Shown here piece by piece: positions 1-64,000 of a stretch of 64,000 nt of DNA; position 1 is the stretch's first letter, and every line of letters begins with the position of its first letter. The notes beneath the pieces were generated by a model. That model was given only the letters and a program-made list of their open reading frames with translations. It did no database searches and was not told the DNA's origin. Source of the DNA: an uncultured Candidatus Binatia bacterium (lineage in GTDB: Bacteria > Desulfobacterota > Binatia > UBA9968 > CAXXLF01); assembly GCA_965218425.1 (NCBI GenBank), contig OZ244621.1, positions 3,552,001 through 3,616,000 of the forward strand, written 5' to 3'. The position numbers and the translations under genes are program-made.

Positions 1-527
1 TACTTGAGGTGCGGAGCGGAAACCCCGAAGCGGTGATCCTTGTCGGCGCCTATCAGCCGGTGGCGACTCTGATCGCCTGGGCGCGGCAAACAGCGTTCGA
101 TCCGGTCTTCATGACGATCTCGTTCGTGGGCAGCAATGCATTGATCCGCGAGCTTGGCCCCGCCGGTGCTGGGGTCTTCGTCACGCAGGTGGTCCCTTTC
201 CCGACGGCGAACACCCCTCCCGTGGCGGCGGCTTACCGCCGGGACCTGGCCGCGTATGCGCCCAGCTCGATGCCGGGTTTCGTCTCCTTTGAAGGTTACC
301 TGGCCGGACGTCTGGCCGTCTTGGCCCTTGATCTCTGCGGCCGGAAACTTGACCGTGCCTGTTTTCTCGACAGCCTGCGACGCAAAGAAACCATTGACCT
401 CGACGGGTTCGATCTTCGCTATGGCGACAACGACAACCAGGGTTCGGACTCCGTCTTCCTCACCGTCATCGGCGATGACGGCCGCTATCATTCAATCGAG
501 ACGCTACGGCGTCCGGCACAACCGTGA
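1..527 (+). CDS. ABC substrate-binding protein, LivK/branched-chain amino acid type (5' partial)
   Basis: Frame open to window start; PEAVILVGAY, ISFVGS, VTQVVPFP and SFEGYLAG segments typical of the C-terminal half of type I periplasmic binding proteins. Confidence 0.8.
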   Translation, partial: LEVRSGNPEAVILVGAYQPVATLIAWARQTAFDPVFMTISFVGSNALIRELGPAGAGVFVTQVVPFPTANTPPVAAAYRRDLAAYAPSSMPGFVSFEGYLAGRLAVLALDLCGRKLDRACFLDSLRRKETIDLDGFDLRYGDNDNQGSDSVFLTVIGDDGRYHSIETLRRPAQP

Positions 528-2719
528 ACGCCCAACTCAAAGCCTTACTCGACAGACGCTACAAAATCTCGACGCAACTGTACTTGGGTATCGGTGGTGC
601 CGTGGCCATCACCTTTGCCGCGAGTCTGGTCGGTTGGGTCTCATTCGACCGGGTGGGTGATGCCCAGCGCCGGGTAAACGAGGGGAGTCTACCGGCGTTG
701 GCGGCTGCTTTCAGAGCCGCCCAGCAAAGCAGCGCTCTGGTGGCTGCCGCACCCGACCTAACCGTGGCCGCGACGCCGGAGGATCTGGCTAAAGTCGTCA
801 GCAAAATCGCCGAGGATCGGAAGGCCTTCGAGGCGGAGTTGGCGTCATTGACGATACAAGGCGGCGAAGATGAGCGCTCCAGGCGCATCAAGGCAAGCGG
901 GGACGCGCTGATGCCGAATATTGAAGCCATCCATGACACGGCGTTGATGCGCTTCGCACTGGCCGATCTGCGAGAGGCGAAGCGCGTCGAACTGTCATCA
1001 CTGCGCGACAAGTTAACCGATATTCTGGTGCCTGCAATCGACGATCAATTGTTCTTTGCAGTAACGGGCTATCGCAACCTCGGCGATGCGCCCGTGCCAC
1101 AGGCGGATCACTTGTCGGAAGAGGAATTCAACCGCTATCGCTACCTGGCCGAGTTACAGGTAGATGCCACCATCGGAACACAGCTTCTGGCAACCGCATT
1201 CAATATCTCGGACGCTCCCTTGCTTGAGCCGCTGCGGGAGCGTTTTGAAGCTACGGCCCATGGCATAGAGCGGCGTCTTTCCGCGCTTGGCGTAGCCCCA
1301 CTGCGCGGTAAACTCGCCCCTCTGTTTGCCAGGATGATCGAGTTGGGCATTGGGCCGGATGGGGGCTTTGATGTGCGCGCACGTGAGCTTGCGCTCAACC
1401 GGCGCCAGCAGGACCTGCTCGCGTATAATCGCGATCTCGCCACGGAGCTCCTAGCCGAGGTTGAAGGCTTGGTGAGCACGGCCGGCGCGAGTGCGGAGGA
1501 AGCCGCCCTTGCCTCTAGCCGGGCCATCCTCACCGGGCGTAATCTCCTGCTTGCGTTGAGCGCAGTCAGCGTCGTAGGGGCGGTGTTGATCGCCTGGCTG
1601 TTCGTCGGACGGGTGCTGTTGCGCCGGCTTGGACGGCTGTCGGATAGGATGCAACGCATGGCCGCGGGAGACCTCGAGGCAAAGGTCGAGATCGACGGAC
1701 GCGATGAAGTCGCGGAGATGGCCGTTGCACTTGAACACTTCCGCCGCAACGCTTTGGAGGTGCAGCGCCTGAACCTGGTGGAAAAGCTGGCTGAAGAGCT
1801 CAAAGGCAAGAATGACGAGCTCGAGAACGCTCTGGCCAACCTGGGACGAGCCCAGGACCAGATCGTCATGCGCGAGAAACTGGCGGCGCTTGGCGAGTTG
1901 ACCGCGGGCGTTGCTCACGAGATCAAAAACCCGCTGAACTTCGTTAAGAACTTCTCGGAAGTCTCGGAGGAACTGCTCGAAGAACTCCTGGAGGAGTTGC
2001 AGGGAGCTCTCGGTGAGAGCGGTGAGAAAGACGAGAAGCGGCGGGAGTTGATCCACGAGATCGCCGGCGATCTAACTGATAACCTCAAGCGCATCCGGGA
2101 ACACGGCGAACGGGCCAATCGTATCGTACACAGCATGCTCATGATGGGCAGGGGCTCGGGCGAGCGGCAGTCGACGGACATTAATCCGCTGCTCGAAGAA
2201 CACGCGCGGCTCGCCTACCACAGCGCCCGGGCGACCGACTCGGATTTCAACCTCACCATCAAGGAGGACTACGGTCCACAGATGGTGTGCGATGTCATTC
2301 CGCAAGACCTGGGTCGCGTCTTTCTGAACATGGTGGGCAACGCCTGCCACGCCACCGACGAGAAGCGGCGCGCCATCAAGGCGGGCAGAGGAGAGATCGG
2401 CGGCGATCCTGCCCCCGCCGAAAAACGAAGGACACCCGGCTATGAGCCTACCTTGAGCCTTGTTACCCGGTCCACGCCGGATCTTGTCGAGGTCCGCATT
2501 CGTGACAACGGAAGCGGGATTCCGGCCGATGTCATTGACAAAATATTCAACCCGTTCTTCACAACCAAGCCGACGGAACAAGGCACTGGACTCGGGCTTG
2601 CCATTTCCAATGATATCGTGCGTGGGCACGGGGGAAGCATACGGGTCGAATCCGAGCCGGGTGCATTTACCGAGATGATCATCGAGTTGCCCCGGGCCGC
2701 TCCCCCCGTGCAACCGTGA
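524..2719 (+). CDS. Membrane sensor histidine kinase with TorS-like periplasmic domain, HAMP, HisKA, HATPase
   Basis: Two TM segments around a long helical sensor; HAMP (RLSDRMQRMAAGDL...DEVAEMA); H-box AHEIKNPLNF; N-box NMVGNACHA; G boxes DNGSG, FNPFFTTK, GTGLGL; GTG overlaps upstream TGA. Confidence 0.9.
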   Translation: MNAQLKALLDRRYKISTQLYLGIGGAVAITFAASLVGWVSFDRVGDAQRRVNEGSLPALAAAFRAAQQSSALVAAAPDLTVAATPEDLAKVVSKIAEDRKAFEAELASLTIQGGEDERSRRIKASGDALMPNIEAIHDTALMRFALADLREAKRVELSSLRDKLTDILVPAIDDQLFFAVTGYRNLGDAPVPQADHLSEEEFNRYRYLAELQVDATIGTQLLATAFNISDAPLLEPLRERFEATAHGIERRLSALGVAPLRGKLAPLFARMIELGIGPDGGFDVRARELALNRRQQDLLAYNRDLATELLAEVEGLVSTAGASAEEAALASSRAILTGRNLLLALSAVSVVGAVLIAWLFVGRVLLRRLGRLSDRMQRMAAGDLEAKVEIDGRDEVAEMAVALEHFRRNALEVQRLNLVEKLAEELKGKNDELENALANLGRAQDQIVMREKLAALGELTAGVAHEIKNPLNFVKNFSEVSEELLEELLEELQGALGESGEKDEKRRELIHEIAGDLTDNLKRIREHGERANRIVHSMLMMGRGSGERQSTDINPLLEEHARLAYHSARATDSDFNLTIKEDYGPQMVCDVIPQDLGRVFLNMVGNACHATDEKRRAIKAGRGEIGGDPAPAEKRRTPGYEPTLSLVTRSTPDLVEVRIRDNGSGIPADVIDKIFNPFFTTKPTEQGTGLGLAISNDIVRGHGGSIRVESEPGAFTEMIIELPRAAPPVQP

Positions 2720-2837
2720 ACGTTTCCATCGGTAACTGACCGGCAAAGTCCGAAACAGAACCAACAGGCGCTTTAGTCACACAAACTTTGCCGCACTCAT
2801 CACGAGCCCGTCGAACGAGGCAAACTATCTGAAACAG

Positions 2838-3176
2838 TTAGCCGCCGATCGCGGCGAGTGCCTCTGCCTTGAAACCATAGATCTGGATTACATTGTCGAA
2901 GCCGCTGATCTTGAAGATCTCCAGGATCTGATCCGAGAGGGAGCAAAGCGCGAACTTGGCATTCTGGCGCCCGAGGTTTTTGGCGGTCAAAAGGATGGCG
3001 CGAAGACCCGCGCTGCTGATGTACGAAAGATCCTCCAAATCGAGGATCACGGCATGATCGCTCTTCTCGATCGCGGTTCTGACCGCCTCCTCGAACTCAA
3101 AAGCATTGGTGCCATCAATGCGTCCGCTCACTCGGGCACACAATACGCCATCTTGCCGCTCAGTCGTCAAATCCAT
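2838..3176 (-). CDS. STAS-domain anti-sigma factor antagonist
   Basis: SGRIDG...VILDLEDLSYISSAGLR with the phosphoacceptor Ser; RBS GGAGGAG upstream. Confidence 0.92.
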   Translation of the reverse strand: MDLTTERQDGVLCARVSGRIDGTNAFEFEEAVRTAIEKSDHAVILDLEDLSYISSAGLRAILLTAKNLGRQNAKFALCSLSDQILEIFKISGFDNVIQIYGFKAEALAAIGG

Positions 3177-3256
3177 AGCTTCTCCTCCAAGGTCATGTTA
3201 GTGCCACTCATATGTCTCCCATGTCCGGTTTTGTAGCATCGAATCGTATCCGGTAT

Positions 3257-4648
3257 TCACTCGTCGGGCTCCGGCATCAAAACAAATTCGGGGTAGGCTT
3301 CGATGCCCAGTTCCCCCACGTCTTGACCCATAGCTTCAATGGCCAGCGGGACGCGGGCTCCCATCGTCATATCAATGATCAGCCACGTTAGCGCGGTGAC
3401 GCTGAGCACGAAGACCCCGATGACCAAAATGCCGAGCATCTGCACCCACAGGTTGCCGCCGGCCGCAATGCAGACTGCGAGCGTCCCCCAGACACCGGAA
3501 AAAAGGTGGGCTGGAATCGCGCCGACCACGTCGTCGATCTTGAGGCGCTCCAAGACCTTCAAGCCGGCGACCGATATCACGCCGCCGCCCGCGCCGATAA
3601 CGACGGCCCAATAGTGCTCAACGATGTTAGGCCCGGCGGTGATCGCAACCAAGCCGGCGATAGCACCGTTCAGGCCGGCGAGTAGATCAACGCGCCCCAA
3701 AATAGGCCGCGACAAGCAGATGGCGGCCATGACTCCCGCAGCCGCGGCAAGATTGGTGTTGACAATGATGTTGCTGATCATCACCGCGTCGACGGCGCCG
3801 CTCAGGGTGAGTTGCGATCCCCCGTTGAAACCGAACCAACCGAGCCAGAGAATGAAAATACCCAGAGTCACGGCGGGCACGTTCGACGGCGGTGTCGGCC
3901 TGATACTTCCATCTTTGCGGAACTTGCCCTGCCGCGGTCCGACGACAAGCGCACCGGTGAGCGCGGCCCAGCCGCCAGTTGAGTGAACGATGGTAGATCC
4001 AGCGAAGTCTTGGAAACCCAGCGCGGCGAGCCAGCCGCCACCCCACGTCCAGGCGCCGACGATCGGATAAATAATTGCCGTCAGCACCGCGGTGAAGACG
4101 AAGAAGGACCAAAGCTTCGCCCGCTCGGCCAGGGTGCCGGACACGATCGAGGCGGTCGTCGCTACAAACACCATCTGGAAAAACCAAGCAGACATCGTGG
4201 CAGAGCCCTGCTTGACAACTGCGGTACGGGCGGGCTCCCCGCCATTTAAGAGCGCGATTTCGTCTCCGGTTGTCCCGTACAGGAACGTGAACGATCCGAA
4301 CCAGCCGCCAGGGGCGACGCCGACATACATGATGTTGTAGCCGATCAGGTAGAACGTCAGCCCGGCGATGGAATAGAGACCGATGTTCTTCAGGCAGATC
4401 ACCGACGCGTTCTTGGTGCGCACGGATCCGGCCTCAAGCATGGTGAAGCCCGCGCACATCCACATCACCAGCGCGCCCCAAACGAGGAACGAAAAGCTGT
4501 TCAGAACGAATTGCGTTTCGCCGTCGATGGCCGCGTGCGCCTGCGACGGGCAAAGCGCTAGAACAAAGATGGCCGCGATGCCACCGAAGCCAACTGCGCG
4601 GCGGTACTGTGCGTTGCGAGCAAAAGGGTCATTTCGATCGTTATGCAC
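3257..4648 (-). CDS. amt: Ammonium transporter (Amt family)
   Basis: GFTMLEAG, FQMVF, DFAGSTIVH, GWFGFNGGS, DDVVGAIPAH (twin His); start placed at GTG 4648 after AGGAGGT. Confidence 0.95.
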   Translation of the reverse strand: MHNDRNDPFARNAQYRRAVGFGGIAAIFVLALCPSQAHAAIDGETQFVLNSFSFLVWGALVMWMCAGFTMLEAGSVRTKNASVICLKNIGLYSIAGLTFYLIGYNIMYVGVAPGGWFGSFTFLYGTTGDEIALLNGGEPARTAVVKQGSATMSAWFFQMVFVATTASIVSGTLAERAKLWSFFVFTAVLTAIIYPIVGAWTWGGGWLAALGFQDFAGSTIVHSTGGWAALTGALVVGPRQGKFRKDGSIRPTPPSNVPAVTLGIFILWLGWFGFNGGSQLTLSGAVDAVMISNIIVNTNLAAAAGVMAAICLSRPILGRVDLLAGLNGAIAGLVAITAGPNIVEHYWAVVIGAGGGVISVAGLKVLERLKIDDVVGAIPAHLFSGVWGTLAVCIAAGGNLWVQMLGILVIGVFVLSVTALTWLIIDMTMGARVPLAIEAMGQDVGELGIEAYPEFVLMPEPDE

Positions 4649-4988
4649 TTTTTTTATACCTCCTGCATTGTTGATGTTCCCGTATGATCTGGAGGCAGAG
4701 CTCAGCAGCAAACGCCGCGGCGAAAAGCCACCTCCTGTTGGCTACCCTATCAGTTCATTAATAACCCATCTTACTTGAAACGTCGATAGTTCTATCGCAA
4801 ATTCCACTACGAGCCAACTAACCGGATGTGCCAGCCACAGTTATCCTGTGGCTATCAGAGGATCTTTCAGCTTGAATTTGACAGGCGGAGCCCCAGCCCG
4901 TATTTCACCCACGGGCTAAAGCATCTTTGCTTCCGTCGTCTTCAAGGAATTCTCCCCCGTTGTCCCTACGACCAGGCGGGGGGCGCCG

Positions 4989-5160
4989 ATGCCATCGCCC
5001 CAATCCGCCGGTTGGCGGGCCGTCCGCAAGGATGCCGGCCTCGGTATGATGCGATTCACGACCTCCGCCACACCATGGCCAGCCAAGCCGTTATGTCGGG
5101 CGAGAACCTGCCCCTGGTCGGAAAGCTGCTCGGGCACCGCCAGCATCGAGCGCGGTCGAT
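4989..5160 (+). pseudogene. Tyrosine recombinase/phage integrase C-terminal remnant, frameshifted
   Basis: WRAVRKDAGL in one frame, then IHDLRHTMASQAVMSGENLPLVGKLLGH in the -1 frame; catalytic Tyr segment and N-terminus absent. Confidence 0.85.
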
Positions 5161-5451
5161 GCACGCCCCTTTCAGGGGTTTTTCATGGTTTGAACTGTTC
5201 TACCCGGGATGAAGCTATTGTGAGTAAAGGTGACAAGTGTAACACGGCACCATGCGAACAGGAAACCAGTGACAGGCGCGTCGCCATCGGCCCGCCGGAT
5301 GCGCGGCGGGCGTTACCGCTCAAGCGCCGCTCGGGCTAACCTTTGGAAACACAACGGCCTGCACCCCCCGAGTAGTTGAGTGGAACGGAAGCACGATGCG
5401 GACGCCGGTCGGCGTTTGGTTCTCATACCCAACACCGGGAGCGATGGAGGC

Positions 5452-5901
5452 TCATCGTGGTGTCGGCAAGTCCTTGTGGATGCAGTTACCGAAGCATCTC
5501 CACGCCTCATTGAGCGGGTGAATTCCCTGGTCGTACAGACCGCATCCGAGGAAAGAGGCCGTGGCGATACGCAATTCGGCATTAGGACTGTGCGGAAGGG
5601 TACGGAGCAAATCGCGAAGTTTCCGACTTCCAGGATCGTGGTTTACGAACGCGAGGAGGAGAAACGGCGGATCGTTACTGAAACCCGCTAAATCTTTACC
5701 GCGGTTGATAAGCCCTAGGGACCGCTTTTGGTTGAAGACGCGTACCGTTTCTTCCCTAACTTTGCTCAGTTTGTCGGGGTCTCCCGCATATTGGTTCACA
5801 TCCTTGATGGGGGCATGGAGTCCCACGGCGCCGTTTAGTGCCCCGTCACCGTGTTTCACCTCGACGAAAACGAGTCGCCGATGGAAAACATATCCGGTCA
5901 A
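5452..5901 (-). CDS. Hypothetical protein, probable C-terminal fragment with a PD-(D/E)XK-like motif
   Basis: LVFVEVKHGDGAL resembles the (D/E)xK motif of restriction-endonuclease-like folds; upstream PD part not found. Confidence 0.4.
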   Translation of the reverse strand: MTGYVFHRRLVFVEVKHGDGALNGAVGLHAPIKDVNQYAGDPDKLSKVREETVRVFNQKRSLGLINRGKDLAGFSNDPPFLLLAFVNHDPGSRKLRDLLRTLPHSPNAELRIATASFLGCGLYDQGIHPLNEAWRCFGNCIHKDLPTPR

Positions 5902-6174
5902 TTTCCACAGCTTCTCAGTCCGTCACCCACTTTCGGCTATAGCTCACTGAACTTTCGGCCGGCCGCTTTTCTGGACCTGTGACGCGGAACCACAGCGACC
6001 GCCGTCACCGTGAACGGACAGGCGTCGTCCCGCTCTTCCAGCGGCGCTCTGGAACACCGCCCGTCGCCGGATCACCAAACACAAAACCGAGGCGAAACCC
6101 TGCTCCCGGACCACCGCAGCGAACACCGTCGGCGCTACACGAAATAGTGAGTTGCAAAGGTCGGAATCAGGCTA

Positions 6175-7453
6175 TTAGAAAGCGACTCCGACGGAAAGCG
6201 CGCCGAAAAGTCCGAACGCATCCTGATAGTCCAGTCGGGCCGGATCATGGACGGCGTTGTCTCCAAATCCGTCTCCCTCGTTCCCATAACGCACTCTCGG
6301 AGTATGAGACAGATATTCGATTCCGGCTCCAAGACGAACGGTTATTCTCTCATGAACCATGACTCTCAGCGACGTTTCAAAACGGAATGTCATGGCGACC
6401 CGAGAATCGTCTAGTTCCAAATCGGTCCTCGTGTCTATATTTGCCGACGACAAAACAGTTCTCTGGCGCCCCCTGTATTTGGAATCAAGGCGATAAACCC
6501 CGACGTCGCCGGCAGCGGAGAAGGTCCAGCGTCCCTCGATCGGAATGTCGAGGCGGCTGCCGACAACGATTCCGTAATAGTAGGCTTGCAGGCGTTCTCC
6601 CAGAGTCATGTAATTCTGGTCCGGCGTTCGGTTGGTCGTTTCATACGAAAAAATATTTGAACGCTGATCCAAATTCTTGAAGCTCGGACCGGCGAAAAGA
6701 GACATTTTGCTTTCTCCGTCCGGATCGAGGAGAATCCCGCCTACGAAATCGCCTCCCCGAAATTTCACCTCTCTTTTGGTGCGTATGCGGATGGCGTCGC
6801 CCCAGGCAAAATTGGGAGTATGTTCAAGCGCCGATCCGTCTATGGCGCCGATCCAGCCGGCGAACCTGAGGCCCTCCTCCAAGTCTGATGGCCTCGATCA
6901 CTTCGTTTAGCCTCGTCTTATCGTCGAAGATGATCTCTCTCCGTCTCTCTCTCTCGGCGTCCGACAACCTCCTCAACTCTTCCACAGTCAAGCCGAATTG
7001 CTCCGCTTCCAGCGCGTCCCATAGTTCGCTCGTTCGCTCGTACTCGTTGACATGCCTGGAGCTGTGGGACGCGATAAAGCCGCGCGCTTCGGCGAAGAGG
7101 ATACGCCCGACGGCGTTGTATTCTCCGCCAATCGTCAGGCGAACCAGAGGGCCGGCGCGGTGCGATGCGTCGTAGTGATCGAGGAAGCCCGTCAACTCCT
7201 CATTGGAGTCCGTCTCGATGAACGGGCTCGATTCCGGCAGGCTGAGAAAGAAGACGCCGATGTCGGTCCGGAAATACATCTTGTTCGCAGCATCCACCGC
7301 CGCGCCGTCCTCTTGAGAATGGGCACAAAGCGGAAGCATCACGGCGAATAATACCGCAAGGCATACCTCAAGCGTACGAAGCAGACCGCCGGCAGTCGAT
7401 CCGTTCGTCCGAGCACACGATTCGACAATTGTCACGGTGCAACGTTGCGTCAT
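6175..7453 (-). pseudogene. Putative outer-membrane beta-barrel protein split by a frameshift near 6883-6900
   Basis: ORF 6824-7453 has a signal-like segment (LAVLFAVMLPLCAHS); overlapping ORF 6175-6882 has alternating beta-strands and ends in Phe (SVGVAF). Confidence 0.6.
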
Positions 7454-7769
7454 CCGACCTTCCCCCTTTGGCTTGCCCAGCGTGACACTAAGGCGCCGGA
7501 AAAGCGTCTGTCAAGGTGAAACTCGCCTGCCGACAGGATCATCTCATTCTGACGGTATTGAGATGTCGGTGACAACTTCTCTCGTGATCGGCATCTTGCA
7601 TAGGCCACCGCCGTTCTCTCGTAACGGATGCAACCGGCCGATGGGCCGGCTGCGAATCTTTTCTCCGAGCTCGGCGGAAAACGATTTGATTGCAGATCCA
7701 TCATGAACAGGTTAATGTGAGACCTCTGCATAACGTGCCAAAGGCGTTTGGACGGGACATTCTCCATTC

Positions 7770-7817
7770 GTCCTGAGCCCTTCGACAAGCTCAGGACAGG
7801 CGTAGCGAAATCGAAGG
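7770..7817. repeat. REP-like intergenic palindrome
   Basis: gtcctgagc-ccttcgacaa-gctcaggac hairpin; loop ccttcga complementary to tcgaagg at 7811-7817. Confidence 0.6.
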
Positions 7818-7877
7818 ACCACATTTCCGCAGGAAAGATTGCGCAAGAGATCATGGAGGGCTAAGGAGCCGCGACTT

Positions 7878-9305
7878 ATGCAGGCTTTCGATTACAACGT
7901 CGTCGTCATCGGCAGCGGTCCCGCGGGCTACACTGCTGCCGTTCAGGCATGCGAGCTGGGCGCCAAGGTCGCCATTGTGGAGCGGCACGAAACACTGGGC
8001 GGCGTTACCTTCCTTTCGGGCACCATACCCAGCAAGACCCTGCGTGAGGCAATCCTGTACTTGCGGGGGGTCCGGCAGCGTCCGTTCTACGGCACGGATT
8101 TCACCGAAAGAAAGAACATCACCATATCGGATCTGTTCGTTCGCGTGCGAAAAGTGGTCGATCAACGGATAACGATGATGGAAAACCAACTGCAAAGCCA
8201 CCGTGACCGGATCGATATCTTTCGAGGCTATCACGCCACCGTGGAGAGCCCGAACTCGGTGCATGCATGGCTCCTGAAGAACCCCATGGAGTCTCTCACC
8301 TTGACGGCGGAAAAGATAATCATCGCCGCCGGATCGAGACCCCGACGCATACCGGACATACCGGTTGACAATGAAGTCATCTTCGATTCCGACTCCGCGT
8401 TCACCCTGGAGCTTCAGCGTGAGACCCTGCCCGAATCGCTTATCATCGTCGGAGCCGGAGTCATCGGCGCGGAATACGGATCCGCCTTTGCGGTCTTGGG
8501 TTGCAATGTGTGGCTGGTTCAACACGATCATGATTTCCTCACCTTCGCGGAACGCCCGATCGTGGATATGCTGATCCGGCGCATGGAGGACTACGGCGTG
8601 GAGTTCGTCTGGGGAGCCGCGTATGAGAGGGTCGAACGCACCCCCGGGTCGGAAAGCAGGGCGCGCGTTTGCCTCACCGACGGCCGGGTCCTGGAGGCGG
8701 ACGCCTTGATCGTGGCCAAAGGACGTGAGGTGGCCTCCAAGGTCCTCGGTCTGGAGGACGTGGGCGTGGACGTCACCGAGCACGGCTTGATCAAGGTCAA
8801 TGAGTTGTTTCAGAGTTCGGTTCCCAGCATCTATGCCGCCGGCGACGTGATCGGGTTTCCGGCTCTGGCCTCCACCGGCAGCGAGCAGGGCCGCATGGCC
8901 GCCAGCTATGCCCTGGGGCGCAGGGTGGGGAGCCGAAGGACGTTGTTTCCCATGTGCGTCTATACGATCCCAGAAATCGCCATGGTGGGCTATACGCAAC
9001 AGGAGTTGCAGGCCAAAGGCATCCCTTACGCCCGGGGGGTAGCCTTTTATGAAGAGGTAACCAAAGCGGGCATCATCGGGGATGAGCACGGCATGCTGAC
9101 CCTGTTGTTCGAACCCAGCGGCTGGCATCTGCTGGGCGTGCACATCATCGGAGACCAGGCAGGCGAGCTGATTCACATCGGGCAGGCGGTGCTGAGCTAC
9201 AACGGCACCATCGACTATTTTCTTGACAACGTGTTCAATTTCCCGACCATGGGCGAAGCCTACAAGATTGCAGCGCTGAACGGCGTAAAGAAGGTCACCT
9301 CCTAG
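7878..9305 (+). CDS. sthA: Soluble (Si-specific) pyridine nucleotide transhydrogenase
   Basis: VIGSGPAG, GTIPSKTLREA, GAGVIGAEY, YAAGDVIGFPALAST.EQGR, YTIPEI, FNFPTMGEAYKIAALNG; RBS AAGGAG before ATG 7878. Confidence 0.9.
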   Translation: MQAFDYNVVVIGSGPAGYTAAVQACELGAKVAIVERHETLGGVTFLSGTIPSKTLREAILYLRGVRQRPFYGTDFTERKNITISDLFVRVRKVVDQRITMMENQLQSHRDRIDIFRGYHATVESPNSVHAWLLKNPMESLTLTAEKIIIAAGSRPRRIPDIPVDNEVIFDSDSAFTLELQRETLPESLIIVGAGVIGAEYGSAFAVLGCNVWLVQHDHDFLTFAERPIVDMLIRRMEDYGVEFVWGAAYERVERTPGSESRARVCLTDGRVLEADALIVAKGREVASKVLGLEDVGVDVTEHGLIKVNELFQSSVPSIYAAGDVIGFPALASTGSEQGRMAASYALGRRVGSRRTLFPMCVYTIPEIAMVGYTQQELQAKGIPYARGVAFYEEVTKAGIIGDEHGMLTLLFEPSGWHLLGVHIIGDQAGELIHIGQAVLSYNGTIDYFLDNVFNFPTMGEAYKIAALNGVKKVTS

Positions 9306-9315
9306 TCGCCCTTAG

Positions 9316-9349
9316 CCCTCACCTGACCCTCTCCCGGAGGGAGAGAGAG
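9316..9349. repeat. REP-like hairpin downstream of sthA
   Basis: ccctcacctgaccctctcccggagggagag; ctctccc/gggagag stem. Confidence 0.55.
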
Positions 9350-9366
9350 CCGCAGTCGCGGTTACC

Positions 9367-9681
9367 GAACGGCTCATTACCTCCGACAAGGTGAACGCCA
9401 TCGTAGGCGGCGACTGCCCGGGCGTTACGATCGCCATGTTGAAAAACGTGGCGAAGGCCAACGGCATCGTGATGATCTGTCCGTCGGCCACGTCGCCGGC
9501 CCTGTCTACGGTCGAGGACGACGGACTCTTTTTCCAGACGGCACCGTCCGATGCCCGCTAGGGCGAGGTGGTCACGGACATTGTAAAGGAGAAGGGGATC
9601 AAGGAGGCGGCGCTCGCGTACACCAACAACGACTCTGGTAAGGGGCCGGCGGACAGCATCAAGGCCAACGTGGGGAGGTGA
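9367..9681 (+). pseudogene. Internal remnant of a LivK-type binding protein with an in-frame stop
   Basis: Manual translation ERLITSDKVNAIVGGDCPGVT...PSATSPALSTVEDDGLFFQTAPSDAR*GEVV...YTNNDSGKG; TAG at 9559-9561; not in ORF track. Confidence 0.85.
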
Positions 9682-10080
9682 GGTGGTCCCCCATTGCTGG
9701 ACAGTTTGGCAGCCTTGTTCAAGGTGTATTCCGGTGTCTGATCATGCCGCCAAGTTCCCGTTTATCACATTTTGCCGTTGCTGTTGAGCCTGTGGGGCTT
9801 GAACACATGCGTTCTAAGGGTATGCCGTCAGGCTTATCCATCGTGTCCTCCCATATCCTCCATATTCTCAGACTCCTCCCTGGTGCCGTAGATGTCCGGG
9901 CGGCGAGGGCGACATGCGGCCTGACGGTCACTTGCCCCGCTGTTTTAGCTGTGGTATGGCCACTTCTATGAACCTCGTAAAGCCCGAAAAATGCCAGGAG
10001 AAATGGTAAATAGGCAGAGATGGCATCTACGGCCAGCGATTTGTCGCCGTGCGCTCGAAGGAATAGGAGAATAAAGGACA

Positions 10081-11217
10081 ATGGAAGCGGAAAAACTGCA
10101 AGAACTACCAAAGATACAGCGGCAGAGCCCCTACCACGAGTGGCAGGCAGGAGAGGGCATCCCCATTGTAACCGGATTGTGTATCAATGACCTGAACGAA
10201 GTGGAGCTCAAACCCTGGGCGCGTACGGGAGGGTTGGGGGCGTTCGTGGATTTGGGTAATCGACCTGGTTTTGAGAGGGGTTCTTATTTAGGAGAGATTC
10301 CTGCTGGAGGAGAGCTCAAGCCGCAGAGACATATGTATGAGGAAGTGATTTACATTGTCAGCGGAAGGGGCGCCACCACCATCTGGACTGACGGACAACC
10401 CAGGCGAACGGTGGAGTGGCAGGAAGGGAGTTTCCTCGCCATCCCGCTCAACGTATGGCACCAGCACTTTTGCGGTGAGAAGGACCGCCCGGCTCGCTAC
10501 CTGGGTCGTACCAATGCGCCGGCCATGATGGGGATGTTTCACAACGACAAATTCATCTTCGATAATCCTTTTGTCTTCGATGACCGCTTCAACGGCCAGG
10601 AGGAGTTCTATAGCGGCGATGGGAAACTCTACCAGAAGCGGATCTGGGAGACCAACTTCGTTCCAGACGCCCGCAGCTTCAAACTCTACGAATGGAAGGA
10701 ACGCGGAGCGGGTGGGACCAACGTAATGTTTGAAATGGCCGATGCCCAGTTGGCTTGCCATATCTCTCAGTTTCCTATTGGAACCTATAAGAAAGCTCAC
10801 GTGCACAGCCGGGGGCTTGACAAGGGGGGAGGGGCCAACCTGGTTATTCTAGATGGAGAGGGGTACACTCTCGTGTGGCGGCCGGAAGATAAGGAAAAAC
10901 GACGCCTGGACTGGAAGACAAACAGCGTTGTGGTGGCCCCCAGCTCATGGTTCCACCAGCACTTCAACACGGGTTCCACGCCAGCCCGTTACCTGGCGCT
11001 CCGCGGAGGGACAGGCGATCGATATTGGAACGGGATGGAACGGATTGCCGACGTCAACGAAAAGGAAGGCGGATGTCAGATCGAATACGAAAATGAAGAC
11101 CCTGAAGTTCACAAGTACTTCGAACAGCAGCTTCAGCGACATGGCACCACCTGCCGTATGAAGGGCCTGAGTCCCTACTGCACCGGCGAGGCTCCCATAG
11201 CCAAGAGAGGAACCTGA
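10081..11217 (+). CDS. Bicupin protein (gentisate dioxygenase-like fold), paralog 1
   Basis: RHMYEEVIYIVSGRG...WHQH and YKKAHVH...WFHQHFN cupin motifs. Confidence 0.85.
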   Translation: MEAEKLQELPKIQRQSPYHEWQAGEGIPIVTGLCINDLNEVELKPWARTGGLGAFVDLGNRPGFERGSYLGEIPAGGELKPQRHMYEEVIYIVSGRGATTIWTDGQPRRTVEWQEGSFLAIPLNVWHQHFCGEKDRPARYLGRTNAPAMMGMFHNDKFIFDNPFVFDDRFNGQEEFYSGDGKLYQKRIWETNFVPDARSFKLYEWKERGAGGTNVMFEMADAQLACHISQFPIGTYKKAHVHSRGLDKGGGANLVILDGEGYTLVWRPEDKEKRRLDWKTNSVVVAPSSWFHQHFNTGSTPARYLALRGGTGDRYWNGMERIADVNEKEGGCQIEYENEDPEVHKYFEQQLQRHGTTCRMKGLSPYCTGEAPIAKRGT

Positions 11218-11227
11218 GGAGATATTT

Positions 11228-12379
11228 ATGGCACAAGGCGGTCAAGCAGCCAAAGCAACGGAGGATACTGCGGCTCTGAGTCTCTCTAGCAGGGGCTCGG
11301 CCTATGAGAGATGGGTGGAGTCCACCGGCGTCCCGACCCACAAGGGCTATTACGTGAAGGACCTGCGGACTCTGGAATTAGGCTGGTGGGAGGAGCGGCA
11401 ATGCAACGCAAGTTTTTTACTGTTGGCTGGTCAGGAAGGCGTGACCGAGGCCCGTGTCACGGAGATTCCTCCCGGGAAGACATTGCCGCCGATTCGGTTT
11501 GCCCTGGATGAGATCGTGTATGTGGCGGACGGGCGAGGGTTGACTACGGTGTGGGGGAAGGAAGGAGGCCCAAAGAAAACATTCGAATGGCAGAAGCACA
11601 GCCTGTTTATGATTCCCCGCAACCATTTCCATCAGCTCAGTAATGCCCAGGGCTACCAGGGGGCTAGGCTGATGCATTACAACTACTTGCCCATCGCCAT
11701 GTCCATCGTCCCGGACCCGGACTTTTTCTTCAACAATTCGTATATCAGGTCGGATATTTTGGAGGGTCAAGAGGGGGAGTTCTATTCTGAGGCAAAGGAA
11801 ATCAAATTGGCCGCAAACGGCTCCGAGGCTCGCTCGGTCCAGTGGTTGGGAAATTTTTTTCCTGATATGAGGGCCTGGGATAAAATCAAACCCTATAGGG
11901 AGCGGGGAGCGGGCGGACATCGAGTGCAGGTCCGGTTCCCCAGATCTGAGATGTGGAGTCACATGTCGGTCTTCCCCTCCAAGACCTATAAGAAGGGTCA
12001 CAGGCATGGGCCCGGTGTGGTGATCATCATTCCCGCGGGCGAAGGGTATTCCATCATGTGGCCCGAAGGCGGCGAGAAGGTCGTCATCCCCTGGCATGAG
12101 GCCAGTGTCTTTGTTCCACCCAATCGGTGGTTCCACCAGCATTTCAATGTGGGGCCGACTCCTGCCAGATACCTAGCCTCCCACGCCCCCCGTGGAACCT
12201 CCGGGAGGAGCGAGCGGGTGGAGGACCGCCAGCGAGATCAAATCGAGTATCCCGCCGAGGATCCTTGGATCAGACAGAAGTTTGAAAAGGAGCTCGGCAA
12301 AAGGGGGCTCAAGTCCTTGATGCCCGATGAGTGCTACAAGGATCCGAACTACGAGTTCCAATATGAAGAGGATAAGTAA
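11228..12379 (+). CDS. Bicupin protein, paralog 2
   Basis: DEIVYVADGRG; YKKGHRHGPG...WFHQHFN; collinear with paralog 1. Confidence 0.85.
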   Translation: MAQGGQAAKATEDTAALSLSSRGSAYERWVESTGVPTHKGYYVKDLRTLELGWWEERQCNASFLLLAGQEGVTEARVTEIPPGKTLPPIRFALDEIVYVADGRGLTTVWGKEGGPKKTFEWQKHSLFMIPRNHFHQLSNAQGYQGARLMHYNYLPIAMSIVPDPDFFFNNSYIRSDILEGQEGEFYSEAKEIKLAANGSEARSVQWLGNFFPDMRAWDKIKPYRERGAGGHRVQVRFPRSEMWSHMSVFPSKTYKKGHRHGPGVVIIIPAGEGYSIMWPEGGEKVVIPWHEASVFVPPNRWFHQHFNVGPTPARYLASHAPRGTSGRSERVEDRQRDQIEYPAEDPWIRQKFEKELGKRGLKSLMPDECYKDPNYEFQYEEDK

Positions 12380-12436
12380 AGGCGGTAAATCGAGATAAGG
12401 GGTTGCGGTTAAGAATCAAAGAAGGCGGCGAACACT

Positions 12437-13531
12437 ATAGCTACACAGCAAAAGCAAGATCTGTGGACCATTACACCGTTTGAAAAGTGGGTGGAAGAAG
12501 AGGGAATTCCCGTTATCACTCAGCAGTACGTCTATGACGTGGCTGAGGTGAAATTAGGACCGTGGAAGCGAACCGGTTGTTATGGTGCCATCCTGGACCT
12601 GGAGGCGGACCCCATTTCAGGGGCACTGGTAAACAGTGGCGGGCTGATCGCTTACCTGTGCGATATACCTCCGGGGGGGACATTTACGGCTGAAAAGCAT
12701 CTTTACGAAGAGATCATTTATGTGGTGAAAGGCATGGGGGGTGCCGCCATCTGGAACGAGGGAGGTAAGAAACAAACCTTTGAATGGCACGAGGGAAGCC
12801 TCTTTTCTCCTCCGCTAAACGCTTGGCACGAGATTCACAACGGCCAAGGGAGTGAGACGGCTCGGCTGCTGGTGGTAACCCATGCCCCGGGGGCCGTCAC
12901 CGTTTATCGAAGCAGGGACTTTATCTATAACAATCCCCATGTCTTCACCGAGCGCTACGGCGGAGAAACGGATTACTTCAATCCGAAGGGCAAGAAACTC
13001 GAATCTAGATTTCTAGAAACCAACTTTGTGCCGGATGTGAGAAGTCTAGAGCTGGATACATGGACCAATCGAGGATCTGGCGCCAACATGATGTTTCTCA
13101 TGTCCGATGGAGGCCTCATGGCCCATGTGTCGGAGTTTCCTCCAGGCACCTATAAAAAGGGTCACAGCCATCACGGGAGCGGTTTTCGCGGCAAGGCCCA
13201 TATATTGATTATTAGCGGCAGCGGTTATGATCTCCAATGGCCCCCCGATGAACCGGAGAAACGGGAGAAGATCAACTTCAAAGAGGGAACCGTATTCACC
13301 GCGGGTCGCGGATACCATCAACACTTTAACACTTCCAACAAAAACGCCCGCTACCTGGCATTTAGAACTGGCAATCCCAGATACTCGGGCATCATGGGAA
13401 CAAGGTACAAGGATACGGGCGGAGACCAGATCGATTATAAAGACGAGGATCCGGCCATCCGGGCACTGTTCATGGAGGAGCTAAAGAAAGCAGGAATCCC
13501 TTTCGCCATTCCCCAAGAGGGCTTCAGGTAA
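12437..13531 (+). CDS. Bicupin protein, paralog 3 (start uncertain: ATA 12437 or GTG 12491)
   Basis: KHLYEEIIYV; YKKGHSH...YHQHFN; conserved TPFEKW segment lies upstream of the tracked GTG. Confidence 0.82.
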   Translation: MATQQKQDLWTITPFEKWVEEEGIPVITQQYVYDVAEVKLGPWKRTGCYGAILDLEADPISGALVNSGGLIAYLCDIPPGGTFTAEKHLYEEIIYVVKGMGGAAIWNEGGKKQTFEWHEGSLFSPPLNAWHEIHNGQGSETARLLVVTHAPGAVTVYRSRDFIYNNPHVFTERYGGETDYFNPKGKKLESRFLETNFVPDVRSLELDTWTNRGSGANMMFLMSDGGLMAHVSEFPPGTYKKGHSHHGSGFRGKAHILIISGSGYDLQWPPDEPEKREKINFKEGTVFTAGRGYHQHFNTSNKNARYLAFRTGNPRYSGIMGTRYKDTGGDQIDYKDEDPAIRALFMEELKKAGIPFAIPQEGFR

Positions 13532-13668
13532 CAGACCTCCTGAATTTATGGCTCGCAATGTTCCTGCTCCGGAGCTGGGGTGATCAACGTGGAATCCATT
13601 TGCAAGAAAATTACTGAGGAAGCGATGTGCGGAGAATGGGGTCTCAAATTTCCAACGGAGGATATTAG

Positions 13669-14430
13669 ATGACGCGATTACAGGACCGAGTTGCCGTAGT
13701 CACTGGGGCCGCCACCGGGCTGGGAAGAGTGTATGCCCTGCGCCTAGCTTACGAGGGCGCCCATGTTTGCGTGGCGGACATAAATTTGGAAGGAGTGGAA
13801 AAGACCGCCAATTTGATTCGAGAAACCGGGAGGGATGCGCTAGCCCTCAAAATGGACGTGACCTCCGAAGAGGAAACCGTCCAGGGCGCAAAGGCCGCCT
13901 TCGATCACTTCAAAAAAATCCATATCCTTGTGAACAATGCAGGAATAGTGCGGAACGTTCCTCGAATACCTCTCCAGGATCTAACCCTCTCCGAGTGGAA
14001 CAGGATTATCAATGTTAACTTGACCGGAACTTTCCTTGCCAGCAAGGCTTTTGCTCCTTACTTGATTCAGACCGGAAAGGGGAAGGTGATTAACATCAGC
14101 TCTGGGGTGGCGCTGCACGGCACGGCCCTTAGGCAAGACTATGTGGCCTCCAAGGCCGGCGTCATCGGTTTTACCCGCGCCCTTGCCGTGGATCTTGGTC
14201 CACATAATATCAATGTCAATGTGGTGACCCCGGCAGGCGTGGATGCATCCGAGGCAAGGGGGGAGGCACCCAGGCCGCTGCCTCCCAATAGCCTGAGGGG
14301 GCGCTACATTCAAAAGGATCTCCTTCCCAAAGATCTGGAGGGAGTCATTGCCTTCTTAGCTTCGGATGACAGTGACATGATCACAGGGCAGGTGATCAAC
14401 GTAGATGGTGGCAGAGTGTTCGTGGGTTGA
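13669..14430 (+). CDS. SDR family NAD(P)-dependent oxidoreductase
   Basis: TGAATGLG, NNAG, NISS, YVASK, ITGQVINVDGG. Confidence 0.93.
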   Translation: MTRLQDRVAVVTGAATGLGRVYALRLAYEGAHVCVADINLEGVEKTANLIRETGRDALALKMDVTSEEETVQGAKAAFDHFKKIHILVNNAGIVRNVPRIPLQDLTLSEWNRIINVNLTGTFLASKAFAPYLIQTGKGKVINISSGVALHGTALRQDYVASKAGVIGFTRALAVDLGPHNINVNVVTPAGVDASEARGEAPRPLPPNSLRGRYIQKDLLPKDLEGVIAFLASDDSDMITGQVINVDGGRVFVG

Positions 14431-14466
14431 TCCCTAGGGACTGGTTAATAGCGAAAGGAGATACGC

Positions 14467-15540
14467 ATGATGGAATTTATCGATGCTGATGGACATGTAG
14501 AAGAGTCGACAGCGATGTTTTCTCTCTTGGAAAAAGAGTTCTACCCCCGTAGGCCTTTGCCTCTGGGATTTGAGCAAGATACGGTTTATGGCCCCAATAA
14601 TGCGGTTTGGTATCTTGACGGCAGGACCTATCCGAAACTCGTGGGCCAGGGAGGCTTTCGCTTTGCTACTCCGACGATCATGGAGCAGGCAAAGCGTAAG
14701 TCGGCATCCATCCCGGCGCAGGAGCTGACCGATGTGCAGGGCAGGCTGAGAGATTTTGATCGTGCCGGGATTCACAAGCAGGTTGTATACCCCACGATGT
14801 TCCTGGTCACCACCACCGACGATGTGAAGTTGGAAGCTGCCCTTTTTCGAGCTTACAACAACTTCATGGCCGACGCCTGTGGCCAATCTGGAGGAAGAAT
14901 CCGATTCGCCGCTCTGGTTCCCATCAGGGATGTGGAAGAATCCGTAAAGGAGCTACGTAGGGCCAAAGGTCTGGGAGCGGTTTCTGTGATGCTTTTGGGG
15001 GTGGCGTGGGACAAGAGCCTGGGGGATGAGGCCCTGCATCCCTTCTACGAGGAGGCTGCGCGCTTGGATATGCCGGTTTGCGTCCATTTCGGTTGGGGGT
15101 GCCCGGCCATCACAGGTGCGTTCAACTCCAACGAGAGTTTCAACAGCGCTATTCTGCCGGTGGTTATGGGATTTCATAGTATATTAAAGTCCGGCGTGTT
15201 AGAGGAATTCCCAAAGCTCAAGTTTGCCTTTTTAGAGGCGGGTTCCCAATGGGTGCCTTACGTGGTGCATCAGCTCAGGAGAGGCAACAAAGTGAGTCGA
15301 GACCCCGCTGACTACTTCCGTGAAGGCAGGGTTTATGTGGCGTGTGAGGCGGATGAGGACATTGAGAGCGTAATTAAAAGTACCGGCGAGGACTCGCTGG
15401 TGGTGGCCTCGGACTATCCTCATTCCGATCCTTCCCACGAGGACAACGTGGTGGAGGCGATCATGAGGAGAGAGGATCTGTCCTTGGGAGCGAAAGAAAA
15501 GATTCTTGCCGCAAATCCCCAGAGGTTGTATCAAATTTAA
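14467..15540 (+). CDS. Amidohydrolase_2 family protein (ACMSD/LigW-like hydrolase or decarboxylase)
   Basis: IDADGHVEE, QVVYPT, AYNNF, PVCVH, FLEAG, ASDYPHSD. Confidence 0.9.
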   Translation: MMEFIDADGHVEESTAMFSLLEKEFYPRRPLPLGFEQDTVYGPNNAVWYLDGRTYPKLVGQGGFRFATPTIMEQAKRKSASIPAQELTDVQGRLRDFDRAGIHKQVVYPTMFLVTTTDDVKLEAALFRAYNNFMADACGQSGGRIRFAALVPIRDVEESVKELRRAKGLGAVSVMLLGVAWDKSLGDEALHPFYEEAARLDMPVCVHFGWGCPAITGAFNSNESFNSAILPVVMGFHSILKSGVLEEFPKLKFAFLEAGSQWVPYVVHQLRRGNKVSRDPADYFREGRVYVACEADEDIESVIKSTGEDSLVVASDYPHSDPSHEDNVVEAIMRREDLSLGAKEKILAANPQRLYQI

Positions 15541-15606
15541 GTTTTGACGGAGTATGATCCATTGCGGTCTGCACGACACAATTCAATTTCCAACATAGGA
15601 GTGTTT

Positions 15607-16776
15607 ATGAAAATCCGTTCCGCTTTCTTTTCAGTTTTCCCGGTTAAACCAACGACAGGCAGGGCCCTTCCCTTAGCGTTTGGGCTAATGGCCATGCAGG
15701 TCCTTATGGGATTAATAGGGCCGGCTGCTCACGGGTCATGGAAAGAAGAGTGGGATAAAACGGTCGCTGCGGCTAAAAAAGAAGGGATGGTCAGAGTTTA
15801 CATTAGCGGCTATGACAGGATTTTGCCTATATTCGAGAAGGAATTTGGCATTAAAGCCATCGGGGTGACGGGCCGAGGACATCAACTCCTACAGCGCATC
15901 ATAACCGAGAAGAGGGCAAGAAAAAATATTGCGGACGTTTTCAATGCCGGAGTCCCTGTGCCCTATCCTCTGTACTATCGTGCCACCAAGGGTTTGGTTC
16001 CCATCCGCGCCGCTCTTATTTTGCCTGAAGTCAAGGACAAGTCGAAGTGGTGGATGGGAAGGCATATCTATGCTGACCCAGGGCGAGAGCTGGTATTTAT
16101 CTATGTGGGAGTCATTCAGGCAGGTTCGATCTCATATAATACCAATCTTGTGGACCCAAAAGAATTCAGCTCATTCTGGGACTTTCTTAAACCTAAATGG
16201 AAAGGGAAAATAGAGGCCAGAGATGTCAGGGTTCCTGGACCTGGCAGTGGGGCCATGCGGTTCTTTTACCACAACCCGGAGCTTGGGCCTAAATTTATTA
16301 AGCAGCTGTTCGGCGAGACTGACATCAAGCTTTTTCGAAGCTTCCGCCAAGGCCCTGACTGGCTGGCCAAGGGGCGGTATGCCATATGCTTTTTTTGCTC
16401 CGGTATTACCCCCATGATCCGCCAGGGTCTTCCTGTGAATGAATTTGGCCCGACTATGAAAGAGGGAGCCGGAATTGTCTCCCACTTCGGCGGTCTTGGC
16501 TTGGTCAAGGACGCGCCCCATCCAAACGCTGCGAAGGTTTTTGTCAACTGGTTCCTCTCCCGCAAGGGACAACTTGCGTTGCAGAACGTCATGGCTGAAG
16601 CCGATACACCCGTCGACTCGCTGAGGATTGACATCCCCAAAGACATGATTCCACCGATTGAGCGCCGACAAGAAGGAGCCAAGTACATTGTTCTCGATGC
16701 CCTCCCCGGTTCCCTCGACATGAAACCCATTCTCGATACCATGATACAGGCGGTCAGGCAGCGCAAAAACAGGTGA
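15607..16776 (+). CDS. ABC substrate-binding protein (FbpA/PotD-like class)
   Basis: Signal peptide, WDKTVAAAKKEG, YNTNLV, PKWKGKI, APHPNAAKVFVNWFLS. Confidence 0.88.
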   Translation: MKIRSAFFSVFPVKPTTGRALPLAFGLMAMQVLMGLIGPAAHGSWKEEWDKTVAAAKKEGMVRVYISGYDRILPIFEKEFGIKAIGVTGRGHQLLQRIITEKRARKNIADVFNAGVPVPYPLYYRATKGLVPIRAALILPEVKDKSKWWMGRHIYADPGRELVFIYVGVIQAGSISYNTNLVDPKEFSSFWDFLKPKWKGKIEARDVRVPGPGSGAMRFFYHNPELGPKFIKQLFGETDIKLFRSFRQGPDWLAKGRYAICFFCSGITPMIRQGLPVNEFGPTMKEGAGIVSHFGGLGLVKDAPHPNAAKVFVNWFLSRKGQLALQNVMAEADTPVDSLRIDIPKDMIPPIERRQEGAKYIVLDALPGSLDMKPILDTMIQAVRQRKNR

Positions 16777-16832
16777 GAAGGAACAACCATAGCAAGGAGA
16801 ATGTCAGATAAAACAGCCCTAGAGGTGTAACA

Positions 16833-18038
16833 ATGGCGACGCACGAAGCTGATATATTGACTTGTACCGATCCGGGCACTCCTTGCGGTGAACTCATGCG
16901 CCGGTATTGGCAGCCCACGGCTCTTTCAGAGGAGTTGCCGCCGGGTGGTGCCCCCGTCCCCGTCAGGTTGTTAGGAGAAGATCTGGTTGCCTTCAGGGAC
17001 GATCAGGGTCGCCCCGGTTTGTTAGGTCTTCACTGTTCTCACCGCGGAGCCGATTTGAGTTACGGACGGGTGGAGGACGGTGGGTTGAGGTGTATCTACC
17101 ACGGCTGGCTCTATGACATTCACGGAAAGTGCCTCGACCAACCGGGTGAGCCTGGCGGCGGTGAGCACAGGGGATCCATCCGTCATCCCGCATATCCCTG
17201 CGTGGAAAAGGCAGGAGTTGTCTTTGCCTATCTGGGCCCAGGAGAACCACCGCTGCTTCCCAACTACGAGTTTCTTGCGGTGCCTGCGGATCATGTGTTT
17301 GCGATCAAGCTGTTCAACGATTCGAATTATCTCCAAGGCAATGAGGGTAACATCGACCCGGTGCACCTGTCGTTTTTGCATCGAAAGATCAACGCCGGAG
17401 ACCTTACGGAAAGAGATCTTGCCCCTAAAATTGAGGTGGAGATTACGGATTTCGGAGTTCGAATTTATACGGTTCGTAAGGCAGATGCAGAGAAATCCTA
17501 TCTGAGAGTCTCGAATTTTATCTATCCTAATCTGAGTAGCTTCCCTGGTGGAGTAGGGCGAAACGGCTATAGTGTCAACTGGCATGTGGCCATAGACGAT
17601 ACCCATCACTGGAAATATACATTTACCTTCGATAGGGATAACCCCCTGGACAAAGAGGTGACCCGAAGGGGTCGTAGTGATATGACGCCTGACTATAAAC
17701 CGCTCCGTAATAAATCCAATCGATACCTTCAAGACAGGGAATCCATGAAGGACGAGAGTTACACCGGCATCGGGTTTGTCTTTCAAGCCCATGACCTCTG
17801 TGTCGTGGAGGGCGCAGGTGCGATCGAGGACAGAACGAAAGAACACCTGACTTCTTCCGATATGGCTATCGTAGCCTCACGCAAGCTCCTTTTGAAAGGA
17901 ATTCAAGACGTGCAGGAAGGACGGGATGCGCCTCACGTGGTCCGGGATCCGAAGAAAAATAATTTTTTGCATCTCATTACTCGGGGTGATGTCATCCCAA
18001 GCTCAACCGACTATAAAGAGTACGTCGCACAGCTCTAA
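16833..18038 (+). CDS. Rieske non-heme iron oxygenase alpha subunit (phthalate 4,5-dioxygenase/LigXa-like)
   Basis: CSHRG...CIYHGW; EGNIDPVHLSFLH; EHLTSSD. Confidence 0.92.
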   Translation: MATHEADILTCTDPGTPCGELMRRYWQPTALSEELPPGGAPVPVRLLGEDLVAFRDDQGRPGLLGLHCSHRGADLSYGRVEDGGLRCIYHGWLYDIHGKCLDQPGEPGGGEHRGSIRHPAYPCVEKAGVVFAYLGPGEPPLLPNYEFLAVPADHVFAIKLFNDSNYLQGNEGNIDPVHLSFLHRKINAGDLTERDLAPKIEVEITDFGVRIYTVRKADAEKSYLRVSNFIYPNLSSFPGGVGRNGYSVNWHVAIDDTHHWKYTFTFDRDNPLDKEVTRRGRSDMTPDYKPLRNKSNRYLQDRESMKDESYTGIGFVFQAHDLCVVEGAGAIEDRTKEHLTSSDMAIVASRKLLLKGIQDVQEGRDAPHVVRDPKKNNFLHLITRGDVIPSSTDYKEYVAQL

Positions 18039-18141
18039 ATCCGGCTTATGGACTTGAATCCGGCGCTTTTGGCGGCTGGTCCTCGGAGCCTTTTTCGAGA
18101 TCGACTTTTCCTCCCTCCCGGGAAAACCAAGGTGGGTGAAT

Positions 18142-19182
18142 ATGGCTTTGGTTCTGACCGATAAAGAGATTTCCGGCCTCGTTTCCATGCAGGAATATAT
18201 TCAGGCCATGGAGAATGCCTATCTGGACTTTGGAAACGACACCGCAGCAATCCGACCCAGACAACGCTACCAGGTGGCCCTGGATGAAGACAAGTTTCAT
18301 ATGACCAATATTATAGGCGGCGCAGTGCCTCGCTACGGGGTCTCTGCGGTTCGCCTCAATTCCTGGCCGCGCAGAAAAAAATTCTCTGCTGAGGCTAAGA
18401 CCGTAACCGGCCCCGGCGGCTGGGGATTTATTGTTCTGTTTGATCTGGAATCCGGGAAGCTACTGGGAATGCTCATGGACGGTATTATCTCGGATTTGAG
18501 GGTGGGTGCCACCACGGGGATCGCCATAAAAAGGCTTGCCAGGGCAAATGCCGTTTCCATCGGCGTCATAGGGAGTGGAAGACAGGCGAAAGCTAATCTG
18601 GAGGCCATCTGTTTGGTTCGAAAGATTGCCCGTGCAAAGGTCTATAGCCCTAATCCTGAACATCGAGCGCAATTTGCCGATGAGATGGAGGGCCGCCTCA
18701 AAATTCCCGTTACCCCGGTTGAGAGCAGCGCTGAATGCGCGGCGGATGTGGATATCATAGGGTGCTTCACCAGTTCCGATGAACCGGTATTTGATGGGAA
18801 TCTCGTTACGGCGGGCCAGACAGTGGTGAGTATCAGAAATACGGATCACGTCAGCCGGAGCGACGAGGTGGATCAGGCGACGTTTTTGAAGAGCGAGTTG
18901 ATTGCAATAAGCGATAAATCCACTCTGCTGGATAATCGACAGGGAGAGCTATTGACGTTGATCAACAACGGAACCATCCCCTGGGAAAGGGTCGTTGAGC
19001 TTAAGGACTTGGTGTCAGGCAAGGTGCGGGGGCGCACCATAGACCAACAAATTGTCTACTACAAGAATAATACCGGCATGGGGATCCAGTTCGCCGCAGC
19101 CGGTAAGATTGTACTGGAGGCTGCCAGGGAAAAAGGCTTAGGCACAGAAATTGCGGACGAACTGTTTCAACGGGTAAGATGA
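18142..19182 (+). CDS. Ornithine cyclodeaminase/mu-crystallin family protein
   Basis: LRVGA, IGSGRQA, VYSPN, YKNNTGMGIQF. Confidence 0.9.
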   Translation: MALVLTDKEISGLVSMQEYIQAMENAYLDFGNDTAAIRPRQRYQVALDEDKFHMTNIIGGAVPRYGVSAVRLNSWPRRKKFSAEAKTVTGPGGWGFIVLFDLESGKLLGMLMDGIISDLRVGATTGIAIKRLARANAVSIGVIGSGRQAKANLEAICLVRKIARAKVYSPNPEHRAQFADEMEGRLKIPVTPVESSAECAADVDIIGCFTSSDEPVFDGNLVTAGQTVVSIRNTDHVSRSDEVDQATFLKSELIAISDKSTLLDNRQGELLTLINNGTIPWERVVELKDLVSGKVRGRTIDQQIVYYKNNTGMGIQFAAAGKIVLEAAREKGLGTEIADELFQRVR

Positions 19183-19205
19183 TCATTTTCTGAAAGGAAA
19201 TTGAA

Positions 19206-20183
19206 ATGGCTATCTACCTCTCCCACGAGGACGTAAAGGGCCTGATTCGCATGAAGGATGTGCTTCATGCGGCGGAGCAGGCGTTTAAAGACCTTGGCCA
19301 TGGTTCGGCTACCAACTTACCTCGGCAGCGTCTGGGCGTGCCCAAGGGGGTTTACCGCGTGATGTCGGGGGCAGTCCCCAGTTTGGGCGGCATGGGAAGC
19401 AAGGGAGGCTTGCATCAGTTCGCCGTTCCCCAGGGAATTCAGAAGGGCTACGACGTGAATGTCCTGTATAGCAGCGAAACTGGCGAACTGTTGGCGCTCA
19501 TCCGTACCAGCCTCATTACCGATTATCGAACCGGTGCCATGGGAGCCGTTTCGACTAAATACTTGGCTCGGTCCGATGCCAATGTGGTGGGTGTGCTGGG
19601 CTCAGGCAGACAGGCCCGAACCCAGCTTGCCGCGGTTGCCCTCGTCCGCCCCTTGAAACGAGTCCTCGTGTATAGTCCCAATCCAGAGCACAGGATCGGC
19701 TATGCCAATGAGATGAGCCGGGAGTTGGACCTTGACGTCAGTCCAACCGAGGACCCCGGATTGGTGGTGGAAGCTGCCGACGTCCTTATTGCTGCAACCA
19801 ATTCAGTGGACGCCGTCTTTGATGGGAACTGGATTCAAAAAGGAACCCATATCGTTTCGATTCGTTCCTCCCACAAGCTGGATATTGGTATCGGGACAGC
19901 GCGGCGGGAGATTGATGACAGGACAGTAGAGCGGAGCGACTTTATCGCCGTGGACTCCCTGGATCAGGCTGTGATGCAGGAGTCACCCGAGCTGATGGGA
20001 GCGATCCGACAGGGGCGGGTGGTGGAGTTAAGTGCCGTGGTTGCGGGCAAGGTTCAAGGGCGGACGGAAAAGGAACAGATAACGTTGTTCAAATCCTTTG
20101 GTATGGGCCTGCAGGATGTGGCTGCCTCAACTAAAGTATACGAACGGGCCATTGAGATGGGTAAAGGCCTGAAACTCCCCTGA
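19206..20183 (+). CDS. Ornithine cyclodeaminase/mu-crystallin family protein
   Basis: TDYRTGA, LGSGRQA, ITLFKSFGMGLQD. Confidence 0.92.
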   Translation: MAIYLSHEDVKGLIRMKDVLHAAEQAFKDLGHGSATNLPRQRLGVPKGVYRVMSGAVPSLGGMGSKGGLHQFAVPQGIQKGYDVNVLYSSETGELLALIRTSLITDYRTGAMGAVSTKYLARSDANVVGVLGSGRQARTQLAAVALVRPLKRVLVYSPNPEHRIGYANEMSRELDLDVSPTEDPGLVVEAADVLIAATNSVDAVFDGNWIQKGTHIVSIRSSHKLDIGIGTARREIDDRTVERSDFIAVDSLDQAVMQESPELMGAIRQGRVVELSAVVAGKVQGRTEKEQITLFKSFGMGLQDVAASTKVYERAIEMGKGLKLP

Positions 20184-20305
20184 GCTCAAGTCCATATATT
20201 AACCTGGCTGAGGTTTACGTTAACGCGTGGTGAAACTAAAAAATCATCAACGAGGAATTCGAAAAAACGAATCAAAGAATTTCCAACGGTTACACGGAGG
20301 CGAAT

Positions 20306-21793
20306 ATGTCGGATAGCGAGGCTCTAATCAATCGGCGAGTTGAATATCGGGATCTAAGAGGGTACCTCCAATTGCTCGAGTCATCGGGGCTTTTGCAGCG
20401 CGTCAAGGCCGAGGTGGATCTTAAGCACGAGATCGGAGCCATTTGTGTAAGGTCCCTGAAGAAGAGAGGAGTTGGCCTGCTGTTCGAAAACATCAAAGGT
20501 TATAAGAACATGCCGTTGGTGTCCAATATCCTATCTACCACCGAACAACTGGCAGTGGCATTTGGCACGGAGAGGGACGAGCAAAGGCTCTATGAGATCA
20601 TCCAGGCGGGTAAAAAACACCCGGTGACGCCTCATGTGGTGGAAGGGGGCCCTTGTCAGCAAGAGGTTCATCTGGGGGAGGATGTGGACGTCTATGAGTT
20701 CCCTACCCCCTGGTGGCATGAGCTCGACGGCGGGCAATATATTGGAACCACTGCCGGAGTCATCACGCAGGACCCTGAGACGGGCCACATCAACATGGGC
20801 ATGTACCGTGTCATGATCAAGGATAAGAACACCTTGGCCCTCAACATCAGGGGACCTCACCCGGTGGGGGAGGACCCGAACAAGCGTGGCTATGGAAGCC
20901 ATACGCAAATCCTCAAATACGAGTCTCAAGGGAAGTCGGCTCCTGTGGCGCTCGCCATCGGCATGGATCCACTCCTGGAGTATGTGGCGGCACAGAGCGT
21001 GAATTCCGCTGGGATAAGGCATGCCGAGTACGGTGTGGCTGGCGCCTGGAGGGGAACTCCGACGGAACTCACCAAGTGTAAAACCAATGATCTTTTAGTG
21101 CCTGCCTGGTCTGAAATCGTGTTGGAGGGGGAAGCCCTGCTCAACGAAAGAACAAAGGAAGGACCCCATGGTGAGTCCCAGGGATTTTACGGATGGAACG
21201 ATGAAGCCTTTGTAATGAAGGTCCGTTGCATCACGCACAGAAAAAATCCCATTAACTATGGACTGATTTGCAGGCCCCACGAAGATTACCCGAAGTTCAT
21301 GCTCTCGGCCGGTCTTCGAGCCCGGCTGGACGAACCCTGTATCAACGAAGTCTATGTGCCTGAGGTAGGAGGCGGGGGGATGGGTCTGATGGCCATCGTT
21401 TCGGCGACGGTCCGTTCCAAGGAGGACGTGGAAAAGGTAGTCAAGGCCGTTTATGAAGTCCCGAGGGAATCCTATATTTCACGAAAGCCCCGTTGGCTTA
21501 TCATTGTGGACGATGACTGCGATGTAAGGGAGTGGGAGGACGTCATGTGGAGGGTGGCCCTTGGTGTCATGCCGGACCTTGATGTCAAGGTAGGCCCCAG
21601 AACAGACTCAATATCCCATGAGCCTCTAGCCGACATTTTCGACAATCTGGCCTCCAGTGTGGTAATTGACGCGACGTTTAGAAGCAAGGAGGGGAAGGTT
21701 AAAGGGAAAGAGGGCTTTCCCCCCGGTAACCACACCAGTAGAGGGCTCAGGGCAAAAATAGATGCCCGGTGGAAAGAATATGGACTTGGCTAA
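20306..21793 (+). CDS. UbiD family prFMN-dependent decarboxylase
   Basis: DLRGYLQLLE, DGGQYI, NMGMYR, EIVLEG, EGPHGE, IIVDDDCD, VIDAT. Confidence 0.92.
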   Translation: MSDSEALINRRVEYRDLRGYLQLLESSGLLQRVKAEVDLKHEIGAICVRSLKKRGVGLLFENIKGYKNMPLVSNILSTTEQLAVAFGTERDEQRLYEIIQAGKKHPVTPHVVEGGPCQQEVHLGEDVDVYEFPTPWWHELDGGQYIGTTAGVITQDPETGHINMGMYRVMIKDKNTLALNIRGPHPVGEDPNKRGYGSHTQILKYESQGKSAPVALAIGMDPLLEYVAAQSVNSAGIRHAEYGVAGAWRGTPTELTKCKTNDLLVPAWSEIVLEGEALLNERTKEGPHGESQGFYGWNDEAFVMKVRCITHRKNPINYGLICRPHEDYPKFMLSAGLRARLDEPCINEVYVPEVGGGGMGLMAIVSATVRSKEDVEKVVKAVYEVPRESYISRKPRWLIIVDDDCDVREWEDVMWRVALGVMPDLDVKVGPRTDSISHEPLADIFDNLASSVVIDATFRSKEGKVKGKEGFPPGNHTSRGLRAKIDARWKEYGLG

Positions 21794-21958
21794 CGACGTC
21801 TCACGCTGACCGCGAAGAAGGGCTTGCAATGGCGATACGTGCAACGCAGAGGGGCCAGGAGATAATGAACGTCGAAGCGAGGATTTTAAAAGAATATAAT
21901 GGGCGAGTTTCGATGTCATGGGCTCATTGAATGCCAAAACTGTGATGGAGGTCGTAAA

Positions 21959-23248
21959 ATGCTAACCGTAGCAGAAAATGAACGGTTGACCCGAGTAGGC
22001 CCGGGCACACCCATGGGTAATCTTCTCAGGCGTTATTGGTATCCCATCGCAGGAACTCCTGAACTCGATGAGGAACCCGTTAAGGCGGTAAAAGTCCTTG
22101 GCGAATCCCTTGTGCTGTATCGGGATAGAGGAAGGCGGTTGGGCCTTATTGGCGAATCCTGTCCTCACCGCCGGGCCTCCATGATGTACGGAATTCCAGA
22201 GAAGGAAGGACTTCGGTGCGCGTATCATGGTTGGCTGTATAACGCTAAGGGAAAATGCCTGGAACAGCCTGCCGAAGATATGGAAGGAGCCGACAGCAAG
22301 TTCAAAGATAAAATCACCATACCCGCTTATCCGGTTCAAGAGTTGGGCGGGATGATCTTTGCTTACCTCGGGCCCGAGCCTGTGCCTCTACTGCCACGCT
22401 GGGACGAACTCGTTAAGGAGAATGCGATTCAGACGGTGGGCTTTGCTGTCATTCCCTGTAACTGGCTGCAAATCATGGAAAACTCTCTCGACCCGGTCCA
22501 CGTGGAGTGGTTGCATAGGTATTTTGACAACTATGTGTTGGAGCGACTCGGAAAACCGGAGTTAAAACACCCGGTCAAGCATCACATTAAGTTGGACTTT
22601 GATGTGTTTGAGTATGGAATGATCAAGCGTCGGGTGTGGACCGATGGATCGGTTGATGATGTAGAGTATCGAATCGGGCATCCGGTCCTCTTCCCTAACA
22701 TACTGGCAAATGTGGGTTATCAATTTAGGGTTCCCGTGGACGACGAGAACACGCTTCACGTTTGGTATAAGTCGAAGTCGTTACCCGAAGGCGTTCAAAC
22801 GGAGGAGAACAACAGAACAAAAGTCTACGATGTCCCGGTGGTCACTGCCGGTCCCCATGGGCGTCCACAATGGTCCCTTGTGGACAACAATAGCGGGCAA
22901 GATATGGTCATGTGGTATACGCAGGGACCCAATGCTGACCGCACCAAGGAAAAGCTGGGCACTTCGGACAAGGGAATTATTCTGTACCGAAAGCAACTGG
23001 TGGAGAACCTAGAAAAGGTCGAGCGGGGTGCGGATCCCATGAATGTTTTCCGTGACCCGGCAAAGAACGTGTGCCTAAAGATCCCTACGGAAAAAGATGG
23101 GGGCGGTATTGCCGAGCGCCGGCTAAGGGAAGTGGGGGGACGGAAGAATACCGGCTCTTCCACAAAATATGACCCCCTGGACAATAAAGAGGTCAGCGAA
23201 CTCATTGCCGGCCCCAAGGAGACGGATCCTGCCCTGACCAGAAGTTAA
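21959..23248 (+). CDS. Rieske oxygenase alpha subunit (LigXa-like)
   Basis: CPHRR...CAYHGW; ENSLDPVHVEWLH; start at ATG 21959 after GGAGG. Confidence 0.92.
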   Translation: MLTVAENERLTRVGPGTPMGNLLRRYWYPIAGTPELDEEPVKAVKVLGESLVLYRDRGRRLGLIGESCPHRRASMMYGIPEKEGLRCAYHGWLYNAKGKCLEQPAEDMEGADSKFKDKITIPAYPVQELGGMIFAYLGPEPVPLLPRWDELVKENAIQTVGFAVIPCNWLQIMENSLDPVHVEWLHRYFDNYVLERLGKPELKHPVKHHIKLDFDVFEYGMIKRRVWTDGSVDDVEYRIGHPVLFPNILANVGYQFRVPVDDENTLHVWYKSKSLPEGVQTEENNRTKVYDVPVVTAGPHGRPQWSLVDNNSGQDMVMWYTQGPNADRTKEKLGTSDKGIILYRKQLVENLEKVERGADPMNVFRDPAKNVCLKIPTEKDGGGIAERRLREVGGRKNTGSSTKYDPLDNKEVSELIAGPKETDPALTRS

Positions 23249-23262
23249 AATACGATGAGTCG

Positions 23263-24441
23263 ATGCTAACAAGAGAAGAAAATGAGACGCTGACCCGGGT
23301 GGGTCCTGGCACTCCCGCAGGGGAGTTGTTGCGCAGGTATTGGCATCCCGTTGCGGTTACGGCTGAGTTGACGAAAGAAAATCCCACCAAGTTCGTACGG
23401 ATCCTCGGTGAAAATTTGGTCCTGTTCCTCAATCGCCAGGGTAAGGTAGGTCTTCTTGCGGATCGCTGCCCCCACCGCGGTGCATCTCTTTCTTACGGCA
23501 GGGTAGAAGAAAGAGGCCTCGCCTGTGCATATCACGGTTGGCTTTTTGATACAGAAGGGAATTGTTTAGAGACACCGGCGGAACCGTGGGAGAGCAAATT
23601 TCATCTCACGGTTAAACAAAAGGCCTATCCTGTACAGAAGTTTGTTGGTTTTTACTGGGCCTACCTGGGCCCGGAACCCGCTCCCATGATACCGCCCCTG
23701 GACATCTGGGTAAGGCGCGACGGCAGGAGAGGCGTGGTGGTATACAAAGTTGTCGATTGTAATTGGTTACAATCCATGGAAAACTCTGTGGACCCAGCCC
23801 ACCTGCAGATCCTGCACCTCGATACCACCTGGTCGCGCAAGGCTCCCAGTACCACAAGGGGATATATTGACGAGGTGGAAAGGGTGGATTTCGAGGAAGT
23901 CCCCTACGGCATCATGAAAAAACGTGTATTTAAAAATGGTCGTCAGGATAACCATCCATTAATCTTTCCTAACAATCTCAGGCAAGCTAACTCAACCCAG
24001 TTCCGGGTTCCTATCGACGATACCCATACCTGGCATGTGCATGTGATCTTCGATCCGTCGGACGATGGTAGGATAGTGCAAGAGTCTGAAGATCTCCCGG
24101 TCAAGTACATGGAAGACTTTAAGGATCCCCCAGACGGTGTTCATCCCTTTACCACGTACACCATGCATGTGCCGTTAGCTCAGGACACCATGACCTGGGA
24201 GACGGCCGGGCCCATTGCCGATCGTACTGAGGAGCGCCTGGCGTCGTCCGATAAGGGCATTGTGATGTTTAGGAAGATGTTAATGCGTGAGATTCAAAAA
24301 GTTACGCAAGGAGCTGATCCAATTGGGGTTTTTAGAAGCGGCGAAACCCTAATCGATACCCAACTGGATGAGCTGTTGGATCCCGCTTGCCCCTTTCCAC
24401 GACGTATCTGGACCCTAAATGGTGACATTCGTCAGATCTGA
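23263..24441 (+). CDS. Rieske oxygenase alpha subunit (LigXa-like)
   Basis: CPHRG...CAYHGW; ENSVDPAHLQILH. Confidence 0.92.
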   Translation: MLTREENETLTRVGPGTPAGELLRRYWHPVAVTAELTKENPTKFVRILGENLVLFLNRQGKVGLLADRCPHRGASLSYGRVEERGLACAYHGWLFDTEGNCLETPAEPWESKFHLTVKQKAYPVQKFVGFYWAYLGPEPAPMIPPLDIWVRRDGRRGVVVYKVVDCNWLQSMENSVDPAHLQILHLDTTWSRKAPSTTRGYIDEVERVDFEEVPYGIMKKRVFKNGRQDNHPLIFPNNLRQANSTQFRVPIDDTHTWHVHVIFDPSDDGRIVQESEDLPVKYMEDFKDPPDGVHPFTTYTMHVPLAQDTMTWETAGPIADRTEERLASSDKGIVMFRKMLMREIQKVTQGADPIGVFRSGETLIDTQLDELLDPACPFPRRIWTLNGDIRQI

Positions 24442-24518
24442 TCGCCGGACGTTCATCCAACAGGGCCTTCCGCCAAAGGGTGGCAGTAAGCCGTAACCTC
24501 TTGGCAGACACATAGGGC

Positions 24519-24547
24519 TTGACGGGTAATCTTGAAGTGAATATGCT
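24519..24547 (+). promoter_or_regulatory. Putative sigma70 promoter
   Basis: TTGACG-N17-TATGCT upstream of the tandem binding proteins. Confidence 0.55.
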
Positions 24548-24609
24548 CGCCTATCATCGAGCTTGGAAAACATTTTCATCATATTATGGACAGACAGGAG
24601 GAGGCTGCA

Positions 24610-25734
24610 ATGTTAATGTTACGGAAAGTCAGGCGAAACGTTATTTTAGCGCTGGTGTCAGTCGCCGTATTCATTTTTATGGGTGAAGGGATCGCCCTCG
24701 GAGACTGGAAACAGGACTGGGATAAGACGCTAAAGGCAGCAAAGAAAGAAGGCAAACTGGTCCTCTATGGAGGTTATAACCCAAGATATAGGAAGTTGAA
24801 CGAGGCCTTCGAAAAAAAATATGGGATTAAAGTTAACTTTACACCCGGAGGGGGTTCCCAACATGCGACGCGTATCTTGTCCGAACGCCGAGTCAATAAG
24901 TTTTTGGTTGACGTCGTTATGGGAGGAGGGGGCACATTCCTTACTTACCCGAAAGGCGCATTCGATCCAATGCGGGAGTTAATCATCTTGCCGGAAGTGG
25001 TTGATGCATCTGCATGGTGGGGAGGGAAACTCCATTTCTTCGATGTAGATGAAAAATATGTAGTGACCACAATGGCATATGTTGGATCTGCCAGAATTGC
25101 CATCAACACGAAACTAGTGAACCCTGGGGATCTTAGATCGTGGAATGATCTGCTGAATCCCCGGTGGAAAGGAAAAATCCTTCACTTTCATCGTGGAGAC
25201 CCGGCTGTATCTCCAACAGTCATGTTCATGTATTACACACCCGGTTTCGGTCCAAAGTTCCTCTCTCGGTTCTACAGGGAAATGGATGTTACTTTTACAA
25301 GAAATCTCCGTCAGGGGATAAACTGGCTTGCCCAGGGTAAATACTCGCTCTATTTTGGCGGAACTCCAAATTCCATTTATCGAGCCAACAAAAAGGGCCT
25401 CGCCGTTAACTTCCTCCCCCATGGGCTGAAAGAAGGCGAGATCTTGTCCGGAGGTTACTGCTGCCTGGCGGCTCTCAATCGGGCTCCCAATCCAAATGCG
25501 GCAAAAGTTTTCGTCAATTGGATTCTATCCCGGGATGGGCAGACGGCATGGCAGAAGCTACCCGGCAGCCCTACTGCTTCTTTGCGGACAGATATCGCAA
25601 AGGATTATCTGCCTCAGAATATCGTACCCAAAAAGGGTGGAAAGTATTTTCATGTCCACGAAGCAAACCACTATAACCCAAAAAATTTAAAGGCGATTCG
25701 TAAGATTATTAAGGACGCCGCCAAGAAGAAATAA
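24610..25734 (+). CDS. ABC substrate-binding protein (FbpA/PotD-like class)
   Basis: Signal peptide; WDKTLKAAKKEG; PRWKGKI; APNPNAAKVFVNW; RBS AGGAGGAGG. Confidence 0.88.
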   Translation: MLMLRKVRRNVILALVSVAVFIFMGEGIALGDWKQDWDKTLKAAKKEGKLVLYGGYNPRYRKLNEAFEKKYGIKVNFTPGGGSQHATRILSERRVNKFLVDVVMGGGGTFLTYPKGAFDPMRELIILPEVVDASAWWGGKLHFFDVDEKYVVTTMAYVGSARIAINTKLVNPGDLRSWNDLLNPRWKGKILHFHRGDPAVSPTVMFMYYTPGFGPKFLSRFYREMDVTFTRNLRQGINWLAQGKYSLYFGGTPNSIYRANKKGLAVNFLPHGLKEGEILSGGYCCLAALNRAPNPNAAKVFVNWILSRDGQTAWQKLPGSPTASLRTDIAKDYLPQNIVPKKGGKYFHVHEANHYNPKNLKAIRKIIKDAAKKK

Positions 25735-25822
25735 TAGTTGGACCGGCAGTTGGCCGGGATAAATATTGGCTTCGGATGTTGAGCGACAGAAAGTTTACCG
25801 TGGTAAAATATGGAGGTTCGTT

Positions 25823-26953
25823 ATGGCGAGTCAACTACATAAGACGATTTTGACGGCCGGCTTCGTCAGCATGTCCATACTGTTCGGCTTCATTGGAGCC
25901 GACGTGGTGTGCGCAGATTGGAAGGCCGACTGGGATAAAACAGTAAAAGCGGCAAAGAAAGAAGGGCAAGTTGTCCTCTACGGTGGGTACAATCCCCGTT
26001 ATCGCAAATTGAATTCAACCTTTGAAAAAAGATATCCAGGCATCAAGGTTAATTTTACCCCTGGAGGAGGTGTGCAACACGCCATCCGGATTTTGTCCGA
26101 GCGACGAGTCAAAAAGTATCTTGCCGATATCGTCATGGGAGGCAAAACCGCTTTTGTAAAGCACTTTAAAAATGAGTTCGAACCTATTCAATCTATATTG
26201 ATTCTTCCCGAAGTAGCTGATGGATCAAAATGGTGGGGTGGAAAGCATCATTTCATCGACCGAGAAGAAAAGTATGTCATTAGCTCGACCGCATACGTCT
26301 CACCCGCCATCGCTATCAACACTAAATTGGTTGATCCAAAGGAGATTCAATCGGTCAAGGATCTTTTGAATCCAAAATGGAAGGGAAAGATCCTTCAATA
26401 CTATTCATCGGACCCGGCGTTAACCACAGTCATTCTCTTTATCTACAACACTCCTTCTTTGGGTCCGAAGTTCCTTTCCCGTCTCTACCGTGAAATGGAT
26501 TTCACCTTTACCAGGAACCTTCGCCAGGGAGTTAACTGGCTAGGCCAGGGCAAGTATTCATTGTATATCGGTGGGACCAACGCCTCTATCTATCAGGCCA
26601 ATAAAAAGGGTCTTCCGGTCTCCATCCTGCCTCATGCCCTGAAGGAAGGTGAGATTATGGAAGGGGGTTACTGTTGTTTGGGGGTCTTGGACCGTGCCCC
26701 TCATCCAAACGCTAGTAAAGTCTTTGTCAACTGGCTTCTTTCCAAGGAAGGGCAGACCACATGGCAGCAATTAAAAGGCTATCCTATTGCATCGCTGCGC
26801 AGGGATATCCCGAAGGATTATATCGATCAAAAGGTGGTGCCTAAGGAAGGAAAGAAGTATTTTTATGTGAATCAAGCCAGCAATTATAACCCAAAGGATC
26901 TGGACGCCATTAGAAAAATTGTTAACGTAGCCATCAAGAAAAGAAAGAGGTAA
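25823..26953 (+). CDS. ABC substrate-binding protein, tandem paralog of 24610-25734
   Basis: Shared LYGGYNPRYRKLN, FTRNLRQG.NWL, GGYCCL. Confidence 0.88.
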   Translation: MASQLHKTILTAGFVSMSILFGFIGADVVCADWKADWDKTVKAAKKEGQVVLYGGYNPRYRKLNSTFEKRYPGIKVNFTPGGGVQHAIRILSERRVKKYLADIVMGGKTAFVKHFKNEFEPIQSILILPEVADGSKWWGGKHHFIDREEKYVISSTAYVSPAIAINTKLVDPKEIQSVKDLLNPKWKGKILQYYSSDPALTTVILFIYNTPSLGPKFLSRLYREMDFTFTRNLRQGVNWLGQGKYSLYIGGTNASIYQANKKGLPVSILPHALKEGEIMEGGYCCLGVLDRAPHPNASKVFVNWLLSKEGQTTWQQLKGYPIASLRRDIPKDYIDQKVVPKEGKKYFYVNQASNYNPKDLDAIRKIVNVAIKKRKR

Positions 26954-26965
26954 GACGAATTAGGT

Positions 26966-27913
26966 ATGAGTACCATCGGATTAATTGGATTGGGAAATGC
27001 GGGAGGGCCCCTGGGAACGAGACTCCTCAACAAGGGCCATCAGTTCAAGGCCTACGACCTTAACCCTCAGGCCATGGAATCCATGGTCGAACTAGGGGCC
27101 ACGGCGGCAGGTTCAGCGCGGGAGGCAACCAGTGAAGTTACCATTATGGCGCTGCCATCCTCCGTGGAGGTCGGGGCCGCCATGCTGGGAGAAGATGGGG
27201 TTCTCGCGGGCATGAAGCGGGGTTCCGTGTTGATTGATTTGAGCGGGACCGACCCCGATTGCGCACGTGAGCTGCAGCAGCAGGTTAAAGACCATGGCGG
27301 AGAGTTTCTCGGTGGAACCCTCCATGCCGACGGTGCGCCTGCAATAACCATTCCAAAGGGTTTGTTGTGCATCGTCATCGGTGGAGAAAAAAGTACGATT
27401 AAGGCATGCGAGCCCATTTTGAAGGATCTTGCTCAAAAGGTGTTGTGTCTTCCCGAGCCGTGGATGCCGAAGTCTTTAAAAATAGGTGTTATTATGATGG
27501 CGACGGCCAGTTCCATCATGGTCACCGAAGTTTTGACATGGCTGGCCGCTCAGGGGATTGAGCCGCGGCTCTTTCTTGACCTGGAACGAGCTACAGGCTC
27601 GCAAGAGTCGAGTTCTCGTATCGCCCAGTTCTTCAAAAGGAAGAAAAACTACGGGGGCGCATTGAGCAATAGTTATAAAGACTTGCGCCAGGCCTTGAAA
27701 GTTGCTGGCGATTTGAATCTCCCCCTTCCGATTACAGCCCATGCCCATCAAATTCAGGAAATGGGGCGAGCCCGGGGATTGAACCGTACACCGAGTCCGG
27801 ACGCTATTGGAACTGTGTATGAGAAGTTAACGGGCGTGGATCTCGGTAGGGCGGTTTTGGACGAAGAACGCATCTTTCCCGAACCTCAAGAGCCCGAAGT
27901 CATTTACTTGTAG
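26966..27913 (+). CDS. Beta-hydroxyacid dehydrogenase family NAD(P)-dependent oxidoreductase (divergent)
   Basis: IGLIGLGNAG, MALP, LIDLS, KDLRQAL. Confidence 0.82.
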   Translation: MSTIGLIGLGNAGGPLGTRLLNKGHQFKAYDLNPQAMESMVELGATAAGSAREATSEVTIMALPSSVEVGAAMLGEDGVLAGMKRGSVLIDLSGTDPDCARELQQQVKDHGGEFLGGTLHADGAPAITIPKGLLCIVIGGEKSTIKACEPILKDLAQKVLCLPEPWMPKSLKIGVIMMATASSIMVTEVLTWLAAQGIEPRLFLDLERATGSQESSSRIAQFFKRKKNYGGALSNSYKDLRQALKVAGDLNLPLPITAHAHQIQEMGRARGLNRTPSPDAIGTVYEKLTGVDLGRAVLDEERIFPEPQEPEVIYL

Positions 27914-27933
27914 GACACTGGGAGGATATCTAT

Positions 27934-28953
27934 ATGCCTACCATCGATGCTGATGCGCATGTTCATGAGACTGAACAAACCTGGGAGTACATGGAAGGAT
28001 CGGACGCACGGTATAGACCTGTTGTCGTAAGCTCTAATAATGAACGGCGAACCTTTTGGATGATTGACGGCAGAATTTTTGGTCGTGGGGGAAACGTAAA
28101 TAAAGAAATACCGCCTGCCGTTCGCGAGATGCGAGACATCGAGTCGCGGCTCAAGCATATGGATGAGTTGGATATCGATGTCCAGGTTCTTTACCCCTCG
28201 TTATTCTTGAAGCCTCTCACTGATAAACCGGAGGTGGAGGCGGCGATATTCAAGGGCTACAACCGTTGGATGGCGGATGTCTGGAGAAAGTCAGAAAATC
28301 GTCTCCGGTGGGTATCCATGGTGCCCCTAATGAGCATAGACGAGTCTATTGAAGAGGCGAGATTTGCCAAGGACAATGGCGGGTGTGGGCTATTTTTCCG
28401 TGGTCTACCCGTTGGCAACAAGCTACTAAGCGATCCTTATTACTATACCCTTTATGAGGAGGCGGCGAGGTTAAGTCTTCCTATTTGCATCCACGCGTCG
28501 ACTGGCGACTTTGAGTGGGTGGAGCTTTTCAATGATGAGAGTGGGTTTGCGAAATTCAAGCTGGCCCCGCTCTCTGCGTTTCATTCCATTTTAAACGACG
28601 GTGTCCCATCCAAGTTCCCAACGCTGAGATTCGGCTTCATTGAAATTCGGGCACAATGGGTTCCCTATGCCATCGTGGATATAAGAAAACGTTTCGAACA
28701 AAAGGGCAAGCCTCTGGCCAAAGAAGCCCTGAGGGACAACCGCCTTTTCGTGGCCTGCCAGACCGACGATGATTTGCCTTACGTCTTGAAATATGCCGGT
28801 GAGGACAACATCGTGATTGGTTCCGATTACGGACACGCGGACACATCAAGTGAAATCGAAGCGTTGCGAAGACTAAAGGACGAGGGCGAGGTGAAGCCTG
28901 AGGTGATCGATAAGATTCTTTACGCTAACGCGAAAGCGCTGTACGGAATCTAG
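27934..28953 (+). CDS. Amidohydrolase_2 family protein
   Basis: IDADAHVHE, QVLYPS, YNRWMAD, ICIH, GSDYGHAD. Confidence 0.9.
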   Translation: MPTIDADAHVHETEQTWEYMEGSDARYRPVVVSSNNERRTFWMIDGRIFGRGGNVNKEIPPAVREMRDIESRLKHMDELDIDVQVLYPSLFLKPLTDKPEVEAAIFKGYNRWMADVWRKSENRLRWVSMVPLMSIDESIEEARFAKDNGGCGLFFRGLPVGNKLLSDPYYYTLYEEAARLSLPICIHASTGDFEWVELFNDESGFAKFKLAPLSAFHSILNDGVPSKFPTLRFGFIEIRAQWVPYAIVDIRKRFEQKGKPLAKEALRDNRLFVACQTDDDLPYVLKYAGEDNIVIGSDYGHADTSSEIEALRRLKDEGEVKPEVIDKILYANAKALYGI

Positions 28954-29071
28954 GGTGATTTGCTAATATTGCCTGTTGATTCGAAAGCAGTCGGAGGAAT
29001 TGTTTTGGCCTTTCCACCGTCATCAAAGTCGGCTCCTCTTTGCGGTTTCTCTCTAAAACTACAAGGTCGCC

Positions 29072-30805
29072 ATGGACGAAGTAGGATCTAAACCTCAAAG
29101 GTTTTTTCTGCCCTGGAAACGTCGCCTCAATGGGGGGCTTTTGCTCATGGTCCTACTGCTGGGTACCATGGGTTTTTATATACTGTATCCACTTCTGTTG
29201 ATTCTCATTAACAGCTTTAACGTAGCCTCCATTGCCGATCCGCCGGTTTATAGTCTTGAGGCCTGGAGGGTAGCGTTCAGCGACGCGGACCTGTGGGTTT
29301 CACTCTGGAATACCATCAAGATTGCCGCAGTTTATCAAACCATTGCCTTCCCGATCGGCATCATTATCGCCTGGCTGCTTGCCCGGACGAATATGCCCTT
29401 TGCCAGGGGCTTTGAATTCATGTTTTGGGTGTCTTTTCTACTCCCTAATCTTGCGACCACATTCGGCTGGATTATGCTTTTGGACCCCAGTACGGGACTC
29501 ATCAATAAATGGCTAAAAGAGCTGCCACTCTTAAATGGGCTTTCTTTCGATATTTATTCTTTTTGGGGAATCATCTGGGCCCATTTGATGGCCAACGGGA
29601 TTTCCATCAAGGTGATGCTATTGACGCCGGCGTTTCGCAGAATGGATGCCTCCCTGGAGGAGGCCAGTCGAATGATGGGCGGGAACACCCTGATTACAAT
29701 GCTGCGCATTACGATACCGGTTATGACACCGGCTCTGGTTGTGGTGTTTTTGTTGAGTTTGATTCGAATGTTCAGCACCTTTGAGACCGAACTGCTTTTA
29801 GGGGCGCCGTGGGGTTTTTATGTTTACTCCACCAAGATCGTAGACCTTGCGAAGCAGGATCCGCCCTTATTAAATCAAGCGGCTGCCTTGGGCAGTATTA
29901 CACTTCTATTCTTGGCCGTCTTTATTCCCCTGCAAAGATGGCTGATTGCCCGCCGCCAGTTCACCACAGTGACAAGCCAGTTTAAACCTAAACTGGTGGA
30001 CCTGGGGCCTTGGAAGATTGCTGCAACGGCTCTTGTTTTCCTGGTTACCTGTTTACTGGTGATCATACCTAGCCTCAGCGTATTGGGTAGTACCTTTATG
30101 GTACATTTTGGATTCTTTAATTTGCCTGACACCTGGACCTTGGAATACTGGCAATTGGGACTGAACGATCAAGGATTGTTACGAGCCTTTACAAATACCA
30201 TGATCATAGCGGGTGCCGCGGCTTTGGTTGGCCCTTTTTTATTTTCCCTGGTGGCTTATGTGTTGGTTCGAACGAGACTCCCCGGCCGTTCTTTGCTGGA
30301 CTCCCTCTGCTGGATTCCCTCTGCCATTCCGGGCATCCTTGCGGGGTTAGGGCTTCTTTGGATGTTTCTTGGAACTCCGTTCTTTCGGCCGTTCTACGGC
30401 AGCCTGTTTCTTTTGACTCTGGCCACTGTACTCGGCGGGGTCACTCTAGCCACTCAGGTGCTGAAGTCCAATTTTATTCAGTTAGGAAATGAACTGGAAG
30501 AAGCCTCTCGCATGTCCGGCGCCGGGTTTTGGCGGACCTATTTTAAAGTCGTTCTTCCCTTGATGGCGCAAACCATGGTTCTAATAGGTGTATTAAAGTT
30601 TATGTTTGCGGCTCAACATACCTCCAGTATTATCTTGCTTGCCACTTCACATACTTGGACGCTATCGTTGCTTACTCTTGAGCAAATTTCATACGGATAC
30701 TATGAGCAAGCCAGCATTACCATCTCGCTGATTATCGTGCTTACCCTCGGGTTAGCGATCGTAGCCAGATCCTTTGGTCTAAAGGTGGGAGTTCGAGCGG
30801 ATTAG
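29072..30805 (+). CDS. ABC permease, fused double TM module (FbpB-like)
   Basis: Two EAA loops (LEEASRMMG, LEEASRMSGA); many TM helices. Confidence 0.92.
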   Translation: MDEVGSKPQRFFLPWKRRLNGGLLLMVLLLGTMGFYILYPLLLILINSFNVASIADPPVYSLEAWRVAFSDADLWVSLWNTIKIAAVYQTIAFPIGIIIAWLLARTNMPFARGFEFMFWVSFLLPNLATTFGWIMLLDPSTGLINKWLKELPLLNGLSFDIYSFWGIIWAHLMANGISIKVMLLTPAFRRMDASLEEASRMMGGNTLITMLRITIPVMTPALVVVFLLSLIRMFSTFETELLLGAPWGFYVYSTKIVDLAKQDPPLLNQAAALGSITLLFLAVFIPLQRWLIARRQFTTVTSQFKPKLVDLGPWKIAATALVFLVTCLLVIIPSLSVLGSTFMVHFGFFNLPDTWTLEYWQLGLNDQGLLRAFTNTMIIAGAAALVGPFLFSLVAYVLVRTRLPGRSLLDSLCWIPSAIPGILAGLGLLWMFLGTPFFRPFYGSLFLLTLATVLGGVTLATQVLKSNFIQLGNELEEASRMSGAGFWRTYFKVVLPLMAQTMVLIGVLKFMFAAQHTSSIILLATSHTWTLSLLTLEQISYGYYEQASITISLIIVLTLGLAIVARSFGLKVGVRAD

Positions 30806-30911
30806 GCTTTTCTAAGGTCAACTAAATAGCCTTCGGTGAATGCTCTAAATCTGCTATTCTAGAGTTGCTATGTAGTTCTCTCTAAACCATCCATAAGGAG
30901 AGATTATCTTT

Positions 30912-31804
30912 ATGGATGGAATCATCGGATGCATGGCCATGTCCCATGCGCCTCAGTTGATGCTTAAGCCTGATCGGTGGGGTCTTTTGAATACTAGAAG
31001 CGGGGATTTTCTGCCGGAGCGTCCTGACCTCAAGAATGAAACAATGGACGTAAAGTGGTCGAAATGGAGTCGCTGCCAAGCCGCTATTGATATTCTCCGG
31101 CTCAAACTGGAGGAGCTTGCTCCAGATGTGGTGATTCTTATCGGGGATGACCAGCACGAAAACATCCTGGAGGACAATACACCTCCGTTCACGGTCTTTA
31201 CGGGGGAGGAATTCGAGGCGAGCGTTAGTCTTAGGTACCTCAACCAACCTAAATCGGAAAACCGGACTCGCTATAAAGTGAATACCGACATGGCCATGGC
31301 CATCACGAATGCGCTCATGGAGATGGAATTCGACCCTGCTTACTCTAACAAGACTCGTTACGAGGGCGGAATGGGGCATGCCTTTGCACGAGTCCTTAAG
31401 TTCCTCACGCCAGAACATCGATCCCCGTGGTTCCTATCATGGTGAACACCTATTATCCCCCGGCCCCTTCGGCCAAACGTTGCGTTCGCTTCGGAAAGTT
31501 ATTAGCGACCGTCATCAGGCAGTTTCCAGGTCAGGGCCGTGTCATAATCATTGGGTCAGGAGGTCTCAGTCGCACCAAGATTGATGAGGAATTGGATCGA
31601 GGATTTATACGCGCCTGGAAAGGAAACGACATGGGATACCTCGATTCCTTTTCTTTGTCTGCCTTGATTGAAGGGACCTCTGAAATAAGAAACTGGATCG
31701 TCACCGCAGCCGCGGCGGATCGGCCCGCGAAAATGGTGGAGTATTCCCCCCTTTACAGGACCACCAATGGCGTGGGCTGCGCCATGGGATTTGCCACCTG
31801 GTAA
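30912..31804 (+). pseudogene. LigB-type (class III) extradiol dioxygenase, frameshifted near 31420
   Basis: MSHAP, GDDQHEN, GHAF in frame 1; VPIMVNTYYPP, GSGGLS(R), GTSEIRNW in the -1 frame. Confidence 0.85.
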
Positions 31805-31843
31805 AGGACTAGGCAAGAGCTCAACTCAAACCGGTAACGGAAA

Positions 31844-33172
31844 ATGTTAACCAAAGAGGAAAATGAGCAGCTGACCAGGGTAGGCCCCGGCACCTTAATG
31901 GGTGAGCTCATGAGGCATTATTGGATGCCGGCTCTACTTTCTTCGGAACTTCCCAAATCTGACGGATCCCCCCTGAGGGTGAGGCTTCTGGGTGAAGACC
32001 TGGTGGCTTTCCGTGATAGCGATGGGAGGGTGGGAATGCTTGGAGCCCATTGTCCCCATAGGGGAGCCCCGCTGTTTTATGGCCGTAATGAGGAATCAGG
32101 GCTGCGATGCATTTACCATGGTTGGAAGTATGATGTTGATGGCAATTGCGTGGACATGCCCAACGAACCGCCGGAGGGTAACTTCAAGGATAAGATTCAT
32201 CATCTGGCGTATCCATGTCGAGAACGTGAAGGAGTGATCTGGACTTATATGGGGCGTGTCAATCCACCGCCTCCCTTGCCAGAATTAGAATGGAATCTGC
32301 TACCGGAGGAGCAGCGGTACATTTCAAAGCGGATTCAATCTTGCAATTTCGCGCAAGCCTTGGAGGGGGATATCGACCAGAGCCACAACTCCTTTCTCCA
32401 TGCTCCGCACAATCAGCTCCAAAAGGGAGTTGGAGAAGGCAAAGGAGTTGACCTCTGGCGAAAAGTGGATACCCATCCTCGATTCGAAGTAGAAGACACT
32501 GAGTATGGAGTGTTGATCGGAGCACGGCGTGACGCAGATGAGAAATCCCACTACTGGCGTATCACGCAGTTCCTTTTTCCTTTTAATACTTTCACTGGGC
32601 CCTACGGTGACAATCCCACCAGGCAGGGCAGGGCATGGATCCCCGTGGACGATGAAACCACCATGCTGCTCGCAATAAACTTCCATCCTACCAGACTACT
32701 GAACCAGCAGGAGATTACCCGGTTGCGCAACGGTGCAGGAGCCGGGTTCGTCGGCGACGGCAATTTCTTGCCAGCGAGTGGCGAACCAGGGGGGGCATGG
32801 CGCCCCAAAGCACGGCAGGAAAACGAATATTATTTTGACCGAACTCTCCAGCGGACGAAGTTCTTTTCTGGCATCCCAGAATTTTGGGCCCAGGATGCGG
32901 CCGTACAGGAAGGTATGGGGCCCATTTACGACCGTACTAAAGAACATCTGGGAGGTAGCGACACGGCCATCATCCGGGTTCGCCGCCGGCTCATTGATGC
33001 TGCCAAAGCGTCATTGGCAGAAGGTGTTCCTCCTCCAGGAGCAAGCGACCCCTCCGTGTTTCGTGTTCGAGGAGCGGCAGCGCTATTACCCAAAGGTGCG
33101 GACTGGGTAAAGGATACAGAAGAGTTGCGAAAGGTTGTCCCCGGTGTCAACCAGTCGGCACCGGGTAGATAA
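31844..33172 (+). CDS. Rieske oxygenase alpha subunit (phthalate 4,5-dioxygenase-like)
   Basis: CPHRG...CIYHGWKYD; EGDIDQSHNSFLH; QDAAVQEGMGPI. Confidence 0.93.
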   Translation: MLTKEENEQLTRVGPGTLMGELMRHYWMPALLSSELPKSDGSPLRVRLLGEDLVAFRDSDGRVGMLGAHCPHRGAPLFYGRNEESGLRCIYHGWKYDVDGNCVDMPNEPPEGNFKDKIHHLAYPCREREGVIWTYMGRVNPPPPLPELEWNLLPEEQRYISKRIQSCNFAQALEGDIDQSHNSFLHAPHNQLQKGVGEGKGVDLWRKVDTHPRFEVEDTEYGVLIGARRDADEKSHYWRITQFLFPFNTFTGPYGDNPTRQGRAWIPVDDETTMLLAINFHPTRLLNQQEITRLRNGAGAGFVGDGNFLPASGEPGGAWRPKARQENEYYFDRTLQRTKFFSGIPEFWAQDAAVQEGMGPIYDRTKEHLGGSDTAIIRVRRRLIDAAKASLAEGVPPPGASDPSVFRVRGAAALLPKGADWVKDTEELRKVVPGVNQSAPGR

Positions 33173-33202
33173 AGTCATCCCATATTCGTCTCATAAACAC
33201 TG

Positions 33203-35278
33203 ATGCCTAAGTGGATAGTTGGAATTGATATCGGAGGTACGTTCACCGATGTGGCAGCAATGGAGGTGGAAACCGGTAAGTTAAGAATCACAAAAGTGCC
33301 TTCCATTCCGGTAGACCCATCTCAGGCGGTGGTTTCAGGACTGCAGAGCTTATTTGAAACGGATTCTGAGATTCGAGCAGCGGACGTTGGGTTTTTTGCT
33401 CACGGCACGACGGTGGCGACCAATGCTCTTATCGAGAGCAAAGGGGCCAAGGTGGGGTTACTGATTACCCGAGGGTTTCGAGCCATTTATCAATTGCGGG
33501 GTGGGTCGCGGCCTGCGGGGTCGGATCTCATCGATAGTTTTTACGAAAAGCCCGTGGGAGTGGTGCCTCAAAGATTCACCGAGGAGGTGGGAGGCCGGGT
33601 CCTCTTTGATGGGAGTGAATTGGAGCCTCTCGATGAAGACTCGGTTCGAAACGCAACTCGGAAGTTACGCCAGCAGGGAATTAATTCCATAGCCGTCTGC
33701 TACCTTTTTTCCTTTATGAATTCGAGCCATGAGCAGCGTACGGAGAAGATTATTCACGAGGAACATCCTGAGTGCAGGGTCTCGCTCTCCAGTGTGGTTC
33801 TTCCCGTTATCCGGGAATACCAGCGGATCTCCACTACGGTACTTGACGCCTATGTAGGCCCCGTAGTCGAAACATATCTAAAGGCGCTATCAGGTCGCCT
33901 GCGTGAATCTGGGCTTGTCACCGAGCGAATGTTCATCATGCAGTCTAATGGTGGACTCATGCGTATTGACGTTGCGGCCCACTACCCAAATCAGACTTTA
34001 CTATCGGGACCCGCCGCTGGTGTTGTCTTCGGTTCCAGTATGGGAAAACTCACTGGAGAACAAAACGTCGTGACTTTCGATATGGGAGGTACGAGTACGG
34101 ATATTAGCGTGATGCCCGAGGACACCTACCAGGAGACTCGTCAAGGAAAGATCAGCGGGCATGACATTGGAACGCCGATGATCCAGATACGCACCCTCGG
34201 GGCGGGAGGGGGAACCATTGCCTGGATTGGACCCGACGGGCTACTCAAGTGCGGACCACGCTCCGCCGGTGCGTCTCCAGGCCCGGCATGTTATGGTCAT
34301 GCTGGGCAAGAGCCAACCGTTACCGACGCTAACCTGCTGCTTGGATACCTTAATCCGGACTTTTTTATCGGCGGACGTATTAAAATCGATCCTCGTCTAT
34401 CTGAACGCGCAATCATAGAATCGGTGGCTAAACCCTTGGGGATGAGCCTGCACGATGCCGTGTTGGGTATTATTCGCGTGGTCAACGTAAATATGGAGGT
34501 TGGTCTGCGGCTATCCTTTGTAGAAAAAGGTCTCGATCCGCGGAAGTTTGCTTTGGTTGCTTTTGGCGGCGCGGGGCCACTTCACGCCAGCCGGGTGGCG
34601 CGAAATATGGGGATCCCAAAGGTGATCATTCCCGCTTATCCGGGCATCAGCAGCGCCATGGGCTTGTTGCAGACTGACGTCAAACATCAGTACCTTCAGA
34701 GCCGCATGGTCTCCCTCCTGGACCTATCCGCGGAAGAGGCGAATGAATTGTTTAATGGGCTCGTTGAGTGGGCCATGGAGGAGGCCCGCAGGGAAGGATT
34801 TGGTCTCCATGAGGTGGATCTCTTGCAGCAGCTCGATCTTCGCTATCCGTATCAGGGTTACGAGCTGACGGTCACTTGTCCCGACGGTGCCTTTCAGGAA
34901 AGCAACAAACAAGCGATTAGAGGCGAGTTCGACCGGCTTCATAAGCGGATCTATGGAACCTCCGCCCCTGAAGAGGTTCCTGAAGTAGTTAACGTTAGAG
35001 TTACCTCAATCAGCCACGTCCCCAAGCTTTCACTGCCTGAGATAAAGGCCGATAGTTCGTCATCGGGGGTAGCCCATGTCGGTAAACGCCCTGCACTATT
35101 TGAAGAGTACGGAGAATACAAAGAGACGCCAGTTTACAGGCGCGCTGAACTCCTTGCTGGAAGTCGAATAGAAGGACCGGCCGTCATCGAGCAATTAGAT
35201 TCCACCACGGTGATTTTACCCCGTCAAACCGCAGAGGTGGACCGATATGGCAGCCTGGCGATTACCGTGGAGATATAA
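33203..35278 (+). CDS. Hydantoinase/oxoprolinase subunit A (ATP-binding)
   Basis: GIDIGGTFTD, HGTTVATNA, SGPAAG, DMGGTSTD, GAGGG, FGGAG. Confidence 0.95.
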   Translation: MPKWIVGIDIGGTFTDVAAMEVETGKLRITKVPSIPVDPSQAVVSGLQSLFETDSEIRAADVGFFAHGTTVATNALIESKGAKVGLLITRGFRAIYQLRGGSRPAGSDLIDSFYEKPVGVVPQRFTEEVGGRVLFDGSELEPLDEDSVRNATRKLRQQGINSIAVCYLFSFMNSSHEQRTEKIIHEEHPECRVSLSSVVLPVIREYQRISTTVLDAYVGPVVETYLKALSGRLRESGLVTERMFIMQSNGGLMRIDVAAHYPNQTLLSGPAAGVVFGSSMGKLTGEQNVVTFDMGGTSTDISVMPEDTYQETRQGKISGHDIGTPMIQIRTLGAGGGTIAWIGPDGLLKCGPRSAGASPGPACYGHAGQEPTVTDANLLLGYLNPDFFIGGRIKIDPRLSERAIIESVAKPLGMSLHDAVLGIIRVVNVNMEVGLRLSFVEKGLDPRKFALVAFGGAGPLHASRVARNMGIPKVIIPAYPGISSAMGLLQTDVKHQYLQSRMVSLLDLSAEEANELFNGLVEWAMEEARREGFGLHEVDLLQQLDLRYPYQGYELTVTCPDGAFQESNKQAIRGEFDRLHKRIYGTSAPEEVPEVVNVRVTSISHVPKLSLPEIKADSSSSGVAHVGKRPALFEEYGEYKETPVYRRAELLAGSRIEGPAVIEQLDSTTVILPRQTAEVDRYGSLAITVEI

Positions 35279-35280
35279 AG

Positions 35281-37041
35281 ATGGAACCTAGTACCGGATT
35301 GGATGCCATCACCCTGGAAGTTATTAAAAACCGGTTTCGGGAACTCGGCTCCACCATGGAACACCTGTTGTTCCACAGCGGTTATTCCACAATCCTCCGA
35401 GAGTCACGAGACGGATCGGCAGGAATCTGTGACCGTGATGGTTACGCGGTGGAGGCTGCAGGGACGCCTATCCACCTCTATCCGTATTATCTCGGTGTTC
35501 GCGCCGTTCTTGATGTTTACCCCGTCGAGGAGATGTTTGATGGAGACTGTTTTATTTTAACCGATCCCTATCTTGGCGGTAGCCTCCATGTGCCGGATTT
35601 AATCATTGTGACCCCGATATTCGTGGACCGCGAGGTCGTTGCCTTCAGCGTCAGCATTGCCCATAAACCGGATTTGGGCGGCCTGGTCCCTGGCTCATCC
35701 GGCGCAGGCGCAAGGGAGATCTTTCATGAGGGACTCTTGTTGCCGCCGGTGCGATATTGGACCCGTAATGGAGTTGTGAAGGAAGTCGAGGGGATCATCA
35801 AACGGAACTGCAGGATCCCCGAGGTCATTGCGGGAGACATCCGGGCCCAGGTCGGATGCACCTTGGTGGGCGCCCGGCGAATTCGTGAGCTATGCAGCGA
35901 ATACGGCACTGAAACGATCAAGACGGCCTTTTCTGAGCTTCTGCGATTGTCCGAGGAGCGTGTCAGGCGGGGACTAGCGGCGTGGCCTGACGGTGAGGAG
36001 GTAGCGGAGGGTTGGGTTGATGACGACGGTGTGGACCAAGAACGGGCTCTAGGTCTGCACGTGAAGGTAACCAAGCAAGGTGATGGGATCACTTTTGATT
36101 ACAGCCAAATGTGCGACCAGGTGAAAGGTCCGATCAATCTTCGACCCCAAACCTCTTACGTGGCAGCTGTCCTGGCGCTGTTGACCTATCTTGACCCGAC
36201 TATCCCGATCAACGACGGGATCCGGCGGCCAATCCAATTTATCAATCCCGAGGGAAAGATCACGAACCCCAAATGGCCTGCACCCGTAAATAGCTACTAC
36301 GGACTGACCCATGTCCTATACAGCACCATCGGGAGGGCGCTGGCCAAGTTCAATCCAAAGCGTGCCGTGGCCTCTGCCGGTCTGGGGCTTGGTGCGATGG
36401 CAGTAGGTCATCAAGAGAACCGCCTCGGCAGGAAGGCGGTACAGTACGAGCTTTATGTGACCTCCCAAGGAGGAACGTCCGAGCACGACGGTTCCTTCGG
36501 GGTAACCATGTTGAACGGAACCCCGAACACTTCCGTGGAAATTATCGAGACCGAATTTCCAGTCCGAGTCTGTAGGCACGAGTTTGTACCGGATTCGGCA
36601 GGGGCCGGTCGCTTTCGGGGCGGCCCGGGGAATCGCAAGGAATATGAGGTCCTCGGGGATGCGGATTTGACTTTGCGACTAGGACATCAGTTCAATCATG
36701 CGGGCTGGGGTATTCTGGGAGGAAAGCCCCCGCTTACGGTGCGAGCCTATTTAAATCCAGGTACGAGACGCGAACGAGCGTTGCGGCCCCTCGAAACGGT
36801 CCACCTGAATGCGGGAGAGCGTTTCCTAATTGAAATGCCGGGAGGAGGAGGATACGGGGATCCTATTTCCAGAGACCCCCAATGGGTTTTAAGAGACGTG
36901 CTGGATGGCTACGTATCCATCGGGGCAGCGGAACGTGATTACGCGGTTGTCATAGACCGTGACGGTCTGACGGTTCAAGCGGAAAAAACTGCCCAGATTC
37001 GCAACCGACATCGTTGTGCGAAGCAGCAGATCCACCGCTAG
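35281..37041 (+). CDS. Hydantoinase B/oxoprolinase subunit B
   Basis: DPYLGGSLHVPD, HKPDLGG, EIFHEG, DSAGAGRFRGG, PGGGGYGDP. Confidence 0.95.
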   Translation: MEPSTGLDAITLEVIKNRFRELGSTMEHLLFHSGYSTILRESRDGSAGICDRDGYAVEAAGTPIHLYPYYLGVRAVLDVYPVEEMFDGDCFILTDPYLGGSLHVPDLIIVTPIFVDREVVAFSVSIAHKPDLGGLVPGSSGAGAREIFHEGLLLPPVRYWTRNGVVKEVEGIIKRNCRIPEVIAGDIRAQVGCTLVGARRIRELCSEYGTETIKTAFSELLRLSEERVRRGLAAWPDGEEVAEGWVDDDGVDQERALGLHVKVTKQGDGITFDYSQMCDQVKGPINLRPQTSYVAAVLALLTYLDPTIPINDGIRRPIQFINPEGKITNPKWPAPVNSYYGLTHVLYSTIGRALAKFNPKRAVASAGLGLGAMAVGHQENRLGRKAVQYELYVTSQGGTSEHDGSFGVTMLNGTPNTSVEIIETEFPVRVCRHEFVPDSAGAGRFRGGPGNRKEYEVLGDADLTLRLGHQFNHAGWGILGGKPPLTVRAYLNPGTRRERALRPLETVHLNAGERFLIEMPGGGGYGDPISRDPQWVLRDVLDGYVSIGAAERDYAVVIDRDGLTVQAEKTAQIRNRHRCAKQQIHR

Positions 37042-37059
37042 GCGGGAAGCAACGCTTGC

Positions 37060-38805
37060 ATGGAACTTGATGCAATTACGTTAGAGGTCATTAACAACAA
37101 ACTCAGGGAGATAGGTTCCACCATGGAGCACCTGCTGTTTCACAGCGGTTATTCCACTATCTTACGAGAATCCCGTGACGGCTCGGCCGGTATAGCCGAC
37201 CGGGAGGGCTACGCGGTGATGGCCTCCGGTAGCCCTTTGCACCTGTATCCTTACTATCTTGGCATTCGCACGATTCTCAAGAATTACCCCATCCATGAGA
37301 TGGAGGACGGCGAGAGCTTTATCCTGAACGATCCGTATCTTGGGGGTAGCCTGCATGTACCCGACATCGTCGTTGTCACACCGGTCTTTGTGGATAAAGA
37401 AGTGATAGCTTTCAGCGTGAGCATTGCTCACAAGCCGGATGTTGGCGGTATTGTACCCGGATCCTCGGGTGCCGCCTCCCGTGAGATCTTCCATGAAGGC
37501 CTGTTGTTGCCGGGCGTGCGGTATTGGACCCGCGACGGGGTCAATAGGGAAGTTGAAGCCATTGTCAAACGTAATTGCCGAATTCCAGAGGTTATCGCAG
37601 GCGATATACGTGCCCAGGTGGGCTGTACCAAGGTGGGCGCCGATTGCATTCGTGACCTCTGTGGCGAGTATGGCACGGCTACCGTCACGAAAGCGTTTTC
37701 AAAGCTTCTAGCGCTAACCGAAGAGCGCGTGCGACGTGGGCTTGCGAGCTGGCCGGACGGCGACGCCGAAGCTGAGGGTTGGGTCGATGATGATGGTGTA
37801 GACCATGAAAAACCCCTTCGTTTGCACGTAAAGGTCAGCAAGCAGGGGGAGCAAATCACTTTTGATTACAGTCAAATGAACGGCCAGGTGAAAGGGCCCA
37901 TCAACCTCCGGCCGCAATCTTCCCAGGTGGCTGCGGTGCTTGCACTGCTCACCTATTTAGACCCTACAATTCCAGTGAACGATGGTATTCGAAGACCTAT
38001 CAGGTTTATCAATCCGGAAGGAACCATCACGAATCCGCTCTGGCCAGCACCGGTCAATAGCTACTTTGGGATCTCCAACGTTTTATACGGCACCATCGGC
38101 AATGCGCTTGCCAAGTTCAATCCAAATCGGGCCGTTGGTTCTGCTGGTCTTGGTCTCGGGGCAATGGCCATTGGTCACGAGCAGAACCGTGCTGGCAGGA
38201 AAGCGGTGCAGTACGAGCTTTATGTGACCTCCCAGGGGGGCACCCCGGATCACGACGGCTCCTCGGGCACCGTGGGATTCTTCAATTTCACCCCCAACAC
38301 ACCCATTGAAATAATCGAAACCGAATTTCCGGTCCGGGTATGCAAACACGAGTGGATTACGGATTCGGCCGGTGCCGGTCGCTTTCGCGGTGGCCTAGGA
38401 AATCGTAAAGAGTACGAAGTACTCGGAGATGCGGTACTGACCCTGCGCCTAGGCCATCAGTTCAACTTCTCGGGTTGGGGTGTGCTCGGCGGCAAGGCGC
38501 CGCCCACGGTGGGGGCTCATTTAAATCCGGACACACCACTCGGACGCGGGTTGCGGCCGCTGGAGACGGTTACCCTGAGCGGGAGGGATCGTTTCCGGGT
38601 TGAAATGCCCGGGGGAGGCGGGTATGGGAATCCTTTGCTCAGGGACCCTGAATTGGTACTGGCAGACGTAATGGACGGATATGTTTCTATTGAGGCGGCT
38701 GAGCGAGATTACGGGGTCATCATTGATGGGGCTACCATGAAGGTTCATGCTGGCCAAACGGCGCGCCTCCGCTCACAACTTCCACCTCGCGATGGTGGTG
38801 GTTAG
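37060..38805 (+). CDS. Hydantoinase B/oxoprolinase subunit B, tandem paralog
   Basis: Same motifs; closely similar to 35281-37041 over its whole length. Confidence 0.95.
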   Translation: MELDAITLEVINNKLREIGSTMEHLLFHSGYSTILRESRDGSAGIADREGYAVMASGSPLHLYPYYLGIRTILKNYPIHEMEDGESFILNDPYLGGSLHVPDIVVVTPVFVDKEVIAFSVSIAHKPDVGGIVPGSSGAASREIFHEGLLLPGVRYWTRDGVNREVEAIVKRNCRIPEVIAGDIRAQVGCTKVGADCIRDLCGEYGTATVTKAFSKLLALTEERVRRGLASWPDGDAEAEGWVDDDGVDHEKPLRLHVKVSKQGEQITFDYSQMNGQVKGPINLRPQSSQVAAVLALLTYLDPTIPVNDGIRRPIRFINPEGTITNPLWPAPVNSYFGISNVLYGTIGNALAKFNPNRAVGSAGLGLGAMAIGHEQNRAGRKAVQYELYVTSQGGTPDHDGSSGTVGFFNFTPNTPIEIIETEFPVRVCKHEWITDSAGAGRFRGGLGNRKEYEVLGDAVLTLRLGHQFNFSGWGVLGGKAPPTVGAHLNPDTPLGRGLRPLETVTLSGRDRFRVEMPGGGGYGNPLLRDPELVLADVMDGYVSIEAAERDYGVIIDGATMKVHAGQTARLRSQLPPRDGGG

Positions 38806-38847
38806 GAACAGCGGTTTGTTGAGAATCGGAAGGGAAGGCGCCACTAG

Positions 38848-39756
38848 ATGAGCGTTATGAAAATGCTTTATAGAGATGTGGACCGGACGCCGTATCTTTG
38901 CACGCTCAAGTTTACGGCGGAACATTATGGATTGGAGCTAGAACTTGAGAAATCTTCCGGACCCGATTACGGAGACCTGTTGGAGGAAGGAAAAGCGGAT
39001 GTCCTAGCGGAAAACTACTGGGGGCTGCAGAGTTACCGAGCGAGGGGCGTTCCCTTGGTCAGCGTGGCGACGTCCGTGACTTGGATGAACGAAAAACTCC
39101 TGGTCCATCCAAGCCTCTCGAGGGTGGAAGACCTCAGGGGAAAAAGATTTGCCATCCGCAAGGTCGGTCCCTCAGAGCTTGTACCCGGCCTCTGGTTGAA
39201 GGATATGGGGCTGGCGAAGGACATAGAGCAGGTGATTGTTCCGGAGGCCGAAGTGGGGCGCTGGGGAAACTGGAAGAAAGTACTTCAGGGGGAATGCCAC
39301 GGCTGCTTTGTCACGAATCTCTACGCGGATGAACCGTTGCAGGCTGGGTTAAAACACATTCCCATAAAGCCCTATGGGGTATTAGGGAACGTCACTCTGA
39401 CGGTGTCGGAAGATCTCATACAGCGCAGAAGGCAAGACGTTCAATGGCTCGTGAATGCCGCATTTGAGGCTTCCCATCTCTTCATTAACGACGAGCGTAG
39501 GACCCTGGAAATAATGGGTAAAGAACCCATGGAGCTGATGAAAATCAATGATGAAGGCCGTTTAAAGCGGGTTTATGAGATCCTCAAAGAGGAAGTATCC
39601 GAATTTCCGCTTCCAAGGGCGGAAGCCATAGCCAATACACATAGAATGAGGCTGGGCAGGTCTCCGGAATTGGCGGATTTCAATCCACTTTTAATGTGGG
39701 ATTTAAGCTTTGCTAAAGAAGGTCTTAAAACCAGGGCCGCTTCATTCCCCTCATAG
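38848..39756 (+). CDS. NMT1/THI5/SsuA-like binding-protein-fold protein without signal peptide
   Basis: HYGLELEL, LEEGKADV, VEDLRGKRFAI; no hydrophobic N-terminus. Confidence 0.7.
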   Translation: MSVMKMLYRDVDRTPYLCTLKFTAEHYGLELELEKSSGPDYGDLLEEGKADVLAENYWGLQSYRARGVPLVSVATSVTWMNEKLLVHPSLSRVEDLRGKRFAIRKVGPSELVPGLWLKDMGLAKDIEQVIVPEAEVGRWGNWKKVLQGECHGCFVTNLYADEPLQAGLKHIPIKPYGVLGNVTLTVSEDLIQRRRQDVQWLVNAAFEASHLFINDERRTLEIMGKEPMELMKINDEGRLKRVYEILKEEVSEFPLPRAEAIANTHRMRLGRSPELADFNPLLMWDLSFAKEGLKTRAASFPS

Positions 39757-39780
39757 CTTAACAAGGGGAACCTCCATCTA

Positions 39781-40797
39781 TCATAACGTCACGCCAGGAA
39801 ACTTCACGTCAAGCATTTCCCATCGGTCTCCGCTGTCCTCGCTATGGCAGAGTTCGCCGCTGGTGAGTTCCGCGTAAAGGTGATTGGGATCTGCCCCGTC
39901 AATTACAATCTCCACGGCAAAGCTTTTGCCCATCTCGGACAGGTTGCCGTCTAACTTCTGCCAGCTTTTTCCACCATCTTTGGTCCTCGCGATTACTGAT
40001 TCCGCGCCACTGGGACGATTCCACTGGCGAGGTTGGCCATTGGCCATGGCGGCATAGAGTATATTCGGGTTCTCTGGGTGCATCACCAGCGGCAACGAGT
40101 ATTCCTGGGAGAGATCGGCTCCCATTGGGCTCCATGTCTGGCCTGCGTCGTTGCTCTTGTAAAGGGCCCTTCCCTTGGACTTGCCCTGGCGGCAATCGTG
40201 ACCGCCTGTGGCAATGAAAATGTTGTTGGTATTCGTTGGATCGATGACGATGGTGTGAACATCGGCGTCGATCCCTTTATCCAGCAGTTTCCAGCTTTCA
40301 CCTCCGTCCGTGGATTTCAGCATGTATCCCACTTGAAGGGCTACGTAGATTGTTTTGGTATCCTTTGGGTCCACCGCGACGTCCCTCACATGGGGTTCAA
40401 CCGTCGGTACCGGATAGGTAATGGTTTCCACAAAGGGAACTGCTCTTAAGGCGTCCATTCGGGTCCAGGTCATGGCCGAGTCCCGGCTAACAAATACATC
40501 AATGGGTTCTGTTCCAGCGTAGAGCGTGTTGGGGTCGTGGGGGTCGACGGTGAGGCACCTGACTTTTCCCGGCCCTGGCTTGCCATAGCAGGGCTTTTTC
40601 CAGGATTTTCCGGCGTCGTCGCTGAGCCATACCCCGTCGCCCCTTGTTCCCGCAAAAACCCGGTTAGGCATGCCGGGAACGGAGACCGCCTTCAGGACTG
40701 ACCAATTTTTCAATGCCTGGTTTTCCACCTTCCATGATTGTCCGTTTTGGCTCGTTACAGTTACAACGCCTTCGTCTGTGCCGAAATATAGAGTCAT
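39781..40797 (-). CDS. BNR/Asp-box repeat beta-propeller protein without signal peptide
   Basis: Repeated SxDxGxxW boxes (SDDAGKSW, STDGGESW, SNDAGQTW, TKDGGKSW, SEDSGDRW). Confidence 0.88.
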   Translation of the reverse strand: MTLYFGTDEGVVTVTSQNGQSWKVENQALKNWSVLKAVSVPGMPNRVFAGTRGDGVWLSDDAGKSWKKPCYGKPGPGKVRCLTVDPHDPNTLYAGTEPIDVFVSRDSAMTWTRMDALRAVPFVETITYPVPTVEPHVRDVAVDPKDTKTIYVALQVGYMLKSTDGGESWKLLDKGIDADVHTIVIDPTNTNNIFIATGGHDCRQGKSKGRALYKSNDAGQTWSPMGADLSQEYSLPLVMHPENPNILYAAMANGQPRQWNRPSGAESVIARTKDGGKSWQKLDGNLSEMGKSFAVEIVIDGADPNHLYAELTSGELCHSEDSGDRWEMLDVKFPGVTL

Positions 40798-40973
40798 GCC
40801 ATTGACCTCCTCCAGTTTCCCATTGCGTGATTGCTAGGACGCATAGTATTAAATGCCTTGCTCAGAATCAAGCATGCTTTGTGGAAAATTTGACATGATG
40901 CGGACCCTGTATTAAAAGTGCCCGTGTCAGCTAACGGTTTGGCACAGAATGTATCCGTCCATTGGAGGACTAT

Positions 40974-41513
40974 ATGGCAGATCCGAATGTATTGCACCTG
41001 GCGCACTATACTGTCGTTGTTCGAGACATTCGTGTTGCAGAAGCCTTCTACACTAAAGTCATGGACGCAGACGTGATCCGGCGAAGTTGGAACCCTGATG
41101 AGCCAGACCCGGCGGGTGATAAGAGAGGACGGCGCTTTACCCAGCTCAAGCTCGGTAGCGTGGTCTTCGATGCCTTCGAGGAACCCTTTGGCCCCTGGCC
41201 GGAGCGACGCAATTTGACTCAGCATCCTCACTATGCCTTTGAGGTTAAGTCTCTCAAGGAATCGAGCCTGCGGCTTGACGAGCATAAGATCCCCTATGAG
41301 TGGAATACTTTTCACGGTCCTGGAGTAGGGATCTACTTCGGCGATCCGGATGGGAACCACCTTGAATACATCGAATCCCGAGGACACTCAAAAGAAGGTA
41401 TCAAGGTTGGTGATCCCGATTGGCCACGGCTCCAATACGATTTTGACCCGCAAACCGCCATGGGCACTCTAGTCGACCTGTCAACATCATCCACCGGCGT
41501 TGACGCAAGTTAA
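40974..41513 (+). CDS. VOC (glyoxalase/extradiol dioxygenase) family protein
   Basis: LAHYTVVVRD, PHYAFEV, YFGDPDGNHLE (H/H/E metal set). Confidence 0.88.
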   Translation: MADPNVLHLAHYTVVVRDIRVAEAFYTKVMDADVIRRSWNPDEPDPAGDKRGRRFTQLKLGSVVFDAFEEPFGPWPERRNLTQHPHYAFEVKSLKESSLRLDEHKIPYEWNTFHGPGVGIYFGDPDGNHLEYIESRGHSKEGIKVGDPDWPRLQYDFDPQTAMGTLVDLSTSSTGVDAS

Positions 41514-41528
41514 CCGTGAGGTGACACA

Positions 41529-42443
41529 ATGAAGCTCAGGTGGGTTTCGGACGCGCCGCCCTGGAGTGGTCGAGCCGAGGCGGTGGTTGCCAAAGAGTTA
41601 GGGTTTTTCTCCGAGGCGGGTATAGAAGAAGCCGAAATTCAAATCATTCCAGGCGAACGCAATGCCATGGAGGCGCTGCTGGCCGGTGAGGCGGATCTCC
41701 TCTCGGGTATGGCCCGTAAGGCCATGATTGCCCACTCTCAGGGGTCCCCAGTCCGCATCGTCGCTCTTCCAATCCGTAAACTGAGGGCGGGCCTCGCGGT
41801 GGATCCTGCCATCGGAGACCCGAAAAATCTTACGGGCAAGACTGTCTCCGTAGGAATATTCGGTGCCATGGTTGAGCGTCTCGCCCGTATGTCCCTCCAA
41901 ATCCTCGGTGTCAACCCTGATGAGGTCAACTATATTGATGGAGGAACTGGGACCCTTCGCATGGAGCTGATTCGCAAAGGAGAATGTCAAGCTGCGGTCA
42001 TGATGAACATTAACCTCGTCGCAGCAAAGGCCGCTGGTTTTGATGTTTATGAAACCCTGAGCCAACGTTATTCCACTTATGCGTTCCACTCGTTAAGCAC
42101 AACCCACAAAGTGCTGGTGGAACAACCTGATCTGATCATTGCGGCCCTTGAGGGTTGTCTACGCGGCCATGAGGTGTTGATGGATCTTTCTCGAACCGAC
42201 GAAATCGCTCCTTATTTCACGTCACAAATCTATGGAGGGAGTCGCGAAGATTGGATCAATGAACTGAAAGAGGACATTCAGGCCTTCAATCCGAGCCATG
42301 CGCTCGAAGAAGATGCCTTTGCCAACGCGGTTCGCTTCGAGCAGGAGTTCGGATTGCTCCCGCCAGATTACGACTTTCGGGCGGTTCTAGAGGCCTGGCC
42401 CCTTGAGCGGGCCACGGCCCGGGTTAAGGCCGGGAAAGGCTAG
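41529..42443 (+). CDS. NMT1/THI5/SsuA-like binding-protein-fold protein without signal peptide
   Basis: VAKELGFFSEAGI, ALLAGEAD, LTGKTVSV; no signal peptide. Confidence 0.75.
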   Translation: MKLRWVSDAPPWSGRAEAVVAKELGFFSEAGIEEAEIQIIPGERNAMEALLAGEADLLSGMARKAMIAHSQGSPVRIVALPIRKLRAGLAVDPAIGDPKNLTGKTVSVGIFGAMVERLARMSLQILGVNPDEVNYIDGGTGTLRMELIRKGECQAAVMMNINLVAAKAAGFDVYETLSQRYSTYAFHSLSTTHKVLVEQPDLIIAALEGCLRGHEVLMDLSRTDEIAPYFTSQIYGGSREDWINELKEDIQAFNPSHALEEDAFANAVRFEQEFGLLPPDYDFRAVLEAWPLERATARVKAGKG

Positions 42444-42478
42444 GCAGTATTTATCCCCCTAGCAGTCTAGAAACAGGT

Positions 42479-43612
42479 CTAGTTTTGTTTTTCCTCGTAT
42501 GACGTGGCATCGGAAGGCAATATTCTGATTCGATCTGGCGGCAACTGTGCGGAAATCTTTGCTCCGGTGTTAAGCGGGCTGCTACCTTCAACCTCTGTTT
42601 GACATCGCTCAGCCCCGATTTGTAACTCGCACTGGGTGCGATTGCCGATAAATATGGTTCGAAGAACTGTTGCGGGAAAGGTATTCGGGAGCTCATGTGA
42701 CGCTCCAGGGAATGAAACGATTTCCTCGGGACGGATGGTGAGCAAAACCTTATCGCCGGCAGAATACTGGCTATTCAAACCAGGCGCCGTGCACTCAACT
42801 TTTCCGAAGCTGCAGGTTACCACTAACGTACCCTTGGGTTGGTCCTTTTCAATAGTTCCCGAAATAAAATTAGTCTGACCGACGAATCCTGCCACGTAGG
42901 CGTTCGTTGGGTTCATGTATATACCTCGTGGCGCCTCCAGTTGCTGTATGATGCCGTTGCGCATGACCGCAATGAGGTCCGAAAGCACCAAGGCCTCTTC
43001 CTGGTCGTGGGTTACGTATAGAGTGGTCACACTGAGATCCTTGATAAGTCCCTGCAACTCGGTTCGCATGCTAACACGGAGCTTGGCGTCCAGGTTGCTG
43101 AGTGGCTCGTCCAAGAGAAGAACCGTTGGTTCGTATACAAGGGCGCGTGCCAGGGCCACCCTTTGCTGCTGGCCGCCACTTAAAAGGGGTGCGGGTCGGT
43201 CTGCCATGGAAGCCATCTGAACCCGTTCCAAGGCCTGCATGGTCCTTGGGCGCCATTCCTTCTTGGGAGCCTTGTTGGGGCCGTGCCTTAAGGGAAAGAC
43301 TACATTTTCAAATACCGACATGTGTGGCCAAATGGCGTAGGACTGGAATACCATACCGGTGCCCCGCTCATTGATAGGGACGTTGATCCCCCTCGGGGAG
43401 CTGAAGACAACATGATCCCCCAACGCGATCTCTCCTTCATTGGGTGTCTCGATACCGGCAATGCAACGCAATGTGGTGCTCTTGCCACATCCAGAAGGAC
43501 CCAGGAGGGTGAAAATCTGGCCTTTTTGCACGTCAAAGCTCACACCACAAACCGCTTCCACCGGTCCTTGATCCGAAATATAAGTTTTTCGTAGACCTTC
43601 AACTTTTAGCAT
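42479..43612 (-). CDS. ABC ATP-binding protein (FbpC/PotA-like, TOBE domain)
   Basis: GPSGCGKS, VFQSYAIWPHM, LSGGQQQR, LLDEP, VTHDQ. Confidence 0.95.
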   Translation of the reverse strand: MLKVEGLRKTYISDQGPVEAVCGVSFDVQKGQIFTLLGPSGCGKSTTLRCIAGIETPNEGEIALGDHVVFSSPRGINVPINERGTGMVFQSYAIWPHMSVFENVVFPLRHGPNKAPKKEWRPRTMQALERVQMASMADRPAPLLSGGQQQRVALARALVYEPTVLLLDEPLSNLDAKLRVSMRTELQGLIKDLSVTTLYVTHDQEEALVLSDLIAVMRNGIIQQLEAPRGIYMNPTNAYVAGFVGQTNFISGTIEKDQPKGTLVVTCSFGKVECTAPGLNSQYSAGDKVLLTIRPEEIVSFPGASHELPNTFPATVLRTIFIGNRTQCELQIGAERCQTEVEGSSPLNTGAKISAQLPPDRIRILPSDATSYEEKQN

Positions 43613-43716
43613 AGGTACCTACCAGCTAGGAATTTTGCATTCCAAAATTATGAATTTGAATTGTCATTTCTCTCGGATCTAAAGTATCAAATAGCTTTGA
43701 TCCTTGCCGGTTTTAC

Positions 43717-45498
43717 TTAAAATCCACCTCGTTGGGTCAGTCGGCCTCCGGTAAACGCTAAGGCGACCAACAGCAACAGTCCCATAACAGACACCATAAC
43801 CACCGCAGCAGCTGAGGCTTCACCCAATTGGCCACTGTCCCATAGTCCCCAGACTGCAACCGATAGCACCATATTGTTGGTTTCAGTCAAAAATAGCGCC
43901 ATACTGACCTCCCGGAAGGTTAGCAGGGCCGTCCATAGACTTGCAAATACCAGGGAAGGTCTAACCAATGGCATAATAATGCTCCACAGGGTGGGAATAT
44001 TCCCAGCGCCACACACTCGGGCGGATTCCTCCAGCTCTGGAGTAACCTGCAAAAGGGAGGCGTTCGTAATTCGGGTCGTGTACGACAATCGATTAAGCAA
44101 GTTAGCCAATACGATTATGCCCACGGTTCCGCTAATAGGAATTGACGGGAACCAAACAGAGGCCAGGATCCCTAGCATGAATAAAGCAAATGCAAAGGCA
44201 AGACCAGGAAAGGCGTGGGGAAGCATGGCAATGGTATCCATGGTATTGCGGACTCGAAGACGGGTTCGTACAACAATCCAGGAAATCATTAAGCTGAAAA
44301 ATATGGCTAGGGCCGAAACGCTGAACAACAGCACCACGGTATTGCGCATCACGTCTTGCCCGCCAATAAACTCCATGAAGCTTCGGTAGTTCTCGAGGCT
44401 TAACTTCGATAGGGCTTTCACAGACGGCATTTGAATGATGGGCAAAAACGAAATCCAGAGCAGGACCAGCATGGGCAAGACCACTGCCAAAAGTAGGTAG
44501 AGAAGAATAAAACCCACGCCCAGATATTTAAATGGCCCTAATTCGATATCTCGGGGCCTGTAACCCTTCCCGGTAATGACCCCGTAGCGATGGGCCTTCG
44601 CCAGTACCTGATGATAGAAATACAATGCCACAAGACTCGGGGCGGCAATCATTGTGGCATAGACGCCTGCAGCGCCGTATTTGACATCCAATGAATCCGG
44701 CGTCGTGGGCCGCACTGCATAGAAAAGTTCACTGGACAGCACCGGCGCCTTTCCACCCGCGGCTCCAAGCATGGCGGGGACCTCAAATATAGAAATGGCC
44801 GTCATGAAGACGTAAATGGCCCCCCCGAGAATCCCAGGCCACATCAACGGGAGGCTGATTTTGACAAAGGTCCACCAGCGATTTGCTCCCGAAACACCGG
44901 CCACATCTTCCAAGGCTGGGTCAAGGGCCCGCATGGGACCAGAGATGAGAAAAAACATGGTCGGGGTCAGAATCAACCCCATGACCCAGGCGATACCATA
45001 AGGGTTATTTAGGTTAAGCGCCAAACTATCGATTCCAAGGAGGCCAGCCACGGCATTGTTGATGAGACCAATCCGCTCATTGACCAGCATGATCCAGCCC
45101 ATGGTTTTGACAAACCCGGGGATAATTACCACTACGGCGATCAACGTAATGAAGAGATTTCGAAATGGAATTGCGGTTCGATTGAGTAAGAACGCCAATG
45201 GACAGGCAAAGAATAGAGCAACCAGTGTAGCCCCGGACCCAACAATGATTGTATTGGGAATCACCTCAGTCAGGACATAAGGCCGGAATGCATTGGTCCA
45301 GTGGCTTAGTGTCAATCCTGGCTCGAAGGGGAGGCCAGGAACAAAGGTCATGTAAAAAACAAAGACCACCAGTGCCACAATGGCTGAAAGGACGATCCAA
45401 GACAGTGTCAGCGGCAGAGCATATGGGCCTAGCGTCGGGGTGAGGCGTTTCCTCGCGTGCTCGAGCCCTGTCCCTCTAGCGGTCTCTACACCCTCCAT
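43717..45498 (-). CDS. ABC permease (FbpB-like)
   Basis: Two EAA loops (LEDVAGVSGA, LEESARVCGA). Confidence 0.92.
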   Translation of the reverse strand: MEGVETARGTGLEHARKRLTPTLGPYALPLTLSWIVLSAIVALVVFVFYMTFVPGLPFEPGLTLSHWTNAFRPYVLTEVIPNTIIVGSGATLVALFFACPLAFLLNRTAIPFRNLFITLIAVVVIIPGFVKTMGWIMLVNERIGLINNAVAGLLGIDSLALNLNNPYGIAWVMGLILTPTMFFLISGPMRALDPALEDVAGVSGANRWWTFVKISLPLMWPGILGGAIYVFMTAISIFEVPAMLGAAGGKAPVLSSELFYAVRPTTPDSLDVKYGAAGVYATMIAAPSLVALYFYHQVLAKAHRYGVITGKGYRPRDIELGPFKYLGVGFILLYLLLAVVLPMLVLLWISFLPIIQMPSVKALSKLSLENYRSFMEFIGGQDVMRNTVVLLFSVSALAIFFSLMISWIVVRTRLRVRNTMDTIAMLPHAFPGLAFAFALFMLGILASVWFPSIPISGTVGIIVLANLLNRLSYTTRITNASLLQVTPELEESARVCGAGNIPTLWSIIMPLVRPSLVFASLWTALLTFREVSMALFLTETNNMVLSVAVWGLWDSGQLGEASAAAVVMVSVMGLLLLVALAFTGGRLTQRGGF

Positions 45499-45534
45499 GG
45501 ATTTTCTTCAATGCGGACTGCTAGTCCTTTGTGT

Positions 45535-46083
45535 TCACGCCCTGTCATTCAAAAGCTGGCCGTTGTGAACTAATTTACCGGTGACGGGAATGGGGTTCTT
45601 GATGGTGTTTATGGTATGACATCCCTGCTCGATCCTGGCTAGCAATTGTTTAACCTTTTCCGCAGGGGCCGGGCTCCTAATATCAAACGTGTACATTACA
45701 CCCCGGCACGCCGGCGAGACATCCGCGATGCCCAGTTTCCCCCGGGTGTCGTAACTCATCCGTATATCCATCTTCGCATCGTCGATCTGAACATCCAGTT
45801 CTGACGCGTACCGCGTCAGTTGGCTGAACATTCAAAATCCCGTTGCAGCGACAAAGTACTGGAGGGGCGAGGGCGCCTTACCTCCTCCTCTCCTGGACTT
45901 CGCTTCGTCGCAGAGGATCGTATACTCTCCAACTCTCGCCTCCTTGAGTTGGTCTTCAACCAGACGAATCGCGGCCCGAGTCTGGATGGTATGACCTTCT
46001 GCGCCCGTCCTTGCCCGTTTTCGTTGCTCCTCAGTGGCATCTCGAAATTTGACCAGATCGATCTTTCCGGCCGGCTTACTCAT
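45535..46083 (-). CDS. OsmC/Ohr family peroxidase, predicted selenoprotein (Sec at TGA 45834-45832; 182 aa)
   Basis: ORFs 45832-46083 and 45535-45831 abut in frame; DEAKSRRGGGKAPSPLQYFVAATGF-[TGA]-MFSQL puts TGA at the first catalytic Cys; second Cys in IEQGCHT; SECIS-like hairpin follows. Confidence 0.88.
45794..45828 (-). promoter_or_regulatory. Bacterial SECIS-like stem-loop
   Basis: mRNA UGA-aug-uucag-ccaa-CUGACGCG-gua-CGCGUCAG-aa-cugga; perfect 8-bp stem, G-initiated loop 20 nt after UGA. Confidence 0.75.
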
Positions 46084-46100
46084 GATAAATGCCCTCCGCG

Positions 46101-47240
46101 CTAGCGGCGTTGCCTTATTTTCTTAGTAATGTCTCTCCTGTATGCCTTTCCTTCGTCCGTGCCGAACCATTTCAAGACTTCGAGGGACTCTGGACTGTCA
46201 TAAAAGGAAAGAAGTTTTGATCCGCTCTCCTTTAAGGTCTTCCTGGCCATTTTGTCATAATCACTTTGGCCCCAGTGAACATTGGTGTAGAAAGAGGGAG
46301 GTTGCCAAATCGCCTCTGCCTCTGGGGTTCCCATCCACATGCTAAAGAGAGTCCCCACCGCAGAATGACGAGCGCCCTTGGGAACAATGTAGAAGATCTG
46401 CGTTGTACCGGTGCCGTCCGCATACCAACGGTATCCTATTGGAGCCTCCGAATCCTTAGCCTTGGCGGAAAGATAGTGGTAGAAGTTCCCCGGGAAAAAT
46501 GCAAATTCTCCAAGGAGCAACCGGTTTTTTGCTTGCGTTGTGTGCATGACCCCGGCCGAATTCTTGCCGATCGTATCCACCGTCTTTAGCCATTTGTCTC
46601 TTTCGTAGACAAGGGTTCCTAACTCCCACTCGCTGGTAAAGATTCCCAATGCGTATTGTCCTTTATATTTTGGATTGGCCATATCGGCCCGACTCTTGGG
46701 CAGGTCTTTTTCGGAGATCAGTTTCGGGTTATAGATCATGACCTTATTTCGACCCGCAAAAGAAAAGGCATACCCAGTAAAAGGTGATGGACTCACCTCC
46801 TCTGGTTTCACCTTGCCAGAACGGACTAGAGGGTTGATCTCTGCAAGCAGAAGCTTCCAGTTGGCTATCTTCTGGGCATTTCCGGCATGCATCAATTCGA
46901 CAACATTATCGCCAGCGCCTGGGTATGTATCGTAGGGAGGTTTTCCGCCCGCCCTTAATGTAGCAAACAGCTGTGCGTAGGCTTTGGTTTGGCCTCCTTT
47001 CGCGATGTTGCTCTTGAGGTTATTGAGGCCGAACCGTTTTTTGAATGCCTTCATAAGTTTTGGGGTTACCCTGCCGGCCTGTCGGACCACCTGCGTGGTC
47101 AGGACGCCTTCTTTTTTCGCCTGAGCAATCAGCTCATCCAGGACCCTTTTGCCTTCGGTACTGGCAGCTACTGGCTGGGCCAGAGCAATGGTAATAACCA
47201 AACACAAAAAGACGCCAATACTTTTACCTAAGCTTTTCAT
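46101..47240 (-). CDS. ABC substrate-binding protein
   Basis: Signal peptide (IALAQPVAA), LIAQAKKEG, YNPKLI, PKYKGQ, VPKGARH. Confidence 0.85.
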   Translation of the reverse strand: MKSLGKSIGVFLCLVITIALAQPVAASTEGKRVLDELIAQAKKEGVLTTQVVRQAGRVTPKLMKAFKKRFGLNNLKSNIAKGGQTKAYAQLFATLRAGGKPPYDTYPGAGDNVVELMHAGNAQKIANWKLLLAEINPLVRSGKVKPEEVSPSPFTGYAFSFAGRNKVMIYNPKLISEKDLPKSRADMANPKYKGQYALGIFTSEWELGTLVYERDKWLKTVDTIGKNSAGVMHTTQAKNRLLLGEFAFFPGNFYHYLSAKAKDSEAPIGYRWYADGTGTTQIFYIVPKGARHSAVGTLFSMWMGTPEAEAIWQPPSFYTNVHWGQSDYDKMARKTLKESGSKLLSFYDSPESLEVLKWFGTDEGKAYRRDITKKIRQRR

Positions 47241-47306
47241 ACGGCACCCCCTTTTTCATGATTCGTTTAAGCGTATTAAGAGTAAAAATACGTTGTTCAG
47301 GCTGGC

Positions 47307-47408
47307 ACGCTAACAACGCTTGAAGTTCATGTCAAGAGGCAAGAGAATCGACCGTGGTCTGAGGAGAGATAGGATCGCTTGACAACTTCCAATCTGGGTC
47401 TATATAGT
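47307..47408. promoter_or_regulatory. Divergent sigma70-like promoter pair
   Basis: Minus strand TTGACA(47335-47330)-N17-TAGCGT; plus strand TTGACA(47379-47384)-N18-TATAGT. Confidence 0.5.
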
Positions 47409-47482
47409 CCAGCGCTGATTGGAATGGAATCGCTTCCTATTTAATTGACGTGTTTAGACTTTAGTGATTAAGGAGGCAGTTT

Positions 47483-48253
47483 GTGAAGGAGTACGACCAA
47501 TTGTGCAACGATCTGCGGTTTGGAACCCGACTTCTGTTTCGCGACTTGGGGGATCCTTGGGGACATATTGCTGTCCGTTTACCGGACGGCGACAAGCGAA
47601 GTGGGTTCATACTCAAGCATGTGCGGGTTCCTCCACCGCCGGCCGACCCTAACGCTGTCATGATCTTCGACTACGATGGCGACTGCCTCGAAGGGGCGCG
47701 GACCCGCCCCTGGGAGATTCCAATTTATACTGCCATATTCAAGGCGCGCCCCGACGTCCAGAGCGTTATCCATACCCACCCTCACATCGCTACGGCCCTC
47801 ACCATGGCTGGTAAGACGGTTTTTGCGATTACCCATCAATCCGCTCAATTCGAACATGGCGTGCCGGTTTTTCCTGGGGACATGATCAACAGCAACGAAT
47901 TGGGCGAGGGCCTGGCGCAAACCCTTGGAAGCTTTCCCGCCGCGTTACTGAAAGGACATGGTGCCGTCTCTATTGGTACTACCATCGGACAAGCGGTTCA
48001 GAACACCCTCTACCTCGAGCAGGCTGCCCGCCAACAGATTCTCGCGGCGACCCTCGGCACACCAGAGGTGCTTGAGGAACGATTCATCGAATTTCATAGA
48101 AGGCCACCTGCAGGAGAGGGAGGTTTGGCCCTTTGGTACACCAAAATGCACTACGAGCAGACGGAGGTGAGGCCCATGGTAAATCGGTCCACGGCCAGTA
48201 AAGAAACCGCTAAGAGGAAGACCGCACCGGGTCCAAGGAGGAGGCGTAGGTAA
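47483..48253 (+). CDS. Class II aldolase/adducin family metalloenzyme
   Basis: WGHIAVR, EIPIY, RPDVQSVIHTHP, LLKGHG. Confidence 0.9.
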   Translation: MKEYDQLCNDLRFGTRLLFRDLGDPWGHIAVRLPDGDKRSGFILKHVRVPPPPADPNAVMIFDYDGDCLEGARTRPWEIPIYTAIFKARPDVQSVIHTHPHIATALTMAGKTVFAITHQSAQFEHGVPVFPGDMINSNELGEGLAQTLGSFPAALLKGHGAVSIGTTIGQAVQNTLYLEQAARQQILAATLGTPEVLEERFIEFHRRPPAGEGGLALWYTKMHYEQTEVRPMVNRSTASKETAKRKTAPGPRRRRR

Positions 48254-48297
48254 GACGCTTTAGATTGATCAATGGGACGATGAGACAGAGGTCCTAG

Positions 48298-49356
48298 TCA
48301 AATGTTCGGCTGGTATCCGTGACCGGCCACGTCCAGAATAAGTCGCCCGAACTGCTCGCGGCGTTCAAGTACGCGGTGTGCTTCAACGGCCCTCTCCAGC
48401 GGGAAAACATGGCTAATAGCCACCTTTAGGCGCTTAGCGGCGAGGAGCCGTAGGACTTTTTCGGCTTCATCAGGACGGCTTCCCTTGGAAAAAATGATCG
48501 TGGCTTGGGTCTGAATCATCGGGCCGAGATGGAAGTGTAGCTCGGAGGCGGCTGCATTGCCGGGTACAACGATTCTCCCACCGCATCTAAGGGCCTTCGC
48601 CAGCTCTTGAAAAGTGTTGCCACCAACGGTATCGAAAAAGAGATCGACGCCCCTTCCCTTGGTGCTCTGGTGAACCCTTTGGAGAACATCCTCTCTATTA
48701 TAGTCGATTACGACGTCCGCCCCTAGCGCTTTGACGAGGGTGGCCTTTTCCCGTCCACTGGTGGTGGCTATGATATGGGAGCCCGCATGGCGGGCAACCT
48801 GAACGCCTCCACTTGCGACAGCGCCACTGGCTGAGCGAATGAGTACGGTTTCTCCGGCCAGCATCTGGCCTCGGGTAATGAGGTTGTGCCAGGCGGTCAG
48901 CGTTCCTCCCTGAAAGGCCGCAGCCTGGTCATGACTGACCTCTGCTGGCTTTCTCATTAAACTCCGAGCAGGAACCGTAATATAATCCGCGTAGCCTCCC
49001 CAGTCAGAAACCCCTTGATAGCGCGGCTTTCGGCAGGCCTCCGGTAGGTCGCGGTGACAGATGTCGCAGCTCCCGCACGGGGTGATGTTGCGGGTGATTA
49101 CCTCGTCTCCTTCTTTCCACTCAGTAACGCCAGCTCCTAGTCCAGCGATGACCCCGCTGGATTCGCGGCCCAATTGAAAGGGGACCGGGGCTCGAAAATA
49201 GCTGCCCGTCCCAGCGTGCATTTCCAGGTCCGTTCGACGCACGCTGGTGGTGATAACTCGCAGTAACACCTCACCGTCAGACGGTTCCGGTGCGGGAACG
49301 TCCTCGAAGCGAAGCACCTCTGGCCCACCATATTCGTAAAAACGTACTGCCTTCAC
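48298..49356 (-). CDS. MDR family (Zn-ADH/quinone reductase-like) oxidoreductase
   Basis: YGGPEVL, CGSCDIC...C structural Zn lobe, TAWH, GRGVD, FGRLIL. Confidence 0.9.
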   Translation of the reverse strand: MKAVRFYEYGGPEVLRFEDVPAPEPSDGEVLLRVITTSVRRTDLEMHAGTGSYFRAPVPFQLGRESSGVIAGLGAGVTEWKEGDEVITRNITPCGSCDICHRDLPEACRKPRYQGVSDWGGYADYITVPARSLMRKPAEVSHDQAAAFQGGTLTAWHNLITRGQMLAGETVLIRSASGAVASGGVQVARHAGSHIIATTSGREKATLVKALGADVVIDYNREDVLQRVHQSTKGRGVDLFFDTVGGNTFQELAKALRCGGRIVVPGNAAASELHFHLGPMIQTQATIIFSKGSRPDEAEKVLRLLAAKRLKVAISHVFPLERAVEAHRVLERREQFGRLILDVAGHGYQPNI

Positions 49357-49560
49357 TCTGCCTGTCCTCCTCGACGATTAGTCATCCTGCTGTCGAGCGG
49401 CAACGTTGTATCTAAAAGGTATATTCCGCCTCGCCGCTCCCCCCGGAAGGCTTGACGGGAAACTCACGAAGCGATATTACACCAATGAGGTTCCTACGCA
49501 AGATCCTGTGGAGGTTGGTTGTTTGGCTCTCCATGCCTTTGCGTGAAAAAGGGGATGCAT

Positions 49561-50256
49561 ATGATCACTAGAGATCTAAAATCCGGTGAGGCTTTAATTG
49601 GAGAATTGGAGGGATATCGGAGGGAGCATCGAAAAGAGTTTCCCTTTCGGAACGAGATTGGAAAGACAAAGGAGAAGATTATCGAGTCGAAACGTGCCAA
49701 GCATGCTGGAGGTTCGGATAATCATAAATTCGAGGGGGAAAGGTATCTCAACTGCACCGCCAAAACCATCCGCCGCCGGCAGCTGCGCAAACTGGTGGAT
49801 GAAGGCGGGTTGAGCACCTTTGGGGGGAAGGTTCCGAGCCATGCCATGTTGGATCGCATTGGATCCTACGAATTTGGGATAACCGATGACGAGATTACTG
49901 AACTAGAAAAAGGCGATCCATCGGCGGAGAAGCTCATTGTCAGGGGCTGGTGGGTCCATCTCAACCGGACCCAGCACTGGTCCATTGCCATAGGGAGTGG
50001 CATGGTTGTGGAGGGCGAAAAGAAAGTGGACCCCGAGAAAGAGGCCGAGGAGATTCAAACCATGAGGGAAGACTATGCGGAGATGGGTATTAAAAATTTG
50101 GACAATGCGCTCTGGTTCGCCTCGGAGCATGCGGAGGTGGACATAGATCATACTGAATTCAATGAGGCGGTCATCAAGCAATTTGTTAATACACCTGAAT
50201 TGCAAAATGAATTGAGAAAGGCATTCATCCTGCGTCTACAAAACCAGGGGTTTTGA
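49561..50256 (+). CDS. Heme-oxygenase-like (PqqC/CADD/TenA fold) putative diiron protein HDO-1
   Basis: RRRQLRKLVDEGG...PSH...VEGE...EHAEVDIDH (E,H,E,H,D,H). Confidence 0.7.
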   Translation: MITRDLKSGEALIGELEGYRREHRKEFPFRNEIGKTKEKIIESKRAKHAGGSDNHKFEGERYLNCTAKTIRRRQLRKLVDEGGLSTFGGKVPSHAMLDRIGSYEFGITDDEITELEKGDPSAEKLIVRGWWVHLNRTQHWSIAIGSGMVVEGEKKVDPEKEAEEIQTMREDYAEMGIKNLDNALWFASEHAEVDIDHTEFNEAVIKQFVNTPELQNELRKAFILRLQNQGF

Positions 50257-50282
50257 ATCGGTAGTTACCGAGGGGGTGTTAC

Positions 50283-51062
50283 ATGTCAGAGTTGCCCTAT
50301 GGACCAGAAGACCTGAAGGAACCGGCGCTGAGTGCAGAGGCCTTTATTCGGTTCCTCCAAGACGAAAAAGCGAAGAAATACCCGGAGCTGCCTCCTTTGT
50401 TTCAAAACCTCCATGAGGGTAAATACAGCAAAGAGCATTTGAAGCTGTGGGTGAAGGATATGTACCTGTATTGGGATTATGCCCTGGTTTACAGTACCGG
50501 CGCTATTTATGTGAAGACCAATGACGAAGAGGTGAGAACCCAAATACTTAGAAAGCTGGTGGATATCGAAGGAAAAGAAGTGGTCAAGGATCTAACCGGC
50601 TGGACCACGCCGGCTTACGAAGAGCTTTGGCTCCGCTTTGGTGAAGGGCTCGGAATCTCCAGGGAAGAGATTCAGTCTTGGAAATCATTCACTCGGAGCC
50701 ATTACGCCATGACAACCCTCTGCATGCTTTCCCGATGGTGGGAGTGGACTTGGTTAGACGGCGTGGCGAGTTTGTATGCTGGAGACCTCCACGGAAGGGA
50801 TTCCCTAGGTGGAGTGAGAGAGGCCATGAAAAAGCACTATGATGTTGCGGGCAATAGCTTGGAAATTTTTCGAGTCCTTGAGGAGGACGCGGCATCCCAT
50901 ATCCCTTGGGAGGAACAGGCGCTTGCCCATTGGTGCTGCACCCGGGAGAGGCAATTGACGGCGGCCAGAGCGTTTCGAAAGCGACTGGATATTGAAAATC
51001 AGCTGCTTGTGGCACCCCATCGGGCGGCCACCTCGGAACGGATGCCTCTTCAAATCCCCTAG
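50283..51062 (+). CDS. PqqC/CADD/TenA-fold protein HDO-2 with degenerate metal site
   Basis: LHEGKYSKEHLKLWVKD, RKLVDIEG, ELWLRFGEGLGISREE, WLDGVASLYAGD. Confidence 0.75.
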   Translation: MSELPYGPEDLKEPALSAEAFIRFLQDEKAKKYPELPPLFQNLHEGKYSKEHLKLWVKDMYLYWDYALVYSTGAIYVKTNDEEVRTQILRKLVDIEGKEVVKDLTGWTTPAYEELWLRFGEGLGISREEIQSWKSFTRSHYAMTTLCMLSRWWEWTWLDGVASLYAGDLHGRDSLGGVREAMKKHYDVAGNSLEIFRVLEEDAASHIPWEEQALAHWCCTRERQLTAARAFRKRLDIENQLLVAPHRAATSERMPLQIP

Positions 51063-51104
51063 CGCAAGAGATTGTCCCAGGAGAGATTGGAAGGAATGAT
51101 TGGA

Positions 51105-51812
51105 ATGGACACGGAAACTCTTCGGGAGAATCTGATCCGGTGCATTCGTATGATGGACATGATCGCCCTTGTGGAGCACAACGGTCATGTGAGCGTACGA
51201 ATCCCCGGGACGGACCGGGTTCTCATCCAATCGCGTTACTCCAGTCGTGCGACACTGACATCGAAGGATATTGTCACCGTGGATCTCCGGGGAAACCTAC
51301 TGGAAGGCGAAGACGAGCCACCCAGCGAGACACCCATCCATACTTGTATCTATCGGGCGCGGAAAGACATTGGATCGGTGGCCCATCTCCACTGCCACTA
51401 TGCGGTATTGCTCAGTATGAGCGGTGTGGCCTTTGCCCCGGTATGCAACGATGGAATTCTCTTTGCCCGTGATGGCGTGCCACTTTTTCCCCATTCGTGG
51501 AACATAGGTAGCAATAAACGCGGTGAGGCCTTGGCTGAAACCTTGGGAGGCGCCAAAGCAGCGCTCATGAAAGGTCATGGAGCCGTGGTGGTATCGGAGG
51601 TCCTGGAAGGCCTGTTTCAGACTGCCTATCAACTTGAACAGAACGCGCGCTATCAGTACGAGCTCATGTTACTGGGAAAGTTACAACCCTTCACGGAAGG
51701 GGACGTTCGAAGTGCCCCGAAGCAAACCCTAGGGGCTTTGGAGGGCAAACGAAAGTGGAAAGTATGGGATTATTTTGTTTCCGTAGCCGAAAAGAGAGGC
51801 GTGTTTGATTGA
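51105..51812 (+). CDS. Class II aldolase/adducin family metalloenzyme
   Basis: NGHVSVRIPG, PPSETPIHTCIYRAR, VAHLH, LMKGHG. Confidence 0.92.
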   Translation: MDTETLRENLIRCIRMMDMIALVEHNGHVSVRIPGTDRVLIQSRYSSRATLTSKDIVTVDLRGNLLEGEDEPPSETPIHTCIYRARKDIGSVAHLHCHYAVLLSMSGVAFAPVCNDGILFARDGVPLFPHSWNIGSNKRGEALAETLGGAKAALMKGHGAVVVSEVLEGLFQTAYQLEQNARYQYELMLLGKLQPFTEGDVRSAPKQTLGALEGKRKWKVWDYFVSVAEKRGVFD

Positions 51813-51839
51813 ATCTAGATGAGTATAGGAGGGGAGAAT

Positions 51840-52541
51840 ATGTCTCATCCGCTGGTACCTGGTGACGAGTTTTTAGAAGAATTGGAAGGGTTGCGCAGAA
51901 ATCATCTCAAAGGTGGACTCTTGCGGCCGCGTGCCCACCATAGGACCAAAGAGGAGGTTGCGGAGTCAAGACGAAGATATCATCGAGGAGGGGACAACAA
52001 CCACCGTTTCGAGGGCGAGAGATACTTAAACTGTACGGATAAGGCTATTCGGCGCAAGCAACTCCGTAAACTGATCGACGAAGGGGGACAAACCACGGTG
52101 GGTGGGAAGACACCCAGCCATCCCACACTCGCCCGGTGGGAATCGGAGGAGTTTGGGTTAACCGATGAGGAAATCACCCGGTTGGAAAAGGAGGATTGCG
52201 GCCCCGAAAAGCTCATTGTGTGGGGCTGGCGCGTTAACATGCATCGCACCAGCGATTGGTCCGTAGCCATCGGAAGCTCCCTGGTGGGCGAGGGGGAAAA
52301 GAGGATTCCCGAGATCAGACAACATCTCCTGGACAATGTTAAGATATTGAGAAAAGAGTACGCAGAGATGGGTATCAAAGACGTGGAGCGGGCCCTGGCC
52401 TTTAAAATTGAACACGCCGACGTGGACGTGGACCACGCAGAGCTAGGAGCGGACGTGGTGAGAAGATACGTGAATACCCCCGAACTTCAGGACGAGATGC
52501 GTAAAGCTTTCTCGTTGACGCTCCATATGCACGGATACTGA
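51840..52541 (+). CDS. Heme-oxygenase-like putative diiron protein HDO-3, paralog of HDO-1
   Basis: NHRFEGERYLNCT, RKLIDEGG...PSH...GEGE...EHADVDVDH. Confidence 0.7.
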   Translation: MSHPLVPGDEFLEELEGLRRNHLKGGLLRPRAHHRTKEEVAESRRRYHRGGDNNHRFEGERYLNCTDKAIRRKQLRKLIDEGGQTTVGGKTPSHPTLARWESEEFGLTDEEITRLEKEDCGPEKLIVWGWRVNMHRTSDWSVAIGSSLVGEGEKRIPEIRQHLLDNVKILRKEYAEMGIKDVERALAFKIEHADVDVDHAELGADVVRRYVNTPELQDEMRKAFSLTLHMHGY

Positions 52542-52555
52542 TCTCTTCGATTCAT

Positions 52556-52619
52556 AAATTCGGTAACGAATTTGTCCGCCTTCGCAGAAGACCACGGCCG
52601 TAAGGCCGTGGAGGCTTCA
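52556..52619. other. Two GTAA-loop hairpins between convergent genes; second resembles an IS200/IS605 right end
   Basis: aaattcg-gtaa-cgaattt and gaaga-ccacggcc-gtaa-ggccgtgg-aggcttca. Confidence 0.5.
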
Positions 52620-52695
52620 TGCCCTCAGAACCTGGGCTGATCTTTCGACCCGTTGTGGGTCATGCTATTACTCTAGCCTATGGTCGATGTTGTTG

Positions 52696-54492
52696 TTAGC
52701 GTGGAGCCCGTAAGCGGCCACCCGTAAGCGGCAACGAAAGTAAAAGAATCACCCCCACGGTTACCACCATAATGACCGCCCCCGCCGATGCGGCGCCGAT
52801 ATTGCCGGCGTCCCAGGCATGCCAGACTCCCACCGCCAACACCTGATTCCTGGGACCCGAAAGAAATAGGGCCACACTGACTTCCCGAAAGGTCGACATG
52901 GCCGTCCAGATTGCGGCGAAGATCAGGGACGGCCTAATTAGCGGAACAAGGATGTACCAAATGGTACTGGTGGTAGTGGCCCCACATACGTGAGCGGACT
53001 CTTCCAGCTCCTGTTGCACCTGAATGAACGCGGCATTGGTGATACGAGTGGAATAGGTGATCCGTTCCATAAGAAGAGCGATGGCAATAATCGCAATGGT
53101 TCCGTTTAAGTAGAACCATGGCAACGATCGTTCCAGGAGAAGGGCCACGATAAAAAGGGCGAAGGCAAAGGCCAAACCCGGTATGGCGTGGGGCAGCATG
53201 GCGATATTGTCCATGAGGTGACGAGAGCGTACGCGGGTGCGCACCACTACCCACGAGATGGTTACGCTGAAGAATAAGACGAGAATCGGTACGATTACGA
53301 TTAGTTTCACCGTGTTCCAAACGACGTGGGATCCCCCAATGATGGCCATGAAGTATTCCGGATCGTAGTTGTTCAAGCTGGCTTTGGATAGGGCAGCAAT
53401 AGACGGCATGTGGACGTAGGGGAATAGGGACATCCAGCCCAGCACCGTCATTGGCATAATGGCTGCGAGCATGATGTAAAGGATGACAAATCCTAAAGCG
53501 GGATACTTGAACTTTCTGAGACCATGGGCGTGGGGCCGGTAACCCTTTCCTGAAATTACGGCAAATCGATGAGACTTTTCCAATACCCGGTGGTAAAAGT
53601 ACAGCGCCACCAGAGACGGCCCGGCGATGACCACCCCGTACACACCGGCTGCACCGTAGCTCACCAGGGTTGCCTCACCCGTAGCCGGACGGACCGCATA
53701 AAATAGTTCAGTGGCCAGAACGGGCGATTGGCCTCCCGCCGCACCCAGCATGGCCGGGACCTCGAACATGGATAGGGCGGTCATGAAATGGTAAATCGAT
53801 CCCCCCAGAACGGCGGGCCAGACCAGAGGTAGACCGACCCTTGCAAAAGTCCACCACCGATTCGCCCCGGATACAGCGGCCGCCTCTTCCAGGGAGGGAT
53901 CCATGGAGCGCATGGGACCAGACAAAAGGAAAAACATCGAAGGCGTCAGGGACAAGCCCATGACCCATGCCATCCCATAAGGGTTTGCCAGGCTAAGGGG
54001 AATGGACTCCAAACCCAATAGGCCCGCCAGGGAGTTATTGATGAGACCGATCCGTGGGTTGATCAGGAGGATCCAACCCATTGCTTTCACAAATCCCGGG
54101 ATGAGCACCACTACGGCTAGAAGGGATGTAAAAAAATCTCGAAAGGGTACATCCGTGCGGTTAAGCAACCAGGACAATGGTCCGGCGAAAACCAGAGATA
54201 CCAAGACCGTGCCGATTCCGACAATTAATGTGTTGGGGAGTACCTTGTTGAAAACATAGGGCCGAGCCAAATTTGTCCAGTGCTCTAGGGTGAGGCCGGG
54301 CTCGGTGGGAAGGAAAGGAACAAAGCTCATGTACAGGGTGACAAGGGAGAGAGAGACAATGCCACCCAGCAAAATCCAAGATACAAAAACCGGCATGGTT
54401 TGAGATCCAACCATGCCGCCAAACACTTGCCAATAGGGAAGGGCTCGGCCGGCACCTCCCCCCTTCGTAACAGTTGTTTGCGTATCTGCCAC
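52696..54492 (-). CDS. ABC permease (FbpB-like), paralog of 43717-45498
   Basis: EPGLTLEHWTN, FEVPAMLGAAGG, two EAA loops. Confidence 0.92.
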   Translation of the reverse strand: MADTQTTVTKGGGAGRALPYWQVFGGMVGSQTMPVFVSWILLGGIVSLSLVTLYMSFVPFLPTEPGLTLEHWTNLARPYVFNKVLPNTLIVGIGTVLVSLVFAGPLSWLLNRTDVPFRDFFTSLLAVVVLIPGFVKAMGWILLINPRIGLINNSLAGLLGLESIPLSLANPYGMAWVMGLSLTPSMFFLLSGPMRSMDPSLEEAAAVSGANRWWTFARVGLPLVWPAVLGGSIYHFMTALSMFEVPAMLGAAGGQSPVLATELFYAVRPATGEATLVSYGAAGVYGVVIAGPSLVALYFYHRVLEKSHRFAVISGKGYRPHAHGLRKFKYPALGFVILYIMLAAIMPMTVLGWMSLFPYVHMPSIAALSKASLNNYDPEYFMAIIGGSHVVWNTVKLIVIVPILVLFFSVTISWVVVRTRVRSRHLMDNIAMLPHAIPGLAFAFALFIVALLLERSLPWFYLNGTIAIIAIALLMERITYSTRITNAAFIQVQQELEESAHVCGATTTSTIWYILVPLIRPSLIFAAIWTAMSTFREVSVALFLSGPRNQVLAVGVWHAWDAGNIGAASAGAVIMVVTVGVILLLSLPLTGGRLRAPR

Positions 54493-54533
54493 TACTTTGG
54501 ATCTGTTTCTTTGCGCGGTAAATGCGGGCTCAG

Positions 54534-55675
54534 CTAGCGTCTCTGGGTCACGGCCGCTTTGATCTTGGAACGATATTTTCTCCCCTCGTCAGTGGCCCAC
54601 CATTTTAAGGTCGCCACCGTCTCAGGTGATTGTAGATAGGATACCAATCTGCTTCCGCTCTTTTTGATAGCGGCCTTAGAACGGTTGTCGATGTCGCTCT
54701 GTCCGAAAATCAGGTTCTCCTGTGGGCTTGCAGCCTGTAGAATCGTTTGCGCCTCAGGGGTGGTCATCCACAGAGACCAAAGCGTTGCGCCAGCGGGATG
54801 CCTTGAGCCTCTGGGAAGCAGATACATCATAGGTGAAAGGGGTGTGTAATCGGAGAACCAATGGAGGCCAACGGGGGCCTTAGGGTCACGCGTTTTCACT
54901 CCCCAATACTCGGCGCTGTTCATATAGGTGTAGCATATTCTTTCAACAGGATGCGGTTAAGGGCAGGTTGAAAACGCATGACTGCGGCAGCGTTTTTTCC
55001 GATACGATCCATGGTCTTGAGCCATTTGGATTTGTCTTTGTAAACTAAAATCCCCTGTTCGAAGATATCGGTCCACGGGGCGACGGTAAACTTGCCTTTG
55101 AACTTGGGGTCAGCAAGATCGATAATGCGCCTGGGGATGGTCTTCACGGAAGCAAGCTCCTTGTGGTAAACCATTACTTTGGTACGGGATCCCCAGATAA
55201 ACGCTTGACCCCCAACTACGGAAGGGCTCACTTGGTGGGCTTTAACTGTCCCTGAGGCCACCATGGGATTCACGGCGGCAAGCAGTGGCTTCCAGTTTTT
55301 TACCGGTGTCGCATAGCCTTTTTCCACCGTCACAATAGCGTCGTTGGCACTGCCGGTTAGGGAGTGAAACTGTGGTCTCCCGCCGGCTCTAAGGGTAATC
55401 AACATCTTGGCGAATTTGCCTGCCTGGTCACCCAATGCCACATTGATTTTGAGGTTTAGGCCGAATCTTTTGTTGAAGGCCTTCACAAGCTTGGGAACCC
55501 CGGGTCCCAACTGGGTGACGGTAGCCGTGTCGAGGGTGCCTTCCTTTTTTGCTTTCTCGATCAGGTCATTTAAGAGTTTTTTTCCTTCGGAATTGGCGGA
55601 CGCATGGATAATTCCAAATGATATAAAGGCAACTGTCGATACCGCGACCATGATAAGCTTCCCTGGGGCGTTCAT
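54534..55675 (-). pseudogene. ABC substrate-binding protein, paralog of 46101-47240, frameshifted near 54930
   Basis: NRILLKEYA|(YTY)MNSAEYW aligns with paralog NRLLLGEFAFFPGNFYHYL if one base is restored. Confidence 0.82.
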
Positions 55676-55734
55676 TGTAATCTCCTCAATTAGCGTGAAT
55701 TCGAGTTTTTTTGCGCCGGGGCAAAAGATTTACA

Positions 55735-56778
55735 CTAGGCATGGACACATTTCATATCGGTTACCGACGGGGCTTTAACATCAAACTTCATCCATGACTG
55801 ACCGTCGTCTTTGCTTCCATACAGCTCTCCGCCTCGAGTGCCGGCATATAGGACCTTTGGATCGGTTTCGTCGAAGGCAATGGCCTCGGGAAACCCTTGT
55901 GTTGCGGCGGCGAGGCCACCCTCAAGTTTTTGCCAATGGGTCCCGCCATCATCTGTCTTAACAATGAGCGACTCTGCGCCGGTATCTCTTTTTCGCCACT
56001 GGTTGGGTTGACCGTGGGCCAGCGCAGAAAAAATGACCTTGGGATTGTTGGGATGCATGACCAGGGGAACCGAATATTCCTGGGAGAACTCCATGCCGGT
56101 AGGGGTCCATTGTTCCCCACCGTCATTGCTCATGTAGAGGGCCTTGCCCTTGGTTTTACCTAGACGGCAATCGTGGCCTCCAGTGGCGATGAAGATGTTC
56201 TTAGGATTGCTGGGATTGATGACGATGGTGTGTACATCGCAATCCAGCTCCCTGTCCAGCAGTTTCCAACTGGCCCCGCCGTCCGTGGTCTTTAGAATAT
56301 AACCCACCTGAAGGGCGGCATAGATGGTTTTGGAGTCCTGGGGATCCACGACAATCTCCCTTACATGAGGCTCCACCGTTGCCACGGGGTAGGGAACCGT
56401 TGCTACAAATGGAATATCCCAAACCGAGTCGAATCGAGTCCAGCTCTTGGTGCCATCCCGACTGACAAAGATGTCGATGGGTTCGGTGCCAGCGTATACC
56501 GTGTTGGAATCATGGGGATCTAAGGCAACGGACCGAACCTTGCCCGGGCCGCGCTTGCCGTAGCAAAGCTTTTTCCAGCTCTCGCCAAAATTCTCACTAA
56601 ACCACACTCCGTCGCCACGGGTGCCGGCAAAGATCCGGTTGGGTGAAGCGGTATCCACCGCAACCTTGGGCACTTCCCACTCCTTCAGGCCGTGGTGCGC
56701 TACGTTCCAAGACTTGCCGTCGTCACTCTTTAGAGTCATGAGGCCTTTCTCTGTACCCAAGTAAAGTATTGAAGCCAT
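55735..56778 (-). CDS. BNR/Asp-box beta-propeller protein without signal peptide, paralog of 39781-40797
   Basis: Asp boxes; shared FAGTRGDGVW, GTEPID, EPHVR, DVH, TGGHDCR. Confidence 0.88.
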   Translation of the reverse strand: MASILYLGTEKGLMTLKSDDGKSWNVAHHGLKEWEVPKVAVDTASPNRIFAGTRGDGVWFSENFGESWKKLCYGKRGPGKVRSVALDPHDSNTVYAGTEPIDIFVSRDGTKSWTRFDSVWDIPFVATVPYPVATVEPHVREIVVDPQDSKTIYAALQVGYILKTTDGGASWKLLDRELDCDVHTIVINPSNPKNIFIATGGHDCRLGKTKGKALYMSNDGGEQWTPTGMEFSQEYSVPLVMHPNNPKVIFSALAHGQPNQWRKRDTGAESLIVKTDDGGTHWQKLEGGLAAATQGFPEAIAFDETDPKVLYAGTRGGELYGSKDDGQSWMKFDVKAPSVTDMKCVHA

Positions 56779-56962
56779 AGCTTTTCCCTCCTCCTATAAA
56801 ATCTATATAATTTTAGGAACATCGTTATCATGGAAAGTTTAAAGCTGTCAAGGGGAGTCCAGGATTTCGTCTTGGATGGCCGTGTAAGCAAATAGACGGC
56901 TTGACACCAGCACGGTCTATCATGGCATATAGGGATTGCTGATCCGATGGGAGGCTATATTT

Positions 56963-57772
56963 ATGGAAAAAACAGTTCTTACCATGTCGTCGGACCTTCA
57001 GCTGGAAGAGGGAGTGCCGGGCCTGCCGGCTGATGAGTTCATCGCCGGCATTTGGCTGGAGCGCAGGCGATACGTAAGGGAAGGCCGGATCAAGCAGCCA
57101 CATCCTTGGAGTGTTGCTTTAGCCGAGGGTAAAGTGTCCAGAGAAGCCGTCATCGCCTACGTGAAAAACCGCCATTACTTTTTGGCCAATATCAATCGCA
57201 AGGACGCCCAGATCATCGCCAACTGTCCGGTGTCGGAGGCCAGGCGACAATTGATGCGGAAATACATCGATGAGGAGGGCCAGGATATCGTAGGAGGACA
57301 ATTGGGTCCCCATTACGAGATGTGGGTCAAAGTGGCGGAGGGGTTTGGCGTCTCCAGGGATGAGCTGAACAGTTTCAAAGATGTTTTGCCGGCCTACCGT
57401 TACACGGTGGACGCCGTCTTTAACTTTGCCAAGCACCATGGTTGGCTGGAAGGACTGGCCGCCACTTATGCTACGGAAGGGCAAATGTGGAGGCGTTATA
57501 CTCCAAAAGATGAGCACAAGGATACAAAGCTTCTGGGCGAGGGTGAGGCGCTGAAGAAATACTACGGCCTCCTGGACGGGGCGCTGGAGTTTTTCAATGT
57601 GCACAGTGACGCCAACGACGAGCACGGCGACATCTGTGAGAATATCATCAAAAAATACTGTACGACCCAGGAACTCCAGCGGAAAGCTCTAGCGGCAGCC
57701 CGGTTCAGGTGGGACAATCACGAGACGCGGCAGGATATTGTCTATCACTATTTCGTTTCAGATCGAAGCTAG
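56963..57772 (+). CDS. PqqC/CADD-like protein HDO-4
   Basis: HPW...NRHYFLANINRKDAQIIANCP...RR...IDEEG...PHYEMW...ATEG...FFNVHSDANDEH. Confidence 0.82.
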   Translation: MEKTVLTMSSDLQLEEGVPGLPADEFIAGIWLERRRYVREGRIKQPHPWSVALAEGKVSREAVIAYVKNRHYFLANINRKDAQIIANCPVSEARRQLMRKYIDEEGQDIVGGQLGPHYEMWVKVAEGFGVSRDELNSFKDVLPAYRYTVDAVFNFAKHHGWLEGLAATYATEGQMWRRYTPKDEHKDTKLLGEGEALKKYYGLLDGALEFFNVHSDANDEHGDICENIIKKYCTTQELQRKALAAARFRWDNHETRQDIVYHYFVSDRS

Positions 57773-57951
57773 AGGTATTGCTTCCCGTCTTGGTTGATCG
57801 CCGTCTCCCACCGAATTTGCGACTGACTCAAAAATGGCGGTGATCAACTCAACCCATCTGTGAACTTTGCCTGAAGGAGCGCACAGCATCAACTTGACAA
57901 GGTATTGGCGTAAAGCTATGAGGTATGAAAAGTCTATGGGGTCAATCCGGC

Positions 57952-58754
57952 ATGGCAACCCTTACAGAACTGAGAGATAGGGTCCGGGAAATGTACAAAG
58001 GGACTAAAACACCCTGGGCCTACCCTAGATTCCCGCAGCCACCGGAAGACTTTTTGCCCCCGGAAAAATTTCTTGAGGTGGTATCCGAAGCGGTCCTGTT
58101 TCATCACACCAAAATCAACCATCCGTTTTGTGTCAGGCTAGTGCGTGGAGAGTGGTCCAAGAGCCAGCTTCAGGCATGGGCCATTCAAGATTACCATGCG
58201 AAGGTCCAGACCCTTAGGAACGACGCCTACATCGTGGCGACGGCGTCTAATTTGGAAGAATTGCAAGAACAGCTCAAGGTGTTGATTTCTAAGTCGGGCG
58301 AGGATCTAGCGGGGGGAAGTACCCCAGCCACCCCGAACTCTGGCTGAGGTTTGCCGAGGCGCTAGGGCTTAGGCGGGAGGACGTGACAAAGTCTGAGCTC
58401 ACACCGTTGATGCAGGTGGTGCTGGACGCCAAGCGCTTTCGGTCCATGAAACAAAACGTGGGTGATCTTCCTGCGAATTTGAGGGTAGGGGAAAAGATCA
58501 ACTCTCTTGTGCACCCCATCTGGGCCGAAGCTTTTGTGGAGAAATACAAGATTGACACCAGTGCCCTGGATTTTTTCACCGCCCATGGAGAAGCGGACCA
58601 GGACCATGGGAAGCTAGGCGAGCAGATCGTTTTAAGTCGGGCGGTTACCAAAGAGGCCCAACGGGCCATCTGGCTGCATCTGAAGACGAGCCAGGGAAAG
58701 CAGTGGGTGACTTACGATGCCTTCTACCAGTCTGCTCTGCAGGCAGGTGAGTGA
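57952..58754 (+). pseudogene. PqqC/CADD-like protein HDO-5, frameshifted at G6 run 58311-58316
   Basis: INHPFCVRLVRGEWSKSQLQAWA in frame 1; one restored base gives GGKYPSHPELWLRFAEALG...FFTAHGEADQDH. Confidence 0.82.
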
Positions 58755-58795
58755 GTCTAGACTCGACTCCATGGTAAGAGGGGAGTTAGAATTAC

Positions 58796-59539
58796 ATGGC
58801 CGCAACCAAAAAGACCAGTGAAACCAGTTTGAAACAACGCCTGGTGGACGGGTTGAAGGTGTTGACGGGGGAGGGCGTTTTGACAGGCTCGGGCCACCTG
58901 AGCGTGCGAATTCCCGGCACAGAGAATTTTTTAATTAACCCGAGATTCCCCGGTGTTCTGGCCACTCCCAAGGACATCTGCACGGTGAACGCGGATGGAA
59001 AACGAATTGCTGGCAAGGGTCCTATCCCTTCGGAGACTCCGATCCACAGTTGCATTTACCGCGCACGGCCGGACGTAAAGAGTGTGCTACACTGCCATCC
59101 TCGTTACTCGATCCTCTTGGGGCTGCAGGAAAAAGGATTGATCCCCTTTAATCGTGAGGCGCGGATGTTTGCGGACGGAGTGCCGGTTTTTCCCAATAGC
59201 ATTGGGATCAACACCGACGGGTTGGCCAATGTGATGGTACAGGCCCTCGGTACTCACTACGCGCTTTTTCTACGTGCCCACGGTGTCGTCGTAGTGGGTC
59301 CGGGCATCGAAGGGACCTGCGTCTCGGCGATCCAACTGGAGCGTGCTTGCCAAGACCAGATATTGCTCATGAGCTTTACGAATCCGGTCCCCATGGCGGA
59401 TAAAGAACGGGGAAGGGTCGAGGCGCGGCTGGAGAATCCGTATAGGGCTTGGCCCTATCTCCTGTACAAGCACAAGGTGAAGTCCCCTGCACGGGTTCGT
59501 GCTTCCATAAAGACGCTCAAAGAGGGCGAGCACTATTAA
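58796..59539 (+). CDS. Class II aldolase/adducin family metalloenzyme
   Basis: SGHLSVRIPG, PSETPIHSCIYRARPD, VLHCHP, LRAHG. Confidence 0.92.
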   Translation: MAATKKTSETSLKQRLVDGLKVLTGEGVLTGSGHLSVRIPGTENFLINPRFPGVLATPKDICTVNADGKRIAGKGPIPSETPIHSCIYRARPDVKSVLHCHPRYSILLGLQEKGLIPFNREARMFADGVPVFPNSIGINTDGLANVMVQALGTHYALFLRAHGVVVVGPGIEGTCVSAIQLERACQDQILLMSFTNPVPMADKERGRVEARLENPYRAWPYLLYKHKVKSPARVRASIKTLKEGEHY

Positions 59540-59542
59540 ATC

Positions 59543-60303
59543 TCAGGCTCGGATGTCTCCATCGCCTGTGTGTGGCTTTCCCGTAAAAAAGCATGGGACC
59601 TCGCCCGCCGCGACCCGTTGGGCACCGCCGCTGTATCCGCGGCCGATGACAGGATCATGGGCCTTGAATTTTCTAAACAAGTCGAAGGCACGCTCCCAGT
59701 CCCACTTTCCGTTCTTGCGCCACAGCCAGGCCAATCGACCGGGTATCTCCTCCGACGAACGGGACAACATGGTTTTACCCTTCCATTTTGGATCGCCCAT
59801 CTCTTCCCAGGTTTTTGGCACGTCCTTAGGCGATACGAGATCCGTGTTATACATCACTTGTACTCTGGGGTTCCCCAATCCCCCCACGTATAGCCCATGG
59901 GGAGGTTGACTACCCCGAACAAAATCCTTGAGATGAGGGCATGTGTTTTTGGCAAGAAGATTTCGTCTCACGAAGATCTCCGAACCATCCTCACTGATAC
60001 CCGCCCAATCGATGGTCAAGCGCCCGGCCTTTGCCTCGAGAGACACTCGGTTGACGGTATCTTTGGTGTTCATCTCGATATCCTTGATAGTCATAAAGGG
60101 GTATCTCTTTCGGAACCCTTTTAAATCTCGCTTTAGGTCCTCTGCGATGCTACCTGAAAGCACGAGGGTCCCTTCTTTCTTAGCCTTTGCAATCATCTGA
60201 TCCCGAAGAGAACCAGCAAAGGCGTCTGGTTGACTCAGGGGACCCCAATCATTAGAGCTAAAGCGAACAGGCTCAACATATAAAATCTCGTTATTCCCTT
60301 CAT
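59543..60303 (-). pseudogene. ABC substrate-binding protein, frameshifted in the signal peptide and C-terminally truncated
   Basis: ATG 60303 after AAAGGA gives MKGITRFYMLSLFALALMIGVP*; mature part (AKAKKEG...) is in the -1 frame; similarity to paralog 63289-64000 stops at AAGEVP. Confidence 0.8.
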
Positions 60304-60367
60304 GATTAGGCATCCTTTAAATAGCCAACGAAATCAATCTATGACAACGCTCTACATTATTTGTTAT

Positions 60368-61471
60368 TTAGGAAGAGCTGGCTATGACACGGCAGCGCTC
60401 GGGTGCCAGGTAGATGTTCACGTTTTTTCCTGGTTCTAATGAAGTGGATGGGTGGACTTTCATCCGTAGCCGCTGATCTGCCACCGACACCCAGCAGTCG
60501 AGCATCTCTCCAGTAAACACCACCGTGTCTACATGGGCCTCTAATACGTTATGATCAGGCCACGCCGTGCCTTCACAAACCGTGAGATCTTCGGGACGGA
60601 TCATTACCACCACCTCTTTGCCCTCCAAGTCATCCTCCGCCACGGCACAGCGGATGCCGCCGCTTTTTGTCTTGACCTCCCCCAGGCCATTTGGCCTGCC
60701 TGCGGACATCGCCCCAGGGAGAAAGTTGGCTAAACCGATGAAGTCCGCGACAAAACGGTTGCTGGGAACTTTATAAATATCCAGTGAAGATCCTTCCTGG
60801 ACGATCTGACCGGAACTCATGACTGCGACCCGATCCGACATGGTAAGGGCCTCTAACTGGTCATGGGTCACGTAGAGAGTGGTGATTTTCAGACGCTTGG
60901 CCAGTTCCCTGATTTCGAAACGCATATCCTCGCGCAACTTCGCGTCCAAATTGCTCAGGGGTTCATCCAGTAACAGTACCCGCGGCTCGTGAACCAAGGC
61001 ACGGGCCAGGGCAACCCTTTGCTGCTGGCCGCCGCTCAGAAAAGGGGCAGGGCGATCGGCGAAGCCTTCCAATTGAATCAACTGGAGTGCCCGCATCACC
61101 CGCTCTTTGACTTCCTTTTTCGGGACCCGCCGTTGGCCGTGAACTAGGGGGAAGGACACGTTCTGGAAAACAGTCATATGGGGCCATATGGCATAGGATT
61201 GAAAGACGATTCCGTAATCCCGTTTTGGCGCCGACACGTTGATTTGCTTCTCGCTTGAATAGACGAGTTGATCCTCGATCCAGATTTCACCCTCTTCAGG
61301 CTCTTCAAAGCCGGCGATACAGCGCAAGGTGGTAGTCTTACCACAGCCTGAAGGACCCAGCAGGGTGTAAAACTCCCCAGGCTCCACCTGGAAACTGATG
61401 CCACTGAGGGCCTGTACGGCGCCCTGATCCTGGGCAGGATAGGTCTTTTTTAGATTTGTGATTTTGATCAT
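60368..61471 (-). CDS. ABC ATP-binding protein (FbpC/PotA-like)
   Basis: GPSGCGKT, LSGGQQQR, LLDEP, VTHDQ. Confidence 0.95.
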   Translation of the reverse strand: MIKITNLKKTYPAQDQGAVQALSGISFQVEPGEFYTLLGPSGCGKTTTLRCIAGFEEPEEGEIWIEDQLVYSSEKQINVSAPKRDYGIVFQSYAIWPHMTVFQNVSFPLVHGQRRVPKKEVKERVMRALQLIQLEGFADRPAPFLSGGQQQRVALARALVHEPRVLLLDEPLSNLDAKLREDMRFEIRELAKRLKITTLYVTHDQLEALTMSDRVAVMSSGQIVQEGSSLDIYKVPSNRFVADFIGLANFLPGAMSAGRPNGLGEVKTKSGGIRCAVAEDDLEGKEVVVMIRPEDLTVCEGTAWPDHNVLEAHVDTVVFTGEMLDCWVSVADQRLRMKVHPSTSLEPGKNVNIYLAPERCRVIASSS

Positions 61472-61472
61472 T

Positions 61473-63227
61473 TCAAGTCTCTTTCATCACGTCTGAACCG
61501 CGGGTGATACGGCGTGCCACGAGGGTCAGGGTCCCCAATGCAACGACCATGAGTACCGAAAGGGCTGCCGCCTCTCCCGGTTGTCCGGTATCCCATACCC
61601 TCCATAGGTAAACCGATAGGACCTGACTGTCTGGACCGTATAACAGGACTGCAATGGACATGACTTTGATGGTCAGGATTGATACGTACAGGGCGCCATT
61701 AACAAGCGCTGGGATCAATAGTGGTACCCAGATGACCCGCAAGGTGGTCCAAAAGCCTGCTCCGCTTGCCCAGGCGGCCTCCTCCAGCTCTTTGTGGATC
61801 TGCACCACGGCTGCATGGGTGAATCGAGAGCCGATGGGTAAATAATTAACCATGTATGCCAAGACAATAATCCAGATGGTGTTATAGAGGGGGTTATCGA
61901 AGGACAGGAAAAGAATCATAAAGGCTACGCCTACGGTGACTCCCGATACGGCGAAAGGAAGGAAGACCAAGAAGTCCAAAAGTTTGCGCCCCCTCAGGTT
62001 CGTCCGGTGGACAAACCATGAGGCCAGCACCGCAACGAACATGATGCCCCCGCCGCAGGCGACGGCTAATATGATAGTGTTCTGAATGGTGGACCAAAAA
62101 TCCCCGGCACTTACCACCTTTACGTAATTTTCAAAGCTGGCAATGGATAATGCTGCCACTGATGGGATCTGGTAGAACGGCAACAGTGAGGACCAGACCA
62201 GGATGAAAAATGGCAGGAGGACCCCTACGAAGGCGTAAAAGCCCACAAACGCATAGGCAGGGTACTTCCAGGATCCAAGGGGAATGAGACGCGGACGATA
62301 ACCTTTGCCTGCCACCACGGTGTAACGTTCCGAGTGATACAAGGCTCGCTGATAAATAACGAGTGCCGCCACGGTGATGACCACCAGGGTCATGCTGTAG
62401 GCGAAACCAAGCCCATAGTCTGGCGGGAAGGCACTGCGGAGAGAGTAGTAGATGTTGGTGCTGAAGACGAAGATGCGGGAGTTGAATCCCAGGAGCATGG
62501 GAATTTCAAAGGACTCGATGCCGCGAATGAATAGGAGCAATACAACTCCGGCGAGACCCGGTGTCAGCAGTGGAAGGGTCACCTTGGACAGAACCTTTAC
62601 CGTGGAGGCACCGCTGCCGAAGGCGGCTTCTTCCAGGGTTGGGTCCATTCGACGAATAGTTGCCCCGATTAGGAGGAAAGCCAAGGTGCTCATGCTGATC
62701 CCCTCGACCCAGATCATGGCAGGAAGCGAATAGGCGCTGAGCAGAGGGCCATCAAACCCCAGGGCTCTCCACCATTGGTTGAGTAACCCAATTCTCGGTG
62801 AGAGAAGAAAGATCCATGCAATTCCCTTGACCACACTTGGCATAATCAGCGGTACCAATACGATGACCGGTATGAACTGCCTGAAACGCATATCCGTGCG
62901 CTCGGTAATAAAGGCCAAGATCCCGCCTAGGGTCGCCGCGACCACCATGGAACCCACGGCAAACCATAACGAGTTGAGGAGCATGGTGAAGGTCCGGGGA
63001 TTGGAATATGCCTCCCAATAATTCCCCAGGGTGAAATGGCTAAGTCCGAACCCCAGGTCTCCGACGCTTACTTCACGAAAGCTGTTGAGAACCAACAGAC
63101 CCAGGGGAAAGGCCACCAGGACTCCTAGAATCAGGGTAAGAACCCAGAATCCAATCTTCCCTGCGTTGAGCCGAAGTCCCTGAAAGGCGAGAATCACGCG
63201 GGTTTGCCGGGTGGCAGATACACTCAC
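61473..63227 (-). CDS. ABC permease (FbpB-like)
   Basis: Two EAA loops (LEEAAFGSGA, LEEAAWASGA). Confidence 0.92.
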   Translation of the reverse strand: MSVSATRQTRVILAFQGLRLNAGKIGFWVLTLILGVLVAFPLGLLVLNSFREVSVGDLGFGLSHFTLGNYWEAYSNPRTFTMLLNSLWFAVGSMVVAATLGGILAFITERTDMRFRQFIPVIVLVPLIMPSVVKGIAWIFLLSPRIGLLNQWWRALGFDGPLLSAYSLPAMIWVEGISMSTLAFLLIGATIRRMDPTLEEAAFGSGASTVKVLSKVTLPLLTPGLAGVVLLLFIRGIESFEIPMLLGFNSRIFVFSTNIYYSLRSAFPPDYGLGFAYSMTLVVITVAALVIYQRALYHSERYTVVAGKGYRPRLIPLGSWKYPAYAFVGFYAFVGVLLPFFILVWSSLLPFYQIPSVAALSIASFENYVKVVSAGDFWSTIQNTIILAVACGGGIMFVAVLASWFVHRTNLRGRKLLDFLVFLPFAVSGVTVGVAFMILFLSFDNPLYNTIWIIVLAYMVNYLPIGSRFTHAAVVQIHKELEEAAWASGAGFWTTLRVIWVPLLIPALVNGALYVSILTIKVMSIAVLLYGPDSQVLSVYLWRVWDTGQPGEAAALSVLMVVALGTLTLVARRITRGSDVMKET

Positions 63228-63288
63228 GGTTCAGGCCTCTTTTTCACTGATTAGCTCTTCTATTTCGTTTCCGCCGATCTTGATGCCG

Positions 63289-64000
63289 CTACTTGATGCC
63301 TAGTAGTTTGAAGAAGAAGGTTTCAGATTTCTTTTGAATCTTTGTATCAAACATCAGCTCCACGTCCATAGGCGTAGTGTTATCCACCGTGATGTCATTG
63401 TCCGTAAGCCATTTCCCGAGTTTACCGGCCTTGGCCTTTTTGTTGACTGGGACCTTAGCCGAAATAACTTCGGTGTATTCATGCTGTCCTTCGGGCGACG
63501 TGAGGTAGTCGATTAAGAGCCAGGAAGCAGATGGATGTTTAGCACCCTTGAGGATGCCAAAATTACGGAAGGTTCCGCTGAATCTAGGGAAGGCCACAAG
63601 GCCAATGGGTGCCCCTTTGAAATACATGCGAGAAGCTGGTCCCACCACGCCAAACCAAAACATCGGGACCTCGCCTGCGGCCACCCGCTTGATGCCGCCT
63701 CGATAACCCCGACCAATCATTGGTTTTTGTTTTGCCAGTTTTGTGAAGAAGTCGAAGGAGCGCTCCCAGTTCAATTTTCCACCCTTAGACCAGAAGTACG
63801 CCATTTGAGCAGGCATTTCCTCTGATGACCGAGACAACATAGTTTTGCCGGTCCATTTGGGGTCCGTCATCTCTTCCCAGGACTTGGGTATATCTTTGGG
63901 TGATACGAGCTTCGTATTATAGACTCCTTGCACTCTGGGATTCAAAAACGCCTTGATGTAAAGCCCATGCTTCGGTTGCGTTCCCGACGCGAAATCCCGT
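63289..64000 (-). CDS. ABC substrate-binding protein (5' partial)
   Basis: Frame open to window end; YNTKLVSPKDIPKSWEE, PKWTGK, VAAGE, AKHPSAS. Confidence 0.85.
   Translation of the reverse strand, partial: RDFASGTQPKHGLYIKAFLNPRVQGVYNTKLVSPKDIPKSWEEMTDPKWTGKTMLSRSSEEMPAQMAYFWSKGGKLNWERSFDFFTKLAKQKPMIGRGYRGGIKRVAAGEVPMFWFGVVGPASRMYFKGAPIGLVAFPRFSGTFRNFGILKGAKHPSASWLLIDYLTSPEGQHEYTEVISAKVPVNKKAKAGKLGKWLTDNDITVDNTTPMDVELMFDTKIQKKSETFFFKLLGIK

Follow-up and report, generated by a model that had tools for sequence, protein, structure and literature searches.

The closest described relatives of the proteins analyzed here share an HO-like helical bundle. The 4-aminobenzoate synthases CADD/CT610 and NePabS (PDB 1RCW, 8VA9, 8VAG, 9PJ4) carry, within this bundle, a ligand set of three histidines and three carboxylates (3H/3C), and CADD, a homodimer encoded by a single gene, sacrificially consumes its own Tyr. 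PqqC, the cofactor-free PQQ synthase (PDB 1OTW, 3HLX), is a metal-free HO fold. UndA, BesC, SznF, HrmI, AetD and FlcD/FlcE use O2 to transform carboxylic or amino acids, and all are biosynthetic. The same holds for the dozen or so validated HDOs, and the HDOs studied so far need no protein effector (2026 review, PMC13108848).

We analyzed a window of 64,000 nucleotides, i.e., the whole stretch of Binatia DNA shown in part above. It contains five HO-fold genes, HDO1 to HDO5 (Pfam TENA_THI-4/Haem_oxygenas_2, with AlphaFold2 models of HDO3 and HDO2), located where an earlier note on this DNA had placed them. That note combined a diiron HDO set, aldolases, propellers, importers and a selenoprotein into one oxidative uptake-and-degradation module. 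The best reading of the locus, in our view, is a heteromeric HDO, so far undescribed, that takes part in the catabolism of carboxylates: it is probable, by a slim measure, that family A (HDO1 and HDO3), which has complete ligands, and the ligand-poor family B (HDO2) form a heterodimer, with likely O2 activation in A and an imported carboxylated acid as the likely compound oxidized.

Folds and metal ligands of families A and B

HDO1 (49561..50256, plus strand), the likely catalytic subunit, and HDO3 (51840..52541, plus strand; residues numbered from the ATG at 51819), the second complete-motif copy, are 53% identical and belong to separate clades of family A. In HDO3, the 3H/3C ligands are E88, H101, E158, H199, D203 and H206, and this E/H/E/H/D/H pattern is retained in 119-120 of 120 family A homologs. 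The AlphaFold2 model of HDO3 (pLDDT 92.1) matches PqqC, CADD and UndA in Foldseek with E values of 1e-5 to 9e-4; no HO-fold protein was found when the PDB was searched by sequence with the family A profile. The ligand set is common to family A and CADD/NePabS, the structures of which have TM scores of 0.62-0.72 to HDO3 and 0.72-0.89 to HDO2; the CADD model TIGR04305, however, yields 25-75 bits here versus a cut-off of 200. Judging by the ligand pattern, A is likely to use a two-metal site for O2 activation, with metal binding predicted, and UndA, BesC, SznF, HrmI, AetD and FlcD/FlcE, which have the fold and ligand motif of A, provide the chemical model.

HDO2 (50283..51062, plus strand), the predicted partner subunit, is also upheld as an HO-like fold: its AlphaFold2 model (pLDDT 92.5) matches PqqC (E 2.7e-10) and CADD (E 6e-8). 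In the register set by profile alignment, four of the six ligands are replaced (Ile95, Tyr112, Leu199 and Ala203), leaving D168 and a variable H206; across family B, the six positions are occupied by I/V/L, Y/W, D, Y/F/L, V/I/A and H/D. HDO2 therefore cannot be a diiron HDO, and the diiron set proposed in the earlier note is borne out by the intact dimetal motif of HDO1 and HDO3, but not by HDO2. Unlike FlcD, which has three ligands and one Fe, B lacks every member of the FlcD E-H-H set. Family B is better conserved than A (mean identity 55% vs 49%; 51 vs 37 near-invariant columns) and is rich in invariant Trp, Arg and Asp, with many invariant Trp/Tyr residues. Thirty-five HO-fold genes (36 ORFs), 13 class II aldolases and 17 BNR propeller ORFs in the genome, together with several broken genes in the cluster, could suggest that B is a duplicate in decay, and that chance alone brought members of expanded families together in the cluster. 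For A/B, this is refuted by a B that is intact and conserved above A across three bacterial groups, which makes such an account extremely improbable, although it may still apply to the OsmC and ald0 genes discussed below.

PqqC is the top fold match of HDO2 (TM 0.82-0.84) and, as predicted for HDO2, is metal-free. This likeness, together with the stronger conservation of B and its own invariant Arg/Asp/Trp set, is consistent with two separate enzymes of one pathway, i.e., a homodimeric dimetal oxidase A and a cofactor-free, PqqC/TenA-like oxidase or hydrolase B acting on the product of A. Conversely, the PqqC active-site residues H154 and R179 (positions taken from PDB titles) are not retained in B, and Y175 is replaced by Phe or Ile. 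PQQ synthesis itself was rejected because the PqqC model TIGR02111 scores at most 103 bits here versus a cut-off of 240, and the genome, which is 97% complete, has no TIGR02108 (PqqB) match and a TIGR02109 (PqqE) score of 58.5 versus 381 bits. The analysis shows that the database label PqqC is wrong for both chains.

Pairing of A with B and the predicted complex

In uncultured bacteria of soil and ocean (Binatia, SAR202-type Chloroflexota and Acidimicrobiia), 63 of 79 genome loci place a family A gene directly beside a family B gene, and four further loci have B at another position. Among 58 assemblies carrying A, 57 also have B, which was not found in one A-bearing assembly of 1.7 Mb. The two families were present in the identical 2 of 201 genomes in the sample of the organism's own class, and in the identical 6 of 301 genomes in the Chloroflexota class sample, where copy numbers are equal (1, 2, 3, 1, 1 and 2) and 9 of 10 copies are adjacent. 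Adjacency is scattered across the A tree, with 33 pairs at 90% non-redundancy. The pairing of the A and B genes, their folds and their ligand patterns are established. Some genomes have A and B apart and in unequal copy numbers (eight of A and four of B in G236), and three B copies lack A inside the sequence stretches examined around them. This occasional separation would fit two separate enzymes, and strict co-occurrence also suits consecutive steps. No A-B fusion was found in 64 representatives: P0373 was rejected as a frameshifted call running from A into B, and P0400 as a tandem of other HO-fold domains.

In multimer prediction, the HDO3+HDO2 model passes, with a score of 0.63 versus 0.00 for the best control, the controls being non-HO-fold proteins; among solved complexes, 116 of 157 attain the score mark, as do 2 of 215 mismatched pairs. 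The runs share at least 96% of contacts, with partner pLDDT of at least 92. The multi-subunit arrangement that had been proposed is supported for A with B. The predicted interface is the R-x3-LRKL-x-D helix common to both chains. The pattern R-x3-(L/M)RK(L/Y)(V/I)D is present, as claimed, in four HDOs (HDO1-4), and in none of the 32 other HO-fold ORFs of the genome (36 in total). The strict L-x-x-(E/D)-x-(F/L) pattern, presented earlier as a helix common to the HDOs, is found in only three of the five; genome-wide, 12 of the 36 HO-fold ORFs carry it, and it therefore is not special. Because the same face is used in A and B, and HDOs and PqqC-like proteins are homodimers (PMC11363339), the pass may reflect likeness to solved homodimers; the modeled interface is possibly the usual dimer face of the family.

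In the complex model, R79 of A lies opposite E96 of B. Across 24 non-redundant pairs, R79 is present in all 24 A chains and an acid at the counterpart position in one, and E96 is present in all 24 B chains and a base at the counterpart position in none; in both PqqC and HDO4, the two residues of the charge pair are on one chain. The division of this pair between A and B, as well as the passing complex model, argues against two separate enzymes, a reading that we consider somewhat unlikely. The heterodimer that we prefer resembles PaaA/PaaC and the alpha and beta chains of soluble methane monooxygenase, catabolic ferritin-like oxygenases that combine a catalytic dimetal chain with a ligand-less paralog; their fold is other than HO, and they encode a reductase, unlike the conserved A/B pair, in which no reductase or ferredoxin was found.

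The surroundings of A/B include Rieske oxygenases (37 of 156 loci) and amidohydrolase 2 (50 of 156), as well as LigB, UbiD, TcuA, CoA transferase and CitE-type lyase; TcuA was the sole binding protein or neighbor above a specific cut-off. The catabolic setting of the pathway claimed in the earlier note is supported, whereas its single conserved module is not. Because the neighbors vary by clade and catabolic paralogs abound in these hosts, the neighbors are a weak substrate clue. Changing neighbors would also result if the pair, like CADD or PqqC, synthesized a cofactor or small metabolite that several catabolic pathways have in common; both nearest solved folds are biosynthetic, and B has invariant Trp/Tyr residues, as a hole-hopping chain would (CADD mechanism, PMC13108848). 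However, the distribution is patchy and multi-copy (2 of 201 and 6 of 301 genomes; up to eight A copies), the PQQ pathway is absent from the genome, the CADD and PqqC models score far under their cut-offs, and none of the 34 scanned representatives of recurring neighbors is a folate or radical-SAM gene. A cofactor role is accordingly very unlikely.

Aldolases, propellers, importers and broken genes

The three claimed class II aldolase-fold genes, ald0 (47483..48253), ald1 (51105..51812) and ald2 (58796..59539), are present on the plus strand. The full metal site (H-x-H and a third His) and G-H-x-S-x-R are found in ald1 and ald2, and H-x-H and GHIAVR in ald0. The best matches of the three include Mlr6791 (PDB 2Z7B), with G-H-x-S-x-R common to it and ald0-2, PhtC (NF053537) and NovR. 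The class II decarboxylase model NF053537 gives 70.7, 86.9 and 87.8 bits for the three, all below the cut-off of 200, and sugar-phosphate aldolase models score alike; ald1, which lies downstream of B in Binatia only, is likely of the decarboxylase type. Divergent from HDO1 is an MDR-family NAD(P)H oxidoreductase (48298..49356, minus strand), retained in close relatives. BNR beta-propellers 1 (39781..40797) and 2 (55735..56778), both on the minus strand, lack a hydrophobic, signal-like N-terminus, consistent with the cytoplasmic location assigned to them earlier. The opposite-strand ABC importer genes are also in place, but not all are intact. Importer 1 (42479..47240, minus strand) consists of a binding protein (46101-47240), a permease (43717-45498) and an ATPase (42479-43612). 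In importer 2 (52696..55675, minus strand; permease 52696-54492), the binding protein (54534-55675) is frameshifted near 54930, with an intact version in G001, and binding protein 3 (59543..60313, minus strand) is C-terminally truncated.

HDO4 (56963..57772, plus strand) belongs to a separate PqqC-like HDO family, with PqqC as its top sequence match, and keeps five of six ligands (E104, H117, E172, H214, N218 and H221). Asn218 stands in place of Asp in 119 of 120 sequences, adjoining the invariant Asp219; an Asn variant is predicted in about 4% of HDO groups (PMC11363339). The divergent pairing of HDO4 with propeller 2 is retained in 6 of 10 HDO4-bearing genomes. HDO5 (57952..58754, plus strand) is split by a frameshift in a G run (58311-58316), and Lys replaces the first metal-ligand Glu (58291-58293). 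Contigs of six runs (X1-X4, X6 and X7), one of which may be the source of the window, are identical there and span the frameshift without an indel, so long-read error was rejected, and HDO5 is a pseudogene rather than an assembly slip. The gene is intact in three other Binatia genomes (G011, G031 and G035). HDO4, HDO5 and ald2, which accompanies them in Binatia, constitute a second, separate Binatia unit, in which HDO5 is dead here.

The OsmC-related gene (45535..46083, minus strand) sits within the importer 1 operon. Its identification as a selenoprotein stands: an in-frame TGA (45832-45834) is followed by a hairpin, the NF041052 score is 149.5 bits versus a cut-off of 95, and the genome encodes SelA and tRNA-Sec. 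This OsmC-related (seleno)protein family is known, with no difference seen and five matches in the genome. As OsmC is near A/B in 2 of 218 loci examined, it is not a constant neighbor, and nothing links it to peroxide from the HDOs.

Neighborhood counts do not support the idea that HDO, aldolase, propeller, importer and OsmC form a single conserved module. An aldolase is near A in 4 of 79 genome loci (one in Chloroflexota, with the association rare outside Binatia), and 11 of the 79 have a propeller there, so the large module is local to Binatia; both are found together in 2 of 57 loci of at least 15 kb. Within the genome, the module does not repeat, since the 30 HO-fold genes outside the cluster all lack an aldolase within 3 kb; a propeller is near 2 of the 30, versus about 0.7 expected. 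Promoter scanning gave 11 hits where 8.3 were expected, which is chance level. Some links do recur: the order from propeller 1 to HDO4 is mostly kept in G001, G002, L106, L107 and L108, the propeller-HDO4 and HDO5-aldolase links reappear in another Binatia family, and a propeller and the same importer type lie beside A-B at three SAR202-type loci (L054, L057 and L065). Nevertheless, the range of A/B differs from that of HDO4, HDO1 is absent from G002, and in this cluster HDO5 and two of the binding proteins are no longer intact. Together with the aldolase, propeller and OsmC counts, these observations leave little probability that all five HDOs, three aldolases, two propellers, the importers and Sec-OsmC make up a single conserved pathway of uptake and oxidation.

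Proposed mechanism and implications

In the heterodimer, A would bind Fe (or Fe/Mn) and form a peroxo-dimetal oxidant, similar to other 3H/3C HDOs. B would dock via the R-x3-LRKL-x-D helix as an obligate metal-free subunit, likely to shape or contribute the pocket for the substrate or an electron path through Trp/Tyr residues, and a single B can likely serve the two A paralogs, HDO1 and HDO3. The likely substrate is an imported carboxylated aromatic, heteroaromatic or ring-opened acid, and the product would be handed on to the C-C or CO2-removing enzyme that a given host encodes nearby. In Binatia this is a class II aldolase-fold decarboxylase, and in Chloroflexota an enzyme of the amidohydrolase, UbiD, isocitrate-lyase or CitE/MaoC/PrpD/TcuA type. 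HDO4-HDO5-ald2 and the divergent propeller are a second Binatia unit, partly decayed here, and OsmC is an optional passenger. In a stronger version, which we regard as unlikely, A makes the oxidant, the metal-free and better conserved B holds the substrate and relays the oxidizing equivalent via its invariant Trp/Tyr, one B works with interchangeable A paralogs, and SAR202-type Chloroflexota and Binatia thereby open hard-to-degrade carboxylated organic matter. Both are uncultured groups thought to oxidize stubborn organic matter.

Unlike CADD, A/B are two different paralogs paired among catabolic genes, and the proposed catabolic role sets them apart from UndA, BesC, SznF, HrmI, AetD and FlcD/FlcE. 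No heterodimeric HDO, and no HDO from SAR202 or Binatia, was found in the literature searched, which covered few subscription journals, and a protein atlas search returned only unnamed HO-fold clusters. If the proposal is true, the superfamily would gain a new architecture, an HDO of two subunits of which one is a metal-free twin, and likely a role in catabolism as well. The A/B pair consists of two genes, about 500 residues, that are strictly co-inherited in SAR202-type Chloroflexota and Binatia, and it is therefore a direct target for co-expression, structure determination and substrate screening.

Two units in place of one large module

The genome, a single contig of 4.46 Mb that is 97% complete, contains 36 ORFs of the HO fold (35 genes, as HDO5 is in two pieces), 13 class II aldolases and 17 BNR ORFs, and positions 10-39 kb of the window carry Rieske oxygenases, UbiD, amidohydrolases, cupins and hydantoinase genes. 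Because the genome is rich in HO-fold, aldolase, BNR and catabolic genes, co-location in the cluster (39781..59539) needs testing against this background. The long catabolic run at 10081-33172 lies on one strand and comprises three cupins, an SDR, two amidohydrolases, four Rieske/LigXa-type oxygenases, two mu-crystallin proteins, UbiD and two binding proteins. Hydantoinase/oxoprolinase A and two B subunits follow (33203-38805; best match caprolactamase, below cut-off) and stay beside the cluster in the genome G001 and in locus L109. Two NMT1/THI5-fold proteins (38848-39756 and 41529-42443) have no signal-like N-terminus; they may be enzymes that work in the cytoplasm and share the fold of binding proteins.

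All genes that the earlier note assigned to one module of HDOs, class II aldolases, BNR propellers, ABC importers and a Sec-OsmC are present. Neither propeller has a hydrophobic N-terminus (best 11-residue hydrophobicity means 1.15 and 0.69; two binding proteins reach 3.2 and 2.6). The OsmC passes the NF041052 cut-off with TGA read as Sec; this TGA is retained in loci L106 and L107 and is followed by a hairpin (z -3.6), and the genome has SelA and tRNA-Sec. Five OsmC-related family matches occur in the genome (G000:C1:1339419, 3597559, 4139948, 4131050 and 1399475), four with an in-frame TGA.

The conserved co-occurrence that a module would imply is not supported. Among 79 genome loci, the aldolase is present in 4 and the propeller in 11; of 57 long loci, two contain them together, each from Binatia, and the Sec-OsmC is present in 2 of 218 loci. 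The order ald0-MDR-HDO1-HDO2-ald1-HDO3-importer-propeller-HDO4 is largely retained in close relatives (G001, G002, L106-L108), with an amidohydrolase-like ORF at the place of HDO1 in G002 and no HDO5 at the corresponding position in G001 and G002. HDO4 (56963..57772, +) was detected in 10 of 41 relatives, six of which have the divergently oriented propeller alongside; an unbroken HDO5-aldolase-ald2 was seen in 3 of 40. These distributions therefore separate the A/B pair, which is widespread, from a propeller-HDO4-HDO5-ald2 unit of Binatia. The proposed large module is a Binatia-local neighbourhood, partly decaying. The earlier observation is confirmed in part and its interpretation supported in part; a single conserved module is not supported.

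The decay is seen in HDO5 (57952..58754, +), which has a frameshift within the G run 58311-58316 and Lys as its first metal ligand, versus Glu in three intact orthologs (77-80% identical). Contigs from sequencing runs X1-X4 align to 53500-60500 with no gaps, and short X6 and X7 pieces span the G run without change; an assembly or read error is ruled out, as all these contigs carry the same sequence. HDO5 is a pseudogene because five samples from three studies agree, although one run may be the window's own source. Near 54930 (window 54920-54940), binding protein 2 lacks one base of the G001 copy, and binding protein 3 (59543..60313, -) stops about 100 residues early (break at 59543-59600). With these two importer binding-protein genes broken in addition to HDO5, this population thus shows decay in the right half of the cluster.

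Co-inheritance of A and B

Judged by sequence, the five HDO genes are four different things: HDO1 (49561..50256, +) and HDO3 (51840..52541, +), 53% identical, together constitute family A, and HDO2 (50283..51062, +) represents family B. The gaps in HDO1-HDO2-ald1-HDO3 are 26, 42 and 27 bases, and these genes look like a single operon. An alignment search with family A yielded 79 genome loci and 77 metagenome loci, the closest named ones being L027 and L028 (92% and 83% identity to HDO3), from Candidatus Binatia. In the genome loci, B comes after A in 60, before it in 3 and at another place in the locus in 4; 12 have no B within the stretch covered. Counted by record name, these loci represent 58 assemblies, and B was seen in 57; it was not found in one 1.7 Mb assembly with A. 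Of the metagenome loci, 38 have A and B side by side and 2 have B at another place in the locus; B is missing from 37, of which 27 have a flank below 1 kb.

In unbiased samples, with only 8-13 candidates scored per genome and kin not independent, A and B turn up in the same genomes, 2 of 201 in the window's class and 6 of 301 in the class of genome G235. Copy numbers in those six are 1, 2, 3, 1, 1 and 2 for A and B alike, and 9 of 10 copies are adjacent. Adjacency is scattered across the A tree, where HDO1 and HDO3 fall in different clades. A/B is a widespread, strictly co-inherited two-gene unit.

Metal ligands and the predicted complex

The HO-like fold is borne out by AlphaFold2 models of HDO3 and HDO2 (pLDDT 92.1 and 92.5), with PqqC and CADD as top Foldseek matches. 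The claimed motif R-x3-(L/M)RK(L/Y)(V/I)D occurs in exactly HDO1-4 (4 of 36 HO-fold ORFs); the strict N-terminal L-x-x-(E/D)-x-(F/L), thought to be common to all five HDO genes, is in three, and in 12 of the 36 ORFs.

Family A retains the 3H/3C ligands E88, H101, E158, H199, D203 and H206 (numbered from ATG 51819) in 119-120 of 120 homologs. Profile alignment to family A places I95, Y112, D168, L199, A203 and H206 of HDO2 at these positions, which are I/V/L, Y/W, D, Y/F/L, V/I/A and H/D among 120 B homologs. HDO4 has five ligands plus Asn218 (119 of 120 homologs); an Asn variant is predicted in about 4% of HDO groups, according to sections of PMC11363339.

Three further adjacent HO-fold pairs (G000:C1:174652-176399, 4285315-4286956 and 3047841-3049433) each have one member without H-x3-D-x2-H (175623, 4286174 and 3047841), and BLAST shows no relation to A/B; metal-free partners may therefore have had more than one origin. 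Nearly all of 60 related genomes carry a single copy of a CADD-like HO-fold protein (L005-L020; e.g., L006:1423-2244) that shares about 35% identity with HDO3; its neighbourhood varies, and the window's genome has no match at that threshold.

The model of HDO3 (8-240) with HDO2 scores 0.63, with the best of three controls at 0.00. It passes a mark that 116 of 157 solved complexes attain, as do 2 of 215 mismatched pairs; runs share at least 96% of contacts, and partner pLDDT is at least 92. The predicted interface sets A 58-103 against B 70-111 and includes the R-x3-(L/M)RK(L/Y)(V/I)D motif. Since the two chains contribute the same face to it, and HDOs homodimerise (parts of PMC11363339), the pass may reflect resemblance to solved dimers. 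A true heterodimer is favoured by the model's placing of A-R79 opposite B-E96, an Arg and acid that PqqC and HDO4 hold within one chain: among 24 pairs below 80% identity, the Arg is present in all 24 A chains and the acid in 1, and B carries the acid in all 24 and the base in none. This split is suggestive only, as other HO-fold paralogs of the genome do not all retain both residues. B is the more conserved chain (55% versus 49% for A; 51 versus 37 columns reach 95% or more), and seven of its Trp and six of its Arg are near-invariant, which argues against a mere scaffold; H154 and R179 of PqqC are missing from B. A and B probably form a physical complex. PaaA/PaaC and methane monooxygenase are parallels to such a pairing.

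Neighbours and function

As in 3H/3C HDOs, which bind two metals and activate O2 (sections of PMC13108848), A would do the same, and its motif makes O2 activation very likely. The MDR oxidoreductase (48298..49356, -) is a candidate electron source for A, in Binatia only.

Neighbours make it likely that A/B serve the catabolism of carboxylated compounds. Amidohydrolase 2 is a neighbour in 50 of 156 loci. It lies immediately upstream of 29 of 159 A copies, but of only 8 of 89 once redundancy is removed. Rieske oxygenases are neighbours in 37 of 156. LigB, UbiD, isocitrate-lyase-type enzymes and a CoA-transferase/CitE/MaoC/PrpD/TcuA set also recur, TcuA alone passing a specific cut-off. In one Chloroflexota clade (L044, L055, L066, L076, L093, L099 and relatives), A-B lies within a cluster of CoA transferase, acyl-CoA dehydrogenase, CitE, MaoC, PrpD and TcuA, which resembles tricarballylate/itaconate breakdown and is the best substrate lead. 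The window's aldolases are like the Mlr6791 and PhtC decarboxylases, yet below cut-off; their G-H-x-S-x-R is presumably a decarboxylase sign, partly on the basis of the Mlr6791 alignment. For the whole reading, a heteromeric A/B HDO in carboxylate catabolism, the chances are slightly better than even.

Our literature search found no paper on a heterodimeric HDO, nor on these genes in Binatia or SAR202. Neither heme oxygenase nor diiron enzymes are named in the main texts of the SAR202 pangenome (PMC6946804) and Binatota (PMC8262859) papers, whose supplements may list such domains. According to passages of PMC13108848, no HDO investigated so far requires a protein effector. The A/B pair is an undescribed two-gene unit, and it is the part of the cluster worth testing.

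Follow-up and report, generated by a model that had tools for sequence, protein, structure and literature searches.

A predicted OsmC-related selenoprotein encoded between ABC transporter genes in an uncultured Candidatus Binatia bacterium

On the minus strand of a 64,000-nt stretch of DNA from an uncultured Candidatus Binatia bacterium (this whole stretch is called the window here), two short open reading frames follow one another, separated by a single TGA. This raises the question whether they are two small genes or the two halves of one selenoprotein, and what such a protein would do among the genes of an ABC transporter. The preliminary description of this DNA had read them as one frame, and the TGA at 45834-45832 (minus strand) is indeed the sole break. 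The joined 182-aa OsmC protein that it proposed is borne out as well, since the product passes the cut-offs of both the Pfam OsmC and the NF041052 model once U84 is read through. Hereby, NF041052 ("OsmC-related (seleno)protein"; cut-off 95 bits) gives 149.6 bits for the joined protein and 52.4 and 76.6 bits for its halves, with 141 bits in the genome search, while Pfam OsmC (PF02566; cut-off 27.5 bits) gives 50.9 bits for the joined protein, 25.9 bits for the C-terminal half and no match for the N-terminal half. The features of the gene are as follows.

45535..46083, minus strand: predicted OsmC-related selenoprotein gene (NF041052), 182 aa, with an ordinary TGA stop at its end
45832-46083, minus strand: open reading frame of the N-terminal half, 83 aa, in the same frame as the C-terminal half
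45535-45831, minus strand: open reading frame of the C-terminal half, 98 aa, in the same frame as the N-terminal half
45832..45834, minus strand: in-frame UGA, predicted Sec84, in the OsmC-fold column of the peroxidatic Cys
45619..45621, minus strand: Cys155, predicted resolving cysteine, invariant in 19 close rows and Cys in 119 of 123 rows
45910..45912, minus strand: Cys58, an extra cysteine kept in the clade, invariant in 19 close rows and Cys in 26 of 104 distant homologs
45892..45894, minus strand: Arg64, judged from motif spacing to be in register with the OsmC active-site Arg
45862..45864, minus strand: Leu74, at the place of the OsmC/Ohr catalytic Glu
46093..46097, minus strand: GGAGG, ribosome-binding-site-like, 9 nt 5' of the ATG

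Besides the in-frame UGA at codon 84, the gene's own stop codon is also a TGA. Directly 3' of the in-frame TGA stands an ATG (Met85), and 35 of 37 database matches are partial or otherwise not full-length, many of them with a start at Met85. We considered this ATG as a designed re-initiation site and rejected the idea, because Met85 is kept in Cys homologs too. At the level of sequence, it is confirmed that the two apparent short genes form one intact gene with a predicted selenocysteine at its active site.

Recoding of UGA84 and the downstream hairpin

UGA84 is almost certainly recoded as selenocysteine by the SelB/tRNA-Sec system via the hairpin that lies downstream of it. The genome, which is 97% complete, encodes selA, selB and selD, all above cut-off, together with a tRNA-SeC(tca), so that the machinery which the preliminary description had wanted looked for is present; selD of the genome itself has one in-frame TGA, and selA occurs in 58 of the 61 genomes searched within the order. 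Peptide patterns with no preference for TGA yielded 31 related loci of 54-87% identity, 23 from metagenomes and 8 from genomes; all 31 have TGA at codon 84, but several are near-identical, so that the independent cases are fewer than 31. Of the best 30 matches from 61 related genomes, 24 carry TGA at this codon and 6 carry TGC/TGT. The expected pairing of Cys with UGA is seen in 98 of 104 distant full-length homologs with Cys in the column, and Cys stands there in PDB 3cje, 2opl and 9wo1 as well. As to TGC or TGT in reads, two of four runs compared (X2 and X3, from two studies), either of which may be the source of this DNA, have contigs that span the gene, and these keep the TGA with no other letter; run X6 has a gap at the gene.

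That the TGA is instead a sequencing error, a nonsense mutation, a true stop between two small genes or a Trp codon of another code is highly improbable. Several genes in the window of this assembly are frameshifted, so errors do occur; one database protein, P0002, has Trp at the Sec column, and an ATG stands immediately 3' of the TGA. Against these points stand the TGA itself, which is kept in all the loci and in both runs, the Cys rather than Trp of the homolog column, the gene's own end at a TGA stop, the presence of Met85 in the Cys homologs, and a hairpin under silent-site selection that is lost in the Cys forms. Given the conservation of the TGA across loci, assembly error cannot account for UGA84 despite the frameshifts nearby. 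A gene call made with a different genetic code, or a change to TGG, may explain the Trp of P0002. The frameshifted genes of the window (54534-55675, a binding protein; 30912-31804, LigB-like; 57925-58754, haem-oxygenase/TenA-like) may represent assembly errors or decay, and 59543-60313 and 63289-63945 resemble incomplete binding proteins as well.

The candidate SECIS element comprises the following two features.

45801..45819, minus strand: putative SECIS upper stem-loop, CUGACGCG-GUA-CGCGUCAG, whose loop begins 20 nt past the UGA
45788..45834, minus strand: longer form of the hairpin, less conserved (88% of cells paired), in which the UGA is part of an 11-bp lower stem

In the order 3' of the UGA, 12 nt are followed by CUGACGCG, the 3-nt loop GUA and CGCGUCAG, which is the stem with a G-first loop that had been described from the sequence. 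According to PMC13188914, the model for a bacterial SECIS asks for a loop of 3-9 nt with G within its first two positions, a stem of 4-16 bp, a spacing of 16-37 nt and an energy of -7.5 kcal/mol or lower. With its GUA loop, 8 bp, 20 nt and -11.6 kcal/mol, the hairpin lies within all of these bounds, as the preliminary description had supposed, and its loop (GU) matches the common G[G/U] pattern. A 60-nt fold has -23.6 kcal/mol (z = -3.29), with 0 of 200 shuffles equally stable. Of random genomic TGA triplets, 89 of 3000 passed a simple bSECIS rule and 9 of 3000 had a hairpin as stable under this rule. Within codons 89-94, four of the five four-fold sites are invariant across 28 orthologs, compared to 0 of 57 elsewhere, where the highest value is 77%, and the hairpin is lost in the six Cys orthologs. 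Compensatory changes were found in 0 of 19 pairs, and pair counts are no better than those of shuffles; as there is no two-sided pair change, the RNA evidence consists of silent-site freezing and one-sided G-U changes. A search with Rfam gave no match anywhere in the window. One ortholog (L066:6241-6304) has UAG for Tyr92, in the region of the hairpin loop, and Glu for Gly82, and is probably a pseudogene or an error.

Fold, active site and relatives

The structure predicted for the product (pLDDT 95) has its best fold match in PDB 2opl (GSU2788; TM 0.77-0.79), with the Ohr and OsmC structures lower, and a profile search agrees, giving E 2.5e-28 to structures of the Ohr-like/YhfA group. By its sequence, the product has the OsmC/Ohr fold and is a member of NF041052. 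The peroxidatic/resolving pair of the Ohr/OsmC superfamily is present as U84 and C155. In contrast, the models for Ohr (TIGR03561) and OsmC (TIGR03562) gave no match at E <= 0.001, and column 74 holds Leu in 89 of 123 rows, with Glu outside the five commonest residues. In the register with the E. coli OsmC segment, as read from the motif, Pro73 corresponds to Pro48, Leu74 to Glu49 and Arg64 to Arg39. We take Arg39, Glu49 and Cys59 to be the catalytic residues of E. coli OsmC. Arg64 is R in 24 of 24 Sec rows (21 close rows and a more distant Sec group, with two distant in-genome paralogs excepted) and, as aligned, in 2 of 6 Cys rows. The catalytic Glu is thus missing, and the catalytic Arg may be kept. 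Of the label "OsmC-family peroxidase" in the preliminary description, the family part stands; with TIGR03561 and TIGR03562 unmatched and Leu74 in place of Glu, "peroxidase" is a reading that goes beyond the sequence.

Canonical Ohr and OsmC depend on two conserved residues, Arg and Glu, and a third, "Ohr-like" or YhfA, group has neither; this group is described as poorly characterised and of unsettled activity (PMC5384416, PMC8945050). For an Ohr-like protein that lacks Arg and Glu, peroxidase activity was absent in one study and present in another, as summarised in PMC5384416. The protein described here belongs, by its predicted features, with this group. Its best matches in both sequence and fold are GSU2788 of Geobacter sulfurreducens (PDB 2opl) and Jann_2040 of Jannaschia (PDB 3cje), in which the Glu of Ohr/OsmC is likewise absent; both differ from it in having Cys instead of Sec and reach 18-20% identity in the fold alignment, and 2opl also lacks the second Cys. 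With canonical OsmC (E. coli, PDB 1qwi/1nye) and Ohr it shares the fold and two redox residues about 70 residues apart, and with OsmC also, as judged from the motif, an Arg in register with Arg39; it has Leu at the Glu49 position and Sec for the peroxidatic Cys and is about 40 residues longer.

OsmC-like selenoproteins had been predicted before, as the preliminary description noted and as the 2005 prediction (PMC1088965) and the NCBIfam model NF041052 attest. The Sargasso Sea survey of that year reported an "OsmC-like protein" family (PF02566/COG1765) of three sequences with the motif UXXT (PMC1088965), and the family is also listed in PMC9312934 and PMC13188914. The selenoprotein is a further member of this already catalogued family, which it resembles in passing the NF041052 cut-off, in having Sec at the first conserved Cys and in a SECIS that agrees with the published model. 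It differs from the listed motif UxxT in having UxxS (U-M-F-S), although the family includes S (45 of 123) as well as T (43 of 123), and from NF041052 and the Sargasso Sea sequences in an N-terminal helix and the extra Cys58. In the literature searched, we found no experimentally characterised OsmC-like selenoprotein, and the passages of the BSepDB main text examined do not mention the family.

Several relatives lie within the same genome (G000), which carries three further TGA-bearing OsmC-like genes and one Cys form (contig C1: 1339416-1339853, minus; 4131050-4131463, plus; 4139948-4140220, minus; and 1399445-1399948, minus; three with an in-frame TGA and one with Cys). The three TGA genes have G-first-loop or similar hairpins. 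The copy at 4139948 follows the model for roughly two thirds of its length, then loses similarity, and looks frameshifted. An ortholog from the same genus (L041; G001:C5:155687-156213), situated among insertion-like repeats, has a frameshift 5' of the UGA and keeps both UGA and hairpin. Canonical Ohr was not found in any of the 61 genomes searched, and OsmC was found once, frameshifted, in 1 of 61; the OsmC-like selenoproteins may therefore fill the canonical Ohr/OsmC role.

Genomic neighbourhood and possible functions

The gene lies in a run of transporter genes, of which the following adjoin or follow it.

46101..47240, minus strand: ABC solute-binding protein gene (SBP_bac_8), upstream
43717..45498, minus strand: ABC permease gene (two BPD_transp_1 domains), downstream
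42479..43612, minus strand: ABC ATPase gene with a TOBE domain, after the permease gene

It begins 17 nt behind the solute-binding-protein gene and ends 36 nt ahead of the permease gene. We found no minus-strand terminator-like site in either gap; a promoter scan gave 3 sites, with 4.8 expected, and coverage in one RNA run amounts to 268 nt of the binding-protein gene and does not reach the OsmC-like gene. Both flanking genes are recognised by Pfam, and the window contains four Rieske, two cupin, a LigB-like and several haem-oxygenase/TenA-like genes, some of them below Pfam cut-offs, in agreement with the earlier placement of the gene between binding protein and permease in an oxygenase-rich island. 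Five haem-oxygenase-like/TenA/PqqC/CADD-like genes stand amid class II aldolase-like genes (49519-52541 and 56936-58754 of the window) and are syntenic in L052 and L053. At 40962-41513 lies a VOC/glyoxalase-family gene; its FosA-family scores are weak and far under cut-off, and we do not call it a resistance gene.

The preliminary description had singled out this position as unusual. The arrangement does exist here, but it is local rather than conserved: only L052 (87% identical, with the whole island syntenic) repeats the order binding protein-OsmC-permease, and a conserved ABC link was accordingly rejected (1 of 31 loci). In L053 (85%), the gene stands between haem-oxygenase-like genes and the ATPase gene, with binding protein and permease absent beside it. 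Commoner neighbours than the ABC pair are Mo subunits, nitroreductases and other peroxide-related selenoprotein genes, the Mo subunit being the commonest. A Mo subunit of the xanthine-oxidase family lies directly upstream in 6 of the 31 Sec loci, and an unrelated MoCoBD gene lies downstream in L080; 24 of 31 loci have no adjacent Mo subunit. Nitroreductase and GntR genes are neighbours in 5 of 31 loci, which are near-identical and of which one was tested by Pfam. Three of the 31 loci have AhpD-like genes with a CxxU-type TGA directly beside the ortholog, and 3 of 31 have peroxiredoxin-like genes there; in the remaining loci, the neighbours are mixed or the stretch is too short. In L043 (3469-4023 and 5134-5730), L065 and L081, two AhpD-like genes (TIGR01926 above cut-off) with C-S-Y-UGA and hairpins adjoin a reductive-dehalogenase-like Fe-S gene and the OsmC-like selenoprotein gene. 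Behind the ortholog in G023 (L044:2980-5519) follow two peroxiredoxin-like genes (W-UGA-PYC) and one further gene, each with an in-frame TGA; the last of these is probably DUF3179-like.

The Cys orthologs stand behind a Mo subunit in 6 of 6 cases (4 by Pfam, 2 by C-terminal sequence), and selA is present in 5 of the 6 genomes concerned. They form a long-branch clade (L018-L023 and L045-L048; G029, G033, G047, G013, G007 and G015) with an altered loop before the active site and no hairpin. The Mo-subunit link is mostly one inherited locus, with Mo subunits 73-84% identical and a tRNA-Asn nearby in 4 of 10 loci scanned. In both trees, the gene of the window groups with the Mo-linked Sec forms (97/95 and 87/82), which suggests that it may have moved into the oxygenase island. 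A nesting of the Cys clade within the Sec clade was seen in one tree only (94/93), with no resolution in the second, and we did not retain it, as a separate Sec clade is not rejected (AU test, p = 0.335; 25 rows, with three in-genome paralogs and ten others left out). It stands, as far as these trees reach, that the nearest outgroups of the Cys clade carry Sec.

With these data, we lean towards a cytoplasmic hydroperoxide reductase with a Sec84/Cys155 pair that would serve the oxygenase-rich island. Hereby, SelB would read the hairpin so that Sec84 is inserted into a protein that is presumably cytoplasmic, as the sequence has no signal peptide, and presumably a homodimer like other OsmC-fold proteins. 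The selenolate of Sec84 would attack an organic hydroperoxide, and the resulting selenenic acid would form a Se-S bond (selenenylsulfide) with Cys155, to be reset by a dithiol donor, either lipoylated proteins or an AhpD-type protein. At neutral pH, Sec exists in the ionised form, which could make the missing Glu dispensable, with Arg64 kept. The gene probably shares a transcript with the ABC importer genes of an island that oxidises aromatics or heterocycles; in this way, the protein would be made while the oxygenases of the island run and could shield the cell and these oxygenases from peroxide by-products. A role in peroxide reduction is supported by the orthologs that adjoin AhpD-like CxxU and peroxiredoxin-like genes or, in G023, precede the two peroxiredoxin-like TGA genes, and in C. 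glutamicum AhpD acts as a reductant of OsmC (PMC8945050, section 4.2). Against it speak the absent catalytic Glu and the commonest neighbour, which is a molybdoenzyme subunit and not a peroxide gene.

That neighbour allows a different role, unlikely in our estimate, in which the Sec protein is no peroxidase and instead assists partner oxidoreductases, through Sec/Cys redox chemistry or as a sulfur relay. Its original partner would be a xanthine-oxidase-family molybdoenzyme, whose Mo-sulfido/selenido ligand it might, for example, keep or restore, and its recruitment to other catabolic clusters would have come later. The gene of the MoCoBD subunit, of about 740 aa, ends a few bases upstream in the Mo-linked Sec loci and in every Cys ortholog, and a second, unrelated MoCoBD gene occurs in L080; the catalytic Glu is gone, the third cysteine (C58) is kept, and in other bacteria, OsmC-like genes are responsive to limiting sulfur or stand in sulfide-handling clusters, according to PMC5069961 and PMC5157978. 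However, most Mo-linked cases are one inherited locus and not independent, the background is high (35 MoCoBD_1 matches in the 4.46 Mb of G000), the closest Mo subunit of G000 (71%) has no OsmC-like gene behind it, and most loci have no adjacent Mo subunit. In the literature searched, no paper tied the OsmC-like family to Mo subunits, one review having unrelated mentions, and none of 20 listed matches referred to Binatia.

Rather unlikely, too, is another thiol/selenol oxidoreductase role, such as the repair of protein disulfides or of S-thiolation, or a reaction of the imported substrate, with a link to the importer or the island. The tight operon spacing and the lack of a minus-strand terminator-like site in the gaps speak for it, as does the arrangement repeated in L052 and the gene's staying with the island in L053, and ABC-transport selenoproteins do exist, namely SaoB, SaoP, SaoX, SaoC and SaoT (Haft and Gwadz; listed in PMC13188914). 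The Sao system likewise has a selenoprotein gene amid ABC transporter genes, but its Sec lies in transporter subunits and the link defines the system, whereas here the transporter frames are open and the link is not conserved. The Sao models found none of the transporter genes above cut-off (best SaoA, 161.9 bits; cut-off 360), the gene order recurs in the single locus named above, and L053 lacks the pair. The best explanation is that the OsmC-like selenoprotein is a passenger of the operon and not a transporter subunit.

A bolder proposal, which we consider improbable, is that the Sec clade and its Cys-reverted sister, which stays behind the same molybdoenzyme gene, are not peroxidases. Both would instead be selenium-based accessory factors for the loading or upkeep of the chalcogen ligand in xanthine-oxidase-family enzymes, of which this lineage has some 30 in each genome. 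If true, this would be the first function for the uncharacterised third (Ohr-like) subfamily and would provide a natural Sec/Cys ortholog pair.

In conclusion, the correction of the annotation is well supported, as gene callers split this protein in two, and four TGA-bearing OsmC-like genes in one genome show a small expansion of the family. Natural Sec and Cys orthologs share one locus, and most of the genomes concerned retain selA. With this ortholog pair, it can be asked whether selenium takes the place of the Glu-Arg activation missing from the Ohr-like group.
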